The translations under genes and the position numbers were made by a program. Positions 1 to 64,000 of a DNA stretch of 64,000 nt are shown here, piece by piece; the stretch's first letter is position 1; each line of letters opens with the position of its first letter. The DNA is taken from the NCBI GenBank assembly GCA_963726745.1, contig CAVSDR010000005.1:1-64000 (forward strand). The letters run 5' to 3'. Below the pieces are notes generated by a model. It was not told where the DNA came from, did no database searches, and saw nothing but the letters and a program-made list of their open reading frames with translations. Source of the DNA: an uncultured Verrucomicrobiae bacterium (lineage in GTDB: Bacteria; Verrucomicrobiota; Verrucomicrobiia; Chthoniobacterales; UBA10450).

Positions 1-44
1 GCCCTTTGGAGGCGTTATTCATGGTTCGAATCCATGCGGGGTAG
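1..44 (+). tRNA. tRNA-Gln(TTG), 5' part truncated by window edge
   Basis: Anticodon arm GCC-CTTTGGA-GGC (anticodon TTG at 6-8), T-arm CATGG-TTCGAAT-CCATG, then acceptor 3' strand CGGGGTA and G discriminator; CCA not encoded. Confidence 0.85.
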
Positions 45-100
45 CGCGGTGATTGTTTGGCGCGGGCACCGCCGCTCCTTGGAAAAATTTTGGTTAGGCC

Positions 101-379
101 CTATTGCCAACCGCGGGTGAGGTAGTCGCTAAGCGCGAGCGCGAGCAGGATCGCCAACCAAAAGACACCGGCGCTGGCAAAGACCCAAATCAGCGGTTTT
201 TGGTAGCGTAGGTGCATGAAGAAGACGGCGATCAGGGCAGCTTTTGCCACCGAGATGAGAAGCGCGACGACGGTGTTGAGCGGACCGAGGTCCACGTAGG
301 CCACACCCAGAGTGAGCGCGAGCAGGCCGAGCAGCGCGGCGGCGTTGATCCAGTAAGTGCGTGCGCTTGGGTGATTCAT
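101..379 (-). CDS. cytochrome c oxidase subunit IV family protein
   Basis: MNHPSARTYWINAAALLGLLALT...KAALIAVFFMHLRY; three hydrophobic helices; last gene of the cox operon. Confidence 0.85.
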   Translation of the reverse strand: MNHPSARTYWINAAALLGLLALTLGVAYVDLGPLNTVVALLISVAKAALIAVFFMHLRYQKPLIWVFASAGVFWLAILLALALSDYLTRGWQ

Positions 380-1030
380 CCGTGCCGGTTCACCAGGTAG
401 AGCAGCGGGTAGAGAAAAACCCAGACGACGTCGACGAAATGCCAGTAAAGGCCTAGCAAGTCGATCGGCTGGTCGTGATCGCGGAAGGAATCGAAGAGCC
501 AGGCGCGGAGCGCGAAGAAGCCGAGCAGTCCGATCCCGATTGTGACATGCAGCGCGTGCACCCCGGTCAGCAGCCAGTAGAGATAGAAGAACATCTCGGC
601 GTGGCGCGGATCGTTGCCGGCAAATTGGAAACTGCTGCCCCGGCAGGAGGTGCTCATGGATTTCGTGGGCATACTCCACGCCCTTGATCGCGAGGAAAGC
701 GATGCCTAACGAGGCCGTCACCAGGAGGAGCAAGCCGAGCAGCCCACGACGATTCTGTTGCGCCGCGCGCACCGCAAAGGCCATGACCGCGCTGCTCACG
801 AGCAGCACCGCGGTATTGACCGATCCGAATGCAACCAGCGTATGCCGGCTCGCTTCCGCGAAGGCCTCGGGATAGGAAATCCGGTAGACGGTGTAACCGA
901 GAAACATTCCGCCAAAAAAGAGGACCTCGGTCGCGAGGAAAATCCACATCCCCATGGTCGAGGCTTCGCGCTGTTGCGCGGCATCGTCGAACTGATGCTC
1001 GACCGGTCCGAGGGTGGTCGCTTCAGGCAT
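376..1030 (-). CDS. coxC: cytochrome c oxidase subunit III (frameshift near 640)
   Basis: GMWIFLATEVLFFGG in one frame, continued by LTGVHALHV and GLYWHFVDVVW in another. Confidence 0.9.
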
Positions 1031-2680
1031 GCGCTGGCTCCTTTGCCTCCTCGGCCGCGGCGTCGTATTCGTAGGGTCCCTCGGTCACAACCGGTGTGAG
1101 CTCAAAATTATCCTTCGGCGGCGGGGAGGAGGTGGTCCATTCCAGCCCCGTCGCATTCCAGGGATTCGGGCCCGAAATTTTGCCGTAGCGCCATGACCAG
1201 AGCAGATAGGTCAGCGGTAAAAGGTAACCGAGTGCGAGGATCGACGCGCCGGCGGTAGACAGCACATTGAGCACTTGGAATTCCGGCGCGTAGACGTGGT
1301 AACGCCGCGGCATTCCCAGATAGCCGAGGATGAACTGCGGGAAGAAGGTCAGGTTAAAGCCGGCGAAAATTGTCAGCGCGGAAAGTTTCGCCAGCCATTC
1401 CGGGATAGAGCCGCCCGCTGATTTTCGGCCACCAGAAATGGAGGCGCGCCGAGGTAGGCCATGACCATGCCGCCGACCATGATGTAATGGAAATGCGCGA
1501 TCACGAAGTAGGTGTCGTGCACATGCACATCCACCGCGAGCGCCGCGAGGAAGAGCCCGGTCAGCCCGCCGATCATGAAGAGACCGATAAAACCGAGCGC
1601 GTAGAGCATCGGCGTCTGAAAACGGATCGAGCCCTTGTAGAGGGTCGCGGTCCAGTTGAAGACCTTGATCGCCGACGGGACCGAAACCAGGAAGCTGAGG
1701 ACGGAGAAAATCATCCCCGCGTAGATCGACTGGCTGCTGACGAACATGTGGTGTCCCCAGACGAGGAAACCGAAGACCGCGATGGCCACGCTCGAGCCAG
1801 CGATGAACTTGTAGCCAAAGATTTTCTTGCGCGCGAAACAGGTGATCAGCTCGCTGACCACCCCCATGCCCGGGAGGATCATGATGTAGACCGCCGGGTG
1901 CGAGTAGAACCAGAAGAGATGCTGGAAGAGCAGCGGGTCGCCGCCTAACGAGGGATTGAAAATGCCCACGCCGAAGGCCCGCTCGAGGGCCATGAGCGTA
2001 AGGGTGATCGCCAGCACTGGCGTCGCCAGGACCATGATGATGCTGGTGGTGTAGAGCGACCAAACGAAGAGCGGGAGCCGCATCCAGGTCATCCCCGGCG
2101 CGCGCATCTTGTGCGTGGTCACGATGAAGTTCAGCCCGGTGGCGATGGAGCTAAAGCCGGCGATGAAAATGCCGGTCGCCATCGCGATCACGTGGCCATT
2201 CGCGTAGGTGCTGCTGTAAGGCGTGTAGAAGGTCCAGCCGGTATCGACCCCGCCGGAGACGATGGCGAAAAGCGCGAAGGCGCCGCCGAACATGAAAAGA
2301 TACCAGCTCGCCAGGTTCAGCTTGGGGAAGGCGACATCGCGCGCGCCAATCATCAGCGGCAGGAGAAAATTTCCCAGCACCGTCGGGATCGACGGGATCA
2401 GGAAAAACCAGACCATGACCACGCCGTGGATCGTGAAAAGGCGGTTGTAAGTCGACGAGGTCACGAGGTCGCCCTGCGGCGTCAGCAACTCCAGCCGCAT
2501 GAGCGTGGCCGCCGCGCCGCCGATCAGGAAAAAGAAGGTGATCGAGACCATGTAGAGCAGCGCGATCCGCTTGTGGTCGGTGGTGAAGAACCACGAGCGC
2601 AGAGTGACCTGCTCGTTCAGGTAAGTGCGGCGCTCGCGCGCGACCGGTTGCGGCTGCGCCTGCGGGGTGGCCGCGATCAT
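1023..2680 (-). CDS. coxA: cytochrome c oxidase subunit I, type A (frameshifts near 1400-1445)
   Basis: [43 protein letters not shown] motifs. Confidence 0.95.
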
Positions 2681-3628
2681 GGCTGCGCCTCCAGCTTGCT
2701 GCCTAACGATTTCAAATAGGCGATGATCGCATTCAACTCTTCCTCCGAGATCTGCCCCTGGTAGGTCGGCATGACCGGCTCGTAGCCGGCGGCAATCTGT
2801 TTGTTAGGCAGCAAGATGGAGTCGTGCAGGTATTGCTCGTCCGCGGTCACCAGGGTTCCGTCGGAGAGCGGCACTTGGCGCCCAAAAATCCCGTCCAGCA
2901 AAGGCGCGCGCACGGTCGCGTTTGGCGCATGGCAGCCGCTGCAGCCGCGGGCGTGGAAAGGCGCGTGCGCCTTCGCCGATGAGCGACTCCGCCGGCGGTT
3001 GGCCCGCGAGCCAGCGCGCTTGTTCCGCCGGTTCCTGCACGTAGATCGTGCCGACCATTTTCGAGTGATCGGTCCCGCAGTATTGCGCGCAGAAAAGGTG
3101 ATACTTTCCCGGCTTCGTGGGCGTGAACCACTCGGTGGTGTAACGCTCCGGGAGCACATCCTGTTTGTTCCGGAAACCGGGGATGAAGAAGTCGTGGATC
3201 ACATCCTGCGAGATCATGATCAGCTTCACCGGCTGGCCCACGAGCAGGTGAAGTTCGTTGATCTCGCGGCGGCCATCCGGGTGCTGGATCTTCCACATCC
3301 ATTGCTTGCCCACGAGGTAGATTTCGCTCGCGTTCGCCGGCGGGCGCGACATCCCGAAGAAGACGTTCGCGGCCCAGAAGAAGATGCCGAGAAAGAGGAG
3401 CAGCGGCACGATTGTCCAGGTGAGCTCGAAGGGCAGCGTCGAGCGTTTAGCCAGCACTCTGTTCGCCTTCGACCCGCGCCGATAACGCACGCAAAAGAAG
3501 AGCGCCACCGCCACCACGAGCAGCGCAACCACCGAGCAGAGCGCGAGCAGGGCGAAGAAGATCGCGTCGACCGCGGGCGCGTGGTTCGAGGCCGACGGCG
3601 GAAAGAGCGAGGTGAAAAAGGTGCGCAT
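2677..3628 (-). CDS. coxB: cytochrome c oxidase subunit II with C-terminal cytochrome c domain, caa3 type (frameshift near 2960)
   Basis: DVIHDF and [12 protein letters not shown]uA motif; downstream frame carries the CSGCH heme site and MPTYQGQ. Confidence 0.92.
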
Positions 3629-3633
3629 GGAAG

Positions 3634-4425
3634 CTAGACGGCCGGACGCGCGTCACGGCGCAGTTGCAAAACGATGTAGCCACCGAGGAGCAACGCGCTC
3701 CCGATGCCCGCGACCTGGATGACGCGGCCGATGAGCAGCCCGTATTTGCCGGTCGCCGGGTTGTAGTGAAAGCAGAGCAGGAAAACGCGGTCCGCGAGCG
3801 AGCCGACGCGCTCCTGCGAGGCCTCGATCAAAGCCAGCCGGACGTCGCGCGCGGGGTATTCGATTCCCGGGAAATAGCGCGCCACCTTGCCGGCCGGCGT
3901 GAGCACGGTGAGCACGCTCGGATGGGCAAATTGCCGCGTCGCCTCGTCATAGGCGAAGCGGTAGCCGACACTTTGGGCGAGGCGATCAATCGCCGCCTTG
4001 TCGCCGGTAAGGAAATGCCAGCCGTCGACCGCGCCCGGCCGCCCGTAGCGCTCGATGTAGGTCTGCTTCTTGGCCGCGGCCAAAGCCGGGCGCTCCCGCG
4101 GATCGAAGCTCACGACCACGATCTCGTATTCCTTCCCGGCGTCGAAACGGAGGTCCTGCGCGCTTTGCAGGACGCCGTTGAGCACGAGCGTGCAGAGGCT
4201 CGGGCATTCGTAATAAGCGAGCGCGAGCAGGACGGGCCGGCCTTTGCTGAAGAAGCTCCCGAGCGCGACCGCGTGGCCGTGCTCATCGCGCAAGACGGCG
4301 TCGAGCGGGACCTGCGCATGCAGCTTTTGCTCCAGGCCAGCCTGCGCCGCGACCTGTTCCTGCGATGGCTGCGCGACGGCGGTGGCGGCGCAGCAGCAGA
4401 TGAAAATGAAGAGCCATCGCTTCAT
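3634..4425 (-). CDS. SCO1/SenC copper chaperone
   Basis: YYECPSLC (CxxxC) and conserved FAH; signal peptide and C-terminal helix. Confidence 0.9.
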   Translation of the reverse strand: MKRWLFIFICCCAATAVAQPSQEQVAAQAGLEQKLHAQVPLDAVLRDEHGHAVALGSFFSKGRPVLLALAYYECPSLCTLVLNGVLQSAQDLRFDAGKEYEIVVVSFDPRERPALAAAKKQTYIERYGRPGAVDGWHFLTGDKAAIDRLAQSVGYRFAYDEATRQFAHPSVLTVLTPAGKVARYFPGIEYPARDVRLALIEASQERVGSLADRVFLLCFHYNPATGKYGLLIGRVIQVAGIGSALLLGGYIVLQLRRDARPAV

Positions 4426-4847
4426 TGCCGCGATGCCTCCGCTTTGCGCCGCTGCATTTCCAGCGAAGTCACGCCGCTCGCATCCGGCGTTCCCGCGCCG
4501 CGCGTCGGCAGGCCGCGCTCCGCGAGCAACTCCATCGCACGCGTGATCGGGACGTGCGCGATCCCGGCAGCACGATCGACCCAGCCGTAGCTGGCGAGCT
4601 TCGCTTCCTCCGCGGCTTCGTATTGCGCGAGGTCGACCTTTGGGAACACCTGCAACCGCGGCGGCGGTGCGGCGAACTTTGCCTCGAACGCGATCCGCGA
4701 GGCGGCCTGCGGCGAAGGATGGAGCCGCTTAAAAAGCTGGTGGAGCGGGACGAGCCCGGCGCCGATGAGCACGAGCGCGAGCGCGAGGCCGGCGGCAAAG
4801 CCAACCACGAGGCGGACGCTAGCATCGCGCGTTTCGTGTTTAGGCAT
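4422..4847 (-). CDS. small membrane protein between actF and sco (ActG-like)
   Basis: MPKHETRDASVR, one TM helix, PPPRLQ...YGWVDRAAGIAHVPITRAMELL; position within the ACIII operon. Confidence 0.7.
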   Translation of the reverse strand: MPKHETRDASVRLVVGFAAGLALALVLIGAGLVPLHQLFKRLHPSPQAASRIAFEAKFAAPPPRLQVFPKVDLAQYEAAEEAKLASYGWVDRAAGIAHVPITRAMELLAERGLPTRGAGTPDASGVTSLEMQRRKAEASRQ

Positions 4848-5964
4848 CGGGCGTTTCCTCCAGGAGTTCGCGCGCGACCAGCGGTCCGTGCCGCAAAAAA
4901 TGCAGGAAAGCGGCCGCCCAGAATCCGCCGAGCGCGAGAAAGAGCGTGAGATCGAGCCAGTGCACGCGGAAGCCCGCCGGCGTGAAGGTGGGCGCGACCA
5001 GCCAAAAGCTGTGGAGGACATTAGCCGACAAGATGAGCGCGCAGATAAAGAGCAGGCGCTGCCGGTTTCTCTTGGCTGCGCGCGAGAGCAGCAGGAAAAA
5101 CGGCAGGAGGAATTCCGCCGCCATCAGGAGGACGGCAAACGTCTTCCAGCCGCCGCGGCTGCGGTCGAGATACCAGCCGATTTCGCGCGGCAAATTACCC
5201 GACCAGATGATGAGGAATTGCGAGAAAGTGACGTAGATCCAGAAGATCACGAAAGCCAGGAGCAGGCTCCCGAGATCGTTAAAAACCTTCAACGGGATGC
5301 GGTCGCCTAACGAGCGGTCGCGCGCGGCGAGCGCCAGCATCCCGGTGAGAAGCGCGAGCGCGCCGAGGAAATGCCCGGCCATGAAGATGACCACGAAAAT
5401 GGTCGAGAACCATTCCGGATCGAGCGACATCGCCCAGTCCGTCGAGGCGAAGTTCATGCAGAGCACGTAGGCGATCAGCCCGCCGGCGCTGAGCACGGTC
5501 AGGCGCGTGGATACTTCCCGCGGATCGTTTTGCGCGAAAGCCAGGCGGCGCAGAAAAACTGCCAGCAGGCTTAGGAGCCCGAGGTAAAAGAGCGAGCGCA
5601 CGGTGAAGAACGGGACCGTGAGCCATTGCGCCCGGTGATGGTAGGCGCTGCCTTCGAAGCCGTGCGTCCAGGAATAGATGTCGCCCAGCCCGTGGAGCAC
5701 AGGGAGGAAGAGCAGCGCCATCAGCGGGACGGTCCCGATGGCCGCGAGCGCGAATGGGCGCAGGGCCAGGCCCCACATTCCGCCGGTGAGGAATTGCATC
5801 ATCAGGATGACGAGCGCGCCAAACGAGAGCCCGCTCCAGAAGAGCCACGCGAAGAGGTAAGCGTGGAAGAACTCCGCGCGGCTAACGAACAGTCCAACGA
5901 ACGAAAAGGCGGCCGCGATCGTGCCCAGCAGGAGGAACGGCATGCGCCAGCGGCTGAAGTTCAT
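4840..5964 (-). CDS. actF: alternative complex III subunit F
   Basis: Polytopic membrane protein with DWAMSLDPEWFSTIF and FSQFLIIWSGNLPRE. Confidence 0.88.
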   Translation of the reverse strand: MNFSRWRMPFLLLGTIAAAFSFVGLFVSRAEFFHAYLFAWLFWSGLSFGALVILMMQFLTGGMWGLALRPFALAAIGTVPLMALLFLPVLHGLGDIYSWTHGFEGSAYHHRAQWLTVPFFTVRSLFYLGLLSLLAVFLRRLAFAQNDPREVSTRLTVLSAGGLIAYVLCMNFASTDWAMSLDPEWFSTIFVVIFMAGHFLGALALLTGMLALAARDRSLGDRIPLKVFNDLGSLLLAFVIFWIYVTFSQFLIIWSGNLPREIGWYLDRSRGGWKTFAVLLMAAEFLLPFFLLLSRAAKRNRQRLLFICALILSANVLHSFWLVAPTFTPAGFRVHWLDLTLFLALGGFWAAAFLHFLRHGPLVARELLEETPDA

Positions 5965-6530
5965 GGCTGCGCGGCCTCCAGTTCTTTGCGGCCGGACTCG
6001 TCGGCCTCGGCCGGGGCGGCGTGCTGGCTCAATTGCAGCGCGCGGATGTAGGCCGCAATCGCCCAGCGATCGGCCGGCGGGACCCGGGAAGCGTAGGAAT
6101 ACATCACCCCGTAGCCGCGCGTGATCACATCCACGAAGTGTCCCGGCGGCGCCTCGCGCAGGCGCGCTTCGTGGAACGAGGGCGGCGGCGGGAAGCCGCG
6201 CTGCACGATCATTCCATTGCCTGCGCCAGTGAGGCCGTGGCAGACCGAGCAGTAGATATTGTAGCGTTCCCGGCCGCGCGCGAGCAGCGCGGGCGTGACC
6301 GGCTCAGGAAAGGTGGCGGCCAATTGGTCGCCTATTTTGCCAGTGAAGAACTGCTCGTCCGCGCGCAGCTGGCCGCGCGCGACGGTGTGCGCCGGCGGGA
6401 CGCGGGCGGCACGGCCATCGGCGAAGAAATTTTCCTCGGCGAGCGGCTTGAGCTTTTGCTGGTCGACCATCCCGCGCCGGCAGGAAACGAGCGCGGCTGA
6501 GAAAAGAGCCAGCAGAATGAGTCGTCTCAC
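5961..6530 (-). CDS. actE: alternative complex III monoheme cytochrome c lipoprotein subunit E
   Basis: GTG start overlapping the actD stop; lipobox-like LVSC; MVDQQK; CSVCH; GYGVMYSY. Confidence 0.88.
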   Translation of the reverse strand: MRRLILLALFSAALVSCRRGMVDQQKLKPLAEENFFADGRAARVPPAHTVARGQLRADEQFFTGKIGDQLAATFPEPVTPALLARGRERYNIYCSVCHGLTGAGNGMIVQRGFPPPPSFHEARLREAPPGHFVDVITRGYGVMYSYASRVPPADRWAIAAYIRALQLSQHAAPAEADESGRKELEAAQP

Positions 6531-7060
6531 CGTTCGACCTCCGTGACGCGCTCCGCGCCTAACGAGTGCAGGAACAGCCGCACCTCCTCCGCCTGGAAAA
6601 CGTGGTCGCGCGCCTCGATGCAAAGAAAGAAGCGCGTCTGGCTGGCCAGCTGGAACCCGGGCGCGTTGAAGACCGGGTGATGGAGCCGCGGCAGGCCGTT
6701 GCGGAAGAGCATCCCGAAGACGCCGGCAAGAGCCGCGAAGAGCACCGTGAGCTCGAAGGTGATCGGGACAAACGCGGGCCAACTATGCTCCGGGCGGCCG
6801 CCGACATTCAGTGGGTAATCGATCACCGCGGAATACCACTGCATCCCGTAGGCCGTGACCGCGCCGATGATTCCGCCCAGCAAAACCACCAGCGGCATCC
6901 GGGTTTTCCGAAAGCCGATCGCCTCGGCTACGCCCTCGACCGCGTAGGGCGAATAGGCGTCCATTTGGCGATAGCCGGCAGCGTGGGCCGCGCGCGCGGC
7001 GTGGAGCAATTGCTCCGGCTCGCGGAATTCCGCCATGATTCCGTGCAGCGGCGCGCTCAT
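6527..7060 (-). CDS. actD: alternative complex III subunit D (DUF3341)
   Basis: GIMAEF...DAYSPY...YPLNVGGRP...PITFELTVL. Confidence 0.9.
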   Translation of the reverse strand: MSAPLHGIMAEFREPEQLLHAARAAHAAGYRQMDAYSPYAVEGVAEAIGFRKTRMPLVVLLGGIIGAVTAYGMQWYSAVIDYPLNVGGRPEHSWPAFVPITFELTVLFAALAGVFGMLFRNGLPRLHHPVFNAPGFQLASQTRFFLCIEARDHVFQAEEVRLFLHSLGAERVTEVER

Positions 7061-8412
7061 TTCCGGCCCTCCTTTTTCTCGTGCACCAGCTCGCGCATTT
7101 CGCTGATGGAAATAGCCGGCAGGATGCGCAGGAAGAGAAAGAGCAGCGTGAGGAAAAGTCCGAAGGAGCCGATGAAGGTGAGCCAATCCCAGCGCGTCCC
7201 GTGGAACATTCCCCAGGAGGACGGGAGAAAATCGCGATGCAGGCTGGTGACCACGATGACGTAGCGCTCGGTCCACATGCCGACATTGACCAGGAGCGAG
7301 ATGACGAAGAGCGCGGGGATGCTCGTGCGGACTCGCCGGAACCAAAGCGCCTGCGGCGTGAGGACATTGCAGGCGATCAGGATCCAGTAGGCCGGCCAAT
7401 ACGGGCCGAGCATGCGATTGACCGCGAGGTAGATCTCGAAGCGGTCATCGCTATACCAGGCCATGAAGTTCTCCGTGAGGTAACCGTGCGCGACCATCAG
7501 CCCGGTCGCGAGCATGACCTTGGCGGCATTTTCCAGATGCCGCAGGGTAATGAAATCCTGCAGCCCGTAGACGTGGCGGATGGGAATCGCGAGCGTGAGC
7601 ACCATCGCGAAGCCGGAGAAGATCGCGCCGGCGACGAAGTAGGGCGGGAAGATGGTCGAGTGCCAGCCGGGGACGATGGCGATGGCAAAATCCAGCGAGA
7701 CCACGCTGTGGACCGAAAGGACCAGCGGCGTGGCCAGCCCCGCGAGGAGGAGATAGACCACGTGAAAGCGTTTCCAATGTCTCGCCGAACCGCGCCAGCC
7801 TAACGAGAGGATGCCGTAGAGCCGCGCGATCGTCCGGTTGCCCGCGCGATCGCGCATCGTGGCCACGTCCGGGAGCAGCCCGACATACCAAAACAGGAGC
7901 GAGACCACCAGGTAAGTCGTGACCGCAAAGACATCCCAGACGAGCGCGCTGCGCCATTGCGGCCAGAGGCCCATGGTATTCGGATACGGCAGGAGCCAGT
8001 AGAAGACCCACGGCCGCCCGAGATGGAGCAGCGGAAAGAGCCCGGCGCAGGCGACCGCGAAAAGCGTCATCGCCTCGGCGAAGCGATTGATCGAGGTGCG
8101 CCAATCCTGATGCAGGAGCAGCAGGATCGCGGAAATGAAAGTGCCTGCGTGGCCGATGCCGATCCACCAGACGAAATTGGTGATCGCGAAGCCCCAGGCC
8201 ACCGGCTGGTTCACCCCCCAGATGCCCACGCCCTTGAGCAGGAGCCACGCGATCGTGAAGAGGAACAGCATCAGCAGCGCGAAGGCCGCGGCGAAGCCCA
8301 GGATCCAGCCGCGCCGCAGCGGCCGCTGGAGGACCGCGCCTGCGATCTTCGCCGTCACCGAGGCGTTGTCGTAGCCCGGCGCAACGATCGGTTCCTGCAC
8401 TTCGGCGCTCAT
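7057..8412 (-). CDS. actC: alternative complex III NrfD-family quinol-binding subunit C
   Basis: NFVWWIGIGHAGT, INRFAEAMT, HLGRPW, SVHSVVSLDF, WHSTIFPPYF. Confidence 0.95.
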   Translation of the reverse strand: MSAEVQEPIVAPGYDNASVTAKIAGAVLQRPLRRGWILGFAAAFALLMLFLFTIAWLLLKGVGIWGVNQPVAWGFAITNFVWWIGIGHAGTFISAILLLLHQDWRTSINRFAEAMTLFAVACAGLFPLLHLGRPWVFYWLLPYPNTMGLWPQWRSALVWDVFAVTTYLVVSLLFWYVGLLPDVATMRDRAGNRTIARLYGILSLGWRGSARHWKRFHVVYLLLAGLATPLVLSVHSVVSLDFAIAIVPGWHSTIFPPYFVAGAIFSGFAMVLTLAIPIRHVYGLQDFITLRHLENAAKVMLATGLMVAHGYLTENFMAWYSDDRFEIYLAVNRMLGPYWPAYWILIACNVLTPQALWFRRVRTSIPALFVISLLVNVGMWTERYVIVVTSLHRDFLPSSWGMFHGTRWDWLTFIGSFGLFLTLLFLFLRILPAISISEMRELVHEKKEGRK

Positions 8413-11150
8413 GACGCGGCGAGCTCCGGGTTCAGGTTCACCAGCTTCGCGAGGTAGGTGGTGCGCGGACGGGTGTTCAATTCCGCGAGCAGACCGTAGT
8501 TCAAGGGCGAGGCGCGCAGCCGGGCCACGCGGCTGCCGGCGTCATTCAAGTCGCCAAAGACGATCGCATCCGCCGGGCAGGCTTGGGCGCACGCGGGCAC
8601 GATCGCGCCGTCGGCGATCTCGCTGTTTGTTTTGCGCGCCTCGATTTTGACCGCGTTGATCCGCTGGATGCAATAGGTGCACTTCTCCATCACCCCGCGG
8701 CTGCGCACCGAGACGTCCGGGTTGCGCATCAGCTTGCGTGTGGCGGGCTGCTCGAATTGGTTCGCGTCGTATTCGAGGAAATTGAAGCGCCGCACTTTGT
8801 AGGGGCAGTTGTTCGAGCAATAACGCGTGCCGATGCAGCGGTTGTAGACCATCTGGTTAAGGCCTTCGCTGCTGTGGACGGTGGCCGCGACCGGGCAGAC
8901 GAGCTCGCAGGGCGCGTTCTCGCAATGCATGCACGGCACCGGCTGGTGCAGCACCCGGTCCCTTTCGAGGTAGCGATCGACGCGGATCCAATGCATCTCC
9001 CGCCCGCGCGCGACCTGTTCCCGGCCGACCACCGGGATGTTGTTTTCCGCCTGGCAGGCGATCGTGCAAACGCCGCAGCCGATGCAGGTCTGGAGATCGA
9101 TCACCATCCCCCAGGCGTGCCCGGCGTAAGCGACCTTTGGATAAAGCGTTTCCTCCGCGGTCGGCGGCGGTTCGCCCGCGCGCGCCGGCGCGGCCGGATT
9201 GGCCGAAAATTGCGCCAGCGTCCCCGTGCGGACCAGGTCGCGTCCGTGCATGTCCCAGTGCTCCTGCGTGGTCACGAGCTCGTGCCGCGCGCCGGTCTTC
9301 GCCAGCTCGAGCCCGGCCCCACCCCAGAGTGCGTCGCTCGTGCGCAAGGCCGCGGCGTTGAAGCCGACGCCATTCCCCACGCTCCCGGCCGCGGTCCGTC
9401 CGTAGCCCAGGTGAATCGTCACCGAGTCGTCCGCTTGCCCAGGCAGAATCCAGACCGGTGCGCGCAACGAGCGGCCGCGGAGATTCAGCTCCACCACATC
9501 GCCGCTTTCCAACGCGCGCTCTCGCGCGAGCGCCGGACTAACGAGCGCCGCGTTATCCCAGACGATCTGCGTCAAAGGGTCGGGTAATTCCTGCAGCCAG
9601 GCGTTGTTCGCGAAGCGGCCGTCGAGCAGGCGCGGGCTCGGGCGGATGAGCAAGTGGAGGGGATTTCCGAGTTGCGAATTCTGAGTTTCGATCGGCGACG
9701 AAACGGTCGGCGGCAGGCCAGGTTCTGCGACCACGCCGTCGTGCACCGCTTGGCGCCACCATTGCTCGAAGTCGGGCGCGGAATGCTGCGCCTGCCAATG
9801 GGCGCGCACGATTTCGTAAGCGCTGGCCGGCGGTTCCTCGAGCAAAACAGACAGCAACTCGTGCGGCGAACGCCCGGCGAAAAGCGGCTCGATCATCGGC
9901 TGCTGGATCGTGGCCGTGCCGTCGAAAGCGCGGGCATCGCCCCAGGTCTCGAGCGCGTGCGCCTGCGGCAGGTGCCAATGGCAAAGCGCCGCGGTCTCGT
10001 CCCGGTAAAGGCCGAGATGGACGCTCCGCGGCAGCTTTGGCAGCAGCTCGGCGAACTGAAAATCTGCCGGCGCGTTGTGCACGGGATTGCCGCCGAGAAC
10101 GAGGAGCGTCTCGACCGTGCCCGCCCGCATCTCGCTGGCTAATTCCGCGAAGTCGCGCGCGGCTGTCGGCGTTTCGCCGGGATACTCGACCGTCTGCCCG
10201 ACGTTGCCTAACGACTCGTTAAGTTGTCGCGCGAGCGCCTGCACCTCGGGGGCTTCGTAGTCACCTGCGACCACCAGGGAACGCCCGGCGTGGGCCCGGA
10301 GGTCGCGCGCGATCGGGTGATCGCCCGCGAGGAGGTGGCGCGCAAAATCAGCCAGCGCCCTGGCCCCGACGACGAAACGATGATCCGCCATCGTCCCGGT
10401 GAGCGTAGGCGTGGACTCGGCCGCGTAGAGCCGATTCATCCCGCGCTCCGGCCGGCGGCGGGCGGCGAATTGCCGGGCATAGCGCGGCGCGGCCGGGCCG
10501 GTGGCGAGGAAATCCGCGCCCAGGCTCAGGATCACTTCCGCGCGGTCGAAATGGTAAATTGCGCGCGGCGCGTTCCCCGCCAGCGGATCGAAGACGTGCC
10601 ACTTCGCCGCCGGAAATTTAGCCAGCACTTTGGCGATCTGCGCGAGGAGCGTGGGCGAAGTCTCGTGCTCGGTGAGAAGGCGGAGCCCGGCGCCGCCATT
10701 CGCTTTCCATTGCCGGAGCGCGCCCGCGAGCTCGCCGAGAAAGTCATTCCAAGTCGCGACCGACCCGCGATGCCACGCCGCCTGCGAACGCTCGGGATCG
10801 TAGAGCGCGAGCAGCTCCGCCTGCAGGAAAACATCGGTCGCGCCGAGGCTCGCGGGATGTTGCGGGTTGCCCTCGATCTTCGTCGGCCGGCCTTCGTGCG
10901 TTTCCACAAGCACGCCGCGGGCATAGCCGCCGAGGGTAAGGGCGGTCGCGTAATAGAGGGGCTTCCCGGGAATGATCTCCTCCGGCTGGACGCGGTAGGG
11001 GACGATCGTCTCCCGCGGATTGCGGGTGCAACCGGCGGTCGCGAGCGCAACCGATGCGCCCATGAGCTGGAGGAAGCGCCGGCGGCTCAACTCATGGGGC
11101 CAATCGCCGGCGCCGAGCGGGAATTCCTCCGGTGTCCTTAGCGATGACAT
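8409..11150 (-). CDS. actB: alternative complex III subunit B (molybdopterin-like domain fused to Fe-S domain)
   Basis: Tat motif [63 protein letters not shown]. Confidence 0.95.
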
Positions 11151-11794
11151 GTGTAGCAGTCGGTCAAGCCGGCGGTCTGGATCTTGTTCTCGGTCACGAG
11201 CCGCTGGCCTAACGAGTGGTCGCCCGGCGGGCGAGTCCAGTCGAGGTTAAAGACTTCGCTTTGCGGCCGGACGAACTTGGCCGGGTGGCGGTGGCACTCG
11301 AGGCACCACTGCATGTAAAGCTCCTGCGTCTTCCAGGTGAGCGGCATCTCGTTTACCGGACCATGGCAGGTGGCGCAGCCGACACCTTTGGCCACGTGGA
11401 TACTGTGGTTGAAGTAGACGTAGTCGGGCAGGTCGTGCACCCGGGTCCATTTGATCGGTGCGCCCGTTTGCCAGCTGTCGCGCACCGGCTGGAGCACGGG
11501 CGCCTCCTTCCAGACCTGCGAGTGACAGGTCATGCAGGTTTCGGTGGGCGGGAGACCGGCGAAGGCGCTGACTTCGACTCCAGTGTGGCAATAGCGGCAA
11601 TCGATCCCAAGCCCGCCGACGTGATGTTGATGGCTAAACGGGACCGGCTGTTCCAGCGGGTAGCCGACGTGCGTCCAGAAGGGCGAGCGCGCAAAAGCAT
11701 AGAGCCCCGCGGAGAGCAGCAGCACCGCCAGGGGCACGCCGAGGAGCACCGCCCGGGCGAGGGAATTCGCGCGCTCTTTAAATAGCTGGGCCAT
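11138..11794 (-). CDS. actA: alternative complex III pentaheme cytochrome c subunit A
   Basis: Five CxxCH motifs (CRYCH, CMTCH, CATCH, CLECH, CYTCH) and N-terminal TM. Confidence 0.95.
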   Translation of the reverse strand: MAQLFKERANSLARAVLLGVPLAVLLLSAGLYAFARSPFWTHVGYPLEQPVPFSHQHHVGGLGIDCRYCHTGVEVSAFAGLPPTETCMTCHSQVWKEAPVLQPVRDSWQTGAPIKWTRVHDLPDYVYFNHSIHVAKGVGCATCHGPVNEMPLTWKTQELYMQWCLECHRHPAKFVRPQSEVFNLDWTRPPGDHSLGQRLVTENKIQTAGLTDCYTCHR

Positions 11795-11858
11795 CCAAAA
11801 GACCGGGTGCCGGACTGCGCATCATCTATTTATCGCAGCGCACGGGCTGGCAGACGTT

Positions 11859-13679
11859 TTACGTTTCTGGAAGGACGCGTTTCACCAGCCGGCTGATCCC
11901 GCTCTGGGCGAATTCGCTCGCGGGATAAATTTTTCGCGCCTTCAAATACCACGCCAGGCTGGAGCCGATCTCGTCCTTCGCCTCGAGCTGCTCGGCGGTG
12001 CGCAAGGTGCGCACAAAGTCGGCCGCCTCGGTCGTGAGATTGGCGCGCAGTTGGTTGAGTTTGCTGTCCTCGGGATGCTGCTGGTAGACCTTCTCGACCG
12101 TCTCCCAGGCGCCGGCAAAATCGCCGCGCTTCTCGATCTCGCCCGCCTGGATGATCGCGGTCTCGATCACCTGCATCTCATCGAGCACCTTCTTCAATTG
12201 CTCCTGCCGCTCCGGATAAAGCGCGGCCGCGGCGATGAAGCGTAGCTTGTCATTGTAGATTTGCCGGTGGTTGTGCTGGCTGATCAGCTGATCGAGATCG
12301 ACCAGCGCCTTCTGCTGCACGTCGGCCTGCGAAAAAATGAGCCCGGAGATTTCGGCGAGCGCGGGATTGCGCGGCCAGATTTCGGTCGCCTGCTTGAGTT
12401 CGCTCTCAAGCGTGGCCTTGTCGCCGCTGACCGCGGCGTTGCGTGCCTTCGCCAGGTGCATCCCGCTGACGGTGCGCGCGGTCTCGATCGCGGCCAGCGG
12501 TTTCGATTCGTCGAAGTCTTTAGCCAGCGTTTTCAGCTCCGTGACCAGTTTCGAGGCGAGGCCGTAGTCCTTCACCTCGATCGCGGAAATGAGCTGGAAA
12601 TTCTTCTGCGAAAAGTCGAGCACCTGGCGCTTTTCCTCGCGCGGAAGGGTGCGCACCTCGGGGAGGAATTCGCCCACGCTGAACGCTTCCGCGAGGCGTT
12701 TGCTCGCGCTCTGGAGTTCGTTCTTGCCAAGGAGAAAACGGAACGCCTGGATGCTCTCGCGGACGTCGCGGATGGCTTCGTGCGCCAGGGAATCGAGCGT
12801 GCCCACGGTCGGCGGCATGCCGCTGCTCTTGGCGAAGAGGTCCTTCAGGTCGCTCCCGACCTCGAGCTTGCCTTCGCCGCCGCTGAAGATGTTCCGGTAA
12901 AAACGCGTGCCGATGAGCAAATGCTGGAAGCGCCGCTGGACAAAGAGCTGCACGAAGAGCGCCTGGAACTCGATTTTAGCCTGCAAGATGGTCAGCTCTT
13001 TCTTCGCCTGGTTGGTCTTGATCGTGGCCAGGATCTCCGCCAGCCGCGTGGTGTAAGGCTGCATCGCCAGCTCGCGCGATTGGCCCTGCTGGCGGGCCCA
13101 TTCCGCGGCCGCCTCCTTGTTCGGCGGCGCGCTGTCCAGTTTCGTTTGCTGCGAGGCGAGGCGCGCGTTCCACTCGTTCGTCTTCCGTTCCTGCTCGAGC
13201 GCGTTGTTCGCCTGGGCCAGGCGCTGGTTTGCATCCTGCGCGCGCCAGACGCTGTAGACCGCGTCCGCGAGCGCATCGCAGAGGCGCGCATCGAGGTCGA
13301 AGTTCGAGGCGCGCGGGAGCAGGCGGAAAGCTTCGTCGACGCTGTTGCTGGTGAATTTCTCCGGCGCCAGCCGGTCGAGGATCGCATTCAAGACGCGCTG
13401 ATATTCCTGCGAGCGCTGGTCGGTTTCCTCGGGCGCGTTCAGGTATTTCTCGAAGCGCGCCTCGAAGACACGGTTGTTGTTCAGGTTCCAGCTGTGGCCG
13501 TCCCAGGTCACGATTTCGTTCGCCGGGTCGAAGATGGGCACGTCTTTGCCGAGGAACTTTGCCGGCGCGGAAGCCGTTGCCGCGGGGGCCGCCGGTGCGC
13601 TCGCGGGCGGAGCGGCATCCGGCACCTGCGCGAGCGCGCCCGCCGCGAGCGCGCAGGAGAAAACAGCCAGCCACTTCAT
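11859..13679 (-). CDS. secreted alpha-helical/TPR-like hypothetical protein
   Basis: MKWLAVFSCALAAGALAQ signal peptide, Ala/Pro linker, long helical/coiled-coil body; ATGA overlap with the upstream gene. Confidence 0.75.
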   Translation of the reverse strand: MKWLAVFSCALAAGALAQVPDAAPPASAPAAPAATASAPAKFLGKDVPIFDPANEIVTWDGHSWNLNNNRVFEARFEKYLNAPEETDQRSQEYQRVLNAILDRLAPEKFTSNSVDEAFRLLPRASNFDLDARLCDALADAVYSVWRAQDANQRLAQANNALEQERKTNEWNARLASQQTKLDSAPPNKEAAAEWARQQGQSRELAMQPYTTRLAEILATIKTNQAKKELTILQAKIEFQALFVQLFVQRRFQHLLIGTRFYRNIFSGGEGKLEVGSDLKDLFAKSSGMPPTVGTLDSLAHEAIRDVRESIQAFRFLLGKNELQSASKRLAEAFSVGEFLPEVRTLPREEKRQVLDFSQKNFQLISAIEVKDYGLASKLVTELKTLAKDFDESKPLAAIETARTVSGMHLAKARNAAVSGDKATLESELKQATEIWPRNPALAEISGLIFSQADVQQKALVDLDQLISQHNHRQIYNDKLRFIAAAALYPERQEQLKKVLDEMQVIETAIIQAGEIEKRGDFAGAWETVEKVYQQHPEDSKLNQLRANLTTEAADFVRTLRTAEQLEAKDEIGSSLAWYLKARKIYPASEFAQSGISRLVKRVLPET

Positions 13680-14074
13680 ACCTTGCGGATGTCGCGCACG
13701 TGCAGGATGCCCTTCTCGCCGACCTCGATCTTGAAGAAGTAGCGCTGCCCTTTCTGGATGTTCATGCTGTTGAAGGCGGCCGGGAGGAGCAGCGGGAGAA
13801 TGTCTTCGCGGCCCTCGACCTCGACCGAGTAAAGCCGGCCCGTGAGCGGCGCCCAGGCGAGCTGCGTCTCCACGCGCCCGCTCAGCTTGTAGACATTCCC
13901 GCGCAGGCTGTTCGCGTTCTCCAGGTAAACTGGGACTTCGAGCGCAGTCAGCGTGCGGAAGGGATCGCTCACGCGCTGGTAAAGCCACCAACCGCCCGCG
14001 AGCGCTGCGAGCGCCAGGAGCGCAACCATTCCCACCCACCAAGGATTCACAGAAGAACTCGCCCGGCGGACCAT
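13676..14074 (-). CDS. membrane-anchored hypothetical protein (small beta-rich domain)
   Basis: MVRRASSSVNPWWVGMVALL TM then YLENANSLRGNVYK; start approximate. Confidence 0.7.
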   Translation of the reverse strand: MVRRASSSVNPWWVGMVALLALAALAGGWWLYQRVSDPFRTLTALEVPVYLENANSLRGNVYKLSGRVETQLAWAPLTGRLYSVEVEGREDILPLLLPAAFNSMNIQKGQRYFFKIEVGEKGILHVRDIRKV

Positions 14075-14126
14075 TGCGCGGAGGTTATCGCCCGCGAGGA
14101 GGCAATGCAATCGATCGCTCTCGCTG

Positions 14127-15803
14127 CTAATCCCACCGGCTGTTCTGCGCGCCCAGCCAGGCGACCAAAATGCCGCCAACAACGTGCGCCGCGAGGACCC
14201 AAGCGCCGAGCTCGAAAGCCGCCAGCTCCGTCTGCGCCATCCCTTGCACGAAATCGTAGAAGCGCGTTTCGCGCATCGTTTGCAGGTAGCCGGACCAACC
14301 CCAGTAGGCCGCGATGAGCGGCCGCGTTGCCCAGCCGATCGTCGCCGGCAGCGCCAGGACCGCGCCGGAAAGCGGGAGTTGCAGGCCCACGAGGTAAACG
14401 CCGAGAAGCGACGCATTCTCCGCCGAGCGCGCGTGGCTGGAAAGCGCCAGGCAGATCGCGGTCATCGCGGCATTCGTTAGGCCAAGGATCAAGACCTGGC
14501 CGAGGAGATGGCCCGGGAACCGGCAGATGAGGCTGACAAAAAGAGCCATCCAGATGGATTGCGCAGCGACGAGCGCGGCGAGGAAGGCGACCTTGCTCGC
14601 GATGTAACTCAGCGGTCGCAGCCCGGCGAATTTCTCCTTCTCAAAAATCGCGCGCTCGCCTGCGATCTCGCGCGCGGCGTTGTTCGCGCCCATGAGCGTG
14701 AGCAGGATCACCTGGAACATGACCAACCCGGAGACGAGGCTGCCGACGCGGGAGGAGCGGAGCGCGAAGGCCGCGGTCTCGAGCAGTTCCTGGAGCGCAT
14801 TCGTCGGCAGGCTGGTGAGGTTCTGGATTTGCGGGAGACCGCCCCAGGCGAAGATGACCACCAGGCAGGGAAAGCCGAAAAGGAGCGCGGCTTGCAGGAG
14901 GAGCTGCCCGCGATCGCGCCGGAAGAGCGTCCAGCGGCGGCCGAGGAGCGCGCGGAATTGCGTGAGCGCACCGGGCAGCGGAGCCGGCGCGACCGCCAGC
15001 GACTCGTTAGGCGCGGCCGGGGTGGCGTAAGCGCCGGCATGCTCGCGCCAGAGCGCGGCCCATTCATCAGCGCGGCGCCCGGCGAGCGCGGGGAAGAGCT
15101 CCTCGGGGTTCTCGATCCCGAAGTAATGGCCTAACAAGTCGGGCGCGCCCTGGTAAACCAGCCGGCCTTCGTGCAGCACGGTGACGCTGTCGTGCAGCGC
15201 GAGATGGCGCAGGCTGTGGGTCACGCTCAGGACGGTGCGGCCGTGGTCGAGCGCGAGCGCGCGCAGGAGCTGCACGATCTCGCTTTCCGCCTTCGGGTCG
15301 AGGCCGCTGGTGACTTCGTCGCAGAGGAGCAGCTGTGGCTCGCTCACCAGCTCGAGCGCGAGCGCGAGCCGCCGTTTTTGGCCGCCGGAAAGCAAGCCCG
15401 TGCGGCGGTCGGCGATCTCCTCCAGGCCGACCGCCTCGAGGAAATGCCGGGCCCGCGCCGCGCGCATCTCGCTGGCTAAATTTCCCACGCGCAAGCGGAG
15501 CGCGCTCTCGACGTTTTCCGCCGCGGTGAGCAAGTCGAAGGCGATGCCAAATTGCGGCACGTAGCCGATCTCCTGCGGTGCGAGGTCGTGCTCGTCGAGA
15601 TCGCGTCCGCGCCAATGCACGCTCCCTTCGAGCGGCTCCCGCAGACCGGCGATCACCTTCAAGAGGGTGCTCTTGCCGCAGCCCGACGGGCCGACGATCG
15701 CGTGCAATCGGCCGGGAGCGAAGCGGGCATGCACCGCGTGGAGCAGGCGGGTCGCCTCCCCGCTTCGGCCCGCGGCCAGGCTCACTTCGCGCAACTCCAG
15801 CAT
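14127..15803 (-). CDS. fused ABC transporter ATPase/permease (NBD plus ABC-2-type membrane domain)
   Basis: Walker A GPSGCGKST, LSGGQ, LLCDEVTSGLD; six C-terminal TM helices; AREIAGERAIFEKE. Confidence 0.9.
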   Translation of the reverse strand: MLELREVSLAAGRSGEATRLLHAVHARFAPGRLHAIVGPSGCGKSTLLKVIAGLREPLEGSVHWRGRDLDEHDLAPQEIGYVPQFGIAFDLLTAAENVESALRLRVGNLASEMRAARARHFLEAVGLEEIADRRTGLLSGGQKRRLALALELVSEPQLLLCDEVTSGLDPKAESEIVQLLRALALDHGRTVLSVTHSLRHLALHDSVTVLHEGRLVYQGAPDLLGHYFGIENPEELFPALAGRRADEWAALWREHAGAYATPAAPNESLAVAPAPLPGALTQFRALLGRRWTLFRRDRGQLLLQAALLFGFPCLVVIFAWGGLPQIQNLTSLPTNALQELLETAAFALRSSRVGSLVSGLVMFQVILLTLMGANNAAREIAGERAIFEKEKFAGLRPLSYIASKVAFLAALVAAQSIWMALFVSLICRFPGHLLGQVLILGLTNAAMTAICLALSSHARSAENASLLGVYLVGLQLPLSGAVLALPATIGWATRPLIAAYWGWSGYLQTMRETRFYDFVQGMAQTELAAFELGAWVLAAHVVGGILVAWLGAQNSRWD

Positions 15804-15847
15804 GCGGTTTGGATCGTCGCGCAGGTGCGCTACGCTTGCCAAGCGCC

Positions 15848-17153
15848 ATGACAACTTTTCGGCGACGCCTCGCGTGGGCGGCAATTTTCCTCGCCGCTGG
15901 CCTGGTCGTGCTGCTCTTCGGCGCGCGCTTCGGCGCGAGTTGGTTTTTACAGAGCGCGCGCTTCCAGCGGCAGATCACGTCCGCGGTCGCGGGAACCTTG
16001 AAAGCGGAGGCGACCTTCATGCCGCTGCAATTTTCCGGCGGCACGCTGTACTCGGATGGAATGGTCGCGCGCGGCAGCAGCGCGGCTTTCTTTTCCACCC
16101 TGCGGGCCGACCAAATCCGCGCGGTGGTGCGCTGGCGCGGGCTGCTCGCGCGCCGCTGGGAGATCGAGGAATTGAAGCTGGAAAATCTCGAGGTGCGCCT
16201 GGCGGAACGGACGCCGGCTGGGAACCAATTCCAAGCCACCGCGGCGGGCGGTGCTGGCAGCGGACAGCGGTTGGAAGCTCGATCTTCGCCGTGCGGAAGT
16301 GGCGCGTTCTTCCTGGAGCTGGGCTTCCGGGAAAATAGACAGCGCTGCGTTTACCCTGCGCCCGGACGGAGCCGCCTGGCTGATCGAAGCGCGGAGTGGA
16401 TTCGTTAGGCAAACCGGCTGGCCCGAACTCGCGCTCGAGTCGGCGAAGTTGCGCTCGAACGGCGAGACGCTCTTCCTGACCGAGAGCGCCTTCCGCGCGG
16501 GCAGCGGCCGATTGACCGCGAGCGGCGAGGTGAACCTCACGCGCGCGGCCAAGCTCCAGGCCGAGCTCACGCAGGTGCCGCTGGCGCCATTGCTTTCGCC
16601 GGACTGGCGCCTGCGTCTCCATGGCGACCTCAACGGCCGCGTGCGTCTCCAGGCGGACCTGCCCGCAGGCGCCGTGCGAAGCGAGGGCGAGTTGCAGCTC
16701 GTGCACGGCCAGCTCGAGGCGCTGCCGGTGCTCGAGCAGATCGCCAGCTTCACCCGCACGGAGCGTTTCCGCCGGATCGCATTGACCAAAGCGTCGGCTG
16801 TTTTCACCCACGCGGACGGCGTCACGATCGCGAAGGATGTGCTCCTGGAATCGGACGGTCTCCTGCGCGTGGAAGGCGGCTGCACGATCGCGGGCGACCA
16901 GCTCGACGGGACGTTCCAGGTGGGCGTGACCGCCGCGAGCCTGCAGTGGCTGCCCGGTTCGCAGGCGCGCGTTTTCACGGTGCAACGCGACGGCTATTTC
17001 TGGACGACGCTGCGGCTCACCGGCCCGGTGGCGCATCCGCACGAAGATCTTTCACGCCGGCTGATGGCCGCGGCCGCGGGCGAGCTGCTGGAGAATGGCA
17101 CGGACACTTTGCGCGAGGCCGCAAAGACGCTCTTCGACTTGATCCCTCACTGA
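15848..17153 (+). CDS. AsmA-like envelope protein (frameshift near 16240)
   Basis: N-terminal TM then beta-rich repeats; two overlapping ORFs join. Confidence 0.65.
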
Positions 17154-17680
17154 GCGGGCAGGCTAAAGCTTCCGCCGTTGCCCGATTCGAACGCCTCCTG
17201 CGCGCTGCGCAAAAGCGCCTGCAACTGCGCTTCGCTGGCGAGGCGATACTCGATCGTGTGCGCGTGCGTGCTCCCGGGGAAGGTCTTGGTCACGCGCTTC
17301 CAAAGTTCATCCGCGCCGGTGCGTTCGCCGGCCTCGCGTGCGAGGTCGGTCATCTTGTCGGCCGTGGCCTGGCCGAGGCCGAGGGGCGACTTTGGCGTGG
17401 CCGGTTCGAGGTAATAGAAGCGCGCCGCCATGTTTCCCTGCGTGTCGAGGTTGACCTCACTCACCCGGGCAACGCCATCGACCACATAGCTGTGGCGGCT
17501 CACGGAAACGATCGCGCGCACCGCGACTTCGTAGACGCCGCCGGGAATCTCGCAGCGCCAGATCGGCAGACGCGGGAGCGGCGTCGCGGTGGGGGAAGGC
17601 GAGAGCGCAGGCGACGGCGATTGGGCGGACGCGGAGGCGACCGCGGCGAAGGCGAGAAAAATTAGCCAGCGCTTTGTCAT
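17147..17680 (-). CDS. secreted hypothetical protein
   Basis: Signal peptide, SP-rich linker, WRCEIPGG...THAHTIEYR. Confidence 0.7.
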   Translation of the reverse strand: MTKRWLIFLAFAAVASASAQSPSPALSPSPTATPLPRLPIWRCEIPGGVYEVAVRAIVSVSRHSYVVDGVARVSEVNLDTQGNMAARFYYLEPATPKSPLGLGQATADKMTDLAREAGERTGADELWKRVTKTFPGSTHAHTIEYRLASEAQLQALLRSAQEAFESGNGGSFSLPAQ

Positions 17681-17681
17681 T

Positions 17682-18740
17682 TCAACAAATCCTCGGGAGT
17701 TGCTCGCCGGAAAGCAGGTCGACTACCCGGCGCCCGCCCACGCGCGTGTGCATGGTCACGAAGCCCGGATGATCAGCGACCACTTCGCCGATGATGGCCG
17801 CCTCGCGGCCTAACGAGTGCTGGCGCATGGCGGCGAGGACGCGGTCGGCCTCGCCCGGCGCGACCAGCGCGAGCAGCTTGCCTTCGTTGGCTACGTAAAG
17901 CGGATCGAGCCCCAGGATCTCGCAGGCGCCTTTTACCTCCTCGCTGATCGGGATCGTGCTTTCCTGCAAAACCATCCCGCGCCGGGCGGCCTGCGCGATC
18001 TCGGTGAGCGCGCTGGTTATTCCTCCGCGGGTCGGATCGCGGAGCACATGGACCTCGGGGCAAACGGCGAGGATGGCCTCGACCAGGCCGTTGAGCGGCG
18101 CGGTGTCGCTGGCGATTTCGCTTTCGAATTCGAGGCCTTCGCGCACCGACATGATCGCGATGCCGTGGACCGCGATCGCTCCGCTCAGGATGATCTTGTC
18201 GCCTGTTTCCGCGCGGGTCGGGCGGATGTCGATCCCATCCGGTATGACCCCGATGCCGGAAGTGTTGATGAAGATTTTGTCGGCCTTGCCGCGGTCGACC
18301 ACCTTGGTGTCGCCCGTCACGAGTTGCACTCCGGCGGCGTCGGCAGCGGCGCGCATCGATTGCACCACGCGCCAGAATTCCTCCATCGGCAGGCCCTCCT
18401 CGAGGATGAAAGCAACCGAGAGATAAAGCGGGCGCGCGCCGCACATTGCGAGGTCGTTGACCGTGCCGTGGACCGCGAGCTTCCCGATGTCGCCCCCGGG
18501 AAAGAAGATCGGATTGACCACGTAGCTGTCGGTGCTGAAGGCGAGGCGCTGATTGCCTAACGAGAAGATGGCGCCGTCGTGCAGCGGGGCGAGCAGCTCG
18601 TTGCGGAACTGCGGCAGGACCATCTTCTCCATTAACTGATGACTCAGTTTGCCGCCGCTCCCGTGGGCCAGGACGATGGCCTCATAGTTCGTGATCGGAA
18701 TCGGGCAGGAAGCTCCCAAGAGCCCGGCATCAGATGACAT
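17682..18740 (-). CDS. hypE: hydrogenase maturation protein HypE
   Basis: AHGSGG, STDSYVV, GTVNDL, GDTKVV, RDPTRGG, C-terminal PRIC. Confidence 0.97.
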   Translation of the reverse strand: MSSDAGLLGASCPIPITNYEAIVLAHGSGGKLSHQLMEKMVLPQFRNELLAPLHDGAIFSLGNQRLAFSTDSYVVNPIFFPGGDIGKLAVHGTVNDLAMCGARPLYLSVAFILEEGLPMEEFWRVVQSMRAAADAAGVQLVTGDTKVVDRGKADKIFINTSGIGVIPDGIDIRPTRAETGDKIILSGAIAVHGIAIMSVREGLEFESEIASDTAPLNGLVEAILAVCPEVHVLRDPTRGGITSALTEIAQAARRGMVLQESTIPISEEVKGACEILGLDPLYVANEGKLLALVAPGEADRVLAAMRQHSLGREAAIIGEVVADHPGFVTMHTRVGGRRVVDLLSGEQLPRIC

Positions 18741-19350
18741 CTTCGGCTCCGGCGGCGATGTGAATCAGGTCCCAGAGGACGTGCACCAGCGTGGCGTGCA
18801 CTTCCTGGATCCGATGGATGCTGAAGGAGGGGACGATGAAGGAATAGTCAGCGAGATCAGGGAAACGCCCGCCGTCTTTGCCGGACCACGCGATCGTGAG
18901 CATCTCGCGCCGGCGCGCTTCTTCGAGGGCGTAGATCAGGTTGGGCGACTTGCCGCTGGTGCTCACGGCCAGCGCCATGTCGCCGGGCTGGCCTAACAAG
19001 CGCAGTTGATCGACGAAGATGCGCGAGAAATCGGCGTCGTTTCCGATCGCGGTCATGGTCGCGATGTCGCTCATGAGCGAGATCGCGGGAAAGGCCGCGC
19101 GCTTCTCGATGATCGGGTGGGTGAACTCGACCGCAAAATGAAGCGCGTCGCACAGGCTGCCGCCATTGCCCATGACGAGGAGCTTCCTGCCCTCGGCAAA
19201 GCGCCGCGCCATTTCGCGGCTAAGGGCTTCGATGCTGTCGGCATACTGGGTGAAGAATTTCTCCTTCATCTCGATGCTCTCGCCCGCCTTGCGGAGAATT
19301 TTCGCGCGAAAACTTTCGCCCGATTGGTCGATCGCCACCCCGGTGCTCAA
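18730..19350 (-). CDS. SIS-domain phosphoheptose-isomerase-like (GmhA-like) protein
   Basis: [31 protein letters not shown]; probable TTG start overlapping the hypD stop. Confidence 0.85.
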
Positions 19351-20474
19351 GCGTGCGCCACCTCTGGCGAGCACTCCTCTTTGCGCTCCAGATGGCGACC
19401 GTAGGCGTAGTAGGCGGCGCAGGCGCCCTCGGCGGAGACCATGGTCGCGCCGAGCGGCGTCTCGGGCGTGCATTGCTTGCCGAAGCAGGCGCAATCGTGC
19501 GGCTTCTTTACCCCACGCAGGACCAGGCCGCTGATGCAATGTGCCGGTTCCTCGGTGTCGATTTCCTGCACGTCGAAGAGGCGCTCGGCATCGTGCGCAT
19601 GATATTCGTAGCGCAGCTTGTAGCCGCTCTTCGGAATGCTGCCGACGCCGCGCCATTTCCGGTCGCAGACTTCGAAGACGCTGTTGACCAAATCCTGCGC
19701 GACCTTGTTTCCGTCGCGATTGACCACGCGCGGATATTGATTTTCCACCGTGTGCCGGCCTTCCTCGAGCTGGCGCAGGGTCATGAGCGTGCCCTGCAGA
19801 ATATCGATCGGCTCGAAGCCGGTGATCACGATCGGCACCTGGAAGCGCTCGGCCAGCGGCTCGTATTCCCGATAACCCATGACCGTGCAGACGTGGCCCG
19901 GGCCGAGAAATCCCTGAACGCGATTTTGCGGCGATTGCAGGATCGAGGCCATCGACGGCGGGACGAGGACATGCGAGACCAGGACGGAGAAATTCGTCAA
20001 GCCCTGCTTCCGCGCCTGGAAAACAGCCATCGCATTGCTCGGCGCGGTCGTCTCGAAACCGATGGCAAAGAAGACGACTTTCTTCTCCGGATTGGCGCGC
20101 GCGATTTTCAAGCAATCGATCGGCGAGTAAACGATGCGGATGTCGGCGCCATGCGACTTGAGCACGAGCAGGTCGCCGTGCGAACCGGGCACGCGAAGCA
20201 TGTCGCCAAACGAACAGAAGATGACCTCGGGCCGCTGCGCGATGGCGTGCGCCTTGTCGATCATCTCCAGCGAGGTCACGCAGACCGGACAGCCGGGGCC
20301 GTGGACCAGCTCCACGGATTTAGGCAGCAACCTGTCGATGCCGTATTTGACGATGCTGTGCGTCTGCCCGCCGCAGACTTCCATCAAGACCCACGGCTTC
20401 GTGACCGTGCGCTGGATTTCCGCGACGATTTTCTGCGCGATCTCTTCGCTGCGATATTCGTCGAGGAATTTCAT
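19347..20474 (-). CDS. hypD: hydrogenase maturation protein HypD
   Basis: [26 protein letters not shown]. Confidence 0.97.
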
Positions 20475-20480
20475 GGCTCG

Positions 20481-20792
20481 TTAGGCAGCGGATCGCAGCG
20501 GCGGCGGGGATTCCCCAAATGGATCGGCCTCCGGGTCGTCGACGTCGGGGACATCGAGCTCGCCGAGTTGCTGCAAGGCCTCGAGCGCCTTGTAAGTCCG
20601 GGCGGCTTCGGCTTCGTCCACTTTGCTCAGGGCAAAACCGACGTGCACCAGGACGTAATCGCCCAGCTCGACTTCCGGGGTGTACTCCAGGCAAACCTGT
20701 TTCACGATGCCGCCGAAGTTCGCCTTGCCCATGCGCACGCCCTGCGCGTCGAGGGCGATCTCAACCAATTTCCCGGGTATCGCGAGGCACAT
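20481..20792 (-). CDS. hypC: hydrogenase chaperone HypC
   Basis: MCLAIPG, GDYVLVHVGFA. Confidence 0.95.
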   Translation of the reverse strand: MCLAIPGKLVEIALDAQGVRMGKANFGGIVKQVCLEYTPEVELGDYVLVHVGFALSKVDEAEAARTYKALEALQQLGELDVPDVDDPEADPFGESPPPLRSAA

Positions 20793-20991
20793 CGTTAGGC
20801 TCCTCCACCGCGCCGACAGCCAGCACTTTGCCAAGGGCCACGCCGTCGCACAGCAGAACTCTATCACCCGGCCGCGCGTCCGTCACGAGTTCTAGCGGCA
20901 CCTTCCAGCGCGCGCCGGCGACGCGCACCCGGGCCATGCGCAGGCCGTCATCCACGAAGAGTTCGGTGACTTCTCCGTAGACAAGATTCAT
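20761..20991 (-). CDS. HypC/HupF-like paralog lacking the N-terminal Cys
   Basis: MNLVYGEVTEL...ARVRVAG...ARPGDRVLLCDGVAL; HypC-like residue pattern. Confidence 0.7.
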   Translation of the reverse strand: MNLVYGEVTELFVDDGLRMARVRVAGARWKVPLELVTDARPGDRVLLCDGVALGKVLAVGAVEEPNDVPRDTREIG

Positions 20992-21002
20992 GCGTGCGCG
21001 CC

Positions 21003-21827
21003 CTAGCCTTTTTTCTCCGCCTCGAAGAATTCCGCGTGCGCCCCGACCGCGACCAGGGCCACGCCGCCGATTATGTTGCCGATGAGCGTGGGAATGAAAA
21101 AGCCCCCGAGCCAGTGAGCGAAGGAAACGTTTCCGAGAAGGACAAGGTAAAGCGTTTCCACGCTGCCGGCGATGATGTGGGGCAATTCCGCCAGGGCCAC
21201 GAGGTAAGCGAGAATGATGATGACCCAGACGCGCGCGGCTTCGGCAAAAGGCAGCAGCCAGACCATGAGCGCGATCAACCAGCCGGCAATCATTCCGCGG
21301 AGGACGAGCGCGCCGAAGCTCGGCTCGAACGCCGACTGGCCGATCTTGAGGAAAGCCTCGCGCACCTCCGCGCTAAAGGCGCTCGAGTAAGCGGCCAGCG
21401 CCGCGAAGATGAGCGCGCCCACGATGTTCATCGTCAGCACCGTGGCCCAGAGGCGCCCGACGGTGGCGAACATCATTGCATCCTTTTGGCGCAAGAGCGG
21501 GAGGATAACGGTGAGCGTGTTCTTGGTGAAGAGCTGCTGCCGACCGAGGATGACGATGAGAAAGCCGATGCTGTAGCCGAGCTTGGTCAGGAGCGGGGCC
21601 CAGGTCGCTTCCGGCAAATGCGCCCGCAGGAGGCCCTCGGTCATCATCGAAAAGCCCATCGATAAACCAGCCGCAAGGCCGGAGAGCGCGAGCTCCGCGG
21701 GGTTGCGCTCCAGCTCGTGTTCGCCTTCGGCATAGATCGCGGCGTAGACCACCTCCCCGGGCGGCGCGGTGCGATCGATGATTTCCTCTTCCTTCTTCTG
21801 CGAGGCGAGACGGCGATTTTGAGGCAT
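21003..21827 (-). CDS. formate/nitrite transporter family channel (YfdC-like)
   Basis: LAAGLSMGFS, QLFTKNT, AGWLIA, HIIAG, GNIIGG. Confidence 0.9.
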   Translation of the reverse strand: MPQNRRLASQKKEEEIIDRTAPPGEVVYAAIYAEGEHELERNPAELALSGLAAGLSMGFSMMTEGLLRAHLPEATWAPLLTKLGYSIGFLIVILGRQQLFTKNTLTVILPLLRQKDAMMFATVGRLWATVLTMNIVGALIFAALAAYSSAFSAEVREAFLKIGQSAFEPSFGALVLRGMIAGWLIALMVWLLPFAEAARVWVIIILAYLVALAELPHIIAGSVETLYLVLLGNVSFAHWLGGFFIPTLIGNIIGGVALVAVGAHAEFFEAEKKG

Positions 21828-21836
21828 GAGATTTTT

Positions 21837-24089
21837 TTACCGCGCGTGGCGTGCGGCCACGATTTGTCCGAGGGCAATCCCGCCATCGTTCGGCGGGATG
21901 CGCTGGTGCCAGTAAGGGCGAAAATTTTCCGCGCGCAGGCGCGCGATCGTGCGCTCGGTGAGGTAGCGATTTTGGAAACAACCGCCGCTCAAGACGACCT
22001 TCGCCTCGCCGAGTTTCACGGCCACGGCGACGATTGATTCGGTGAGCATGTGATGAACCTTGGCGGCGATGATTCCGGGCGACACTTCATTGTCTAAATC
22101 GGCGAGGAGCGCGCGGATGGCTGGTTCCCAATCGACCTGGAGGGGAATTGTTTCCGTGAGGCGGAATGGGTAGGCGTCGGCGACGCCAGCTTGCAGGCTA
22201 AATTCCAACGCCATCGCGGCCTGGCCTTCGAAAGAAACGCGTGCCCGCAGGCCGAGAAGAGCCGCGACGGCATCGAAAAAGCGGCCCGCGCTCGAGGTGC
22301 GCGGAGCTTGCACGTTCTTCGCCAGCATTTGGCGCAGGAGCGGCAACTCGTTAGGCAAAAAGTCCCGCAGGAGCTGTGGCCGATCCCACAGGGCCTCGCC
22401 GAAGATCTCGTGCAGCAGACCGAGCGCGCAGCGGCGCGGTTCCCGGATGGCCTGCGTGCCGCCGGGCAGGCGGAAGGTCCGCAGATGCGCCACCCGCTCG
22501 CAGCCGCCGCCAGGGAGGGCGCGCAGGAATTCGCCGCCCCAGATGGTGCCGTCCAGCCCGTAGCCGGTCCCGTCCCAGGAAACCCCGAGCGCGGGCGGCG
22601 CGACTTCGTTCTCCGCCATGCAGGCGGCGATGTGGGCCCAGTGATGTGGCACCTGCACCTTGCGGCCCGGTAGCTCGAGCGCGTGCTGGGTCGAGAGATA
22701 TTCCGGGTGTAAATCGCAGGCAACAATCTCCGGCACGCACTCGTAAAGTCGCGGGAGGTCCGCGGCCGCGCGGACAAAAGCCGCATACGCCTCCGGCGTT
22801 TCGAGATCGCCAAGGTGCTGGCTCACGAAGGCATTCCGGCCCACGCCGAGCGCGACGCTGTTCTTTAAATGCGCGCCGAGTGCAAGGACGCTCGGCCCGT
22901 CCTCCGGCAAGGGAAGCGGCAGCGGCGCGTAGCCGCGCGCCCGGCGCAGGACGAGCTCGCGCCCCGCCATGGCCCGCACGATGGAGTCGTCCACGTGGCG
23001 GACGATCGGGCGATCGTGCACCAGGAAGAGGTCGGCTATTTTTGCGAGGCGCTGGAGCGCTTCCCGTTCGTCGATGCAGATGGGCTCGTCGCTTGAGTTT
23101 CCGCTGGTCGCGACCAAGGGGATGCCTAACGAGTGCAAGAGGAGATGATGCAGCGGACTAGTCGGCAGCATCAGGCCGAGGTTCGGGTTTCCCGGCGCAA
23201 GGGAAGGTGCGAGCGGGGCCGTTGCGCGCCGCGGGAGCAGGACGATCGGCGCCTCCGGCGAGAGCAGCATGCGTTCTTCCAAAGGGGAGAGCCGACAGAG
23301 CTGTCGCGCTGTTTCCAGTGATGGGACCATGAGGGCAAACGGCTTTTCCGCGCGCTGTTTCCGGCGGCGCAATTCCGCGACGCTCCCTTCGTTGGCCGCA
23401 TTGACCAAAAGCTGAAAGCCGCCGAGGCCCTTGAGCGCGAGAATCTTTCCCGCGCGCAACGCCTCGGCCGCGGCGCCGAGGGCGTCGTCTAATTTAGCCA
23501 GCACTTTGCCCTGCCGGTCCCAGAGGGCGAGCTGTGGGCCGCACCGCGGACAGGCATTGGGCTGCGCATGAAAGCGCCGGCTGTTGGGATCATGATATTC
23601 GTGGGCACACTCCGCGCACATGGTGAAGTGCTTCATCGAAGTCTGCGCGCGGTCGTAGGGGAGCGACTCGATGATGCTGAAGCGCGGGCCGCAGTTGGTG
23701 CAGTTGGTAAAGGGATAACGGAAGCGCCGATCGCCGGCGTCGAAGAGCTCCTGCCGGCAGTCGGCGCAAGTCGCGAGATCCGGCAAAATGAATGCGGTCT
23801 TCGCGCCCTGCGCTTCGCTTTCGCGAATCTCGAAGCTGGAATAGCCGACCGGATCAAGGAACGACGCCTCGACGCTTTGCAGGACGGCGCGCGGCGGCGG
23901 TTCGCCGCGCAGACGCGCGCTGAATGCGTCGAGCGCCGGCCGCAGGCCTTCGATTTCGAGATGAACGCCCTGGGCGGTGTTCACCACCCAGCCCGTGAGT
24001 GACAACTCGTTAGCCAGGCGGTAAACGAAAGGCCGAAAGCCAACCCCTTGCACCGCGCCCTGCACGACCATTCGCAGGCGCTCGGGCAT
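21837..24089 (-). CDS. hypF: carbamoyltransferase HypF
   Basis: VQGVGFRPFV, CTNCGPR, KGLGGF, HHWAH, DGTGYG, PPNDGGIALGQ. Confidence 0.97.
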   Translation of the reverse strand: MPERLRMVVQGAVQGVGFRPFVYRLANELSLTGWVVNTAQGVHLEIEGLRPALDAFSARLRGEPPPRAVLQSVEASFLDPVGYSSFEIRESEAQGAKTAFILPDLATCADCRQELFDAGDRRFRYPFTNCTNCGPRFSIIESLPYDRAQTSMKHFTMCAECAHEYHDPNSRRFHAQPNACPRCGPQLALWDRQGKVLAKLDDALGAAAEALRAGKILALKGLGGFQLLVNAANEGSVAELRRRKQRAEKPFALMVPSLETARQLCRLSPLEERMLLSPEAPIVLLPRRATAPLAPSLAPGNPNLGLMLPTSPLHHLLLHSLGIPLVATSGNSSDEPICIDEREALQRLAKIADLFLVHDRPIVRHVDDSIVRAMAGRELVLRRARGYAPLPLPLPEDGPSVLALGAHLKNSVALGVGRNAFVSQHLGDLETPEAYAAFVRAAADLPRLYECVPEIVACDLHPEYLSTQHALELPGRKVQVPHHWAHIAACMAENEVAPPALGVSWDGTGYGLDGTIWGGEFLRALPGGGCERVAHLRTFRLPGGTQAIREPRRCALGLLHEIFGEALWDRPQLLRDFLPNELPLLRQMLAKNVQAPRTSSAGRFFDAVAALLGLRARVSFEGQAAMALEFSLQAGVADAYPFRLTETIPLQVDWEPAIRALLADLDNEVSPGIIAAKVHHMLTESIVAVAVKLGEAKVVLSGGCFQNRYLTERTIARLRAENFRPYWHQRIPPNDGGIALGQIVAARHAR

Positions 24090-24094
24090 GGCGC

Positions 24095-24859
24095 TCAGTG
24101 CGTCAGCAACCCGTCGACGAAGCCGATTTGATAGGCCAGGAAAAAGCCGAAGCCGAGGCTCAAGGTCCCCGCGGCGGTGCCGAAGTGGCGTTCCAGGAAA
24201 TCGAAGCGCGAGCTGTAACTCAGCGGCACCGCGATCGTGGCCGTGATCAGGAGCATGCCGGCGATCGTGCCCACGCCGAAGACCGCGAGATAAGCCATGG
24301 CCCAGAACGGGCGCTGAATGATCGGCAACACGAGCAACGCGAGTGCGGCGGACCCGGCCAGCCCGTGGACGATCCCGATCAAGAGCGGACGCGCGGCCTG
24401 GTAGGCGCGCAGTCTGCCGAAGAGTCGATCGAGGCGCGCCGGAGGGACGGCATCGTCGCGGTGCCCGTGAGTGTCGGACCGATGACCGTGCGGGTGCGTG
24501 TGGACCCATTCGCCGTGGTGATGGACATGTTCGTGCGCGTGTTCCGCGGAGCCCGGGACCAAACGAAAGGCGGCGCGGAGATTGAGCGCGCCGAGGAGGA
24601 TGAGCATGAGGGCAACGCAAAATTCCAGGCTCAGGCCGAGGCGTTCCGGGATGACGAGCCCGAAGAAGATGATCGCGCTGCCGACGACGAGCAGGGTGAG
24701 GCTGTGGCCGAGGCCCCAGTAAACGCCGGTGAGCGCGGCGCGGGAGACGGAGCGCTGCCGGCTGACGATCGTAGTCACGGCGATGACGTGGTCGGAGTCA
24801 GTCGCGTGGCGCATGCCGAGGAAAAAACCAAGCAGCAAGATGGAAAAGAGGGTGATCAT
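24095..24859 (-). CDS. high-affinity nickel transporter (NiCoT/UreH-like)
   Basis: GMRHATDSDH, GLGHS, His-rich loop, HGLAGS. Confidence 0.9.
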   Translation of the reverse strand: MITLFSILLLGFFLGMRHATDSDHVIAVTTIVSRQRSVSRAALTGVYWGLGHSLTLLVVGSAIIFFGLVIPERLGLSLEFCVALMLILLGALNLRAAFRLVPGSAEHAHEHVHHHGEWVHTHPHGHRSDTHGHRDDAVPPARLDRLFGRLRAYQAARPLLIGIVHGLAGSAALALLVLPIIQRPFWAMAYLAVFGVGTIAGMLLITATIAVPLSYSSRFDFLERHFGTAAGTLSLGFGFFLAYQIGFVDGLLTH

Positions 24860-25245
24860 GCGGCGAAGGCGGTGGGCTCGGCGAGGCGGACGGATTTGAT
24901 CCCGCATTCCTGGCCGTCGGTGGCTTCGGCGGCCTTCCCGCAACTCGGACATTCGAGGGTCGCAACCGGAAGGCCGGAGAGCGCGCCGTCCCAATACTTC
25001 GGCCGGCCGCGATAGTGACAATGCGGACAGCGGACGAGCGCCTCGATTTTCTCGATCTCCAAGGTCGAACCTTCGAGCGGCGTATCGGTGGTGATCGCGC
25101 CGTAGCTAAAGCGGAGTTGTTCCTCCTCGATATGGGTCAGCTCGCCGATGGCCACGCGCACGGCCACGATTTTCCTGTCCGGATTTTGCTCGAGGAAATC
25201 CAACAGCTTATCGACCAGCCCGGACGCGATCGAAAGCTCATGCAT
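24856..25245 (-). CDS. hypA: nickel metallochaperone HypA
   Basis: MHELSIA, CPHC and CPSC. Confidence 0.95.
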   Translation of the reverse strand: MHELSIASGLVDKLLDFLEQNPDRKIVAVRVAIGELTHIEEEQLRFSYGAITTDTPLEGSTLEIEKIEALVRCPHCHYRGRPKYWDGALSGLPVATLECPSCGKAAEATDGQECGIKSVRLAEPTAFAA

Positions 25246-25257
25246 TGGCTTATTGCC

Positions 25258-25953
25258 TCAGATGGCGAGGATCGCTTTCTCCAGTTCGTCCAGGCCGGCG
25301 CCGGTCTTGGTGCTCGTGGCGATGACCTGGATGTCGGGCTTTAGTTTGTGGACGTCGTTTTTTAACTCGTCGACGCTCACTTCCATCGCGGCAGCGAGGT
25401 CGATCTTATTGATCACGACAATCTCGGCGCCGAGGAACATGTGCGGATGTTTTCGCACCATCCACGGGCCTTCAGTCACGCTCACGACCACGACGCGAGC
25501 CTTCGACCCGAGCGGGAATTCCGCGGGGCAGATGAGGTTCCCGATGTTCTCGATGAAGATCAGCTGTAACTGCTCGAGCTCGATCTTCTTCAGGCCTTTG
25601 CCGACGAGATTGGCGTCGAGATGGCAGCCGTTGATCGTCGCGATCTGCACTACCGGCACGTTCATCCGCGAGATCGCGTCGGCGTCGTTGCTGGTGGTGG
25701 CGTCGCCGTTGAAGACGGCCACACCCATCCGGTCTTTCAGGCGCTCGACCAGCTTCGTGATTGTGGTCGTCTTGCCAGAGCCGATCGCGCCCATGAAGTC
25801 GATCGCGGTGATGCCGTGCTGATCCAGCACCTCGCGGTTTTCCACCGCCAGTTTCTGGTTCGCCTCGAGCAGGCTGTGCTCCAGCTCGATGTCGTAAATT
25901 TCGTCGGGCGACGCTTCGATCGTCGCCGGTGCCGCGCCCTCGTTAGCCATCAT
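25258..25953 (-). CDS. hypB: nickel-insertion GTPase HypB
   Basis: GAIGSGKTT, GCHLDA, ENIGNLICP, NKIDL. Confidence 0.95.
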   Translation of the reverse strand: MMANEGAAPATIEASPDEIYDIELEHSLLEANQKLAVENREVLDQHGITAIDFMGAIGSGKTTTITKLVERLKDRMGVAVFNGDATTSNDADAISRMNVPVVQIATINGCHLDANLVGKGLKKIELEQLQLIFIENIGNLICPAEFPLGSKARVVVVSVTEGPWMVRKHPHMFLGAEIVVINKIDLAAAMEVSVDELKNDVHKLKPDIQVIATSTKTGAGLDELEKAILAI

Positions 25954-27766
25954 CTAGTGGGCCAGGCCGGCGAAGGCGGTGGGCGTGTGTTTCTGCCGCA
26001 GGACCTTGCCGTTGCCCATATACATATGGACGCCGCAGGGGAGACACGGATCGAAGCTGCGCACGGTGCGCATGATGTCGACGCCTTTGAAGTTATCCGG
26101 GCCATTCTCCTCGAAGATCGGACAACCCTGGACCGCATCTTCGTAAGGCCCGGGCGTGCCGTAGGTGTCGCGCGGGTTCGCGTTCCACGGCGTGGGTGGA
26201 TACGGGTGGTAATTCGCAATCTTGCCCCCGCGAATGACCATGTGGTGCGAGAGAACGCCGCGCACCGCTTCGTGGAAGCCGCAGCCGATCGCTTCGTCCG
26301 GCACTTTAAACGGAGTGAAAGTCGCTGTCCGGCCGGCGTGCACTTCGGCCATGGCTTTCTCGATGAAGTAATAGGCGCAGGCACACGCATAGGCCTGGAA
26401 GTAGGTGCGGGCGCGATCGCGTTCGATGGTGTTGGCCCATTTCGGCACCCGCCAGGTGAAGGTCGTGTCTGGTTTCGTCGCGGTCTTTGGCAGGCGAATG
26501 CTGATCGTGCCATCGCCGGGCGCTTTGACGTAACCGATGTCCACCATGCCCGCGAGAGCGGTCGCCCAGAGCCGCGCGAGCGGTCCGCCGCCGGTGTCGA
26601 GCGCGAGATGATCGCCGGTCCGCTGATCGAGCCAGCGCGGCGACATCACCCAGCTGTAGTTGTCGGCAAAGTTGCGCTTCTGCGGTTTCGGGAATCGTCG
26701 TTTGATTCCACGGATGCCGCTTGTCGATCGGATTGCCTAACGGGTCGTTCTTGACGAAGGTCTCGCCGCTGTCCGCCCAATCTTCGTAATACGAAGAGCC
26801 GAGGAGGATGCGGAGGTTGACGTTGATGTCGACCAAGTTGGTGGTGACCAACTTGCCGTCGACCACCACGCCGGGGGTGACGAACATCGCCTTGCCCCAT
26901 TTATCCATCGTCTTGTAGTCGTAATCGCAGACGTCCGGATCCTGGAAGGAACCCCAGCAGCCGAGCTGAACGCGGCGATTGCCGACTTCTTCATAACCGG
27001 GCAGCGCCTCGTAGAAGAAGTCGAAGAGATCGTCGTGCAGCGGCAGGCAGCGCTTCATGAACTCCGCGTAACGCGCCAGGCGCACCATGTAATCGGTAAA
27101 GACCTGGATCGACGGCACCGTGCCGACGCCGCCGGGATAAAGCGTGGAAGGATGGACGTGCCGTCCTTCCATCAGGCAGAACATCTCGCGCGTGTAACGG
27201 CTGACGATCAGCGTCTCGCGATAAAACTCACCCTCGAACGGATTGAGCGCATGCATGATGTCGCCAATCGTGCGGTAGCCGTGTTCCTTCGCGTGCGGCG
27301 CCTCCGTCTTCTGCGCTTTTTCCCAAACGCCGGGGTTGGTCTCCTTCACCATCATTTCGCAGAAATCGACCCCGACGAGGTTATCCTGAAAGATGTTGTG
27401 ATCGAACATGTACTCGGCCGCTTCGCCGAGGTTAACGATCCACTCCGCGAGCGCGGGCGGCTTTACTCCGTAGGCCATTTGCTGCGCATAACAGGAGCAG
27501 GTGGCATGGTTATCGCCGCAGATCCCGCAAATGCGGCTGGTGATGAAATGCGAATCCCGCGGATCTTTGTTCTGCATAAAGATCGAGTAGCCGCGGAAAA
27601 TAGACGACGTGCTGTAACACTCGACCACCTTCTTGGCGTCGAAATCGATCTTGGTATAAATCCCAAGGCTACCGACGATCCGCGTGACCGGATCCCACGA
27701 CATCTCGACCAGGTTTCCACCGGTCACCGACTTCATTGCTTCAGGAGCTGTTTGGACGTCAGGCAT
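25954..27766 (-). CDS. hhyL: [NiFe]-hydrogenase large subunit, group 1h-type (frameshift near 26690)
   Basis: WDPVTRIVGSLG, L1 SRICGICGDNH, L2 RSFDPCLPCGVH followed by a C-terminal extension. Confidence 0.93.
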
Positions 27767-27781
27767 AAGGGTTCTCCGGTT

Positions 27782-28853
27782 TTAGTTAAGGTGGCCGTTC
27801 GCGTAATGCTTGGGTTCGTAGCCGGTGGTGAGTTCGCCGCGCGGATGGCGCCACTTGGGTTCCTTGTTGACCGTGGTGTTGGTAATGCTGCGCAGCCCGC
27901 GCAGGATGCCGCCCCATAACCCGACGACCACGGTCGAGAGCGCGGAACCGGGAGGTGCGTCCATGAACGGCATGAACTTGTCCGGGAAGCCCGGCATGGT
28001 GCAGCCGATGCAAATGCCGCCGACGTTTGGGCAGCCGCCGACGCCGTCCATCCAGCCGCGTTTGGTCACGTTGCAGTTCACCACTGGCCCCCAGCACCCG
28101 ATCTTCACCAGGCACTTGGGCGAGCCGTATTCCTTCGCGAAATCGCGCCTGCTCATAATAGCCGGCACGATCGCAGCCTTCGTGCACTGTCTTGCCAAAG
28201 AGCCAGGTCGGGCGCAGTTGATCATCGAGCGGAATGATCGGGGCGAGGCCGGCGACCTGGTATAACAAGTAGAGCAGCGTCTCCATCATGTTATCTGGCT
28301 GCACCGGACAACCCGGCACATTCACGATCGGCAGGCCGGCTTTCGATTTCCAATCCCACCCGAGATAATCCGCGATGCCCATCGCGCCGGTCGGGTTCCC
28401 CTGCATCGCGTGAATGCCGCCATAGGTCGCGCAGGTGCCGGCGGCGATGATCGCCGTCGCGTGCGGGGCGAGGCGATCGATCCACTCGTTCGTCGTGATC
28501 GGCTGGCCGGTATCCGGGTCGGTGCCGAGGGCCGCCCAGTAGCCTTCGGTCTTGATCTTCTCGTTAGGCACGGAGCCTTCCATGACGAGGACGAACGGCT
28601 CCAGCTTCCCCGCGGCGGCATCGAACCACCACTTCATGAAGTCATCCCCGCACTCGTAAGCGAGCACTGGGTTGTGCAGGTGGACCTTGGGCAGGCCCGG
28701 AATAGAACCGAGCAGAACTTCCTCGATACTCGGAAGACTGGCGGCGGTGACTGAAACCGAATCTCCGTCGCAACTCAGGCCGGTGGTCATCCAGACCACA
28801 TGAATTTCTTTAATGTCCGGCTGACGATCCGCGATGATCTGGGGCGTTGCCAT
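27782..28853 (-). CDS. hhyS: [NiFe]-hydrogenase small subunit, group 1h-type, no Tat signal (frameshift near 28146)
   Basis: GLSCDGDS, GTCATYGG, PGCP, VHEGCDR, then CLVKIGCWGP, GGCPNVGGICIGC. Confidence 0.92.
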
Positions 28854-28859
28854 AGTGCA

Positions 28860-28868
28860 TCTCCTCCT
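28860..28868 (-). promoter_or_regulatory. Shine-Dalgarno site of hhyS
   Basis: AGGAGGAGA a few nt upstream of the ATG at 28853. Confidence 0.7.
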
Positions 28869-28972
28869 GCTTCGCGTTGGTGCCGTCTGCCCAGTCCTGC
28901 ACCTAACGCGCCTTAACTATCCAAGCTCAGTTCACATAAAGTAATTTCCGCAAAAGGTTCCGAAGAGCGGGA

Positions 28973-29092
28973 TCACATGCTCTTCAGTTTAAAGTAACGC
29001 ACCATCTCGGGAATCATCGCAATCACAGCGATGATCGCGAGAAGGAGAATAAGACCGCCAAGAATGATCCAGGCCCAGAGTGCGATGCTCAT
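28973..29092 (-). CDS. 39-aa single-TM small protein of hhy clusters (DUF6893-like), absent from the ORF track
   Basis: MSIALWAWIILGGLILLLAIIAVIAMIPEMVRYFKLKSM; ATG overlaps the protease stop (ATGA). Confidence 0.75.
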   Translation of the reverse strand: MSIALWAWIILGGLILLLAIIAVIAMIPEMVRYFKLKSM

Positions 29093-29649
29093 ATATTTTT
29101 CTGCTCCTGCTTGGGTGCTGCCGACGCGGTTCCAGCAAGGTGATCTGGAATCTTATCTGTCGAAATTTTCCGGCCGAGACGCAGATCATCGAGCAATCCT
29201 TCGATCATCTCCAGGGCCGCGGGAATAGCGCCGCGGACCGTAGCGCTCAAGCCAAGCTGGCCGCCGGTTTCGAGGATGGCCGGCTCACAACCAATGACCA
29301 GCAGTTGCCGCGGTGCGCCGCCGAAGGATCGCACCATTTGCAGAACACGGACCGGGTTCATGCTATGACCATTAACGACCTCCCCGACCCCGTCGTCCAG
29401 CATATTCCTATCTGGCTCGATCAAGTAAAGCGTCCCGGGCGCGCCGCCGCGGCTGGAGGCGTCGACGAGAATAATCGCATCGTAATCCTCCATCATCGCG
29501 TAGGCCAGGTCGTAGCTACGGATGCCGAAGTCGCGGACTTCCACCCCTTCCGGCAGCCTTCGTTGCATCAACTCCCGCGCGACCTCCGAACCGAAGGCGT
29601 CGTCGCCGAAGAAGATGTTGCCTATCCCGCCAACCAGGATGCGTTTCAT
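29089..29649 (-). CDS. hydrogenase maturation endopeptidase
   Basis: GIGNIFFGDDAFG, VDA, GHSM, IGCEP. Confidence 0.93.
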   Translation of the reverse strand: MKRILVGGIGNIFFGDDAFGSEVARELMQRRLPEGVEVRDFGIRSYDLAYAMMEDYDAIILVDASSRGGAPGTLYLIEPDRNMLDDGVGEVVNGHSMNPVRVLQMVRSFGGAPRQLLVIGCEPAILETGGQLGLSATVRGAIPAALEMIEGLLDDLRLGRKISTDKIPDHLAGTASAAPKQEQKNI

Positions 29650-30929
29650 GCGCTCAGCGGTTCCACTTCATCCGCGCCGTAAAAAAAGCGGTGGCCGGGC
29701 TGCCGGGCCATTCCGAGCTCGCGGCCCGGATCGTCCTCCAGCACGAGCGCGAGCTGGACCATGTCGTCCACGTCCTCCTCGATCGCCTCAATGATGCCGA
29801 CCTTGCCCGCGAGCATCATGTCAAAGGCATCCGCGCGCCGCTTCGGCCGGATGCGCACGCGGTCGCCGGCTTTCAGTTCCACGCCCTGCACCGTCACCGC
29901 GACGCGCTTCGCGTGTGGATTGAAAAACGCCTCCGTCGCCGGGTCGACGCTTTTCATCACTCCGTGCATTTGCAAAAGATGATCGCCCGGCATCGCTTCC
30001 GTTCGCTCCAGGATGCGGCGCGCGTGTTCGTCGGTCGCGCGCATCTCCGCCTTTTCCTCCTCGGTCATCGTCTGGATGCGGAGAGTGAGGATTTCGTCAA
30101 TCTCGAGCCCGTCGTAGAGATCGCCCTGACTCTCCGGCGCGATCTTCGGGTAATCGTAAAGAATGATCGGCGACGAGAGCAACGTGTCGTGTTCGCCCTT
30201 CGTCTCCTCGCCCACCAGCACCGGCCAGGTGCAGATGTTTTGGCAATTCTTCGCCGCCTCCTCGTAGCCGCCCGGCGGATCAAGTAACGAGAAGCAGCGC
30301 CCGCCTTCCGCCCAAATAATCGTGTGCGCCGAGGCAAAGGTCCGCAGCACGATGCCGTCTTGATCTTCCAATTCTGCTTCCGGCACCGCGCTCTCGTTGC
30401 GAATCTGCACGGTCAACCGGCTAACGAGTGCATCCAGCGGCTCGACCGCGATCTCGATCCGCCCGCGGAGCGCCTCCTGGCGCCGGACCAGGAACGCCGT
30501 CTCGTCGAGCGCTTCCCGCGCTTCGTTTGCCGGAAATTCGAAGGCGTGAGAATGCCGGCAATTTTTCCCTAACGAGAACTCCGGGACCTGGACGGAGCGC
30601 TCCACCGCTTCCTGCCAGCTTTGGTAACGCATTCCGCCAAGGCGCACCTCGGACACGAGCTTTCCGCCGCTCACGACATCGCGCGCCATCGGATGCAGAA
30701 AGCGCACTTCGATGTGCATCCGCGCGTCCCTCGATTCATCGCGCACCAGGCACTGCGTCTGCATCAGACACGGCTCGCGGCCACCCTGCGCCGCCGCATA
30801 AGCCTGCGGATAAACCCGGCCAAAAGTGAAACGTTGCCGGTTCTTCTTCGAGGAGGCGCGGTAGGGATAAAGAATGTAGCCCTCGTAAAGCACCGCCTGC
30901 ACCACCTGCTCGACGATCTCGCGGTTCAT
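29646..30929 (-). CDS. conserved group 1h hydrogenase-cluster protein
   Basis: AVLYEGYILYPYR, LSSPIILYDYP, EIDEILTLR; C-terminal LKAGDRVRIRP...DDPG...FFY module. Confidence 0.8.
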   Translation of the reverse strand: MNREIVEQVVQAVLYEGYILYPYRASSKKNRQRFTFGRVYPQAYAAAQGGREPCLMQTQCLVRDESRDARMHIEVRFLHPMARDVVSGGKLVSEVRLGGMRYQSWQEAVERSVQVPEFSLGKNCRHSHAFEFPANEAREALDETAFLVRRQEALRGRIEIAVEPLDALVSRLTVQIRNESAVPEAELEDQDGIVLRTFASAHTIIWAEGGRCFSLLDPPGGYEEAAKNCQNICTWPVLVGEETKGEHDTLLSSPIILYDYPKIAPESQGDLYDGLEIDEILTLRIQTMTEEEKAEMRATDEHARRILERTEAMPGDHLLQMHGVMKSVDPATEAFFNPHAKRVAVTVQGVELKAGDRVRIRPKRRADAFDMMLAGKVGIIEAIEEDVDDMVQLALVLEDDPGRELGMARQPGHRFFYGADEVEPLSA

Positions 30930-31567
30930 GTCGCCGTCTTCGCCGCGAGCAATTGCTCGATCGCCTGCTCCCAGGAGGTCACTCCGGCGCCGCGCTTGAA
31001 TTCATACAGCCGCTCGAAGGTCGCGCGGTCCAGCGACAGCCAGGCGGTGTTCGGATAATGGTAATCCATCAACTCCCGCCAGCGCGCGATCGGCATCCGC
31101 CAGCTGCACTCGCTGTTCCAGGAAATCTGCTGCACCTGCAAACGACCGTCGTCCCCGGCGTAAAAGACCGTCCCGCTGAAGAGAAAAATCAGCGGCACCT
31201 CGCCTTCTTCGAGCGCATAGAAGAACTTCGTCGCGGCCACATTCAGGTCGAAGCTGCACGGCACCGAGAGCGTCGTTTCCATCTTGCCGGCAAAAGTTCC
31301 CACGGTCGTATTCGCCAGGGTCCAGAGCTTGTTCCGCAGCGTCTGCCCCCATTGCTCCGGCGGGCCGAAAAGCTCGAAGAGCTTCTCCTTTTCCGCGCCG
31401 TTGTAGGTGCGCTGCGGCGCCTGGATCTGGATTTGCGCCTGCAAGATCAGGCTCTGGATGGTCTCGTTAGGCGGCTGGTTGCGGATCGCGAGCTTGAAGT
31501 GCAGCAGCGGCACCAGGCCGCGATGCGCCGGCTCCACGCTCTCGATCTGGAAGGACAGGTCCGGCAT
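30926..31567 (-). CDS. hydrogenase-associated protein (DUF6084-like)
   Basis: LFGPPEQWGQTLR, VPCSFD, FLFSGTVF, YPNTAWL. Confidence 0.8.
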   Translation of the reverse strand: MPDLSFQIESVEPAHRGLVPLLHFKLAIRNQPPNETIQSLILQAQIQIQAPQRTYNGAEKEKLFELFGPPEQWGQTLRNKLWTLANTTVGTFAGKMETTLSVPCSFDLNVAATKFFYALEEGEVPLIFLFSGTVFYAGDDGRLQVQQISWNSECSWRMPIARWRELMDYHYPNTAWLSLDRATFERLYEFKRGAGVTSWEQAIEQLLAAKTAT

Positions 31568-31576
31568 CGGTGGCCC

Positions 31577-32197
31577 TCAGCGCGCGCGTTCCCGCAGCGC
31601 GGTAAAGAAGTCGTCTATTTTCCGCCAAACTTCCTCGCCCCCGGAAAGTCCGCGCCAGTGAATCCGAATCGTCCCGACGAGTTCAAAGCACTTGTCGATC
31701 GGCACCAGCCAGTGCTCCCGGCGGCCGTCTACGCGGTTGATCAAGAGCGCCTCCACATCCGCTTCGAGTGTCGCGAGCCCGGCATTTTGCCTAACGAGCG
31801 CTTCCCAGGCGGTCAACGGGAGGAGCGATTCGGTCGCGCCCGCCGGGCTCGGATAAAGCGCGACCATTTTTTCTCCGGGCGTATGGAAGAAAAAGAAAGC
31901 CAGCCCGATGGGCAGGGCGAGCGCTTCCCATTCCGCGTCGCTCATCTGGAATCCCGGGAGCGCGCGCGGATCGCGCGGAATGACCTTGTAGCGACCCTCG
32001 ACCACCGGGACGAACGTCATCGTGCAGGCGTCGCAGGCGCAGACGATTTTCCGCGTCGCCGTTTCCAGCAGGTGCCGGTGTTCCGGCGCGAGCTGGAGGT
32101 TGCAGAGCTCGCAGAATTCCCCGGCCGTCTCCGGCGGTGCCGCGGGCGTCACCGAGCCTTCGGCAAAACGGCGCAGCGCGGCGAGCGACGACGGCAT
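31577..32197 (-). CDS. hydrogenase-associated protein (DUF5947-like)
   Basis: CELC, HRHL, CACDAC, PIGLAFF, YPSPAGATES. Confidence 0.82.
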   Translation of the reverse strand: MPSSLAALRRFAEGSVTPAAPPETAGEFCELCNLQLAPEHRHLLETATRKIVCACDACTMTFVPVVEGRYKVIPRDPRALPGFQMSDAEWEALALPIGLAFFFFHTPGEKMVALYPSPAGATESLLPLTAWEALVRQNAGLATLEADVEALLINRVDGRREHWLVPIDKCFELVGTIRIHWRGLSGGEEVWRKIDDFFTALRERAR

Positions 32198-32291
32198 GGA
32201 TCGAGATTAGCCAGCCGGCTGGGAGTGAAAAGACCTTTGCGCGGGGCCCCGTCCCATCCCGCGGCTGGCTCCCGTGCGATTCCTTTGCGGG

Positions 32292-33362
32292 ATGATCTTC
32301 GCCTGGCTCCTCCTCCTGGTTCCGCTCTCGTTAGGCCTGCATTATTTCGCGCACCCCGGGCCGGTCTGGATCTTCGCCTGCGCCGTGCTCGCGATCGTGC
32401 CGCTGGCGGAATGGATTCGCCGCGCCACGGAAAATCTCGCGTCGCGCGTCGGCCCGGCGATCGGCGGATTGCTCAACGTTACCTTCGGCAACACGGCCGA
32501 GTTCATCCTCGCCCTTTTCGTTCTCGCCGCCGGCGAACAAGGCGTCGTCAAAGGCCAGATCACCGGTTCGATCATCGGCAACAGCCTCCTCGGCCTGGGC
32601 CTCGCGGTCCTCATCGGCAGCTACGGCCGCGAGCGGCAGACCTTTAAGCGCGAACGCGCCGGCCTGCTTTCCAGCCTGCTTATTCTGGCCACGCTCGCGC
32701 TGCTTTTGCCGGCCCTCTTTGATTACACCGAGCGCGGCCTCAATTCCCCCGACACCAGCCGCCTCGACGAGCAGCTTAGCCTCGGCGTCGCCGGCGTGCT
32801 CATCTTTGTTTACGTCGCGAATCTCATCTACACGCTCGTAACTCATCGCGACGTTTTCGAGTTCCAGCGGAGCGACGAGGAACAACACCGCACGCCCTGG
32901 CCGGTCTGGCAGTCGCTCGCGATTCTCGTGGTCGGCACCGCCTTCACCGCTTGGGAAGCGGAGCTCGTTTCCGGTGCGCTTGGTAAAACCGCCACGCAGC
33001 TCGGCATCTCGCAGTTTTTCCTCGGCGTCGTCGTCCTCGCGATCATCGGGAACGCGGCCGAGTATGTGGCCGCGATCTACTTCGCGCGGAAGGATCAGAT
33101 GGGCCTGGTCATGAGCATCACCGTCGGCTCGAGCATTCAGGTCGCCCTCCTGGTCGCGCCGCTGCTCGTCATCGTCTCCCATTTTATCGGCCAGCCGATG
33201 AACCTGGTTTTCGAGAATCCACTCGAGCTCATCGCCATCGCGGGCGTGAGCTTCACAGTCAACGCCATTGCCGCGGATGGCGAGACGACCTGGTTTGAGG
33301 GCGTGCTCCTGGTGGCGGCTTACGTGGTCCTCGCAATGGCCTTCTTCCTGGTGCAGCGCTAA
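32292..33362 (+). CDS. chaA: Ca2+/H+ antiporter (CaCA family)
   Basis: TFGNTAE, GSIIGNSLL, IGNAAE, GSSIQVAL, FEGVLL. Confidence 0.92.
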   Translation: MIFAWLLLLVPLSLGLHYFAHPGPVWIFACAVLAIVPLAEWIRRATENLASRVGPAIGGLLNVTFGNTAEFILALFVLAAGEQGVVKGQITGSIIGNSLLGLGLAVLIGSYGRERQTFKRERAGLLSSLLILATLALLLPALFDYTERGLNSPDTSRLDEQLSLGVAGVLIFVYVANLIYTLVTHRDVFEFQRSDEEQHRTPWPVWQSLAILVVGTAFTAWEAELVSGALGKTATQLGISQFFLGVVVLAIIGNAAEYVAAIYFARKDQMGLVMSITVGSSIQVALLVAPLLVIVSHFIGQPMNLVFENPLELIAIAGVSFTVNAIAADGETTWFEGVLLVAAYVVLAMAFFLVQR

Positions 33363-33400
33363 GCCGGCGCGCTCGCGTTTTTAGCCGACCCTTTGACGCG

Positions 33401-33589
33401 TTAGGCCGGCGGAATGTTGCACATTCCGGGCGCGATCGGCTGCCGCGCCTCGGCGTTGATCCCGGTGGAATCGCGCGCGTCGCGGTAGTATTTGCGCTCG
33501 GGATCGCGCCCCGGCTCGCGCCCCTTAAGCGCTTGTTCTTCGCCTTTCGGCGTCCCGGCGACGTGGTCTGGCACTGGTTGACTGCTCAT
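33401..33589 (-). CDS. small conserved hypothetical protein downstream of the NifU-like gene
   Basis: MSSQPVPDHVAGTPKGEE...ARDSTGIN...PIAPGMCNIPPA; ATGA coupling to the upstream gene. Confidence 0.65.
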   Translation of the reverse strand: MSSQPVPDHVAGTPKGEEQALKGREPGRDPERKYYRDARDSTGINAEARQPIAPGMCNIPPA

Positions 33590-34209
33590 GGTTTTGCTCC
33601 TGTGGCTGCGTTCGGCCCGGCGCCGTTCGGCGGTGTCGGGCACTCGGTAAATTTCGGATTGGGCGGCGGCGGCGCATGCTCCTCGACCAGGCCGTGGACC
33701 TCGAGCGCGGTGATGTCGGGCGCGGCGCTGTAGAGCGCTTCCTCGATGGAGTACTTCAAGGTCATGCGCGAAGACGGGCAGCCCTCGCAATTCCCTTCCA
33801 GCTGCAGGCGCACCGCGCCCTCCGGCGTCACGCCGAGAAGCTGCACGCTCCCGCCATGCTGCCCGAGCCGCGGCTTCACCTCCTCGAGCGCGCGCCGCAC
33901 CCGCGTCTCGAGATCGAGCGGATGGAGCTGGTGCAGCAGAAGCAGATTCGAAACGAGCGGATCGTCGCCTAATTGATCGATCACCGCCTGTCCCTCCGGC
34001 CCACTCTCGAAGACCACCTCGAGCACGCGATGGAGTCCTTCGCCGTGCAATTCCAGCAGCGCCTGGACCAGTTGCCGCGTTTGCTCGCGCGCCTTTTCAT
34101 CGCGCATTTGCTCGATCGCCCCGATGAGCTTTTCGATCGCGGCAATGCGCTCGTTAAACTCGCGCGAAACGCGCTGGGCGGGGACGTGCGGCTGGTTCAA
34201 TTGCACCAT
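33586..34209 (-). CDS. NifU/Nfu-like Fe-S protein of hhy clusters (HhyE-like)
   Basis: LLLLHQLHP, HGGSVQL, GNCEGCPSS. Confidence 0.88.
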   Translation of the reverse strand: MVQLNQPHVPAQRVSREFNERIAAIEKLIGAIEQMRDEKAREQTRQLVQALLELHGEGLHRVLEVVFESGPEGQAVIDQLGDDPLVSNLLLLHQLHPLDLETRVRRALEEVKPRLGQHGGSVQLLGVTPEGAVRLQLEGNCEGCPSSRMTLKYSIEEALYSAAPDITALEVHGLVEEHAPPPPNPKFTECPTPPNGAGPNAATGAKP

Positions 34210-34370
34210 AAGCTGGAAAAATCCTGCCCGGCCCGCTGGCCGGATGCCTGCCTGCCTGCAGTCTTACGGGAAAGCGGCCGGCGGCACAAGGTCAACCGCA
34301 CTCGTTAGACTGGGCGCCGGCTTGACCCACCTGCACCGGTCGATAGGCTGCACGCGGAAAGGAGCACCGA

Positions 34371-34616
34371 GTGAAACCCGACGTCACGATCGAATACTGC
34401 ACGGCTTGAAACTACCAGCCGCGCGCCGCCAGTTTGGCGGCCAGGATTCGCGAAACCGCCGGGATCGAGCAAATCGAGCTCATTCCCTCGAGCGGTGGTG
34501 CCTTCGAAATTCGCCATCACGGTGAACTCCTCCACTCCAAGCTCCAATCGGGCGACTGGCCCGATTTCGACGCGCTCGCGGAGCAGATCCGACAGCGCCA
34601 GCAGGAAAAAATTTAG
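34371..34616 (+). CDS. SelT/SelW/SelH (Rdx) family selenoprotein, in-frame UGA at 34407-34409
   Basis: GTG start after GGAG; (M)KPDVTIEYCTA-U-NYQPRAASL...GGAFEI...LHSK gives a CxxU motif; hairpin 34425-34441 follows the UGA. Confidence 0.88.
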
Positions 34617-34683
34617 CAGTCAGGAAACCAGAATCGGGAAGGGTCCATCTCCTTCTCCTTTCTGGTTTCCTGGCTTCCAAATT
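34610..34683. repeat. 24-bp imperfect inverted repeat (REP/MITE-like or terminator hairpin)
   Basis: AATTTAGCAGTCAGGAAACCAGAA (34610-34633) vs TTCTGGTTTCCTGGCTTCCAAATT (34660-34683); 21/24 complementary, 13-bp perfect core. Confidence 0.7.
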
Positions 34684-34715
34684 CCCTCCCTTCCTGCTTC
34701 CCAATTCTTTGTCCC

Positions 34716-34809
34716 GGAGAGTGAAGGGTGCCTGGTGGCCCTCGCGGTCTTCAAAACCGTTGTCGGTCCGTTCTGCGGGCCGGGGTAGGTTCGATTCCTA
34801 TCCTCTCCG
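34716..34809 (+). tRNA. selC: tRNA-Sec(TCA)
   Basis: GGAGAGTG...TCCTCTCC long acceptor stem, anticodon loop CTTCAAA, long variable arm, GTTCGATTC; adjacent to selD/A/B. Confidence 0.95.
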
Positions 34810-34830
34810 CCGCTTTCGCCTAACGAACGG

Positions 34831-34841
34831 AAAGGAGGTGA
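34831..34841 (+). promoter_or_regulatory. Shine-Dalgarno site of selD
   Basis: AAAGGAGGTGA 6 nt before the ATG at 34848. Confidence 0.75.
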
Positions 34842-34847
34842 TCCCGC

Positions 34848-35885
34848 ATGTCCCGTGAGCAAATTCGCACCCTGACCTCGCTCTCCACCTGTGCCGGGTG
34901 AGCTTCCAAGTTGAGCCAGCAGGCCCTGTCGCAAGTTTTGCGGCAGCTACCGAAAACCAGCGACCCGAACGTCCTCGTCGGCTCCGCCAGCGCGGACGAT
35001 GCCGGGGTTTATCGCCTCAGCCGCGACCGCGCCCTTGTGCAGACGGTGGACTTCTTCACGCCCATCGTGGACGACCCGTTTGCCTACGGCCAGATCGCGG
35101 CCGCGAATGCGCTTAGCGACGTCTACGCGATGGGCGGACGGCCAATCACCGCGCTTAATATCATGGCTCTCCCGGAGGAACTCGTCGGCCCGGAGACGAT
35201 CGCGCAAATCCTCCGCGGCGGCGCGGCCAAGGCAAAGGAAGCCGGCTGCGCCGTTCTCGGCGGCCACACCATTCGCAATCCCGAACCGGTCTACGGGATG
35301 GCGGTCACCGGACTCGTCCATCCACGGCGGATGCTGACCAACGCCCAGGCGCGTCCCGGCGATCTCCTCCTGCTGACGAAACCGCTCGGCACCGGCATTG
35401 CCACCACCGGGATCAAGCGCGGCCTCACCAGTCCCGCGCTTGCGAAAAAAGCCATCGCGCTCATGAGCCGGCTGAATGTCGTCGGCGCAGAGCTGGCTGA
35501 GCGCCGGCTCGTTCGGGCAGCGGTCGACGTCACCGGCTTCGGCCTCCTCGGGCACCTCGCCTCCATGTGCCGCGCGAGCGGCGCGGGCGCGGAAATCGAG
35601 GCCGCCAAAGTGCCGGCTATTTCTCCGGAAATTCTCGCGCTGATCGCGCAAGGCTGCGTCCCCGGCGGCAGCCGGGAGAACCTCGAAACAGCCGACGCTC
35701 TCACCGATTGGGGCGCGACGCCGAATGACCTTCGCCTCCTCCTTACCGACGCCCAAACCAGCGGCGGCCTCCTCCTTTGCGTCCCGCCAAAAAACCTCGC
35801 CGCGGTGAAAGCGCTGGCAAAAACCGGTCGCGTCATTGGCCGGATCACCCGCGCGCAAGAGCCGCTGCTCCGCGTCCGCCCATGA
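34848..35885 (+). CDS. selD: selenophosphate synthetase, selenoprotein form (UGA at 34899-34901)
   Basis: MSREQIRTLTSLSTCAG-U-ASKL, DDAGVY, TVDFFTP, ANALSDVYAMGG, DVTGFGLLGH, DAQTSGGLL. Confidence 0.95.
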
Positions 35886-37213
35886 GCCGCGCCATCCCTG
35901 CCGTGGGCAAATTGCTCGAGGCGCTCCAGGTCGCCGACCTCCCGCGTCCCGTAGTCACGCAACTCGTTAGGCAACATCTTGCGGAATTGCGCCGCGACGG
36001 CCGCGAGATCCCGCCCTTCGAAGAAATCCAGCACGACCTCGAGACTGCGCTGGCCGACCTCCGCCTCGCCCGCCTTCAGCCGGTGATCAATGGCACCGGC
36101 ATTGTCATCCACACGAATCTCGGCCGCGCGCCGCTCCACCCGGACGCGCTCGCCGCGGTGCAGGCCGCCGGCGCTTACCCGAGCAATCTCGAGTTCGATC
36201 TCGTGCGCGGCGAGCGCGGCCGGCGGGGCGAACGGCTCGAGCAAAATCTTGCGCTCCTTTGCCGCGCCGAGGCCGCCACGGTAACGAACAATTGCGCCGC
36301 GGCGCTCATCCTCATCCTGCGCCACTTGACCGCGAAAAAACGCGAAGTCGTCATCTCGCGCGGCGAGTTGGTTCAGATCGGCGGCGGTTTTCGCATTCCG
36401 GAAATCCTCGAGGTCAGCGGCGCGAGGTTGCGCGAAGTCGGCACGACCAACCGGACCACGCTGGCGGATTACGCTGCCGCGCTCGGGCCGGAGACGGGGC
36501 TGATCCTGCGCGTGCACCGGAGCAATTTTTTCATGGGCGGTTTCGTGGAAGCGCCGACGCTCGAGGAGCTGGCGCAGCTCGCGCGGCGGAAACGCCTCCC
36601 GCTGGTCGAGGATCTCGGCAGCGGCGCGGTCTTCGCCACGGAGAAGCTGGCCGCGATCGAGCACGAGCCCACGCCCGCGGAGAGCCTGCGCCGCGGCGTC
36701 GACCTGGTCTGCTTCAGCGGCGACAAGCTTTTCGGCGGGCCGCAGGCCGGAATGATTGCCGGGAAAATGCGCCACGTCGCGGCCTTGAAACGAAACCCGT
36801 TCTTCCGCGCGCTCCGCTGCGACAAGCTCATCCTCGCGGCGCTCGGCGCGACGATTGAACTCCATCTCGAAGAGCGAAGCGCGGAGCTGCCGGCCCTGGC
36901 GATGATGCAGCTCTCGTTAGGCGAACTCCGGGCGCGCGCGGAGAAATTAGCCGGCAACCTCACGGGCCTGCGCGCGCGCGTCGGGACCGGCGATGCGCAG
37001 GTCGGCGGCGGGACCTTGCCACAGGCGCGCATCCCTTCGGTCACGCTCGAATTGGCGCCGGAAAACGTCGTCGAATTTGCCGCCCGGCTCCGGCGCGGCG
37101 CGCCCCCCGTGATCGGCTACGTCTCCGGCGGAAAGTGGAAACTCGACCTGCGCACGGTCTTCCCCGCGCAGGATGCGGCCCTCCTGGCCACGCTTCAGCA
37201 GGCCGCGCGATGA
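35882..37213 (+). CDS. selA: L-seryl-tRNA(Sec) selenium transferase
   Basis: VINGTGIVIHTNLGRA, NNCAAA, EVGTTNRT, FSGDKLFGGPQAG. Confidence 0.96.
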   Translation: MSRAIPAVGKLLEALQVADLPRPVVTQLVRQHLAELRRDGREIPPFEEIQHDLETALADLRLARLQPVINGTGIVIHTNLGRAPLHPDALAAVQAAGAYPSNLEFDLVRGERGRRGERLEQNLALLCRAEAATVTNNCAAALILILRHLTAKKREVVISRGELVQIGGGFRIPEILEVSGARLREVGTTNRTTLADYAAALGPETGLILRVHRSNFFMGGFVEAPTLEELAQLARRKRLPLVEDLGSGAVFATEKLAAIEHEPTPAESLRRGVDLVCFSGDKLFGGPQAGMIAGKMRHVAALKRNPFFRALRCDKLILAALGATIELHLEERSAELPALAMMQLSLGELRARAEKLAGNLTGLRARVGTGDAQVGGGTLPQARIPSVTLELAPENVVEFAARLRRGAPPVIGYVSGGKWKLDLRTVFPAQDAALLATLQQAAR

Positions 37214-39051
37214 GCGCTTACATCCTCGCAACTGCCGGCCATGTGGACCATGGAAAGACTGCGCTGGTGAAGGCGCTCACCGGCACGGAGACCGACCGGC
37301 TACCTGAGGAGAAAGCGCGCGGGATCACGATCGAGCTCGGGTTTGCCCGGCTCGAGCTGGGCGAGCACTCGTTAGGCATCGTCGACGTCCCGGGGCACGA
37401 AGATTTTGTGAAGAACATGGTCGCGGGCGTGGGCTCGATCGACCTCGCGCTCCTGGTGGTCGCGGCGGACGACGGCTGGATGCCGCAAACCGAGGAGCAC
37501 CTGCAAATCCTCGAGTATCTCGGAGTGCGGCGACTGGTCGTGGCGCTGACGAAGAGCGATCTCGCCGCTTCGCCCGGCGAGGCGATCGGCAAGGTGCGCG
37601 CGCAACTCGCCGGGACGGAATTTGCCAGCGCGCCGATTGTCCCGACTTCGATCGTGGAGAACCGCGGGCTCGAGGAGTTGCGGGAAATTTTAGCCGGCGA
37701 ATTGATCACGCTGCCGCCTTCGGCCGACGTGGGGAAGCCGCGCCTCGCGGTCGATCGCGCGTTCACTTTGCGCGGGCTCGGCACGGTCGTTACCGGCACG
37801 CTCACCGGCGGTTCGCTCACGCGCGGACAGGGCGTCGTGGTCCAGCCGGCTGGCTCAGCCGCGCGCATTCGCGCCATCCAGACGCATAACCGCGAAGTGG
37901 AAACGATCGGCCCGGGCACGCGCACCGCACTTAGTTTGCCGGAGCTTTCGGTGAACCGGGAACGCGGCGGCGTCTGGCGCGGCGATGTGATCGCGCTGCC
38001 TGATTCTGGTGCAGCGAGCCAGGCGATCGATCTGCTGGTGATGCGCTCCGCGCGCCTGCCGACGAAGACGCGCGCGCTCGCGCATGGCGCGACCGTGCGG
38101 GTGCATCACGGCAGCGGAAACGCCGAGGCTCGGCTCTTCTTTCTCGATGCGGCCGAGCTCATGCCTGGAGAGCGCGCGCTCGCGGAGCTGCGTTTCGCCG
38201 CGCCGATCTTTCTGCTCGCGGGCGACCGCCTGGTCCTGCGCGATGCCTCGGAGCGGAGCACACTCGCCGGCGGTCTCGTGCTGGAGGCGGACGCGCGCGC
38301 GCATCGGTTCCGCACGCCGGAGCAGCGGCGGTTTCTTGAGGCCCGCGCGGCGGCGCCAAGGGACGCCGGCGTTTTCGCGCGAACGCTTTTGCAGCGCGAT
38401 CATTTTGTCCGGCGCGGCGAACTCCTGCGGCAGACGCGGTTCGTCGAAACGCCGATTGCCGAGGCGGTGGAGCGCGGCGGATGGCTGCTCGAGCCGACGT
38501 GGTGGCGGGAGAATTGCGCGCGCGCCGCGGCCGCGATCGATGCCTTCCATCGCGCGCAACCGGAGCGGAGCGGCTGGCCGCTGGCGCAACTGCGCGAGGG
38601 AATCGCGCTGCCAGACCTGGTGATCGCGGAACTCTGCGCGCACGGTTTTGTCGCCAAAGGCGAAACGATCGCACGCACGACGCATCGGCCGAGTTTGCCG
38701 CCGGCTTTGCAGGCGGCCGGCGCGCGCATCCGGGCGGCGCTGGCGGCGAAGCCATTCGATCCGCCCTCGGTCAAGGAACTGGCGCCGGACGCGGTCGCGC
38801 AGCAGGCGTTGCGCTTCCTGCGCGAAAGCGGCGAGGTCGTGGAGCTGAGCGCGGAGGTGGTGGTACGCGCCGAGGCGCTGGCGGAGGCGCGGAAATTAGT
38901 CAGCAACTTCATCCGCACGCGCGGGCCGGCGACCTTGAGTGAATTGCGCCAGGCGCTCGGGAGTTCGCGCCGGGTGATGGTGCCGCTGATGGAGCGGCTC
39001 GATCGCGAGAAGTTCACCAAACGTGTCGGCGACCAGCGGACGCTGGCCTAA
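37210..39051 (+). CDS. selB: selenocysteine-specific elongation factor
   Basis: TAGHVDHGKT, DRLPEEKARGITI, DVPGHE, C-terminal winged-helix LGSSRR. Confidence 0.96.
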   Translation: MSAYILATAGHVDHGKTALVKALTGTETDRLPEEKARGITIELGFARLELGEHSLGIVDVPGHEDFVKNMVAGVGSIDLALLVVAADDGWMPQTEEHLQILEYLGVRRLVVALTKSDLAASPGEAIGKVRAQLAGTEFASAPIVPTSIVENRGLEELREILAGELITLPPSADVGKPRLAVDRAFTLRGLGTVVTGTLTGGSLTRGQGVVVQPAGSAARIRAIQTHNREVETIGPGTRTALSLPELSVNRERGGVWRGDVIALPDSGAASQAIDLLVMRSARLPTKTRALAHGATVRVHHGSGNAEARLFFLDAAELMPGERALAELRFAAPIFLLAGDRLVLRDASERSTLAGGLVLEADARAHRFRTPEQRRFLEARAAAPRDAGVFARTLLQRDHFVRRGELLRQTRFVETPIAEAVERGGWLLEPTWWRENCARAAAAIDAFHRAQPERSGWPLAQLREGIALPDLVIAELCAHGFVAKGETIARTTHRPSLPPALQAAGARIRAALAAKPFDPPSVKELAPDAVAQQALRFLRESGEVVELSAEVVVRAEALAEARKLVSNFIRTRGPATLSELRQALGSSRRVMVPLMERLDREKFTKRVGDQRTLA

Positions 39052-40034
39052 CGACGCTCCGCGGCGAAAACGGATTCGGGATCGCGACCGGAAGCGCGGC
39101 CGGCTTCAATCCAGCCGAAGCGACTGAGGCAGGCGCCGCAGAGAAAAGAGATGCCGGCCAGCGGCGCCAGCCCGATGAGCCGCAGGACGAGGGAAAGTGG
39201 CCCGGTGAGCAGCTCGCTCCCGCGCAACATCCAGCCGGATTTGCCCTCATGCAGCGCGCGATCGGCTTTGCCGTGCCGGTCCACTTCCAGCCAAATCCAG
39301 AGCGCGGTCTCGATCGCCGCGACCGCCAGGCCGATGGCGTGAAGCGCCGGGATGCGATAGCCGACCAGTTCGATCACGGCGGCGGCGGAGCCAAGGCCGG
39401 CGATGCCGAAGTGAATCGGCAGGAGGACGCGATGAAGATACCACGCGGGAATCGCGGTCGCGCCGATGAGCACCCCGGTATAGGTCGCGAGCCCAAGACC
39501 GTAGAAAGCCGCGCCCGCGATCATCAGGATGGTGAAGATGCGAATGAGCGACCCGAGCCCGCCGCCGAAAACATGATGCAAGTGCAGCTCGAGCGCGATC
39601 AAACCCAGGACCGCGTGCGGGCTGAAGAAGGTCAGGATCCACGCGCCGACGGACATGGGCGAGCGCCACTTAAAGACGCGGAGCATGTTCAAAAACATGA
39701 GCGGCCGGCCGAGGTCGAGCACGAGGAGGACAGGCGAAACCATGGCCCCGACCAAGGCGATCCACATCGCGGCCACGGCCACACCAGATTGCTGCCTAAC
39801 GAGAGCAAAGGCGGCGATCGTAGGCGCCATCCCGGCAGCGCCGCCGATGAAAAAGTAGAGCGGAATCTCCCAGGTCCAGACCGGCGGGCGGACGACGGCT
39901 TCGCCGTAGTAGCCGGCCTTCGGCGGGATCGGTCCGCCGGCCACGTCGACGCCGCGGCCGGTGATTTCGCCGCGCTCGACCGCGGTCTCGCGGAGCTGCT
40001 CGAGGCGTTGCTCGAAATCGTCTTCGCGGCTCAT
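39048..40034 (-). CDS. NrfD/PsrC-family membrane anchor of formate dehydrogenase
   Basis: WTWEIPLYFF, DLGRP, SPMSVGAWIL, YTGVLI. Confidence 0.9.
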   Translation of the reverse strand: MSREDDFEQRLEQLRETAVERGEITGRGVDVAGGPIPPKAGYYGEAVVRPPVWTWEIPLYFFIGGAAGMAPTIAAFALVRQQSGVAVAAMWIALVGAMVSPVLLVLDLGRPLMFLNMLRVFKWRSPMSVGAWILTFFSPHAVLGLIALELHLHHVFGGGLGSLIRIFTILMIAGAAFYGLGLATYTGVLIGATAIPAWYLHRVLLPIHFGIAGLGSAAAVIELVGYRIPALHAIGLAVAAIETALWIWLEVDRHGKADRALHEGKSGWMLRGSELLTGPLSLVLRLIGLAPLAGISFLCGACLSRFGWIEAGRASGRDPESVFAAERR

Positions 40035-40930
40035 GGAAAGAATGCGAAGGCCGCGCCGACAAGGCCGATGACTGCGGCCGCGGTGGCGAACGCGGCGGTC
40101 CAGGAAGAACGCAGGTAGATCGTTGGCACCTCGGGCTTCGGCGGCAGCCCGTAGGTTTCCGGCCCGCCAAGAATGAGGAAAAACGCGTGGAGGCCGCGCA
40201 CGGAAGTTTCGCGCGGATCGTAGAGCTGCGCGTCGGCGTAGCCTTGCGTCTGCAATTGCTCGACGCGTTTCGCGCCGCGCGCGCGCAGGTCATCGAGCCG
40301 GCCGAAGACGATCGACTCCGTCGGGCAAACCTTCGCGCAAGCCGGGGTGAGGCCGCTCTTCTGCCGGTCGTAACAGAAGGTGCACTTGAAGGCGCCGCCG
40401 GCTTTCGGGAGCGGCTCGGGCCGCTTGTCGATCACGCCGAACGGGCAATTGACCACGCAATAGCCGCAGCCGTTGCAGACGTCGTCCTGCACCAGGACGG
40501 AGCCGACTTCAGTGCGCACGATCGAGCCGGTCGGGCAGGATTCGAGGCAGCCGGCTTCCTCGCAATGCTTGCAAACATCGGACAAAAAGAGCCAGCGAAA
40601 CGGGTCGTCCTCGGCCGGTTGATGAACCAGGCCGGCGACGGGATCAGGCGCGAGTCCCATCGAGCCGGTAACCTGGTTTCCTTTCCGAAGATCCTGCTCG
40701 ACGAAGAGCACATGCCGCCAGGTGGAAGCGCCGAGGTGCCCGGTGTTATCGTAGGAGTTGCCGGTCCAGTTGTAGCCGTCGTCCGGGACTTCGTTCCACT
40801 CTTTGCAGGCGACCTCGCAGGCTTTGCAACCGATGCAGACGCTCGGGTCGGTGAAAAAGCCGACCTCGACATGGTCCTGCACATAACTGTGCCGGCGCTG
40901 GTTAGTGCTGAGGATGCCTTCGCCAATCAT
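40031..40930 (-). CDS. fdnH: formate dehydrogenase Fe-S (beta) subunit
   Basis: CIGCKACEVACKEWN, CKHC...CLESCP, CNGCGYCVVNCP, KCTFC; C-terminal TM. Confidence 0.9.
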   Translation of the reverse strand: MIGEGILSTNQRRHSYVQDHVEVGFFTDPSVCIGCKACEVACKEWNEVPDDGYNWTGNSYDNTGHLGASTWRHVLFVEQDLRKGNQVTGSMGLAPDPVAGLVHQPAEDDPFRWLFLSDVCKHCEEAGCLESCPTGSIVRTEVGSVLVQDDVCNGCGYCVVNCPFGVIDKRPEPLPKAGGAFKCTFCYDRQKSGLTPACAKVCPTESIVFGRLDDLRARGAKRVEQLQTQGYADAQLYDPRETSVRGLHAFFLILGGPETYGLPPKPEVPTIYLRSSWTAAFATAAAVIGLVGAAFAFFP

Positions 40931-43900
40931 GAGCCGGATCCTTCCTTGCCGTGCTGGCCGTGACCGGGCGTGAGGCGTCCGCCTTCGGGCGCGCCGGGCG
41001 GTGGCTGCTCGGGGTGGAGATTGGGCTTGTCGCCCTGTGGCGCGTGCCGCCGCATGAAGTCGAGGTAAGCGGTGCCGGTGGGGAGTTTTCCGGGCACGAG
41101 ATTGCAGCTCAGCGCCTTGGTTTCCATGATGGTGACGTTCGGTTCGCCGGAGATGGCCATGAGGTCGTTGGCCACGTCGCCGCGCACCGGGCCGCTCGCG
41201 CCCCAATGGAACGGGATCGCCACTTGATGGATGATCTTGCCGTCTAATTTCAGCGGCCGCATCCGGCGGCTGACGAGCGCGCGCGCTCCGACGGCTCCGC
41301 GCATCGTGACTAACGAGACGTCGTCGGCGTTGCCAATCCCGAGGTCATCCGCGAGTTCCGGCGAAAGCTCGACGAACATCTCGGGCTGCAGCTCCGAGAG
41401 ATGGCTGAGGAAGCGGCTCATGCCGCCGGCCGTGTGGTGCTCGGTCAGCCGATAAGTGGTAAGCACGAAGGGGAACTTCGGATCGCCCGGCGGCGAGAAC
41501 TTGTTCCCCTCGCGGGTGAACCAATTGACCACCGGATTGGTGTCGTGGCCATAAAGCGCGTTCGCGACCGGCGACTCCAGCGGCTCGTAATGATTTGGCA
41601 GCGGACCATCCTGCAAACCCTGCGGCACGTAGAGCCAGCCGAGCCCGTCCTCGTGCAGGATAAACGGCGCGTCGCCCGGCTGGGCCTCGAGGCCTTTCTC
41701 GTCGCCGTTCGGACGGTAGGCCGGGTCTTTGCCTTTCTGGAAATCGGGCACGTCCTGGCCGGTCCAATGTTTCCCCACCGCATCCCACCAGACGAGTTTC
41801 TTGTCTTCGCTCCAGGGACGGCCATCGGGCGCGGCGCTGGCGCGGTTGTAGATGATGCGGCGATCAGCTGGCCAGGCGAAGCCCCAGCCGTGACCGAGGT
41901 AATCATGGGATGCGCGCTGCTTCGCCTTGTTTACCCCGTCGCTCGGGAAACAGCCGCTGTAGATCCAGCAACCGCACGCGGTCGAGCCGTCGGCCTGGAG
42001 TTCGTTGAAACCGTCGATCTGCGCGCCGTGGTGTGGCTGGCCTGAGCGATCGGCGCCGAAGAGGACGCTGCCGTTGGTCTCGTTAGGCGACGTTTTCCAG
42101 CCGTTGATCTCCGCCAGGACCGCTTCCATTTTCGGCTCGCCCTCGTCGTCTTCTGGATACCACCAATCGAGCGCGCGCAGCGGCGCATCCATCGGATCGT
42201 TTGAGGCATGGGCGCGCGCGATCAGGCGCTTCGCAAGTTGATGGATGAACCAGCCTTCGCTGCGCGCTTCGCCTGGCGGATGAACCGCCTTCTCGCGCCA
42301 CTGAAGAAGGCGCTGGGTGTTGGTGAAGGCGCCTTCTTTTTCCGCGTGGCCAGCGACCGGGAAGAGGAAAACCTCGGTCTCGATCTCCTCGGTCTGGAGC
42401 TCGCCGCGCTCGATCTCGGGCGAGTTATACCAGAAGGAAGCGGTCTCCACTTCCACGAGATCACGGACCACGAGCCACTTCAATTTAGCCAGCGCTTTGC
42501 GTTCGAGCCGCGCGTTCTGCGCGCCGACCGCGGGGTTTTGACCCATGACGAACATCCCTTCCATCTCGCCATCGAGCATCTTGTAGAGAAACTCGAAGTA
42601 TGAGTGGTCGCCGGTGATTTTAGGCAGCCAGTTGTAGCCGAAGTCGTTCTCCGCGGTGGCGTTTTTCCCGTAGTAAGCCTTGAGCGTGCTGATGAAGTAG
42701 CTGGGAAAGTTATTCCACAGGCCAGTCGGGTTGGTGTGCTTCTCGAGATACTGCTGGAGCGTATCTTCGCCTTTGCCGGCGCGCGGCATCGCGAGGTAAC
42801 CGGGGAGGGTATCGTAGAGCGTCGGGATGTCGGTCGAGCCCTGGATGGAAGCGTGCCCGCGCAAGGCGAGGATGCCGCCGCCAGGGCGCCCAATGTTGCC
42901 TAACAAGAGCTGCAACATCGCCGCGGTGCGGATGACCTGGACGCCTTTCGAGTGATGCGTCCAACCAACCGCGTAGCAGATCGCGGCGGTCTTGTCGGGG
43001 CCGGACGCTTGCGTGAGCGCGTCGGCTACTTTGTGGAAAAGCTCCGGCGGAATGCCGCAGACTTTCTCCACCATCTCCGGGGTGTAACGGGCGTAGTGGC
43101 GCTTGAGCGTTTGGAAAACGCAGCGCGGATCCTGCAGGGTAAGATCGCGCTGCGGATGGCTCAGGCCGTCGCCTTCGTAGAGCCAGGTCTCGGGATCGTA
43201 GGCGCGTTTCGCTTCGTCCCAACCGGAGAAGAATCCGCTCTCGTGATCCTCGAAACCTTCGCGCAGGAGACAGGAGGCGTTGGTGTAATGGACGACGTAT
43301 TCGCGGAAGAAAAGATCGTGCTCGATCACATGCCGGATGAGCCCACCGAGAAACGCAATGTCGCTCCCGGCGCGGATCGGCACCCAGATATCAGCCAGCG
43401 CGCTGGTGCGCGAAAAACGCGGATCGACGTGAATGATGGTGGCGCCGTTTTCCTTCGCCTTCATCACCCAGCGGAAGCCCACCGGATGCGCCTCCGCCAT
43501 GGAGGAGCCCTCGATCAGGATGCAGTTGGAGCGCGCGAGATCTTGTTGCGCAGTCGTAGCTCCGCCCCGGCCGAAGGAGGTGCCCAGACCGGGCACCGTG
43601 CTGCTATGTCATATCCGGGCCTGGTTCGACACGCACACCATGCCCAGGCCTCCGGTAAACAGCTTCTTGATCAGGTAATTCTCTTCGTTGTCGAGCGTGG
43701 CGCCGCCGAGATGGGCGACCGCGGTGGTGTGATTGACGACTGAGCCGAGCTTCTCGCGGACCATCGTCCGCTTGCGCGAATCCCAGAGCCGCTCGGTGAT
43801 CATCTCCATGGCATTAGCCAGCGAGATCTCGCTCCATTCGCGGGCACGCGGCGCGCGGTATTTCACTTTGGTCTCGCGGAGCGCATGCGTCAGAAGCTGA

Positions 43901-44175
43901 AAAGAAGCCGCGCCTTTCGGGCAAAGATTACCCTGCGAGATGGGTGACTCCGGATCGCCCTCGATCGAGACCAGCTTCCCGTCTTTGTGATAGATCAGCT
44001 GCCCGCAACCGACGCCGCAGTAAGGGCAGATCGAGCGCGCCACCTGCGCGTCATCAGTGCGCGCGTGCCAGGTGCGGGTCTTGTCGGACATCGACTCCAA
44101 CCCGGTGCCGTCGACGCGCTCGCGAATTTGCCGAAGGAGCGGCCATTTCGAGAGCAAGGCGAGGAGCGACGGCAT
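40927..44175 (-). CDS. fdnG: formate dehydrogenase catalytic (alpha) subunit, selenoprotein (UGA at 43609-43611)
   Basis: CPYCGVGC, LCPKG, NQARI-U-HSSTVPGLGTSFGRGG, ALRGH; two in-frame ORFs separated only by TGA. Confidence 0.93.
43579..43597 (-). promoter_or_regulatory. bacterial SECIS element of fdnG
   Basis: mRNA UGA + 11 nt + GGUGCCC-GGUCU-GGGCACC hairpin, with G23/U24 at the same positions as in the E. coli fdhF SECIS. Confidence 0.85.
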
Positions 44176-44376
44176 CTGTCCTTTGGTTCGCCGCGCCGCG
44201 CGGGACTGGTTGCATGAAACCTCGCCGGAAGTGAATCCGGTCGATGACAGAAATATAATGTAATCTCTGCGTCCAAAACACGCGCAGTGCGTAATCACCG
44301 CCCGATGGAGTGGAACCGTCGCCTCCCACGTCGGGATGCATCCACGGCCAACCTCCATCGGATAACCCCATCAACC

Positions 44377-47300
44377 ATGCGCAAACTACACCCTTCAGAA
44401 AGCGGCGCCTTTAACCCGCGCCTCTTCCTCGCTTTCGTGCTCCTCTGTTTTGGCGGCACGTTCGCGGTCCTGACCTTCGCTTCCACCCCGAGCAGTGGCA
44501 CGCTGACCGACACCTCCGGGCCGCTCACTTATACGATCGCGCCGTTTACCACGGCGAACCCGACGCCCGTCATCCAGGTGGACAATGGCCCGCGCTGCAA
44601 TGGCCAGTTCAACTGCGACAGCTACGCGCTGACGATCAATGTCTCGCCCGCATATCTCATGGCCAACCCGAATGCCTCGGCCAAGGTCACCCTATCGTGG
44701 ACCGATACCGGCAGCGGGAACTCGGACTACGATCTCTACGTTTTCAACGGCTCTGTTCCCACCACCAGCGGATCACGGGCGGCTGATTACCAGTCTGCCA
44801 GTGGAGCAGATCCCGAGGTGGCTGTGATCACCCCGCTGCTCGCAGGGACTCAGCAATACACGATCAAGGTCGTGCCCTACACCCCGACGCGTGAGTCGTT
44901 GACGGTGAAGATCGAACTCCAGGCCGGCGCTGCGGGCGGCGGCGGCGGTCGGTGGTGGCGGCGGCAGTTTCGGCGGTGCGGATGCGTCCGCTCCAGGGAA
45001 GCCGCGTTACCAGAATTTCTTCGCCCCCACGGGCTCCTCCGCGGAATCCTCCACCGGCGAGTTTAACATCGGCTTCAATCCGCTCACTGGCCGAATCATG
45101 GCGATGAACGCCGGTCCGATCTGGCGCCTGACTCCGCCGGAGCGTCTCGTCCCGGCTCGTCCGGCTTGCTGCGAAGCTCTCTGGCAGGATCGCTCCTCGA
45201 CCGTGACCGATACCGGCCTCGACCCGATTCTTTTCACGGACGCGAAGAGCGGCCGCACCTTCGCCTCGAACGCGACCACGGGCGCAAACATCCTCTACGC
45301 TTACAGCGATAGCGATGGCGAACCGAGCGCGACCCAGCCGACCGGTTGGACCCCGATCGGGGCAGCGCCCGCAAACGGCGGCGCGGATCACCAGACGATC
45401 GGCAGCGGGCCGTTCCCGGCCTCGCTTTCCGCGCTCTCCACGCCGCTTAATCAGGGGCGTTATGTCCTCTATTGCTCGCAGGATTTAGTCGGCGCCTTCT
45501 GCCAGAGCAGCTACGACCTCGGCATGAGCTACGGCCCGGGCGTTTCCGCCACGGGCAACGGCATCGGTTCGCAAGGCTGCGGCGGCCTCCATGGCCACGT
45601 GCGCATCGCGCCCGATGGCACCGCCTGGCTGCCGGATGATTCCTGCACTGGCAAACAGGGCGGATCGTTCTCGCTCGACGCCAGCACCACGCCTTGGACG
45701 GAGTTCGTGGTCCAGAAGACCGCGGCCGATGCCGAGGGCCCGGCCTTCACCGCAGTCTCGCAAACCAACGGCGCCGATCCTTCCATCGGCATCGACAAGG
45801 CGAACACGATCTACTTCTGCTACGTGAACAACGAAGCAGGCGGCACCCAGGGCCACGCGCACGTTGCCGTCGGCAAGCGTGTCGGCTCGACGATCAACTG
45901 GATTCGCGATCGCGACATCGGTCTTGCCTCCGGCGTGGTCAACGCCGCCCACACCGAGGCGATCGCGGGCGACGCCGGCCGCGCTGCTTGCGGCTTCTAC
46001 GGCACGAACGTCTCCGGCAATTATCAATCCGGCACGTTCCCGGGCGTTTGGTATCCGTTCATCGCCACGACCTACGATGAAGGCCGCACCTGGACCACGG
46101 TGAACGCTTCGCCGAACGATCCCGTGCAGAACATGACCGGCATCTGGCAGCAGGGCGGCAGTGGCCAGAACGGCAACCGCAACCTGCTCGATTTCAATGA
46201 AATCACGATGGATAACGAAGGCCGCGTCCTCTACGGCTACAGCGACGGTTGCCACACCCAGGCCTGCCTCGACGGCACGCCCGGCGATCGCGGCGCCTTC
46301 ATGCGCATCGCCCGCCAATCCGGCGGCCGCACGCTCCTGGCGGCGTTCGATTCCATGACGGACACCACGACCGCGCTCGCCCCGAAACCGCCTTGCCTTA
46401 GCGGCACGCGGACCGCGGCGGAGTCGCTGCTCTCGTGGAAAGTGCCGGATAATGGCGGCACCGAGATCGTCAATTACAAGATCTACCGGAGCAACGCCTC
46501 CGGGGCGGAAGTCTTCATCGGGCAGACCGGCAACGCCACCCCGAGCTATCGCGACCTCAATCCGCCGGCCGACGCGCATCTCTTCTATCGCGTGCTCGCG
46601 GTGAACGCGGTCGGCGAAGGTGGATTAAGCAACGAGATCGATCTTACAGCTACCGTGCTGCCGCCGGTGCAGAGTGTCTGCCTGGCTCCCGGGCTCACCA
46701 TCTTGTCGGATAAAGCGGCCGACACCAGCGCCGCCCTTGGCTTGGTGGCCACGCCAGCGCCTCCGGGATCCGATCTCCTCGCGCTCCGGTTGTCGCAGCC
46801 TTACCAGGCCGATGGCATCCCGCGTTTGATCTTCACGATCAATACCGACCCGAACGCGAGCAACACGGAGTCGCCGGGTTGGGCGGCGTATGTTGCGATC
46901 AAGATTAACGGTCCCGACCCGCTCGTGGCGGGTGACACGGCCACGGTTCACTACCGCGGCGTGCGCCTGGCCTACAAGCCAACCGCCACCTTCGAGTCCT
47001 ACAAACCCAGCGCGAACAGCTCGGGTGGCGTCGATGGACGCTTCGTGACCGCGGGTTCAACCAAGCCAGCCGAGGCGACCAGCAACTATGACGGTGCCAG
47101 CGGCAAGATCACGATCGTGGTCAAGGCGAGCGATCTGAACCTGAATCCCGGCGACGTGATTTCAGGCTTCGTATCGGGCGTTTCTCAAACGACCGATCCC
47201 ACGGCCGTCGGAGCCGCCTCCGCGACCGCGCTCTATGATCAAATGCCCGACAGCCTCACCTTCGCCAGCAGCTACACCTTGCCAATCTTCGGCACCTGCT

Positions 47301-47836
47301 CGGCCCCGGGGTTTGTCTCGCGCCTCACCCACGGCACCGTGGGCGAGTTCGACATCCCGCTGTCTGCCGGCAGCGCCACGATCGAGCCTCGCGTCGGATC
47401 GCCGCGCGGCACCTACACGGTCATCTACTCGGCTAACCAGCTCGTGACCGCGGCCGGTAATGCCACCGTGCAAGGCGCCAGCCTCGCCGGCCAGCCGACG
47501 GTCGGCCCGAATGCCAACCAGATCAGCATCCCGATCACGAACGTGGGCAACAGCCAGCACATTGTCGTGGGGCTCGACGGCGTCCAGGCCAGCGGCACGC
47601 TCAACGGCTTGAGCGCGCAGATGGACGTCCTCGTGGGCGACGTGAATCGCAACGGCACGGTCAACGCCGGTGATGCCATCGTCACCCGCAACGCCTCCGG
47701 CCAGCCGACCGTCGCGGGGAACTTCCTCATCGATGTGAACGCCGACGGCACCGTCAATGCCGGCGACGCCATCATCGTCCGCAGCACCTCCGGCAACGCC
47801 CTCGGCGGTGGCACGGCCGCGGCAGCGAGTCGCTAG
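44377..47836 (+). CDS. large secreted protein: propeller/sialidase-like region, FN3 domain, C-terminal dockerin-like repeats (frameshift near 44945 in the GGC run)
   Basis: N-terminal hydrophobic leader; TYDEGRTW Asp-box-like; FN3 WKVP..YKIYR..YRVLAVN; DVNRNGTVNAGDA / DVNADGTVNAGDA. Confidence 0.8.
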
Positions 47837-47857
47837 TCGCCGCGCATCGCGAAAATC

Positions 47858-47895
47858 AGCACGGCCCCGGAGCAATCCGGGGCCGTGTTTGTTTC
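47858..47895 (+). terminator. intrinsic terminator between convergent genes
   Basis: AGCACGGCCCCGGA-GCAA-TCCGGGGCCGTGTT hairpin followed by a T-rich tail. Confidence 0.85.
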
Positions 47896-47913
47896 TCCGG
47901 GAATCGCCGAGGC

Positions 47914-49254
47914 CTACAGGGCGGCGAAGGCCGCGTCCAGCACCTCCAGCAGGAAATCGGCGTCTGCTTTCGTGAGGCACATGGGCGGGGAAAAGCGGAT
48001 CGTCTGGCCCCAGAGGCCGCCCTTGCCTAACAAGAGGCCCATGTCCTTGGCGGTCTCGAGCACCTGGGCGCACTCGGCTTTAGCCGGCTCTTTGGTCGTG
48101 CGATCCTTCACCAGCTCAATTCCGAGCATGAGACCTTTCCCACGGACGTCGCCGATGATGTTGTGCTTCTCCTGCAGGCGGCGGAGACCGCCTAACAAGT
48201 GGTTGCCTATTTCCAGCGAATTAGCCTGCAACTTCTCCCGGTCGATCACGTCGAGCACAGTGCTGCCAATCGCAGAGACCACCGGGTTGCCGCCGAAAGT
48301 GTTGAAGTGAATCCGCTGCGCCAAGGCCTGCGCGATCTTCGGCGTGGTCACGACTGCGCCGAGCGGCGCGCCGTTGCCGATGCCCTTGGCCATGCAGACG
48401 ATGTCCGGGAGCACGTCCTGCGTCTCGAAGCCCCAGTAATGCGAGCCGGTGCGACCAAAGCCGGCCTGCACTTCATCGGCGATGCAGACGCCGCCCGCGG
48501 CGCGCACATGTTCGTAGGTGTGCTTCAGGTAACCGTCCGGGAACACGATCACGCCGCCCACGCCCTGGATCGATTCCGCGATGAACCCCGCCACTTTCCC
48601 AGGCGTGGCGTAGTCGATCAGGCTCTTCACATCGTCGGCATACTTGCGTCCGGCGTCCACATCGTCGCGACCCCAGACGCCGCGATAAGGATCGGGCGTG
48701 AGCGCGTGGTGCACCCCGAAGCTGTGCGGGATGTTGTATTTCCAGGTATGATGCGCGGTCAGTCCCATGCCGCTGGCGTTGCCGCCGTGGTAGGCGTTGC
48801 GCAGCGCGATCATGTCGTAGTTGCCGGTGTAGGCGCGCGCCATCAGCAGCGCGAGATCGTTCGCTTCCGAGCCGCTGTTCACGAAGTAACAGACCTTCAG
48901 GTCGCCCGGCATCTTGCTGGCTAATTTCTCCGCGTAGGCGCCCACGTTCGGGTTCAGGTAGATCGTGGTCGAATGCTGCAGGAGCTCGTTCTGCTTCCGT
49001 GTTGCCTCGACCACGTCCGGGTGGCAATGCCCCACGCTCACGGTCACGATCCCGCCGAGCGCATCGAGGTAGCGCTTGCCGGTCTCGTCCCAGACGTACT
49101 GCATCTTTCCCTCCACCATCATGAGGGGCTTCTTGTAGTAGAGAAAAATGCCGGGATTGAGGAATTGCTTCCGTTGCGCCATCACTTCGTCGGCCGAGGG
49201 ACCGGAGTAAGGCGCGGGTTGGAAGTCGGTGGGCGGGAGCTGAGGTGTGTTCAT
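47914..49254 (-). CDS. class III PLP aminotransferase (AGXT2/beta-alanine-pyruvate aminotransferase-like)
   Basis: [50 protein letters not shown]. Confidence 0.9.
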
Positions 49255-50741
49255 AGGCGGGTGGTCAGGCGACGCAACGCGAGGTAAAGCAGGAACGCAA
49301 TCGCGAATCCGACGAACCAGGCATAGCTGTAGAGGCTCACGAGGAAAGCCGGCACGCTCGAGGCGCTGACTAATTTCACGGTCACGAGAAAGCCGGGAAG
49401 GTTCGGGAGAATCGCCCCGCCTAACGAGAGCAAAGCGGCCACGCTGAAACCGTTGCTGTAGCGGTATTCGCCCTCCGGCGCGTAGAGCGCGGGCACGTTG
49501 AGCTTGGTTTTTCGGACGACGAAGTAATCCGCGATCATGATCCCGCCGATCGGGCCGAGGAGCGCACTGTAACCGATCAGCCAGGTGAAAATGTAGCCGC
49601 TCGGATCGGCCACCAGTTTCCACGGCATCATGAAGATGCCGGCTATTCCTGTGATCAAGCCGCCGGTGCGGAAGGAAATTTTCCGCGGCGCGAGATGCGC
49701 GAAATCGTTCGCAGGACTGACGACATTGGCCGCGATGTTGGTCGCGAGGGTTGCGAGACAAAGCGCGAACATTGCGACCACGAGGACGACCGGGTTGGTG
49801 AATTTAGTCAGCACGTCGACCGGATCCCAGATGGTCACTCCGTAGATGATCGTGGTCGCGGAGGTCACGGCGACGCCGATGAAAGAATACAGCGCCATCG
49901 TCAGCGGCAGGCCGAGCGCTTGCCCGACAATCTGGTCGCGCTGCGAGCGCGCGTAGCGCGAGAAGTCCGGGATGTTGAGCGAGAGCGTCGCCCAAAAGCC
50001 GATCATGCCGGTCAGCCCTGGGATGAAGAAGGCCCAGAACTGTCCCTCTTTCGGCTGCCCCGGCGCGAAGGCCGAGGGCTGCGCGAGGATCGGCCCGAAG
50101 CCGCCGGCGTTCTGGTAAGCCCACGCGAGGAGCGCCAGGCCGAGCGCGATCAAGAGCGGCGCCTTGATGTTCAGGAGGAAGCGGATCGACTCGATCCCCT
50201 TGTAGACCACGAACATGTTGATCGCCCAAAAGAACATGAAGCAGCCGAAGGCCGGCAGGCTGATGCCCAGAAATGTCGCCAGTCCCGGTGCGCCTAACGA
50301 GGGGAAAAAGACGCCGAGGATTTTGTAGATCGCGGCGCCGCCGATCCACGTCTGGATGCCGAACCAGCCGCAGGCGACAAACGCGCGCATGAGCGCGGGC
50401 ACGTTCGCGCCGCGGGTCCCGAACGAGGCGCGGCAGAAGACGGGAAACGGAATCCCATACCGCGTCCCGGCATGCGCATTCAGGATCATCGGGATCACCA
50501 CGATCAAGTTGCCGAGAAAGATCGTCAGGATCGCCTGCGACCAATTCATCCCGCCGCCGATGAGCGACGACGCCAGCATGTAGGTCGGGATGCAGGCCGA
50601 CATCGAAATCCAGAGCGCGGCGAAGCTGCCTACGCGCCAGGTGCGCTTGGCGCGGGGGACCGGCGCGAGGTCGGCGTTGTAGAGCACGCTCTCTGCGATC
50701 TCGAGCGAGACTTCCACATCCGGAACGTCGGCCGTGTCCAT
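49251..50741 (-). CDS. NCS1 nucleobase:cation symporter
   Basis: YNADLAP, LWISMS, YGIPFPV...[17 protein letters not shown]. Confidence 0.93.
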
Positions 50742-50827
50742 GCGGAGGCAGAGACTGCCGAAGCCGGCCCGCGTGGGCAACAGGAAAGCATCTTTCCATT
50801 CGCGCGCCGGCCCGCTAGAAGCCTCTC

Positions 50828-52072
50828 GTGTTCCTCCGCTTCGTGAGCGCCCTCGGTCTCGTCTCCATGCTGGCGGCCGCCTGGGCGCTCTCGCGCGATC
50901 GGAAAAACTTTCCCTGGCGCACGGTCCTCTGGGGGCTCGCACTGCAAGCAAGCTTCGCCGTCTTCATCCTGAAAACATCCGTCGGCCTCGCGGTCTTCGT
51001 GGCCGCGCAGCGTTTGATCGACAAGCTGAACGTCTTTGCGCTCGAAGGCGCGCGCATGGTCTTCGGTCCGCTGGCCGATGGCGATGCTTTGAAGGGCGCC
51101 TTCGGTCCGGCCAATGGCTACGTCTTCGCCGTTTTCATCTCGGCCACGATCATCTTCATCTCCGCGCTCTCCGCGCTGCTCTATCACTGGGGCGTGCTGC
51201 AGCGCGTGGTCCACGCGATGGCCTGGGTCATGCGCAAAGCGATGCGCACCAGCGGGAGCGAAAGCCTGGGCGCCGCGAGCAATATTTTCCTCGGCCAAAC
51301 CGAAGCCGCACTCCTCATTCGCCCCTACATCCCGCGCATGACCATGAGCGAGCTGATGGCGCTCATGACCACCGGCATGGCCACGATCGCGAGCGGCGTC
51401 ATGATCGTCTACGCGCAGCTCGGGATCGACGCCGGGCACTTGTTAACTGCGTGTGTCCTGAGCGCGCCGGCCGGTCTCTTGATCGCGAAGATCATGTTTC
51501 CGGAAACCGAAGTGAGCGAGACGCGCGGGAGCGCCTCCGCCGAAGTCCCGCGCACCACCGTGAACAGCATCGACGCGCTCTGCCGCGGCGCCGGCGAAGG
51601 CATCGCGCTCGCGATTAATGTCATCGGCATGCTCATCGCCTTCGTCGCGGTGGTCGCGCTGGCTAATTACCTTTTCACGACCGCGCAGCGCCTCGGCGGC
51701 GTCGCGCAGCCGTTCACCATCCAGCACGCGCTCGGCTGGCTCAACTGGCCCTTCGCCCTCCTGCTCGGCATCCCGCCTAACGACTGCCAGCTCGTCGGCC
51801 AGGTGCTCGGCGAGCGCATCGTGCTCAATGAATTCGTCGGCTATCTCTCGCTCGCGCAGCAGAAGGCGCAGCTCGCCCCGCGCAGCTTCACCCTCGCGAC
51901 CTACGCGCTCTGCGGCTTCGCAAATTTCTCCAGCATCGCCATCCAGATCGGCGGCATCGGCGCGCTCGCGCCCGAGCGTCGCAGCGACCTCGCCCGCCTC
52001 GGCCTGCGCGCCATGATCGGCGGCTTGCTCGCCTGCTACCTCACCGCGGCGCTCGTGGGCGTGCTGCTTTAG
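50828..52072 (+). CDS. concentrative nucleoside transporter (CNT/NupC family)
   Basis: NIFLGQTEA, GMATIAS, NEFVGY, YALCGFANFSSIAIQIGG. Confidence 0.93.
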   Translation: MFLRFVSALGLVSMLAAAWALSRDRKNFPWRTVLWGLALQASFAVFILKTSVGLAVFVAAQRLIDKLNVFALEGARMVFGPLADGDALKGAFGPANGYVFAVFISATIIFISALSALLYHWGVLQRVVHAMAWVMRKAMRTSGSESLGAASNIFLGQTEAALLIRPYIPRMTMSELMALMTTGMATIASGVMIVYAQLGIDAGHLLTACVLSAPAGLLIAKIMFPETEVSETRGSASAEVPRTTVNSIDALCRGAGEGIALAINVIGMLIAFVAVVALANYLFTTAQRLGGVAQPFTIQHALGWLNWPFALLLGIPPNDCQLVGQVLGERIVLNEFVGYLSLAQQKAQLAPRSFTLATYALCGFANFSSIAIQIGGIGALAPERRSDLARLGLRAMIGGLLACYLTAALVGVLL

Positions 52073-53453
52073 CGCGCGGCCGTTGCCCGTCGCAGCATCT
52101 GCCCGCGGCCGATCGTGCCGACGAATTTTCCGTCGCGCACCGCGACTTCGCCGCGCACCGTGACCACGCTGGGGCGGCCTTCGATTTCCCAACCTTCGAA
52201 GGCGCTGTAGTCGACGTTCATCAGCTGCGTTTTCGCGGAGATCTTTCCGCGATAGTCCGGGTCGTAGACGACGAGATCGGCGTCGGCCCCGGGCTGGATC
52301 GTGCCCTTGCGCGGGAAGAGGCCGAAGATTTTCGCGGCATTGGTGCTCGCGACATTGACGAAGGTGTTCAGGTCGAGCTTTCCGGTCTTCACCCCGTGGG
52401 TAAACAGCAAGTTCACCCGCTCCTCGAGCGACGGGATGCCGTTCGGGATCTTGGTGAAATCATCGCGGCCCATCGGCTTTTGCGTCAGGAAATCGAAGGG
52501 CGCATGATCCGTCCCGACGGTTTGGATTTCGCCGCTGCGCAGTGCCATTCCAGATCACCGCTTGGTTGCGCTTGTCGCGCAGTGGCGGCGACATGACGAA
52601 CTTCGCGCCTTCGAAAGTCCGGCCGCTCCGCATCGGTCTTATCGAGCACGAGATATTGGATCAAAGTCTCGATGCTCACCTCCACGCCGCGATGCCGCGC
52701 CGCGAGCGCTTCGCGCAGGGCTTCGTCGCAGCTCAGGTGGACGATGTAAACGCGGGCGCCGGTCAGCTCCGCGAAGGTCATCAAGTGATGCACCCCTTCG
52801 GCTTCGACGATCGGCGGCCGGCTCTCGTGATGTTGCTCCGGCCCGGTCAGGCCCGCGCCTAACAACTCCTTTTGCCGTTCGGTCACGAGGGTTTCGTTCT
52901 CGCAGTGCGCGGTCACGATCACGCCCAGTTCGCTGGCTAATTTCAGCGTGTGATAGAGCTCGGTGTCGTCGATCCCGAAGGCGCCCTTGTAGGCCAGGAA
53001 GATTTTAAACGACGAGATGCCGGCCTCGACGATCGCGCGCAGCTGCGCGGCGTTCTCCGCGTCGAAGCGGGTCACGCCCATGTGAAAGGTGTAATCGCAG
53101 GCCGATTTTCCCGCCGCTTGTTCCTGCCAAAGCGCAAAGCCCTCGGCCGCGCTCATCGCGCGCGGCGGGCAGACCATCTCGAAGATCGTGGTCGTCCCGC
53201 CGACCAGCGCGGCCTTCGAGGCGGTCTCGTAGTTGTCCTTCGAATAGGTGCCCATGAAGGGCAGGTAGATGTGCGTGTGCGGATCGATGAAGCCGGGGAA
53301 GACATACTTCCCGGTGGCGTCGATCACTTCGCAGCCGGCCGGCGCTTCCAGGCCCGGGCCGATGCGGGTAATGGTTTCGCCTTCGCAAAAAATATCCGCC
53401 ACGTAGCGTTCGCTCCCGGTGACGATCTCGCCGTTCTTGATCAGTAATGCCAT
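52069..53453 (-). CDS. hydA: dihydropyrimidinase (frameshifts near 52546 and 52612)
   Basis: PGFIDPHTH, GGTTT, SFKIFLAY, HCEN, VHLS, GTDHAPF, IPNGIP. Confidence 0.9.
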
Positions 53454-53553
53454 GGGTCGTTCGCGTCGGATGATGCAAAGTCGGCGCGGCGCTGTCCACT
53501 CCGCGCATCTCCCCGTTTGAGGGAAATCCTTCGCCGGTCGATCTTCCCCGCCA

Positions 53554-56370
53554 ATGGAAGCGGCGCAGGCATTGTCGGAGGCGGGTTGCGACGTTCGCTT
53601 CGACAACCTCACGCGCCAGCTCTACGCGACCGATGCTTCGGTCTACCAGATCGTGCCGCAAGCGGTCGCCTTCCCGCGCGGCGCGCAGGAAGCGAGCCGC
53701 GATCATTCGTGCCGCCGCCGACGCGAACATTCCCATCACGCCGCGCGGTGCCGGCAGCGGGCTGGCCGGGGGCGCGATTGGCGATGGCCTGGTGGTGGAG
53801 TTCTCGCGGCACAACCGCGCGATCTCGGAGTTGAACCTGGAGCGACAGCAGCGTGCGCTGCGGCGCAGGCGTGGTCCTGGATCAACTAAACGCCTTCCTC
53901 CGGCCGCACGGCTTCGCCTTCGGTCCCGATGTGGCCACAAGCTCGCGCGCGACCATCGGCGGGATGATCGCGAACAACAGCTCCGGCGCGCGCGTGCCGG
54001 TTTACGGCACGACTGCGGATCACGTGCGCTCGCTCGAACTCGTCCTCGCCGATGGCACCGTGCGACAAACAGACAGCAACCTCTTCGCCGCGGAGAAGGC
54101 GCGCTTCGCGCAGATGATCCAGGCGGAGGCGGCGGCGATCGACGAGTGGCTCCCGCCCGGTTTGCAAAAACGCTGGCCGGGCTACGGAATCGATCGCTTC
54201 CTGCGCCAGGCGCCGACGATCGAGAATTTGCTCGCCGGCAGCGAAGGGACGCTGGCGGCGATTTGTTCCGCGGAGTTAAAGATCGTGCCGCTCCCGCGCG
54301 AGAAAGGTCTCGGTTTGCTCTTCTTCGCCTCGGTCGCGGAAGCGATGCAAGCCACGGTCGACCTGCTCGACCTCCACCCGGCGGCGATCGAGCACATCGA
54401 CCGGGTGCTCTTCGACCAGACGCGCGGGCAGCTCAATTTCCAGGCTGCGCGCGACCTGCTCGAGCTCGATACCAAGCCGTGCGAGGCCATTCTCCTGGTC
54501 GAGTTCTACGACCAAGTAGCCGACAAATTGCACTCGTTAGCCGCGCGCCGGCTCGGCTTGCGCACGACCATTTGCCGGACAAACGCCGAGATCAATCTCG
54601 TCCTCGGAATGCGCAAGGCGGGGCTGACCCTGCTCACCGGGATGATCGGCTCGGCCAAGCCGGTGACCTGCATCGAGGACACCGCGGTGCGGCCGGAACA
54701 GCTCCCGGCTTACGTCGCCGGCTTGCAGGGAATCATGCAGCCGCGCGGCCTGGAAGTTTGCTACTACGGGCATGCCGCGACCGGGCTGCTCCATGTGCGA
54801 CCGGTGCTCGATCTGCACAATGCGGCCGACCTCCAGACTTTCCGTGAAGTCTCAGACGAGGTCGCGGCGCTGGTGCGGCAATTCAAAGGCTCGCTCGCAG
54901 CGGAGCATGGCGTCGGCATCGCGCGCACCGAATACATGCCCGGCCAACTGGGCGAGCGGCTCCTGCGTTTAACCAGCGAGATCAAGGCGACGTTCGATCC
55001 GCAGAATCTCTTCAACCCCGGCAAAATCATCCCGGACGGCCGCTACCGGCTCGACAACGCTCCTGCGCACCAGCAGCTATCGCGAGCACGGCTTGCCCTT
55101 CGAGCCGCGGCTGGCCTTCGCCTTCAAAGACCGGTCGTTCATCGGCAATCTCGAGCAGTGCAACGGCTGCGGCGGTTGCCGGAAAGATGCGCCCACGATG
55201 TGCCCGACGTTCGTCGCTACCGGCGAGGAATACATGTCGACCCGCGGCCGCGCGAATGCGATCCGCGCGGCGCTCGAGCTGCGCACCCGAGGCGACGATC
55301 CGCTGCGCGCGCAAGAGCTCGAAGAAGCGCTCGGCAATTGTCTCTCCTGCAAAGCCTGCACGGTCGAGTGCCCGTCGAACGTGAACCTCGCCCTGCTCAA
55401 GGCCGAGCTGCAATACGCCCGCATTCGCCGCGACGGCCTCTCGCTCCGCGCGCGAATGCTGAGCGCGGTCGACTTGTTAGGCCGGCTGGGCACACTTACG
55501 CCGGGGCTGGCGAACTGGGCGCTCGAGTTCGCGCCGCTGCGCGCGCTCATGGCGAAAGTGCTGGGTATTTCTGCGCAGCGCCCCTTGCCGCATTACGCGC
55601 AGGAGCGGTTCGATCGTTGGTTTAGCCAGCAACCTCAGCGCGCCGGAGCGCGCGGCCGCGTGATCCTCTGGGACGACACTTTCGTGCGCTACCACGAGCC
55701 GCACATCGGCATCGCCGCGGTGAGCGTGCTCGAAGCGCTTGGCTTCGAGGTCTCGTTAGCCAAAGGCCGGCGTTGCTGCGGGCGGCCGGCCTTCAGCCAG
55801 GGAAATCTCGATGCCGCCAGCCGGATGGGGCAGCACAATCTCGATCTCCTGCGCGGCGGCGAGGAACCGATCCTGTTCCTCGAGCCGTCGTGCTATTCGA
55901 TGTTTGCCGAGGATTACCGCGAGCTGAAGCTGGAAGGCTTCGAGGCGGTCGCGGCGCGTTCGTTTCTCTTCGAAAAGTTCGTCGCCGATTTACTCGAGCG
56001 CGAGCCGGCGGCGCTCGCCTTCCGGGAAACAACCGGCAAGATCGCGATTCACGCGCATTGCCATGCGAAGTCGCTGATGAAACCCGGCTTCATGGCGCGG
56101 CTCGCCGGCCGCCTGCCGGGGCGGGAAGTGCAATTGCTCGACACCGGCTGCTGCGGCATGGCAGGCGCGTTCGGCGCGCTCGACGCGAAGTATCGGCTCT
56201 CGGTGCAGGTGGCCGCGCCGCTGGTGGAGAAGATCGCCGCGCAACCGGCGGGCGCGACGATTGTCGCCTCCGGGACGAGCTGCCGGCATCAGATCGAGCA
56301 TCTGACGCCGGCGAAGCCAAAGCACATGGCCGAACTCTTGGCCGACGCGCTTCCGACGACGACTCGTTAG
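53554..56370 (+). CDS. FAD-binding and Fe-S-binding oxidoreductase (YdiJ/GlcD-GlcF fusion type; frameshifts near 53697, 53855, 55060)
   Basis: YATDASVY, RGAGSGLAG, TIGGMIANN, EHGVG, CNGCGGC, CLSCKACTVECP, CCG motifs. Confidence 0.88.
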
Positions 56371-57338
56371 GCCGGGCCGCCCATTGCGCCGAGCGCCCGG
56401 CGCGCCGTCCCGGCCTGGAGGTATTTGCCCCAGCTGAGGTTGTCCTGCCCGGGGACATGCGCGCGCGCCTTGCGCAGGCACATCTCGCTGACTGCTTCCA
56501 CGACCCAGTCGAAGTTCTCCTGGCCGACGCTCGTGACTTCCGCATCGGGCGCGGGGTTGCAGAAATCGATCGCCACCGGGACGCCATCGCGGATGGCGAA
56601 CTCGACCGTGTTCAAGTCGTAGCCTAAATATTGGTTCAATTGCAGGACGCCCCAATGAACCTTGTCGAGGATCTCCTTGGGCGCCTGCCAGTCGGTCTGG
56701 TAGCGAAGGTGATACGGGTTCCGCGGCTCGTAATTCATGATCTTCACGTGCCGCTGATCGATGCAGTAGCAGCGGAAGTACATGTCGAACTTCACTTCCT
56801 CCTGCAGCATCATCACGAGTTGGCCGGTCTCGGCGTAGGCGCGGAAGAATTCCTCGGAGTTGTGCAGCCGGTAGACGTTTTTCCAACCGCCGCCGGCGAA
56901 GGGCTTGAAGAACGCGGGCCAGCCGACGTATTGGAAAATGCCTTCCCAATCGAGCGGGTAAGCGAGGTTGCGGAAGGAGCCGTCGGAGGTGTCGGGCGGC
57001 AGCTGGTGCGAAGGCAGGAGGACGGTCTTCGGCACCGCGACGTCGATCTTGGTTGCGAGCGCGTTGTTGAAGAACTTCTCGTCCGCGCTCCACCAGAAAG
57101 GATTATTGACCACCGCGCAGCCAGCGAGCGCTTCGTTCTTGAGCCAGGCGCGGTAGAAGGGAACGTCCTGCGAGATGCGGTCGACGACCACGTCGTAGCC
57201 GGTCGGCTCTCCCTGGATCACCTTATCGATGCGGACGAATTCGGCCTGCACTTCGCCCCCGCCTTTCTCGTTGATCCGCTGGACGAGCGCAGGCGGGAAG
57301 CTGTTTTCTTGACCGAAGAGGATGCCGACTTTTTTCAT
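56367..57338 (-). CDS. ATP-grasp fold protein (RimK/glutathione-synthase-like)
   Basis: DRISQDVPFYR, NNPFWWSADEKF, FFKPFAGGGWKNV, LQE, EFAI..AIDFCNPAPD. Confidence 0.85.
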   Translation of the reverse strand: MKKVGILFGQENSFPPALVQRINEKGGGEVQAEFVRIDKVIQGEPTGYDVVVDRISQDVPFYRAWLKNEALAGCAVVNNPFWWSADEKFFNNALATKIDVAVPKTVLLPSHQLPPDTSDGSFRNLAYPLDWEGIFQYVGWPAFFKPFAGGGWKNVYRLHNSEEFFRAYAETGQLVMMLQEEVKFDMYFRCYCIDQRHVKIMNYEPRNPYHLRYQTDWQAPKEILDKVHWGVLQLNQYLGYDLNTVEFAIRDGVPVAIDFCNPAPDAEVTSVGQENFDWVVEAVSEMCLRKARAHVPGQDNLSWGKYLQAGTARRALGAMGGPA

Positions 57339-57378
57339 GACTTGTTAGGCTGAGTGGTGGGGTTGGTGAGAGTGCTGG

Positions 57379-58089
57379 TTAAATTTTCCCGAGGTAATAC
57401 GGCAACATTTCGCGCCAGTAATTCCAGTCGTGCCCGCACCATTTGCGGTCGTCGAGCCAATGCTGGATGCCCTTGGCCTGGAGAATCTCGTGCAGACGAT
57501 AGCTTTCGTGGCGGGTGTTATCCCACTCGCCGGTGCCAAGGATGATCCCCATGTGGTTGTAACGCCAGGGGTCGGGGACGTTCGGCAGGTAATCGTAGGG
57601 GCTGTTGAAGTAGACGTTGTCGTCGTAGTAGCCGCCGAAGAAATCGCTGATGTCGAAGGCGCCGCTCAAGCTGATCAGGTGGCTGACCGCGTCGGGATGC
57701 TTGAAAGCAATGTTGGCCGCATGATAGGCGCCGAGGCTGGCCCCGCAAACCATCACCCGGTGCGTGGAGCATTCGCGCCGCGCGTGATCGAAGACTTCCT
57801 GCGTGATCACGCGCTCGTAAGCCATGTGCGTCTTGATCCGGTCGGCCGGATGGATCGCCTTGTTGTAGAAGCTGTCGAGGTCGACCGCGTCCGGGCAATA
57901 AATGGTCACCTGACCGCTTTCCACGAAGGGAGCGCAGGCATCGATTAAATGGAAATCCTTGTTCTGGTAGAAACGCCCGAAGGAAGTGGGAAAAAGGATC
58001 AAGGGCCGGCCGCCGCCATCGCCGAAGACGAGCATCTCGAAGTCGCGGCTCAGGTTCGGGGTCCACCAGCGGAGGTAACGTTCATTCAT
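57379..58089 (-). CDS. esterase family alpha/beta hydrolase
   Basis: LILFPTS, GASLGAYHA, HDWNYWR. Confidence 0.85.
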   Translation of the reverse strand: MNERYLRWWTPNLSRDFEMLVFGDGGGRPLILFPTSFGRFYQNKDFHLIDACAPFVESGQVTIYCPDAVDLDSFYNKAIHPADRIKTHMAYERVITQEVFDHARRECSTHRVMVCGASLGAYHAANIAFKHPDAVSHLISLSGAFDISDFFGGYYDDNVYFNSPYDYLPNVPDPWRYNHMGIILGTGEWDNTRHESYRLHEILQAKGIQHWLDDRKWCGHDWNYWREMLPYYLGKI

Positions 58090-58231
58090 GCAGCGTCTTG
58101 ATTTCGGGCGTGGGCGAGATTCTGTCGACTCTCTTTTAATCGTGCCTCGCCCGGCAGATGAGCCTGCGCCCTGAAAAGAGGCATCCGCAGCTGCGCCGCC
58201 CCCCGTATTTGTGCTTTATCCGCCTTTCCTT

Positions 58232-59101
58232 ATGTCCGAGCACACCCTCACAGGAAACATCCAAAGCCATCCGCAATTCGAGTCCCGCATTTTGGGGAAC
58301 CGACGCGATGTGCTCGTTTATTTGCCGCCCGGCTACCGGCGCACGCGCAACCGGCGTTACCCGGTGCTTTACCTGCACGATGGGCAAAATGTGTTCGACG
58401 CTGCGACGGCTTTTGGCGGGAACGAGTGGGGCGTGGACGAGACCGCGCAGCGCCTGATTTCGGAGAAGCTGGCCGAACCGGTGATCATCGTCGCGGTGGC
58501 CAACGCGGGCGAAGATCGCATCCATGAATATGCGCCCACAAAGGGACGGATCGAGGAAGGAAAACGGAAGCGGAGCAAAGGACTGCTGCGGAAGTATGGG
58601 CAATTTTTGGTCGAAGAACTAAAGCCGTTCATCGATGGGAACTACCGCACGCTCCCGGAAGCGGAGCACACCGGCCTGGGCGGTTCCTCGCTTGGCGGGC
58701 TGGCCACACTTTCGCTCGGGCTTTGGTTCCCGCAGGTTTTCCGCCGGCTCCTGGTGATGTCGCCGTCTATTTGGTGGGACGACGCGGTGCTGCTGAAGCT
58801 GGTCGACAAAGTGAACGAAGATGCGCGTCCGCCCCTGAAGATTTGGCTGGATACCGGCACGGCCGAGCCGGGTTGGGAACGCGCGCAGACCTTGCGCGAT
58901 GCCTTGCTCGAGAAGGGCTGGCGGCTCTACGACGACCTGCAGTACACCGAGGACGAAGGCGCCGGACATACCGAAGCTGCCTGGGGCCACCGGATCGATG
59001 CCGCTCTCCGCTTTCTTTATCCACCAGCGCCGGCGGTCCTGCCGGAAGGCACCCGTCGCCGGCAACCGAAGATCCTCCGGCGCGAGCCGGTCGCGGCCTA
59101 A
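58232..59101 (+). CDS. putative esterase (alpha/beta hydrolase, IroE/Fes-like)
   Basis: VYLPPGY, YPVLYLHDGQNVFD, GGSSLGG, GHTEAAW. Confidence 0.88.
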   Translation: MSEHTLTGNIQSHPQFESRILGNRRDVLVYLPPGYRRTRNRRYPVLYLHDGQNVFDAATAFGGNEWGVDETAQRLISEKLAEPVIIVAVANAGEDRIHEYAPTKGRIEEGKRKRSKGLLRKYGQFLVEELKPFIDGNYRTLPEAEHTGLGGSSLGGLATLSLGLWFPQVFRRLLVMSPSIWWDDAVLLKLVDKVNEDARPPLKIWLDTGTAEPGWERAQTLRDALLEKGWRLYDDLQYTEDEGAGHTEAAWGHRIDAALRFLYPPAPAVLPEGTRRRQPKILRREPVAA

Positions 59102-59104
59102 CGA

Positions 59105-59527
59105 ATGCCGGCCATCCCGCACGAGCTGCGCCTGCGCGTAGCCGCGGGAGAGATCGACGGCCAAGGGCACGTGAACAACGTGGTCTACCTGCGCTGGGTG
59201 CAGGAAGTGGCGGTGGCGCATTGGGAAGCGCTCGCCCCGGTTGATGCGCTCGGGCAAATCGGCTGGGTCGCGCGCCGGCACGAGATCGATTACCACGCGC
59301 CGGCGCTTCTGGGCGATGAATTGATCGTCCGGACCTGGGTCGGCCAGGTCGAGGGCCTGACTTTCGAGCGGCACACCGAGATCCGTCACGCCGGCACCGA
59401 GAAGTTGCTGGCAAAAACGCGCACGCTCTGGATCCCGATCGATCCCGCGACCGGCAAGCCGAAACGCGTCAGCCGGGAAGTCCGCCGGCTGTTTGCGATT
59501 GCCGCGGGCGAAGCGACCGTTCGTTAG
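59105..59527 (+). CDS. acyl-CoA thioesterase (4HBT/YbgC hotdog fold)
   Basis: IDGQGHVNNVVYLRW. Confidence 0.9.
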   Translation: MPAIPHELRLRVAAGEIDGQGHVNNVVYLRWVQEVAVAHWEALAPVDALGQIGWVARRHEIDYHAPALLGDELIVRTWVGQVEGLTFERHTEIRHAGTEKLLAKTRTLWIPIDPATGKPKRVSREVRRLFAIAAGEATVR

Positions 59528-60498
59528 ACCGCCGCGGCTGGCAGCTCGGAAAAGTTGCCCAGCTTGCGAAACTTCTCGTAGCGCTTCTTGAGCAACTCGT
59601 CGGTCGAGAGCGCGCTGAAGCGATCGAGATTGCGCCGGAGAGCGCTCCCGAGATGGGCCGCCGCGAGGTCGTGATCGCGATGCGCGCCGCCTTCCGGCTC
59701 CTTCACCACTTCGTCGACCACGCCGAGCTTCATCAAGTCATCGGCCGTGAGCTTGAGTGCTTCTGCGGCCTCGGGCGCGTGGCGGCGATCCTTCCAAAGG
59801 ATGGCGGAGCAGGCTTCCGGACTGATCACGGAATAGTAAGCATTCTCCAGGATCATCACGCGGTCGGCGACGCCGATGCCGAGAGCGCCGCCGGACCCGC
59901 CTTCACCGATGACCACGGCTACGATCGGGACCTGCAGGTTCATCATTTCGCGGAGATTCACCGCAATCGCTTCGGCGATGTGGCGCTCCTCCGAGCCGAT
60001 GCCGGGATACGCGCCAGGAGTGTCGATCAGCGCCACCACCGGGAGCTTGAACTTCTCCGCCATTTGCATGACGCGCAGGGCCTTGCGGTACCCTTCCGGG
60101 TAGGCGCAGCCGAAATTACGCAGCACATTCTCCTTGGTGTCGCGGCCCTTTTGCTGGGAAACGACCACGCAGCGATAAGCCCCGATGGTCGCCAGGCCGC
60201 ACGGCATCGCGCGGTCATCGCCAAAGACGCGATCGCCGTGGAGCTCGACCCAGTCGGTGAAGCAGCGGCTGAGGTAATCGAGCGCGAAGGGCCGCTGCAC
60301 ATGGCGGGCAATCTGGACGCGCTGCCAGGCGGTGAGATTCTCGTAAATCTCGCGCCGGGTCTCGCGAATTTTCGCTTCCATGGACTCCACCTCGCTCTCG
60401 AAATCGAGCGCGTGTTCGTCGGAGTGATTCTTCAAGTCCTGCAACCGGCGCTGCAATTCCAGAATCGGCTTTTCGAAATCGAGCGGCTGAACGTCCAT
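59524..60498 (-). CDS. accA: acetyl-CoA carboxylase carboxyltransferase alpha subunit
   Basis: LDFEKPI, ELHGDR, PEGYRKA, DTPGAYPG, GEGGSGGA, YSVISPE. Confidence 0.97.
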   Translation of the reverse strand: MDVQPLDFEKPILELQRRLQDLKNHSDEHALDFESEVESMEAKIRETRREIYENLTAWQRVQIARHVQRPFALDYLSRCFTDWVELHGDRVFGDDRAMPCGLATIGAYRCVVVSQQKGRDTKENVLRNFGCAYPEGYRKALRVMQMAEKFKLPVVALIDTPGAYPGIGSEERHIAEAIAVNLREMMNLQVPIVAVVIGEGGSGGALGIGVADRVMILENAYYSVISPEACSAILWKDRRHAPEAAEALKLTADDLMKLGVVDEVVKEPEGGAHRDHDLAAAHLGSALRRNLDRFSALSTDELLKKRYEKFRKLGNFSELPAAAV

Positions 60499-60501
60499 TC
60501 T

Positions 60502-61344
60502 CTAGTCGGTAATGGTGACAGGCGTCTTCGTATTGACAAGGCCGCTTAGCTCCGCGACCTCGGCCGGCGCCAGCGCCATCCCGGTGGGCGGCGGCGGGAC
60601 CCCGCCCGGCTGCGGCGTGCCCGCGCTGGGCTCAGCGTAAAGGATGTGCCCCGGTGTCGTTAGCCGGATCCAGCGGGTGCTCCCCTGGTATTCCTTGGTC
60701 CCGAAGCCGACCCGTTTGCCATCCTGCCAAGCCATGACCTCGGCGACCTTCGCGCTGATCTTCGCGGGGCTGCGCGGCGGGAGCTTGAGCGCGCGAATCT
60801 TGTAGCGCTTAAAGAAGAGGCCGCGATCGAGCAGGATCACCTCGTGCGCCTTCCGCTGGATCACGAGCGCAAAGTCCGGGTGCGAAACAAGCAGCCGGTC
60901 GCCGATGTGAAGCATGGTTCCGCGGAGATTGTTCATGCGCATGATCAACTCCGGCGTGGTCTTGGTTTTCAGCGCCACCTTGGCGATCACGTCGCCTTTT
61001 TTGACGACATATTCCTGCTTCTCCGGGCTGGGATACTTCGAAAGCAGAATCTCCATGTTTACCTCGCCCAGGAGGTCTTTGGCGGCGTCCGCGTTCGGGC
61101 TGTTGGGATACTTTTGCAGGAAGCGCGTGAGCGCGGCGCGCGCCTCGGCCAGCTTGTGCTCCTGGCGCAATTTCGCCGCCTCCTCAAACTCGGGCAGGCT
61201 CACATCGGCCCGCGGCGTTTCCGGGAGTTCGCCGCGTTGCTCCGCGCGCACCGCCATCTCCGGCTTCACGATGATGTGATAACCGAAAAAAGCCGCGCTG
61301 CCGAAAATGGCCACCGCGAGCAGGAAAGCGAAGAGCCACTTCAT
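60502..61344 (-). CDS. LysM-domain membrane-anchored protein
   Basis: N-terminal TM, TPR-like helix pair, YVVKKGDVIAKVA...NNL..LHIGDRL LysM. Confidence 0.8.
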   Translation of the reverse strand: MKWLFAFLLAVAIFGSAAFFGYHIIVKPEMAVRAEQRGELPETPRADVSLPEFEEAAKLRQEHKLAEARAALTRFLQKYPNSPNADAAKDLLGEVNMEILLSKYPSPEKQEYVVKKGDVIAKVALKTKTTPELIMRMNNLRGTMLHIGDRLLVSHPDFALVIQRKAHEVILLDRGLFFKRYKIRALKLPPRSPAKISAKVAEVMAWQDGKRVGFGTKEYQGSTRWIRLTTPGHILYAEPSAGTPQPGGVPPPPTGMALAPAEVAELSGLVNTKTPVTITD

Positions 61345-61396
61345 GCGTGAGGAAAGCTACGCGGGCACGCGGCGGCGCGCTGCCGGGCGCACGTTT

Positions 61397-61846
61397 TCAG
61401 ACCTGCTTCCGCGGTGCGGAAAAGAAGCTGTGCCAGAAACGATGTTGCTGGCCGGCATCCTGGTTCGTCCAGGTGTAGTGGCAGTCTTCGCAGTAAAATT
61501 CCTTCGGGAAAATGCCCGCCTGCAGAAGAACCATCGCCAGACCGGGGACGAAAGGGAATTTGCGCGCCAGCTGCGGGTATTGGATGCGCGGCGAGTGGCA
61601 CTGCGGGCAGCGGATGGCGGAGCCGATCTCCGGATCGCTCTTTTCCCACTCGACCATGAGCTGTTGGGTCTTTTCGAAATCTTTCTCTTCCACCATCACC
61701 TTGGCGTTCGCCTGCGGCTCCGAGAGCGTGGTCATCCGCTGCATGCCCGCCTCGTTGTGGATGTCGGCCTTGACCCCTTTTTCCTGGAGCCGCTGCTTCA
61801 GGTGCTTCGCTTTCGCCGCTTCGTTAAACGTTGCAATCGTGACCAT
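61397..61846 (-). CDS. DUF2007-like signal-transducing protein with Zn-ribbon
   Basis: MVTIATFNEAAKAKHLKQRLQEKGV; CPQC and CEDC. Confidence 0.7.
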   Translation of the reverse strand: MVTIATFNEAAKAKHLKQRLQEKGVKADIHNEAGMQRMTTLSEPQANAKVMVEEKDFEKTQQLMVEWEKSDPEIGSAIRCPQCHSPRIQYPQLARKFPFVPGLAMVLLQAGIFPKEFYCEDCHYTWTNQDAGQQHRFWHSFFSAPRKQV

Positions 61847-61924
61847 AAACTCAGTTGTCCCTTTCGCTGCTCCTCTGCCGAAGATCAAACATCAACCAGC
61901 AGCGCAGCGCAAGAACCCGCGCGG

Positions 61925-62359
61925 CTAACGATACGCCGCCGGCGGGAACCATTGGTAGAGCATGAAATAAACGATCACGCCCGTGACCGAGACGTAGAGC
62001 CAGATCGGCATGGCCCAACGCCCGACGCGCCGATGTTTATCCCACCGGCGGCGCAGCGCCGGGAGCAAGGTCACGATGACCAGCGGCGGGATGGTGAAGG
62101 CCAGGAGCACGTGCGTAATCAGGATCGTGAAATAAATCGGCCGCACGATTCCCGGGGCAGTGAAGCGGGTGGATCCGTGGTGATAATGGTAAACCAGGTA
62201 GCCCGTCAGAAAAATAGCCGACGAGATCAGCGCCACGATCATGCAGGCGATGTGCTGCCGCCAATACCCGCGCCGGGTGAGGATCCAGCCCGCGGAAATA
62301 AACAGCGTGCTGATCGCGTTCATGGAAGCGTTCACGGCCGGCAAGTCGGAAATTGTCAT
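61925..62359 (-). CDS. DUF420 family membrane protein
   Basis: LPAVNA, HIACM, YLVYH, THVLLA, HRRVGRWAMPIWLYVSVTG. Confidence 0.9.
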   Translation of the reverse strand: MTISDLPAVNASMNAISTLFISAGWILTRRGYWRQHIACMIVALISSAIFLTGYLVYHYHHGSTRFTAPGIVRPIYFTILITHVLLAFTIPPLVIVTLLPALRRRWDKHRRVGRWAMPIWLYVSVTGVIVYFMLYQWFPPAAYR

Positions 62360-62433
62360 CCAGCAGCTATACGACCGAGAAATCGCTTGGGTGCCAGCCT
62401 TGAAATAGTCCGCCGCCCGGCGGACCTAGCTGC

Positions 62434-64000
62434 GTGCCGCCGATCCTGCTGCATCCGCCGAAACGCCCGCGCGCGCCGGGCTCGTTCTACCGGCGTTGGA
62501 ATTGGCGCCGGCAAGTCATCGCCAGCGGCACGCGGCTTTTCGTTGGCGGCTTCCTCGTGCTCCTCTTTTGGGCCGGCTGGTATATGGCCAATCGCGGATT
62601 CGGCCGGCAATTCCGTGTCTCCGTCGTCGAGGAACTGCGGAAGCACGGAATCGATGCCTCCGTCCGGCGGCTGACGCTGGATCCTTTCCGCGGCCTGGTC
62701 GCGCAGGACCTGCGCATCTACGAGCCGAACAACCGGGAGCATCCCCTGGCGGCGATCAGCGAAGTCTCGCTCGACATCAATTACGCGGCGCTCCTCCATC
62801 GCCAGCCATTCTTGAATTCGATCGACGTGACCAATGCCGACCTCACTTTTCCTTCCAGCAAAGCCGACCCGCGCGCGCCCAAGGCGGAGCTGAAACATTT
62901 CCGCGCGCACATCTATTTCCCGCCGGAGCAAATCTTCATTCGCCAGGCCGAGGGGATCTTCAATGGCGTGCGCATCTCGGCCACGGGCCAGTTGCTCAAG
63001 CGCGCCGATTACCAGAGTCGCGGGGGGCTCGACGAGGCGGAATTGCGCGCGCGCATGGAATTGCTCCAGCGGCTCGCGCAGGAGCTGAGCAAGTGCACTT
63101 TTGCCGGCGGGCCGCCGTCGTTGCAGGTCAAATTCTCCGGCGATGTCGCGCAGATGGAGGACGCGCACGTCGAGGCCACGCTCAGCGGCGAACGCATCCA
63201 GCGCGAGGGCTACGAGATGCGCGCGCTGGCGCTCGCGGCCGATTGGAGCAATCGCACGCTCAGCCTCAAGCAATGCGAATGGACCGATAACGCCGGCGCT
63301 TTCAGCGGGCGGGGAAGCTGGGAGGCGCGCACCAAGGCGGGCGAATTTGAAGCGCGCAGCTCGATCGCGGCCAAGCAATTTCTCGATGCTTTCGGCTTCG
63401 GGAATTTAGTCAGCGACTTGCAACTCAACAGCGCGCCGGCGCTGGAGTTTTCCGGGAAGGCCGACTTCTCCGCGCCGGTGCCGCGCTGGAGCGTGCTCGG
63501 CCATCTGCAGGTGGAAAACTTCAGCTATCGCAGCATCCCGCTGCTTGGCCTCGCGACCGCCTTTTCCTGGGATGGCGAGCGCACCATGCTCCAGGAGCTG
63601 CGCCTGCGCCACGCTTCCGGCGAGCTTCAGGCCGAGCTCTTGATCGCGCCTGGCGATTTCCGCCTCGACGTCCAAAGCACGCTCAATCCCGCCGACTTTC
63701 GCGCGCTCGCCGATCACGATCTCCAGAGCTTCTTGAGTGAATGGGAATTTCCCCGCGCGCCGACCGCGCGCATGGAGCTGCGGGGTTCTTCCACCCAGCC
63801 CGACAGCTGGACGGGCGAGGGAAGCATCGAGGTCGGGCGCGCGCGTTTCCGCGGCGTCTGGTTCAACAATGCGTCGGCAAAGTTGCACCTGGCTCAAGGC
63901 GCACTCGCTTTTCGCGACCTGCGCGTGGTTCGCGATGAAGGCATGGGCACGGGAGATTTTGTTTACGATTACACGCATCACGAAGTGCGGCTGGCGAACA
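62434..64000 (+). CDS. AsmA-like large envelope protein, runs off the window end
   Basis: Open frame from a probable GTG: TM (LFVGGFLVLLFWAGWY), NRGFGRQFR...RLTLDPFRGLVA, beta-rich; no stop seen before 64000. Confidence 0.7.
   Translation, partial: MPPILLHPPKRPRAPGSFYRRWNWRRQVIASGTRLFVGGFLVLLFWAGWYMANRGFGRQFRVSVVEELRKHGIDASVRRLTLDPFRGLVAQDLRIYEPNNREHPLAAISEVSLDINYAALLHRQPFLNSIDVTNADLTFPSSKADPRAPKAELKHFRAHIYFPPEQIFIRQAEGIFNGVRISATGQLLKRADYQSRGGLDEAELRARMELLQRLAQELSKCTFAGGPPSLQVKFSGDVAQMEDAHVEATLSGERIQREGYEMRALALAADWSNRTLSLKQCEWTDNAGAFSGRGSWEARTKAGEFEARSSIAAKQFLDAFGFGNLVSDLQLNSAPALEFSGKADFSAPVPRWSVLGHLQVENFSYRSIPLLGLATAFSWDGERTMLQELRLRHASGELQAELLIAPGDFRLDVQSTLNPADFRALADHDLQSFLSEWEFPRAPTARMELRGSSTQPDSWTGEGSIEVGRARFRGVWFNNASAKLHLAQGALAFRDLRVVRDEGMGTGDFVYDYTHHEVRLAN

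What the first reader, a model, noticed from the sequence alone, without database searches (positions are those of the whole stretch)
704..61932. Highly over-represented dispersed 10-mer CTCGTTAGGC: candidate undescribed uptake-sequence/HIP1-like genomic signal
Seen: 24 exact copies by manual count. GCCTAACGAG on + at 704, 1943, 5305, 6557, 7798, 11207, 17808, 18555, 23124, 31789, 39794, 49419, 50292 (13 copies). CTCGTTAGGC at 15003, 20477, 22347, 28560, 31463, 32327, 35963, 36913, 37368, 42079, 56363 (11 copies). About 30 one- or two-mismatch copies also occur (e.g. 2701, 9536, 10206, 14473, 15129, 16401, 18991, 20791, 24006, 25939, 34301, 34818, 39046, 41308, 42898, 48025, 48190, 54533, 55473, 55752, 57341, 59096), giving roughly one site per 1.2 kb. 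A rough base-composition estimate at ~66% GC predicts only ~0.1-0.2 exact copies in both strands, so enrichment is on the order of 100-fold. The motif is non-palindromic, shows no strand skew (13 vs 11), and occurs in unrelated operons and intergenic spacers. Established: Neisseria DUS, Pasteurellaceae USS and cyanobacterial HIP1 show this density and intragenic distribution, whereas Chi and KOPS are strand-polarised. Inference: a genome-wide signal for DNA uptake, nucleoid-protein binding, or methylation/recombination. I know of no description for this lineage.
Basis: partly seen in the sequence, partly recalled or inferred. Interest (0 to 1): 0.9.

Follow-up and report, generated by a model that had tools for sequence, protein, structure and literature searches.

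The report
Genome-wide word matching integron crossover box
A ten-letter DNA word is written about two thousand times, against normal codon habits, through the genes of one family of soil Verrucomicrobia; it behaves like the self-recognition tags of Neisseria and Haemophilus and has the same letters as the crossover box of the family's own integron gene cassettes.

Summary
GCCTAACGAG occurs 24 times in the window against 0.12 expected, and 820 times in the 3.4-Mb genome, where it is the commonest 10-mer. Its invariant core CTAACGA occurs 2025 times. It survives a protein- and codon-preserving null (639 vs ~8 copies in genes), forces the rare TTA codon, is strand-symmetric and evenly spread, and is scarce in low-GC accessory islands.

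Its sites are kept at orthologous positions in word-rich congeners (60-71% vs 15-20% for arbitrary 7-mers). The word is raised in many genera of one Chthoniobacterales family, at background in 16 genomes of sister families, and below its control in nearly all of 298 other Verrucomicrobiota.

New here:
- The word equals the right-hand crossover box plus flank (CTCG|TTAGGC) of this family's integron attC/attI sites. G000 carries a 14-16-cassette array without an integrase.
- More than 99% of copies are solo sites in ordinary genes.
- G000 also has a second, private word, SA-N4-GYYGNCTAA.
- ComEC, four DNA methyltransferases, the integron integrase and a pilin-like cluster do not track the word.

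Best reading (about 0.4): a DUS/USS-like self tag kept by recombination-linked drive and tied to integron cassette traffic. Its reader is unknown. Earlier notes of this scan report the same core word (CGTTAGGC) in Gemmatimonadaceae; I did not test that.

The parts
704..713 (+). exact word GCCTAACGAG
1943..1952 (+). exact word
5305..5314 (+). exact word (also carries the M2 left half, M2 start 5296)
6557..6566 (+). exact word
7798..7807 (+). exact word
11207..11216 (+). exact word
17808..17817 (+). exact word
18555..18564 (+). exact word
23124..23133 (+). exact word
31789..31798 (+). exact word
39794..39803 (+). exact word (also M2 left half, M2 start 39785)
49419..49428 (+). exact word
50292..50301 (+). 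exact word
15003..15012 (-). exact word (CTCGTTAGGC on +)
20477..20486 (-). exact word
22347..22356 (-). exact word, inside hypF
28560..28569 (-). exact word
31463..31472 (-). exact word (also M2, start 31467)
32327..32336 (-). exact word
35963..35972 (-). exact word; same position in G013, near-miss in G002
36913..36922 (-). exact word; G013 has the word inverted at the same place
37368..37377 (-). exact word inside selB; same position in G013; G002 reads TCGCTCGGC
42079..42088 (-). exact word inside formate dehydrogenase gene; same position in G013
56363..56372 (-). exact word
2701..2710 (+). variant copy with intact core CTAACGA
5880..5889 (+). variant copy with intact core
9536..9545 (+). 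variant copy with intact core
10206..10215 (+). variant copy with intact core
30419..30428 (+). variant copy with intact core
30567..30576 (+). variant copy with intact core
34818..34827 (+). variant copy with intact core
39046..39055 (+). variant copy with intact core
41308..41317 (+). variant copy with intact core
51775..51784 (+). variant copy with intact core
59096..59105 (+). variant copy with intact core
61923..61932 (+). variant copy with intact core
14473..14482 (-). variant copy with intact core TCGTTAG
16401..16410 (-). variant copy with intact core
20791..20800 (-). variant copy with intact core
24006..24015 (-). variant copy with intact core
25939..25948 (-). variant copy with intact core
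34301..34310 (-). variant copy with intact core
54533..54542 (-). variant copy with intact core
55752..55761 (-). variant copy with intact core
59520..59529 (-). variant copy with intact core
60656..60665 (-). variant copy with intact core

Best explanation
CTCGTTAGGC (reverse complement GCCTAACGAG; invariant core TCGTTAG) is a double-stranded 'self word' of one family of soil Chthoniobacterales. It is written into resident DNA by codon choice about once per 1.7 kb. I think it is most likely maintained as DUS/USS are. On this reading, a protein that handles incoming DNA during natural transformation or recombination prefers fragments that carry the word. Word-bearing alleles then replace word-less ones (molecular drive), and foreign islands lack the word. 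The choice of letters is not arbitrary: they are the R'/attI crossover box plus flank of the family's own integrons. So the same preference would favour DNA that carries gene cassettes and would feed the chromosomal integron. A universal integron box could also let unrelated lineages converge on the same word. Shown here: the statistics, the phylogenetic pattern, the site conservation, the identity with the attC/attI box, and the fact that the integron integrase itself is neither necessary nor sufficient. Inferred: the drive, the link with uptake, and the existence of a separate reader.
For: Real and not a coding artefact: 820 copies vs 6.1 under Markov-3; 639 vs 8.1 in genes under a synonymous shuffle; 449 of 767 S-L-G tripeptides are spelled TCGTTAGGC using rare TTA; the word occurs in four frames plus intergenic DNA.
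Sharp reader-like specificity: the seven core positions tolerate almost no variant, most core near-misses fall below expectation, and the flanks are graded.
Unpolarised and even: 849:827; close pairs are depleted and pairs 400-1000 bp apart are in slight excess.
Scarce in accessory DNA: 0-1.6 sites per 10 kb below 60% GC against 6.2 at 64-66%. The two longest gaps are an O-antigen cluster and an exosortase/AbiEii/autotransporter region.
Maintained: G000 sites are kept in G013 15/25, G154 9/13, G024 12/17 and G078 4/6, against 15-20% for arbitrary 7-mers. In G002 the figure is 0/7 against 26%.
Lineage-wide: at least 3.5 times the control in 21 of 24 congeners and many genera of the family. None of 16 genomes of sister families, and none of 298 other Verrucomicrobiota, exceeds its control.
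Integron identity: 27 attC right boxes of the family read C(.93)T(1.0)C(.93)G|TTAG, and 2189 solo CGTTAG sites read C(.62)T(.92)CG|TTAG (the CGTTAG letters fixed by the search seed) followed by G(.71)C(.84). The integrase-proximal site in G154 is the exact 10-mer.
G000 and G024 are rich without a detectable IntI.
Machinery present: ComEC, DprA, a pilM-to-secretin cluster, pilins and six PilT-family ATPases.
Published link between transformation and cassette recruitment: PMC12614218 (abstract and discussion read).
Against: No uptake or transformation data exist for this phylum, as far as I found.
ComEA was not found with two models.
The ComP_DUS family scores below its cut-off (21.9 vs 27.3 bits).
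ComEC is intact in word-less G002 and G003, and the pilin-like/DUF7305 cluster does not track the word, so no reader candidate exists.
Known DUS/USS sit about half in terminators and often as inverted pairs (abstract of 10.1101/2025.10.24.684340). Here inverted pairs are depleted (ratios 0.20-0.54 below 160 bp), and only 23% of copies are intergenic or at gene boundaries.
Two co-existing words in one genome are not known for DUS/USS.
The uptake reading does not itself predict the identity with the integron box; the coupling to cassette traffic is my added assumption.
The statistics would fit any sequence-specific reader that gives a per-site advantage.
Confidence: 0.4

Rival explanations
1. 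The solo words are genomic sites read by the integron integrase itself: attG-like landing pads for cassettes, or decoys that titrate the enzyme. They would be kept because of what IntI does at them.
For: The word is the family's attC R'/attI box, letter for letter over -4 to +4 and in the +5/+6 GC variant. IntI inserts cassettes at double-stranded genomic sites with G|WT at the cleavage point (passages of 10.1101/2022.09.11.507474). Integrons are common here: IntI above cut-off in 15 of 34 congeners and 59 of 201 genomes of the class. G000 has a 14-16-cassette array and a satellite mini-array flanked by word-like boxes. Inverted pairs in the attC-like orientation are the most depleted class (0.42 at 40-160 bp; 0.60 at 160-400 bp against 0.81-0.89 for the other orientations).
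Against: IntI is neither necessary nor sufficient. G005 has an intact IntI and the same attC type with 60 copies against a control of 32. G000 (94.7% complete, 7 contigs) and G024 have none detected with 820 and 1549 copies. Other families use (T)C-GTTAGGC boxes, yet the 8-mer is rarer than its control in their genomes. Precise IntI recombination creates no point substitutions, so there is no per-site drive. Landing pads inside core genes should be harmful. Absence of intI from a metagenome-assembled genome is weak evidence, which keeps this rival alive.
Confidence: 0.22
2. A HIP1-like word created by a methylation- or mismatch-repair-linked conversion bias, with no reader in DNA uptake.
For: Near-miss variants are depleted. 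Words are lineage-specific and turn over (M1 family-wide, M2 private). Elhai's model links HIP words to cognate methyltransferases (PMC4390886; only the start of its abstract was seen, in the listing).
Against: The word is not palindromic. Of the 4 methyltransferase loci in G000, the N6_N4 enzyme is a core gene also intact in word-less G002 and G003 (32 of 34 genomes). The C5 enzyme is sporadic and missing from several rich genomes (7 of 34). The two HsdM-like genes are fragments in a decayed island, and no HsdS was seen among the 18 ORFs scanned. My methyltransferase inventory used a motif prefilter and could have missed an enzyme.
Confidence: 0.1
3. Binding sites of a lineage-specific chromosome-organising or nucleoid protein, with density rather than position as the function.
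For: Even density of about 50 sites per 100 kb in all 33 bins, with strand symmetry. Close pairs are avoided. The word is scarce in recent DNA.
Against: Selection per site would be very weak, yet sites override codon usage and are kept 3-4 times better than background. This reading gives no reason for the identity with the integron box. Whole clades live without the word (G002, G003, G005).
Confidence: 0.1
4. A replication-polar signal of the Chi or KOPS type.
For: The word is short, over-represented and non-palindromic. M2 contains GCTGG, which I recall as the start of the E. coli Chi sequence.
Against: There is no polarity at any scale on contigs of 1.18 and 1.04 Mb. Motif skew per 100-kb bin correlates with GC skew at -0.03 and with gene-strand skew at -0.18. 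GC skew is weak in this genome, so origin and terminus are not mapped.
Confidence: 0.02

Closest known systems
DNA uptake sequences: DUS of Neisseriaceae and USS of Pasteurellaceae (DUES)
   Same: A 9-10-nt non-palindromic word with hundreds to thousands of copies, on both strands, inside genes in permissive frames. It is enriched in core DNA and missing from recently acquired DNA, and it is conserved at family level with variation between lineages (introduction of 10.1101/2025.10.24.684340; my).
   Different: There is no enrichment of inverted pairs or terminators; such pairs are depleted. No ComP-family receptor or ComEA was found. Competence is unknown. A second private word co-exists. The word equals an integron recombination box. 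Uptake is untested.
Integron recombination sites: attC R' box / attI core (GTTRRRY, recalled consensus) and genomic attG sites
   Same: The letters are identical to the family's attC right box and integrase-proximal site, including three flank bases. G|TT fits the G|WT cleavage consensus of attG sites.
   Different: More than 99% of copies have no left box or hairpin partner and lie in conserved genes. Only about 20 of 2025 cores sit in attC-like pairs. The left-box version CTAACCA is not amplified (90 copies vs 2025). Abundance does not follow IntI.
HIP1 (GCGATCGC) of cyanobacteria
   Same: A hyper-abundant word inside genes, replaced or lost in some lineages, with its function still open.
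   Different: HIP1 is palindromic and co-occurs with cognate methyltransferases (start of the abstract of PMC4390886, listing). Here the word is asymmetric and no methyltransferase tracks it.
Chi and KOPS/AIMS
   Same: Short, asymmetric, over-represented chromosomal words read by DNA-processing machines.
   Different: Those are co-oriented with replication (recalled). This word is not.

Membership tests
DUES (DUS/USS) | 9-12-nt word in hundreds to thousands of copies, far above chance | tested here: met
   820 exact and 2025 core copies; 134 times the Markov-3 expectation; 79 times the codon-preserving null
DUES (DUS/USS) | No strand or replication polarity | tested here: met
   849:827; no trend along contigs of about 1 Mb
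DUES (DUS/USS) | Enriched in core genome, missing from recently acquired DNA | tested here: met
   Density rises with local GC (r = 0.49). The two longest gaps are an O-antigen cluster and an exosortase/AbiEii island
DUES (DUS/USS) | Shared by a family, with dialects | tested here: inconclusive
   The word is family-wide with graded abundance. One private second word shares TTAG[GC]C in G000. No replacement word was found in G002, G015, G018, G019 or G021 samples
DUES (DUS/USS) | About half of copies in terminators; inverted pairs common | tested here: not met
   Inverted pairs are depleted (0.20-0.54 of random below 160 bp). 114 intergenic plus 73 boundary copies of 820
DUES (DUS/USS) | Minor-pilin receptor (ComP, PF16732; ComN predicted in Pasteurellaceae) | tested here: not met
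   PF16732 best hit is 21.9 bits against a cut-off of 27.3. ComN was not tested
DUES (DUS/USS) | Competence machinery present | tested here: inconclusive
   ComEC, DprA, pilM-to-secretin cluster, pilins and PilT x6 present. ComEA not found
DUES (DUS/USS) | Word enhances DNA uptake or transformation | not testable with these tools
   Needs an experiment
Integron attC site | Imperfect inverted repeat R''-L''...L'-R' of about 60-140 nt that folds as a hairpin | tested here: not met
   Only 20 left-box/right-box pairs in the genome, 14-16 in one array and one clear singleton. The rest of the 2025 cores are solo
Integron attC site | R' box sequence of the resident attC family | tested here: met
   Position-by-position match from -4 to +4 and in the +5/+6 GC variant
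attG (genomic integrase site) | Double-stranded site with G|WT at the cleavage point, recombined by IntI | tested here: inconclusive
   The sequence fits G|TT. Recombination is not testable here
HIP1-like word | Palindrome containing the site of a co-occurring methyltransferase | tested here: not met
   The word is asymmetric. None of the 4 methyltransferase loci tracks it
Chi / KOPS | Orientation bias with replication | tested here: not met

The most novel reading that the evidence does not exclude
A third, independent kind of bacterial 'self' DNA tag whose letters were taken from the universal integron crossover box. On this reading, a still unknown DNA-handling protein prefers DNA that carries CTCG|TTAGGC. 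That preference would couple natural transformation to the acquisition of integron cassettes, and by molecular drive it would stamp the box across the whole core genome. Because the box is shared by integrons of many phyla, unrelated soil lineages (this Verrucomicrobia family and, by earlier notes of this scan, Gemmatimonadaceae) would converge on the same word. G000, with the old word eroding and a new private word rising, would be a lineage caught while changing its tag.
Probability: 0.3. Interest if true: 0.9.

Novelty: new variant of a known kind. Interest (0 to 1): 0.78.

Why it matters
Sequence-specific self-DNA tags are known from only two bacterial families, both host-associated Proteobacteria (introduction of 10.1101/2025.10.24.684340). 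If this word is such a tag, the phenomenon reaches abundant, uncultured soil bacteria of another phylum. The word's letters also point to a link between gene-cassette traffic and genome-wide sequence evolution that integron biology has not described in the papers I could search.

The work gives testable handles:
- a 10-bp probe for pull-downs;
- natural contrasts for gene-presence profiling (word-rich G013, G024 and G154; eroding G000, G015 and G018; erased G002, G003 and G005);
- an integrase and attC family for attC x word recombination assays.

There are also practical uses. The word is a strong marker for binning and for spotting foreign DNA in these genomes. It also distorts codon-usage and k-mer statistics.

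Tried and rejected
- Coding or codon artefact: rejected by the synonymous shuffle.
- Longer repeat or mobile element: rejected, since flanks carry no information beyond about one base either side.
- Replication polarity (Chi/KOPS): rejected.
- Terminator hairpins: 10 of 25 close pairs are inverted, with no excess, and a later test shows depletion.
- Replacement dialects in word-poor congeners: none found in G002 (254 kb sampled of 3.7 Mb) or in 73-100-kb samples of G015, G018, G019 and G021.
- ComEC as a correlate: present in 33 of 34 genomes, including word-less ones.
- N6_N4 methyltransferase: 32 of 34, including word-less genomes.
- C5 methyltransferase: 7 of 34, unrelated to the word.
- HsdM-like genes: fragments.
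- IntI as maintainer: 15 of 34, unrelated to abundance.
- DUF7305/pilin-like cluster beside dprA: close orthologues only in G015, G018, G002, G003 and G005, so it does not track the word.
- ComP_DUS: below the cut-off.
- My first two attC detectors were too strict and found nothing. A looser rule then found the arrays.
- IntI flanks alone were uninformative.
- Look-up of earlier scan notes by sequence gave nothing. Notes on this genome do not mention the word.
- I could not reach a Gemmatimonadaceae genome or viral contigs with the tools left, so the cross-phylum and virus claims of earlier notes remain untested here.

Full report
**Observation.** The window holds 24 exact copies of GCCTAACGAG at exactly the coordinates listed (13 on +, 11 on -). 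Dinucleotide-preserving shuffles give 0.12, and 0 of 100 shuffles reach 24. All 22 listed near-copies are real one-mismatch copies. The window has 28 of these (4.2 expected) and 47 two-mismatch copies (58 expected). The window is C5:1-64000 of a 3,406,779-bp, 7-contig, 64% GC assembly. Its genes are ordinary: a Mo/Fe-S respiratory complex, hypF, formate dehydrogenase and selB. Named relatives are uncultured Chthoniobacterales/Verrucomicrobiota MAGs.

**Genome-wide statistics.**
- The word occurs 820 times (445 + 375) and is the commonest 10-mer of the genome. A Markov-3 model expects 6.1.
- The unit is an invariant core CTAACGA (2025 copies, 194 expected) with graded flanks: G>>C>A, then C>>G>A>T before the core, and G>C~A>>T after it. 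Single changes inside the core are mostly at or below expectation. Flanks further out carry no information.
- By my own crude gene calls, the 820 copies split as follows: 352 read xxC-TCG-TTA-GGC (Ser-Leu-Gly), 134 read Pro-Asn-Glu, 101 read Leu-Thr, 46 read Leu-Val-Arg, 114 are intergenic and 73 straddle a gene end.
- A shuffle of synonymous codons within each gene gives 8.1 copies against 639 observed (20 shuffles).
- 449 of 767 Ser-Leu-Gly tripeptides are spelled TCGTTAGGC, which accounts for 449 of 2890 TTA codons. The tripeptides SLG and PNE are themselves 1.6 and 2.5 times over-represented.

**Distribution.** Orientation is balanced (849:827 for G-N-CTAACGA), and density is about 50 per 100 kb in each of 33 bins, with no replication-linked trend. 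Close pairs are depleted in every orientation. Pairs 400-1000 bp apart are in slight excess for direct and attC-like inverted orientations. Gaps over 10 kb are in excess (15 vs 5) and have low GC. Density rises from 0-1.6 per 10 kb below 60% GC to 6.2 at 64-66%. The two longest gaps encode an O-antigen-type cluster and an exosortase/PEP-CTERM/AbiEii/autotransporter region.

**Phylogeny.**
- Genus: the 10-mer is at least 3.5 times its reversed-word control in 21 of 24 congeners (70 to 1549 copies). It is under 2 times the control in G002, G003 and G005.
- Sister families: none of 16 genomes is enriched.
- Family: in a draw of 201 genomes from 36 genera, the 9-mer is strongly raised in several genera. 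By my reading of the table, these include all 21 genomes of g41, all 6 of g34 and all 5 of g19. It is at background in others, such as g22 and g50.
- Phylum: in 301 Verrucomicrobiota from 70 families, only G000 and G066 (both in this family) exceed their control. By my reading, none of the other 298 does, and two tie.
- These tallies include genomes flagged unpublished (G001, G008, G226, G202, G046, G053, G042, G169).

**Site history.**
- In BLAST-aligned orthologous DNA, G000's core sites are intact in G013 15/25, G154 9/13, G024 12/17 and G078 4/6. Arbitrary 7-mers are intact in 15-20% of cases.
- In word-less G002 (79% identical, the closest) the figure is 0/7 against 26%. G002 has near-misses such as TCGCTCGGC instead.
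- G000 keeps fewer of its relatives' sites: 15/41, 9/23, 12/27 and 4/7.
- One protein and DNA identity place G000 nearest to G015, G018 and G002, which are the poorer genomes.
- So the word is old. It is maintained in rich lineages, eroding in G000's clade and erased in G002. Aligned regions are biased towards conserved genes.

**A second word.** G000 also carries SA-N4-GYY-G-N-CTAA (M2). There are 1538 copies, and 829 in genes against 35 under the codon null. The bipartite form holds in intergenic DNA and in all frames. It is strand-symmetric (752:716).
- M2 is private to G000: 894 copies against a control of 19. Among the other 40 genomes it is only weakly raised in G011, G015, G018 and G017.
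- Only 4 of 49 site comparisons are also M2 in a relative.
- M2 is less depleted than M1 in M1-free gaps (46 sites vs 58 expected).
- It shares TTAG[GC]C with M1.

**Search for a reader.**
- G000 has ComEC, DprA, a pilM-to-secretin cluster, pilins, a pilin-like/DUF7305 cluster beside ssb-dprA-topA, and six PilT-family ATPases.
- ComEA was not found with two models, and ComP_DUS scores below its cut-off.
- ComEC (33 of 34), the N6_N4 methyltransferase (32 of 34), the C5 methyltransferase (7 of 34) and the DUF7305 cluster do not follow the word. Two HsdM-like genes are fragments.

**Integron link.** An earlier scan note (e1-8062947) said that the related word in Gemmatimonadaceae is an integron crossover core, so I tested this here.
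- IntI above cut-off occurs in 15 of 34 congeners but does not follow the word. G005 has an intact IntI and 60 copies. G000 and G024 have none detected, with 820 and 1549 copies.
- Beside intI in G154, G018, G005, G023 and G021, the attC sites form one family, mostly ~122-132 bp long (two shorter sites in G154). The left box reads YCTAAC, usually followed by CAK, and the right box (T)CTCGTTAGRY. The integrase-proximal site in G154 is the exact 10-mer.
- G000 has an array of 14-16 such attC sites at C6:736,572-744,891 with no integrase nearby, plus a satellite at C4:149.6-151.1 kb.
- Position by position, 27 attC right boxes and 2189 solo CGTTAG sites agree from -4 to +4 (with CGTTAG fixed by the seed in the solo set). 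Solo sites prefer the GC variant at +5/+6.
- The left-box version CTAACCA is not amplified: 90 copies against 2025.
- In other families, 30 IntI loci gave 10 attC-like pairs in 7 loci. 9 of 10 right boxes have C before GTT, and 6 of 10 have TC. The CTC flank appears only in the locus from this family. Those genomes hold the 8-mer below control.
- So the box is older and wider than the genome-wide word, and IntI is neither necessary nor sufficient for the word.

**Literature.** I found no paper on this word:
- 158 papers hold one of the words; the 15 listed are unrelated (primer-type matches);
- 227 papers hold at least two of the four terms; none of the 15 listed holds 'Gemmatimonas';
- 3 irrelevant papers;
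- none of the 12 listed papers holds GTTRRRY.

I read the abstract and introduction of 10.1101/2025.10.24.684340, passages of 10.1101/2022.09.11.507474, and the abstract and discussion of PMC12614218. Of PMC4390886 and PMC12616744 I saw only the starts of the abstracts in the search listing. No supplements were opened.

**Reading.** The statistics fit a DUS/USS-like self tag kept by a recombination-linked drive. The letters tie it to integron traffic. I put 0.4 on this reading, 0.22 on integrase-read attG-like sites, 0.1 each on a HIP1-like repair bias and on a nucleoid protein, and 0.02 on a polar signal. The remainder is unassigned.

Noticed in passing
window M2 starts, + strand: 2692, 5296, 10128, 15465, 23478, 39785, 41233, 48910, 52926; - strand: 2804, 3447, 5021, 10618, 12520, 17662, 20320, 23494, 31467, 32207, 33381, 35967, 36947, 37690, 38896, 42083, 42485, 42620, 43814, 45485, 48080, 55622, 63406 (15-mers): A second dispersed bipartite word, SA-N4-GYY-G-N-CTAA. 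It has 1538 copies in G000 and is essentially private to this genome. It operates at the DNA level and passes the codon-preserving null (829 vs 35). Nearly all its sites are new relative to congeners. Its reader and origin are unknown.
   Followed up: partly
G000 contig C6:736,572-744,891 (outside the window): An array of 14-16 integron attC sites of about 122 bp with short cassettes and no integrase nearby (tblastn finds only Xer-like hits). By recalled terminology this is a CALIN.
   Followed up: partly
G000 contig C4:149,616-151,067 (outside the window): A satellite mini-array: one clear attC preceded by two more TCTCGTTAGGY boxes at cassette-like spacing, in a gene-poor stretch of 60% GC.
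   Followed up: no
G000 contig C4:~370,000-376,686 and C6:1-1,458: A decayed defence island at two contig ends: a NERD nuclease, a split HsdM, a truncated DarT, DUF4379 zinc-finger proteins and an N6_Mtase/Eco57I-like fragment.
   Followed up: no
G000 C3:585,515-586,939 and orthologues in G227, G176, G154, G015, G001, G002: A DUF7305 paralogue shows a single in-frame TAG in at least 7 genomes. This could be two genes in one frame or a conserved read-through. I did not examine it.
   Followed up: no
window 40927-43596 (-) and 37135-39051 (+): The formate dehydrogenase alpha ORF starts at profile position 203, so its N-terminal part is probably joined through a TGA selenocysteine codon. selB lies nearby.
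   Followed up: no
G000 genome (location not mapped): Long tandem hexamer arrays: GTTGGC (about 142 overlapping 12-14-mers) and GGAGTC (about 56), seen in the k-mer tables.
   Followed up: no
loci L210-L239 and the genus: Integron integrases are very common in this class (59 of 201 genomes above cut-off). Several are pseudogenes: G002 is split, G014 has 3 stops, and G066 and G550 have one stop each.
   Followed up: partly
G002 sample, loci L081-L093: Word-less G002 shows only weak over-representation of other words (TTGCCGTCC 34 vs 3.3; AATGCGGAAT 12 vs 0.44) and a short tandem repeat containing GTAGGAA.
   Followed up: no

Follow-up and report, generated by a model that had tools for sequence, protein, structure and literature searches.

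The window, by which we mean the whole stretch of 64,000 nucleotides analysed here, has a GC content of 64.2%. Genes whose identities were confirmed are coxA, hypE, hypF, selA, selB, a Ca exchanger gene, nrfD and an ABC transporter gene, and three further loci are taken by us to be coxC, actB and hhyS. One short word, TCGTTAGGC (word A), occurs 33 times and CTCGTTAGGC occurs 24 times; GC-only words aside, these are the most frequent 9- and 10-mers of the window. A second word (word B, consensus RAAWTAGCCRGCRMSWTS) is unrelated to word A. Sequencing runs contained only small shares of the window (0.16 and 0.07), from which nothing is concluded. The copies are placed as follows.

704 to 59104, both orientations: word A (TCGTTAGGC; extended form WSSACTCGTTAGGCRR), 33 copies, by word count and extended consensus
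5020 to 63419, both strands or strand unspecified: word B (WWTAGNC-RRC-RMNWT), 29 strict copies, by pattern count
704 to 712, minus strand: word A as Ser-Leu-Gly in the presumed coxC, by frame check of the gene
Starts at 1943, 5305, 6557, 7798, 10206, 11207, 17808, 18555, 23124, 32328, 36914, 37369, 49419 and 50292: word A in the Ser-Leu-Gly frame
15004 to 15012, plus strand: word A antisense, as Pro-Asn-Glu in the ABC transporter gene
Starts at 22348, 28561 (presumed hhyS), 31464 and 42080: word A as Pro-Asn-Glu
Starts at 20792 and 51775: word A as Pro-Asn-Asp
35964 to 35972, plus strand: word A as (Leu)-Val-Arg in selA
Starts at 31789 and 39794: word A as (Leu)-Val-Arg; at 16402 as Phe-Val-Arg
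14474 to 14482, plus strand: word A in a fourth frame, Gly-Leu-Thr-Asn, with the rare codon CTA
39046 to 39054, minus strand: one copy of word A giving both stops of the convergent genes selB (TAA) and nrfD-like (TAG)
56364 to 56372, plus strand: one copy of word A giving both stops of two convergent genes
20478 to 20486, plus strand: word A as the TAA stop of a minus-strand hyp gene; another TAA stop at 59096
2701 to 2709, minus strand: single intergenic copy of word A; another at 34818

Every motif site listed in the initial annotation is present in the window in the frame given there. Three reading frames had been claimed and all three are used, but a fourth open frame, xGC CTA ACG Axx (Leu-Thr, for example at 14474), and the use of the word as a stop codon had been missed. 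The Ser-Leu-Gly sites were also right, although the one at 10206 in the presumed actB was absent from the list; this frame holds 14 copies in called genes of the window, in addition to the one at 704. In the whole genome, 3,000 genes were called with a self-trained hexamer gene finder, and 2,786 of them form the confident set; some long genes are split at apparent frameshifts in these calls. Over all calls, word A lies in the Ser-Leu-Gly (SLG) frame 447 times, in the Leu-Thr (xLT) frame, the second commonest, 232 times, in the Pro-Asn-Glu (PNE) frame 218 times and in the Val-Arg (VR) frame 73 times. In the confident genes the counts are 445, 227, 214 and 71 in the same order, against means of 6.4, 2.9, 12.0 and 0.5 in 20 synonymous-codon shuffles that preserve the protein and the codon usage, that is, 957 copies in the four open frames against about 22. 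The two closed frames contain TAG or TAA and do end genes: word A holds 154 of the 892 TAA stops and 124 of the 1,060 TAG stops (278 together), and where convergent genes overlap by 4 nt, a single copy gives both stops in 33 of 112 pairs. Flank preferences (W at -5, A at -2, C at -1 and RR after), corrected for codon position, are alike in the four frames and in 275 intergenic copies. The constraint on word A thus acts at the DNA level and the proteins change to carry the word, as the initial annotation had proposed.

The codon usage put forward in support of that proposal was described less accurately. TTA codons had been said to sit mostly in the motif, while word A holds 17 of the 55 in the window and 774 of 2,788 (28%) genome-wide. 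Many of the remaining TTA codons are explained by word B, which had been overlooked and holds 603 further ones. Likewise, only 91 of 662 AGG codons and 233 of 3,433 CCT codons, named as rare codons of the motif, are inside word A. Coding of the tripeptides mostly by the motif is true for SLG (445 of 753, with 4 expected) and PNE (181 of 244, with 11 expected), but not for Leu-Val-Arg (60 of 537).

Genome-wide (3,406,779 bp in 7 contigs), TCGTTAGGC is found 1,312 times, 631 forward and 681 reverse, where 84 copies are expected from an order-4 Markov model that was itself built with word A included. This corresponds to a density of 385/Mb. The extended consensus is W-S-S-A-C-T-C-G-T-T-A-G-G-C-R-R. 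Fitting a motif yielded some 2,100 sites at 17.8 bits and an almost invariant core T-Y-GTTAG; this core is all-or-none, one-base variants being scarce at the positions T-x-GTTAG. Word A is short, non-palindromic and present in more than 1,000 copies on both strands, as in uptake sequences. No published description of the word was found, by 9-mer or by topic, in a search that covered mainly open-access main texts.

Word A marks one family of Chthoniobacterales, whose public records include Ca. Udaeobacter. One of the pilins of this genome also points to Verrucomicrobiota. The survey covered 301 genomes of the order, and its tallies take in the unpublished G001, G008, G181, G196 and G330, on which no conclusion rests. 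The 9-mer is present in 40 of 40 genomes of the window's family, with 22-4,336 copies (at least 140 in 37 of them), and reaches 0-45 copies in 260 genomes of 15 other families. Among named records with a family protein, 57 of 59 are labelled Verrucomicrobia, Chthoniobacterales or Ca. Udaeobacter. The 10-mer has 51-1,549 copies over 24 other genomes of the genus. Within the family the density of word A varies about 200-fold and falls to the background level in G217.

Word B has 980 strict coding copies, whereas codon shuffling leaves 18. Both words have a graded consensus of 14-18 bp (15.8 bits for word B), and word B is half-palindromic around GCCRGC. A probe pattern for word B gave 387 matches here, 0-16 in 60 other genomes and 0-18 in 33 other genomes of the genus, which makes the genome of the window the only one of 34 in its genus that is dense in word B. 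A third word, word C (AAGATCGACAW), contains GATC/TCGA and has no common core with word A. Its copies number 4,514 in G053, 4,025 in G156 and 2,399 in G066; eight genomes from another genus have 171-1,056, the genome of the window has 17 and 14 outgroup genomes have 0-13 each. Word C also has its counterpart in protein, with KID found 35 times against 3 in 82 orthologs. Words A and C coexist in G053 (1,803 copies of A) and G156, and words A and B in the genome of the window.

Orthologs were compared with relatives sampled at 100-400 kb each, not as whole genomes. Against the motif-poor G002, of the same genus (242 orthologs), PNE occurs 19 times here and 0 times there, and SLG 50 and 30 times. 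Against the denser G302 (124 orthologs) the relation is reversed (PNE 10 here and 34 there, SLG 43 and 63). The tripeptide enrichment which the initial annotation expected in such comparisons was found, SLG and PNE counts tracking word density across genomes. Of 58 word A sites aligned to G002 orthologs, 57 are ungapped; residue identity is 0.63 at the word A sites and 0.77 overall, with changes such as ALG, ELG or TLG to SLG and PEQ or PKE to PNE. The drop in identity is seen in 6 of 7 relatives, the exception being G124 (0.74 versus 0.73). Conservation of motif-coded SLG and PNE is no lower than that of the others (32/130 versus 13/53, p=1), which counts against a constraint on the DNA. Copies of word A appear to originate by substitution at permissive sites, and other genera have some of the sites in common with this genome (17 of 54 for G302, 12 of 34 for G053). 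Six of the seven coding copies in G002 are at the same positions as in this genome, which suggests that they are relics of an older, denser state. The view that the word is a by-product of protein motifs or codon bias could draw on SLG and PNE, both among the four most over-represented tripeptides of the gene calls. It is refuted by the codon shuffles, by a consensus that is independent of frame and by a tripeptide excess that follows the word across genomes.

Spacing was compared with 500 shuffles within 10-kb blocks, counting pairs at 20-200 bp. There are 82 A-A pairs (197±14 expected) and 51 B-B pairs (90±9 expected), and in both cases 0 of 500 shuffles was as low, while A-B pairs number 317 (281±16 expected). 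The pair ratio of 40 control 7-mers is 0.84-1.94, against 0.39 for word A. In 150 kb of G053 the observed and expected pairs are 3 and 20 for A-A, 25 and 78 for C-C and 97 and 79 for A-C, and in G066 there are 14 C-C pairs with 35 expected. Self-avoidance is weaker in G302, the densest genome compared (99 A-A pairs, 131 expected), and the samples from G089 and G041 are too small. Since A-A, B-B and C-C pairs are depleted and A-B and A-C pairs are not, each word, whatever the orientation, avoids its own copies over distances of up to about 200-300 bp and is indifferent to the other word.

The density of word A also depends on the class of DNA. Taking GC3 as a proxy for foreign-looking genes and identity as a proxy for constrained genes, genes with a GC3 of 0.65-0.72 carry 0.11/kb, those of the best conserved class 0.22 and typical genes 0.51-0.54. 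The longest gaps between copies fall on clusters of lower GC, read as putative polysaccharide genes. In spacers, word A has 0.52/kb between divergent genes, 0.71 between tandem and 0.97 between convergent genes; a role as a promoter or regulator site was rejected because divergent spacers are the sparsest. A terminator role was rejected on account of the scarcity of inverted pairs at short distance: of 17 pairs within 60 bp, 6 are inverted, which is no excess, and close pairs are depleted. A search for a dif-like site gave no convincing match.

Word A is also carried by two provirus records, with 21 copies in 25.5 kb (G325) and 15 copies in 42.7 kb (G326), both with portal and other head genes; having been retrieved by searching for word A itself, they are a selected sample. 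Viral loci holding one extended copy number 81; 4 of them, including these two proviruses, have three or more. Three further viral scans gave loci with at least 3 copies in 1 of 89, 0 of 76 and 0 of 120 cases, nearly all being single chance matches. A relative of the provirus portal occurs in 20 of the 301 genomes surveyed, in none of the 40 of the window's family, and the 76 kb around these relatives hold 0 copies of word A.

Genes of natural competence were found in this genome: comEC, dprA, the PilT family and 16 prepilin matches above cut-off. This machinery does not discriminate, since comEC is intact in G217, where word A is at background, and PilT is present in 13 of 14 outgroup genomes. 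In the profile search for a ComP receptor, which may miss a divergent one, ComP_DUS reached 21.9 bits (cut-off 27.3) and matched at the N-terminus only. An HhH match is present in 22 of 42 family genomes, and the seven loci that were read encode a secreted nuclease-HhH (ComEA-like) fusion. In the genome of the window the ComEA-like fusion is without its HhH part and the sole HhH match looks frameshifted. More than 300 copies/Mb are found in 8 of 19 genomes with the fusion and in 0 of 20 without it (p=0.039, with kin that are not independent), a weak link between fusion and word density. Two pilins were rejected as readers. The PilV-like pilin near dprA has matches in 17 of 32 family genomes and misses seven dense ones. 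The FimT-like pilin, far below the cut-offs of the PpdA type (ComN/PpdA being the predicted receptor type), has close matches in only 5 other genomes out of 57 and is not tied to word density. No reader protein for any word was found among the candidates examined. A crude sequence-pattern scan gave few methyltransferases, of which none was linked to a word and two lie near the ends of contigs, in DNA free of the words.

We suggest, with a probability of roughly one half, that the words are uptake-sequence-like tags spread by transformation-linked drive, with one reader per word. Words A, B and C would then separately be self-DNA tags of the DUS/USS kind. In natural transformation a sequence-preferring protein would favour fragments bearing its own word, possibly when the pilus takes them up, while they cross the periplasm or as they are handed over to recombination. 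Because such fragments are favoured, point mutations that create the word would spread wherever the protein tolerates the change, which amounts to molecular drive. With one copy per short fragment sufficing, little would be gained from another within about 200-300 bp, and with a separate reader and a separate step for each word the words would not exclude each other. Drive would account for the gain of more than 1,000 B sites in one lineage, the range of densities, the permissive residues and the short-range saturation. We infer that members of the family are transformable, that the acting force is uptake, that the spacing reflects fragment length and that each word has a reader of its own. 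As A and B do not suppress each other, the uptake reading needs the extra assumption of separate steps. Against drive stand the failure to find terminator pairs, ComP or a reader, and the broken ComEA-like gene.

The same words may instead be sites at which proteins inside the cell bind DNA sequence-specifically, as factors that shape the nucleoid, load repair or mark self; each protein would serve or cover about 200-300 bp, and selection at the level of the cell would keep a single site in each such stretch. The graded consensus resembles a protein site, and self-avoidance without cross-avoidance would follow directly, the spacing being explained equally well and competence being unneeded. 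The link of the words to uptake genes is weak at most, and both the carriage by proviruses and the sites common to different genera fit such proteins. We nevertheless consider them rather unlikely, given the 200-fold range of density in the family with background in G217 and no candidate protein found; the fast gain of more than 1,000 B sites would also be easier by drive than by weak selection on each site. In a mechanism like that of HIP1, a methyltransferase or methyl-directed repair or recombination would convert near-matches or favour the modified word. The all-or-none core, the GATC/TCGA in word C and the half-palindrome of word B agree with this, and methylated HIP1 raises transformation in Synechococcus (bioRxiv 2024.09.10.611283). 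However, the words are no palindromes, their graded flanks are long and the crude scan tied no methyltransferase to a word, which makes this mechanism improbable.

Polar signals and recombination sites are less probable still. Word A is non-palindromic, lineage-specific and present on proviruses, as a Chi-like or KOPS-like signal for a helicase-nuclease or translocase might be. However, its orientation agrees with the local GC-skew sign, in an assembly where the skew is weak, in 591 of 1,185 cases (426 of 840 for word B), so word A has no polarity; it is also unrelated to gene direction (520 sense and 450 antisense copies), and such a signal is very unlikely. Integron cassette ends often hold the TAA stop of a gene, and word A often does so too. 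The same 9-mer opens four tandem attC-like repeats in the outgroup G262, and a same-strand cluster of word A is found among AT-rich genes in G041. Word A could therefore be regarded as a dispersed integron or Xer-type recombinase core, or as a word read by a domesticated tyrosine recombinase. We see hardly any chance of this, as the genome has only two tyrosine recombinases, like the word-less G217, pairs of attC geometry number 12 against about 29 at uniform density, the copies are in core genes without indels, and words B and C would be left unexplained.

Returning to uptake-linked drive, we propose only tentatively that the family runs a multi-word self-tagging, with unrelated words, each with its own fast-evolving reader, gained and lost independently, spreading through the genome over the lifetime of a species and rewriting the proteome. 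If this is true and the readers act in transformation, it would be a third independent origin of sequence-selective uptake, and the first in which a genome carries more than one tag. A third case of uptake sequences, in soil Verrucomicrobiota, would let an origin by drive be tested against one by selection. Coexisting words that ignore each other's spacing point to separate readers, and genomes with A only (such as G302), A and B, A and C, mainly C (G041) or none (G217) provide a built-in contrast for finding them. The words are also a marker for binning contigs and assigning prophages to the family, and they would be relevant to any future transformation of these bacteria, most of which are uncultured. 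Should uptake not be the cause, an undescribed class of chromosome-wide protein sites alters amino acids in core enzymes.

Among known systems, the integron attC site has the core GTTRRRY, and word A contains GTTAGGC and is identical to the 9-mer of the attC-like repeats in G262. Unlike attC, it occurs as single copies dispersed in core genes, with no paired hairpin and no integrase in this genome. HIP1 of cyanobacteria is a palindrome (octamer) that holds a methyltransferase site, whereas words A, B and C are non-palindromic and could not be connected with any methyltransferase. Like the words, HIP1 is hyper-abundant within genes, has no strand bias and is tied to transformation efficiency (bioRxiv 2024.09.10.611283). 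Uptake sequences are described from two proteobacterial families only, and about half of DUS/USS are in predicted terminators (bioRxiv 2025.10.24.684340). The initial annotation compared the motif with DUS/USS; the genomic pattern fits, but terminator pairs and a ComP receptor were sought and not found. We do not count the words as DUS/USS members, as they differ in terminator pairs, in ComP and in having more than one word per genome. DUS of Neisseriaceae, read by ComP, are likewise family-restricted, vary between lineages and reach hundreds to thousands of copies (bioRxiv 2025.10.24.684340, PMC3630211), with a frame bias away from stops (the same sources). DUS dialects have a CTG core in common and any one genome is dominated by a single dialect (PMC3630211), whereas words A and C have no common core and coexist densely, and ComP is below the cut-off here. 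The USS of Pasteurellaceae are unrelated to word A in sequence; unlike them, word A is without inverted terminator pairs, its close pairs are depleted and two unrelated words coexist. Of the USS, 23% are within 100 bp of another, and two within 100 bp give no added uptake (PMC7811141). As with word A, USS are scarce in new segments and constrained genes (PMC7811141) and accumulate on temperate Pasteurellaceae phages (PMC6776037). They also share with it a 9-bp non-palindromic core with weaker flanks, a density of about 1 per 1-3 kb, and occurrence on both strands and in coding frames (PMC7811141, PMC6776037).

Two further dense DNA words were found besides word A, the family 9-mer. Word B is a genome-wide word, the centre of its half-palindrome being GCCRGC, and its high density is confined, among the genomes searched, to this one.

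Window 5020-63419: 29 strict copies of word B, WWTAGNCRRC-RMNWT

Word C (AAGATCGACAW), found in G053, G156, G066, G041 and genus g24, reaches a maximum of 4,514 copies in 2.9 Mb and, like the other words, has self-avoiding spacing. Loci L076-L078 of G078 and L058-L062 of G323 gave a possible fourth word, AATGACGAA, and a relaxed variant of word A, TCGTCAGGC. Genome-wide, about 200 matches to GTTGGCGTT lie in a tandem 6-bp repeat array that has no relation to the words.

Several genes in the window, including coxC (101-1030) and hydrogenase subunits (26306-28853), look frameshifted or fused, probably through assembly errors, and gene-call completeness is therefore reduced.

Several ComEA-like and pilin-like genes and domains were located, this genome being G000:

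L534-L540: protein of the family that combines a signal peptide with a staphylococcal-nuclease domain and an HhH of the ComEA type
G000:C4:17230-17874 and C2:230178: nuclease part alone, with an HhH remnant at a separate place
G000:C5:155144-158683: three major-pilin-like genes with membrane-protein genes between them
G000:C6:623578-626133 and C3:584422-586936: two trios of minor-pilin genes, paralogous to each other

The first half is identical in two of the major-pilin-like genes, and one of the three is apparently frameshifted. There is a dprA gene 2.6 kb from one minor-pilin trio; words A and B are absent from both trios.

Word A also occurs in repeated arrangements:

G262:C14:127437-129046 (L087, outgroup family): four tandem attC-like repeats, each starting with the 9-mer
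G041:C1:417462-423387 (L033-L034): four copies on one strand, about 2 kb apart, amid AT-rich genes

Elsewhere among the outgroups, same-strand clusters of the 9-mer probably represent cassette arrays as well. In G041, similar sequence follows the copies, and the arrangement is cassette-like.
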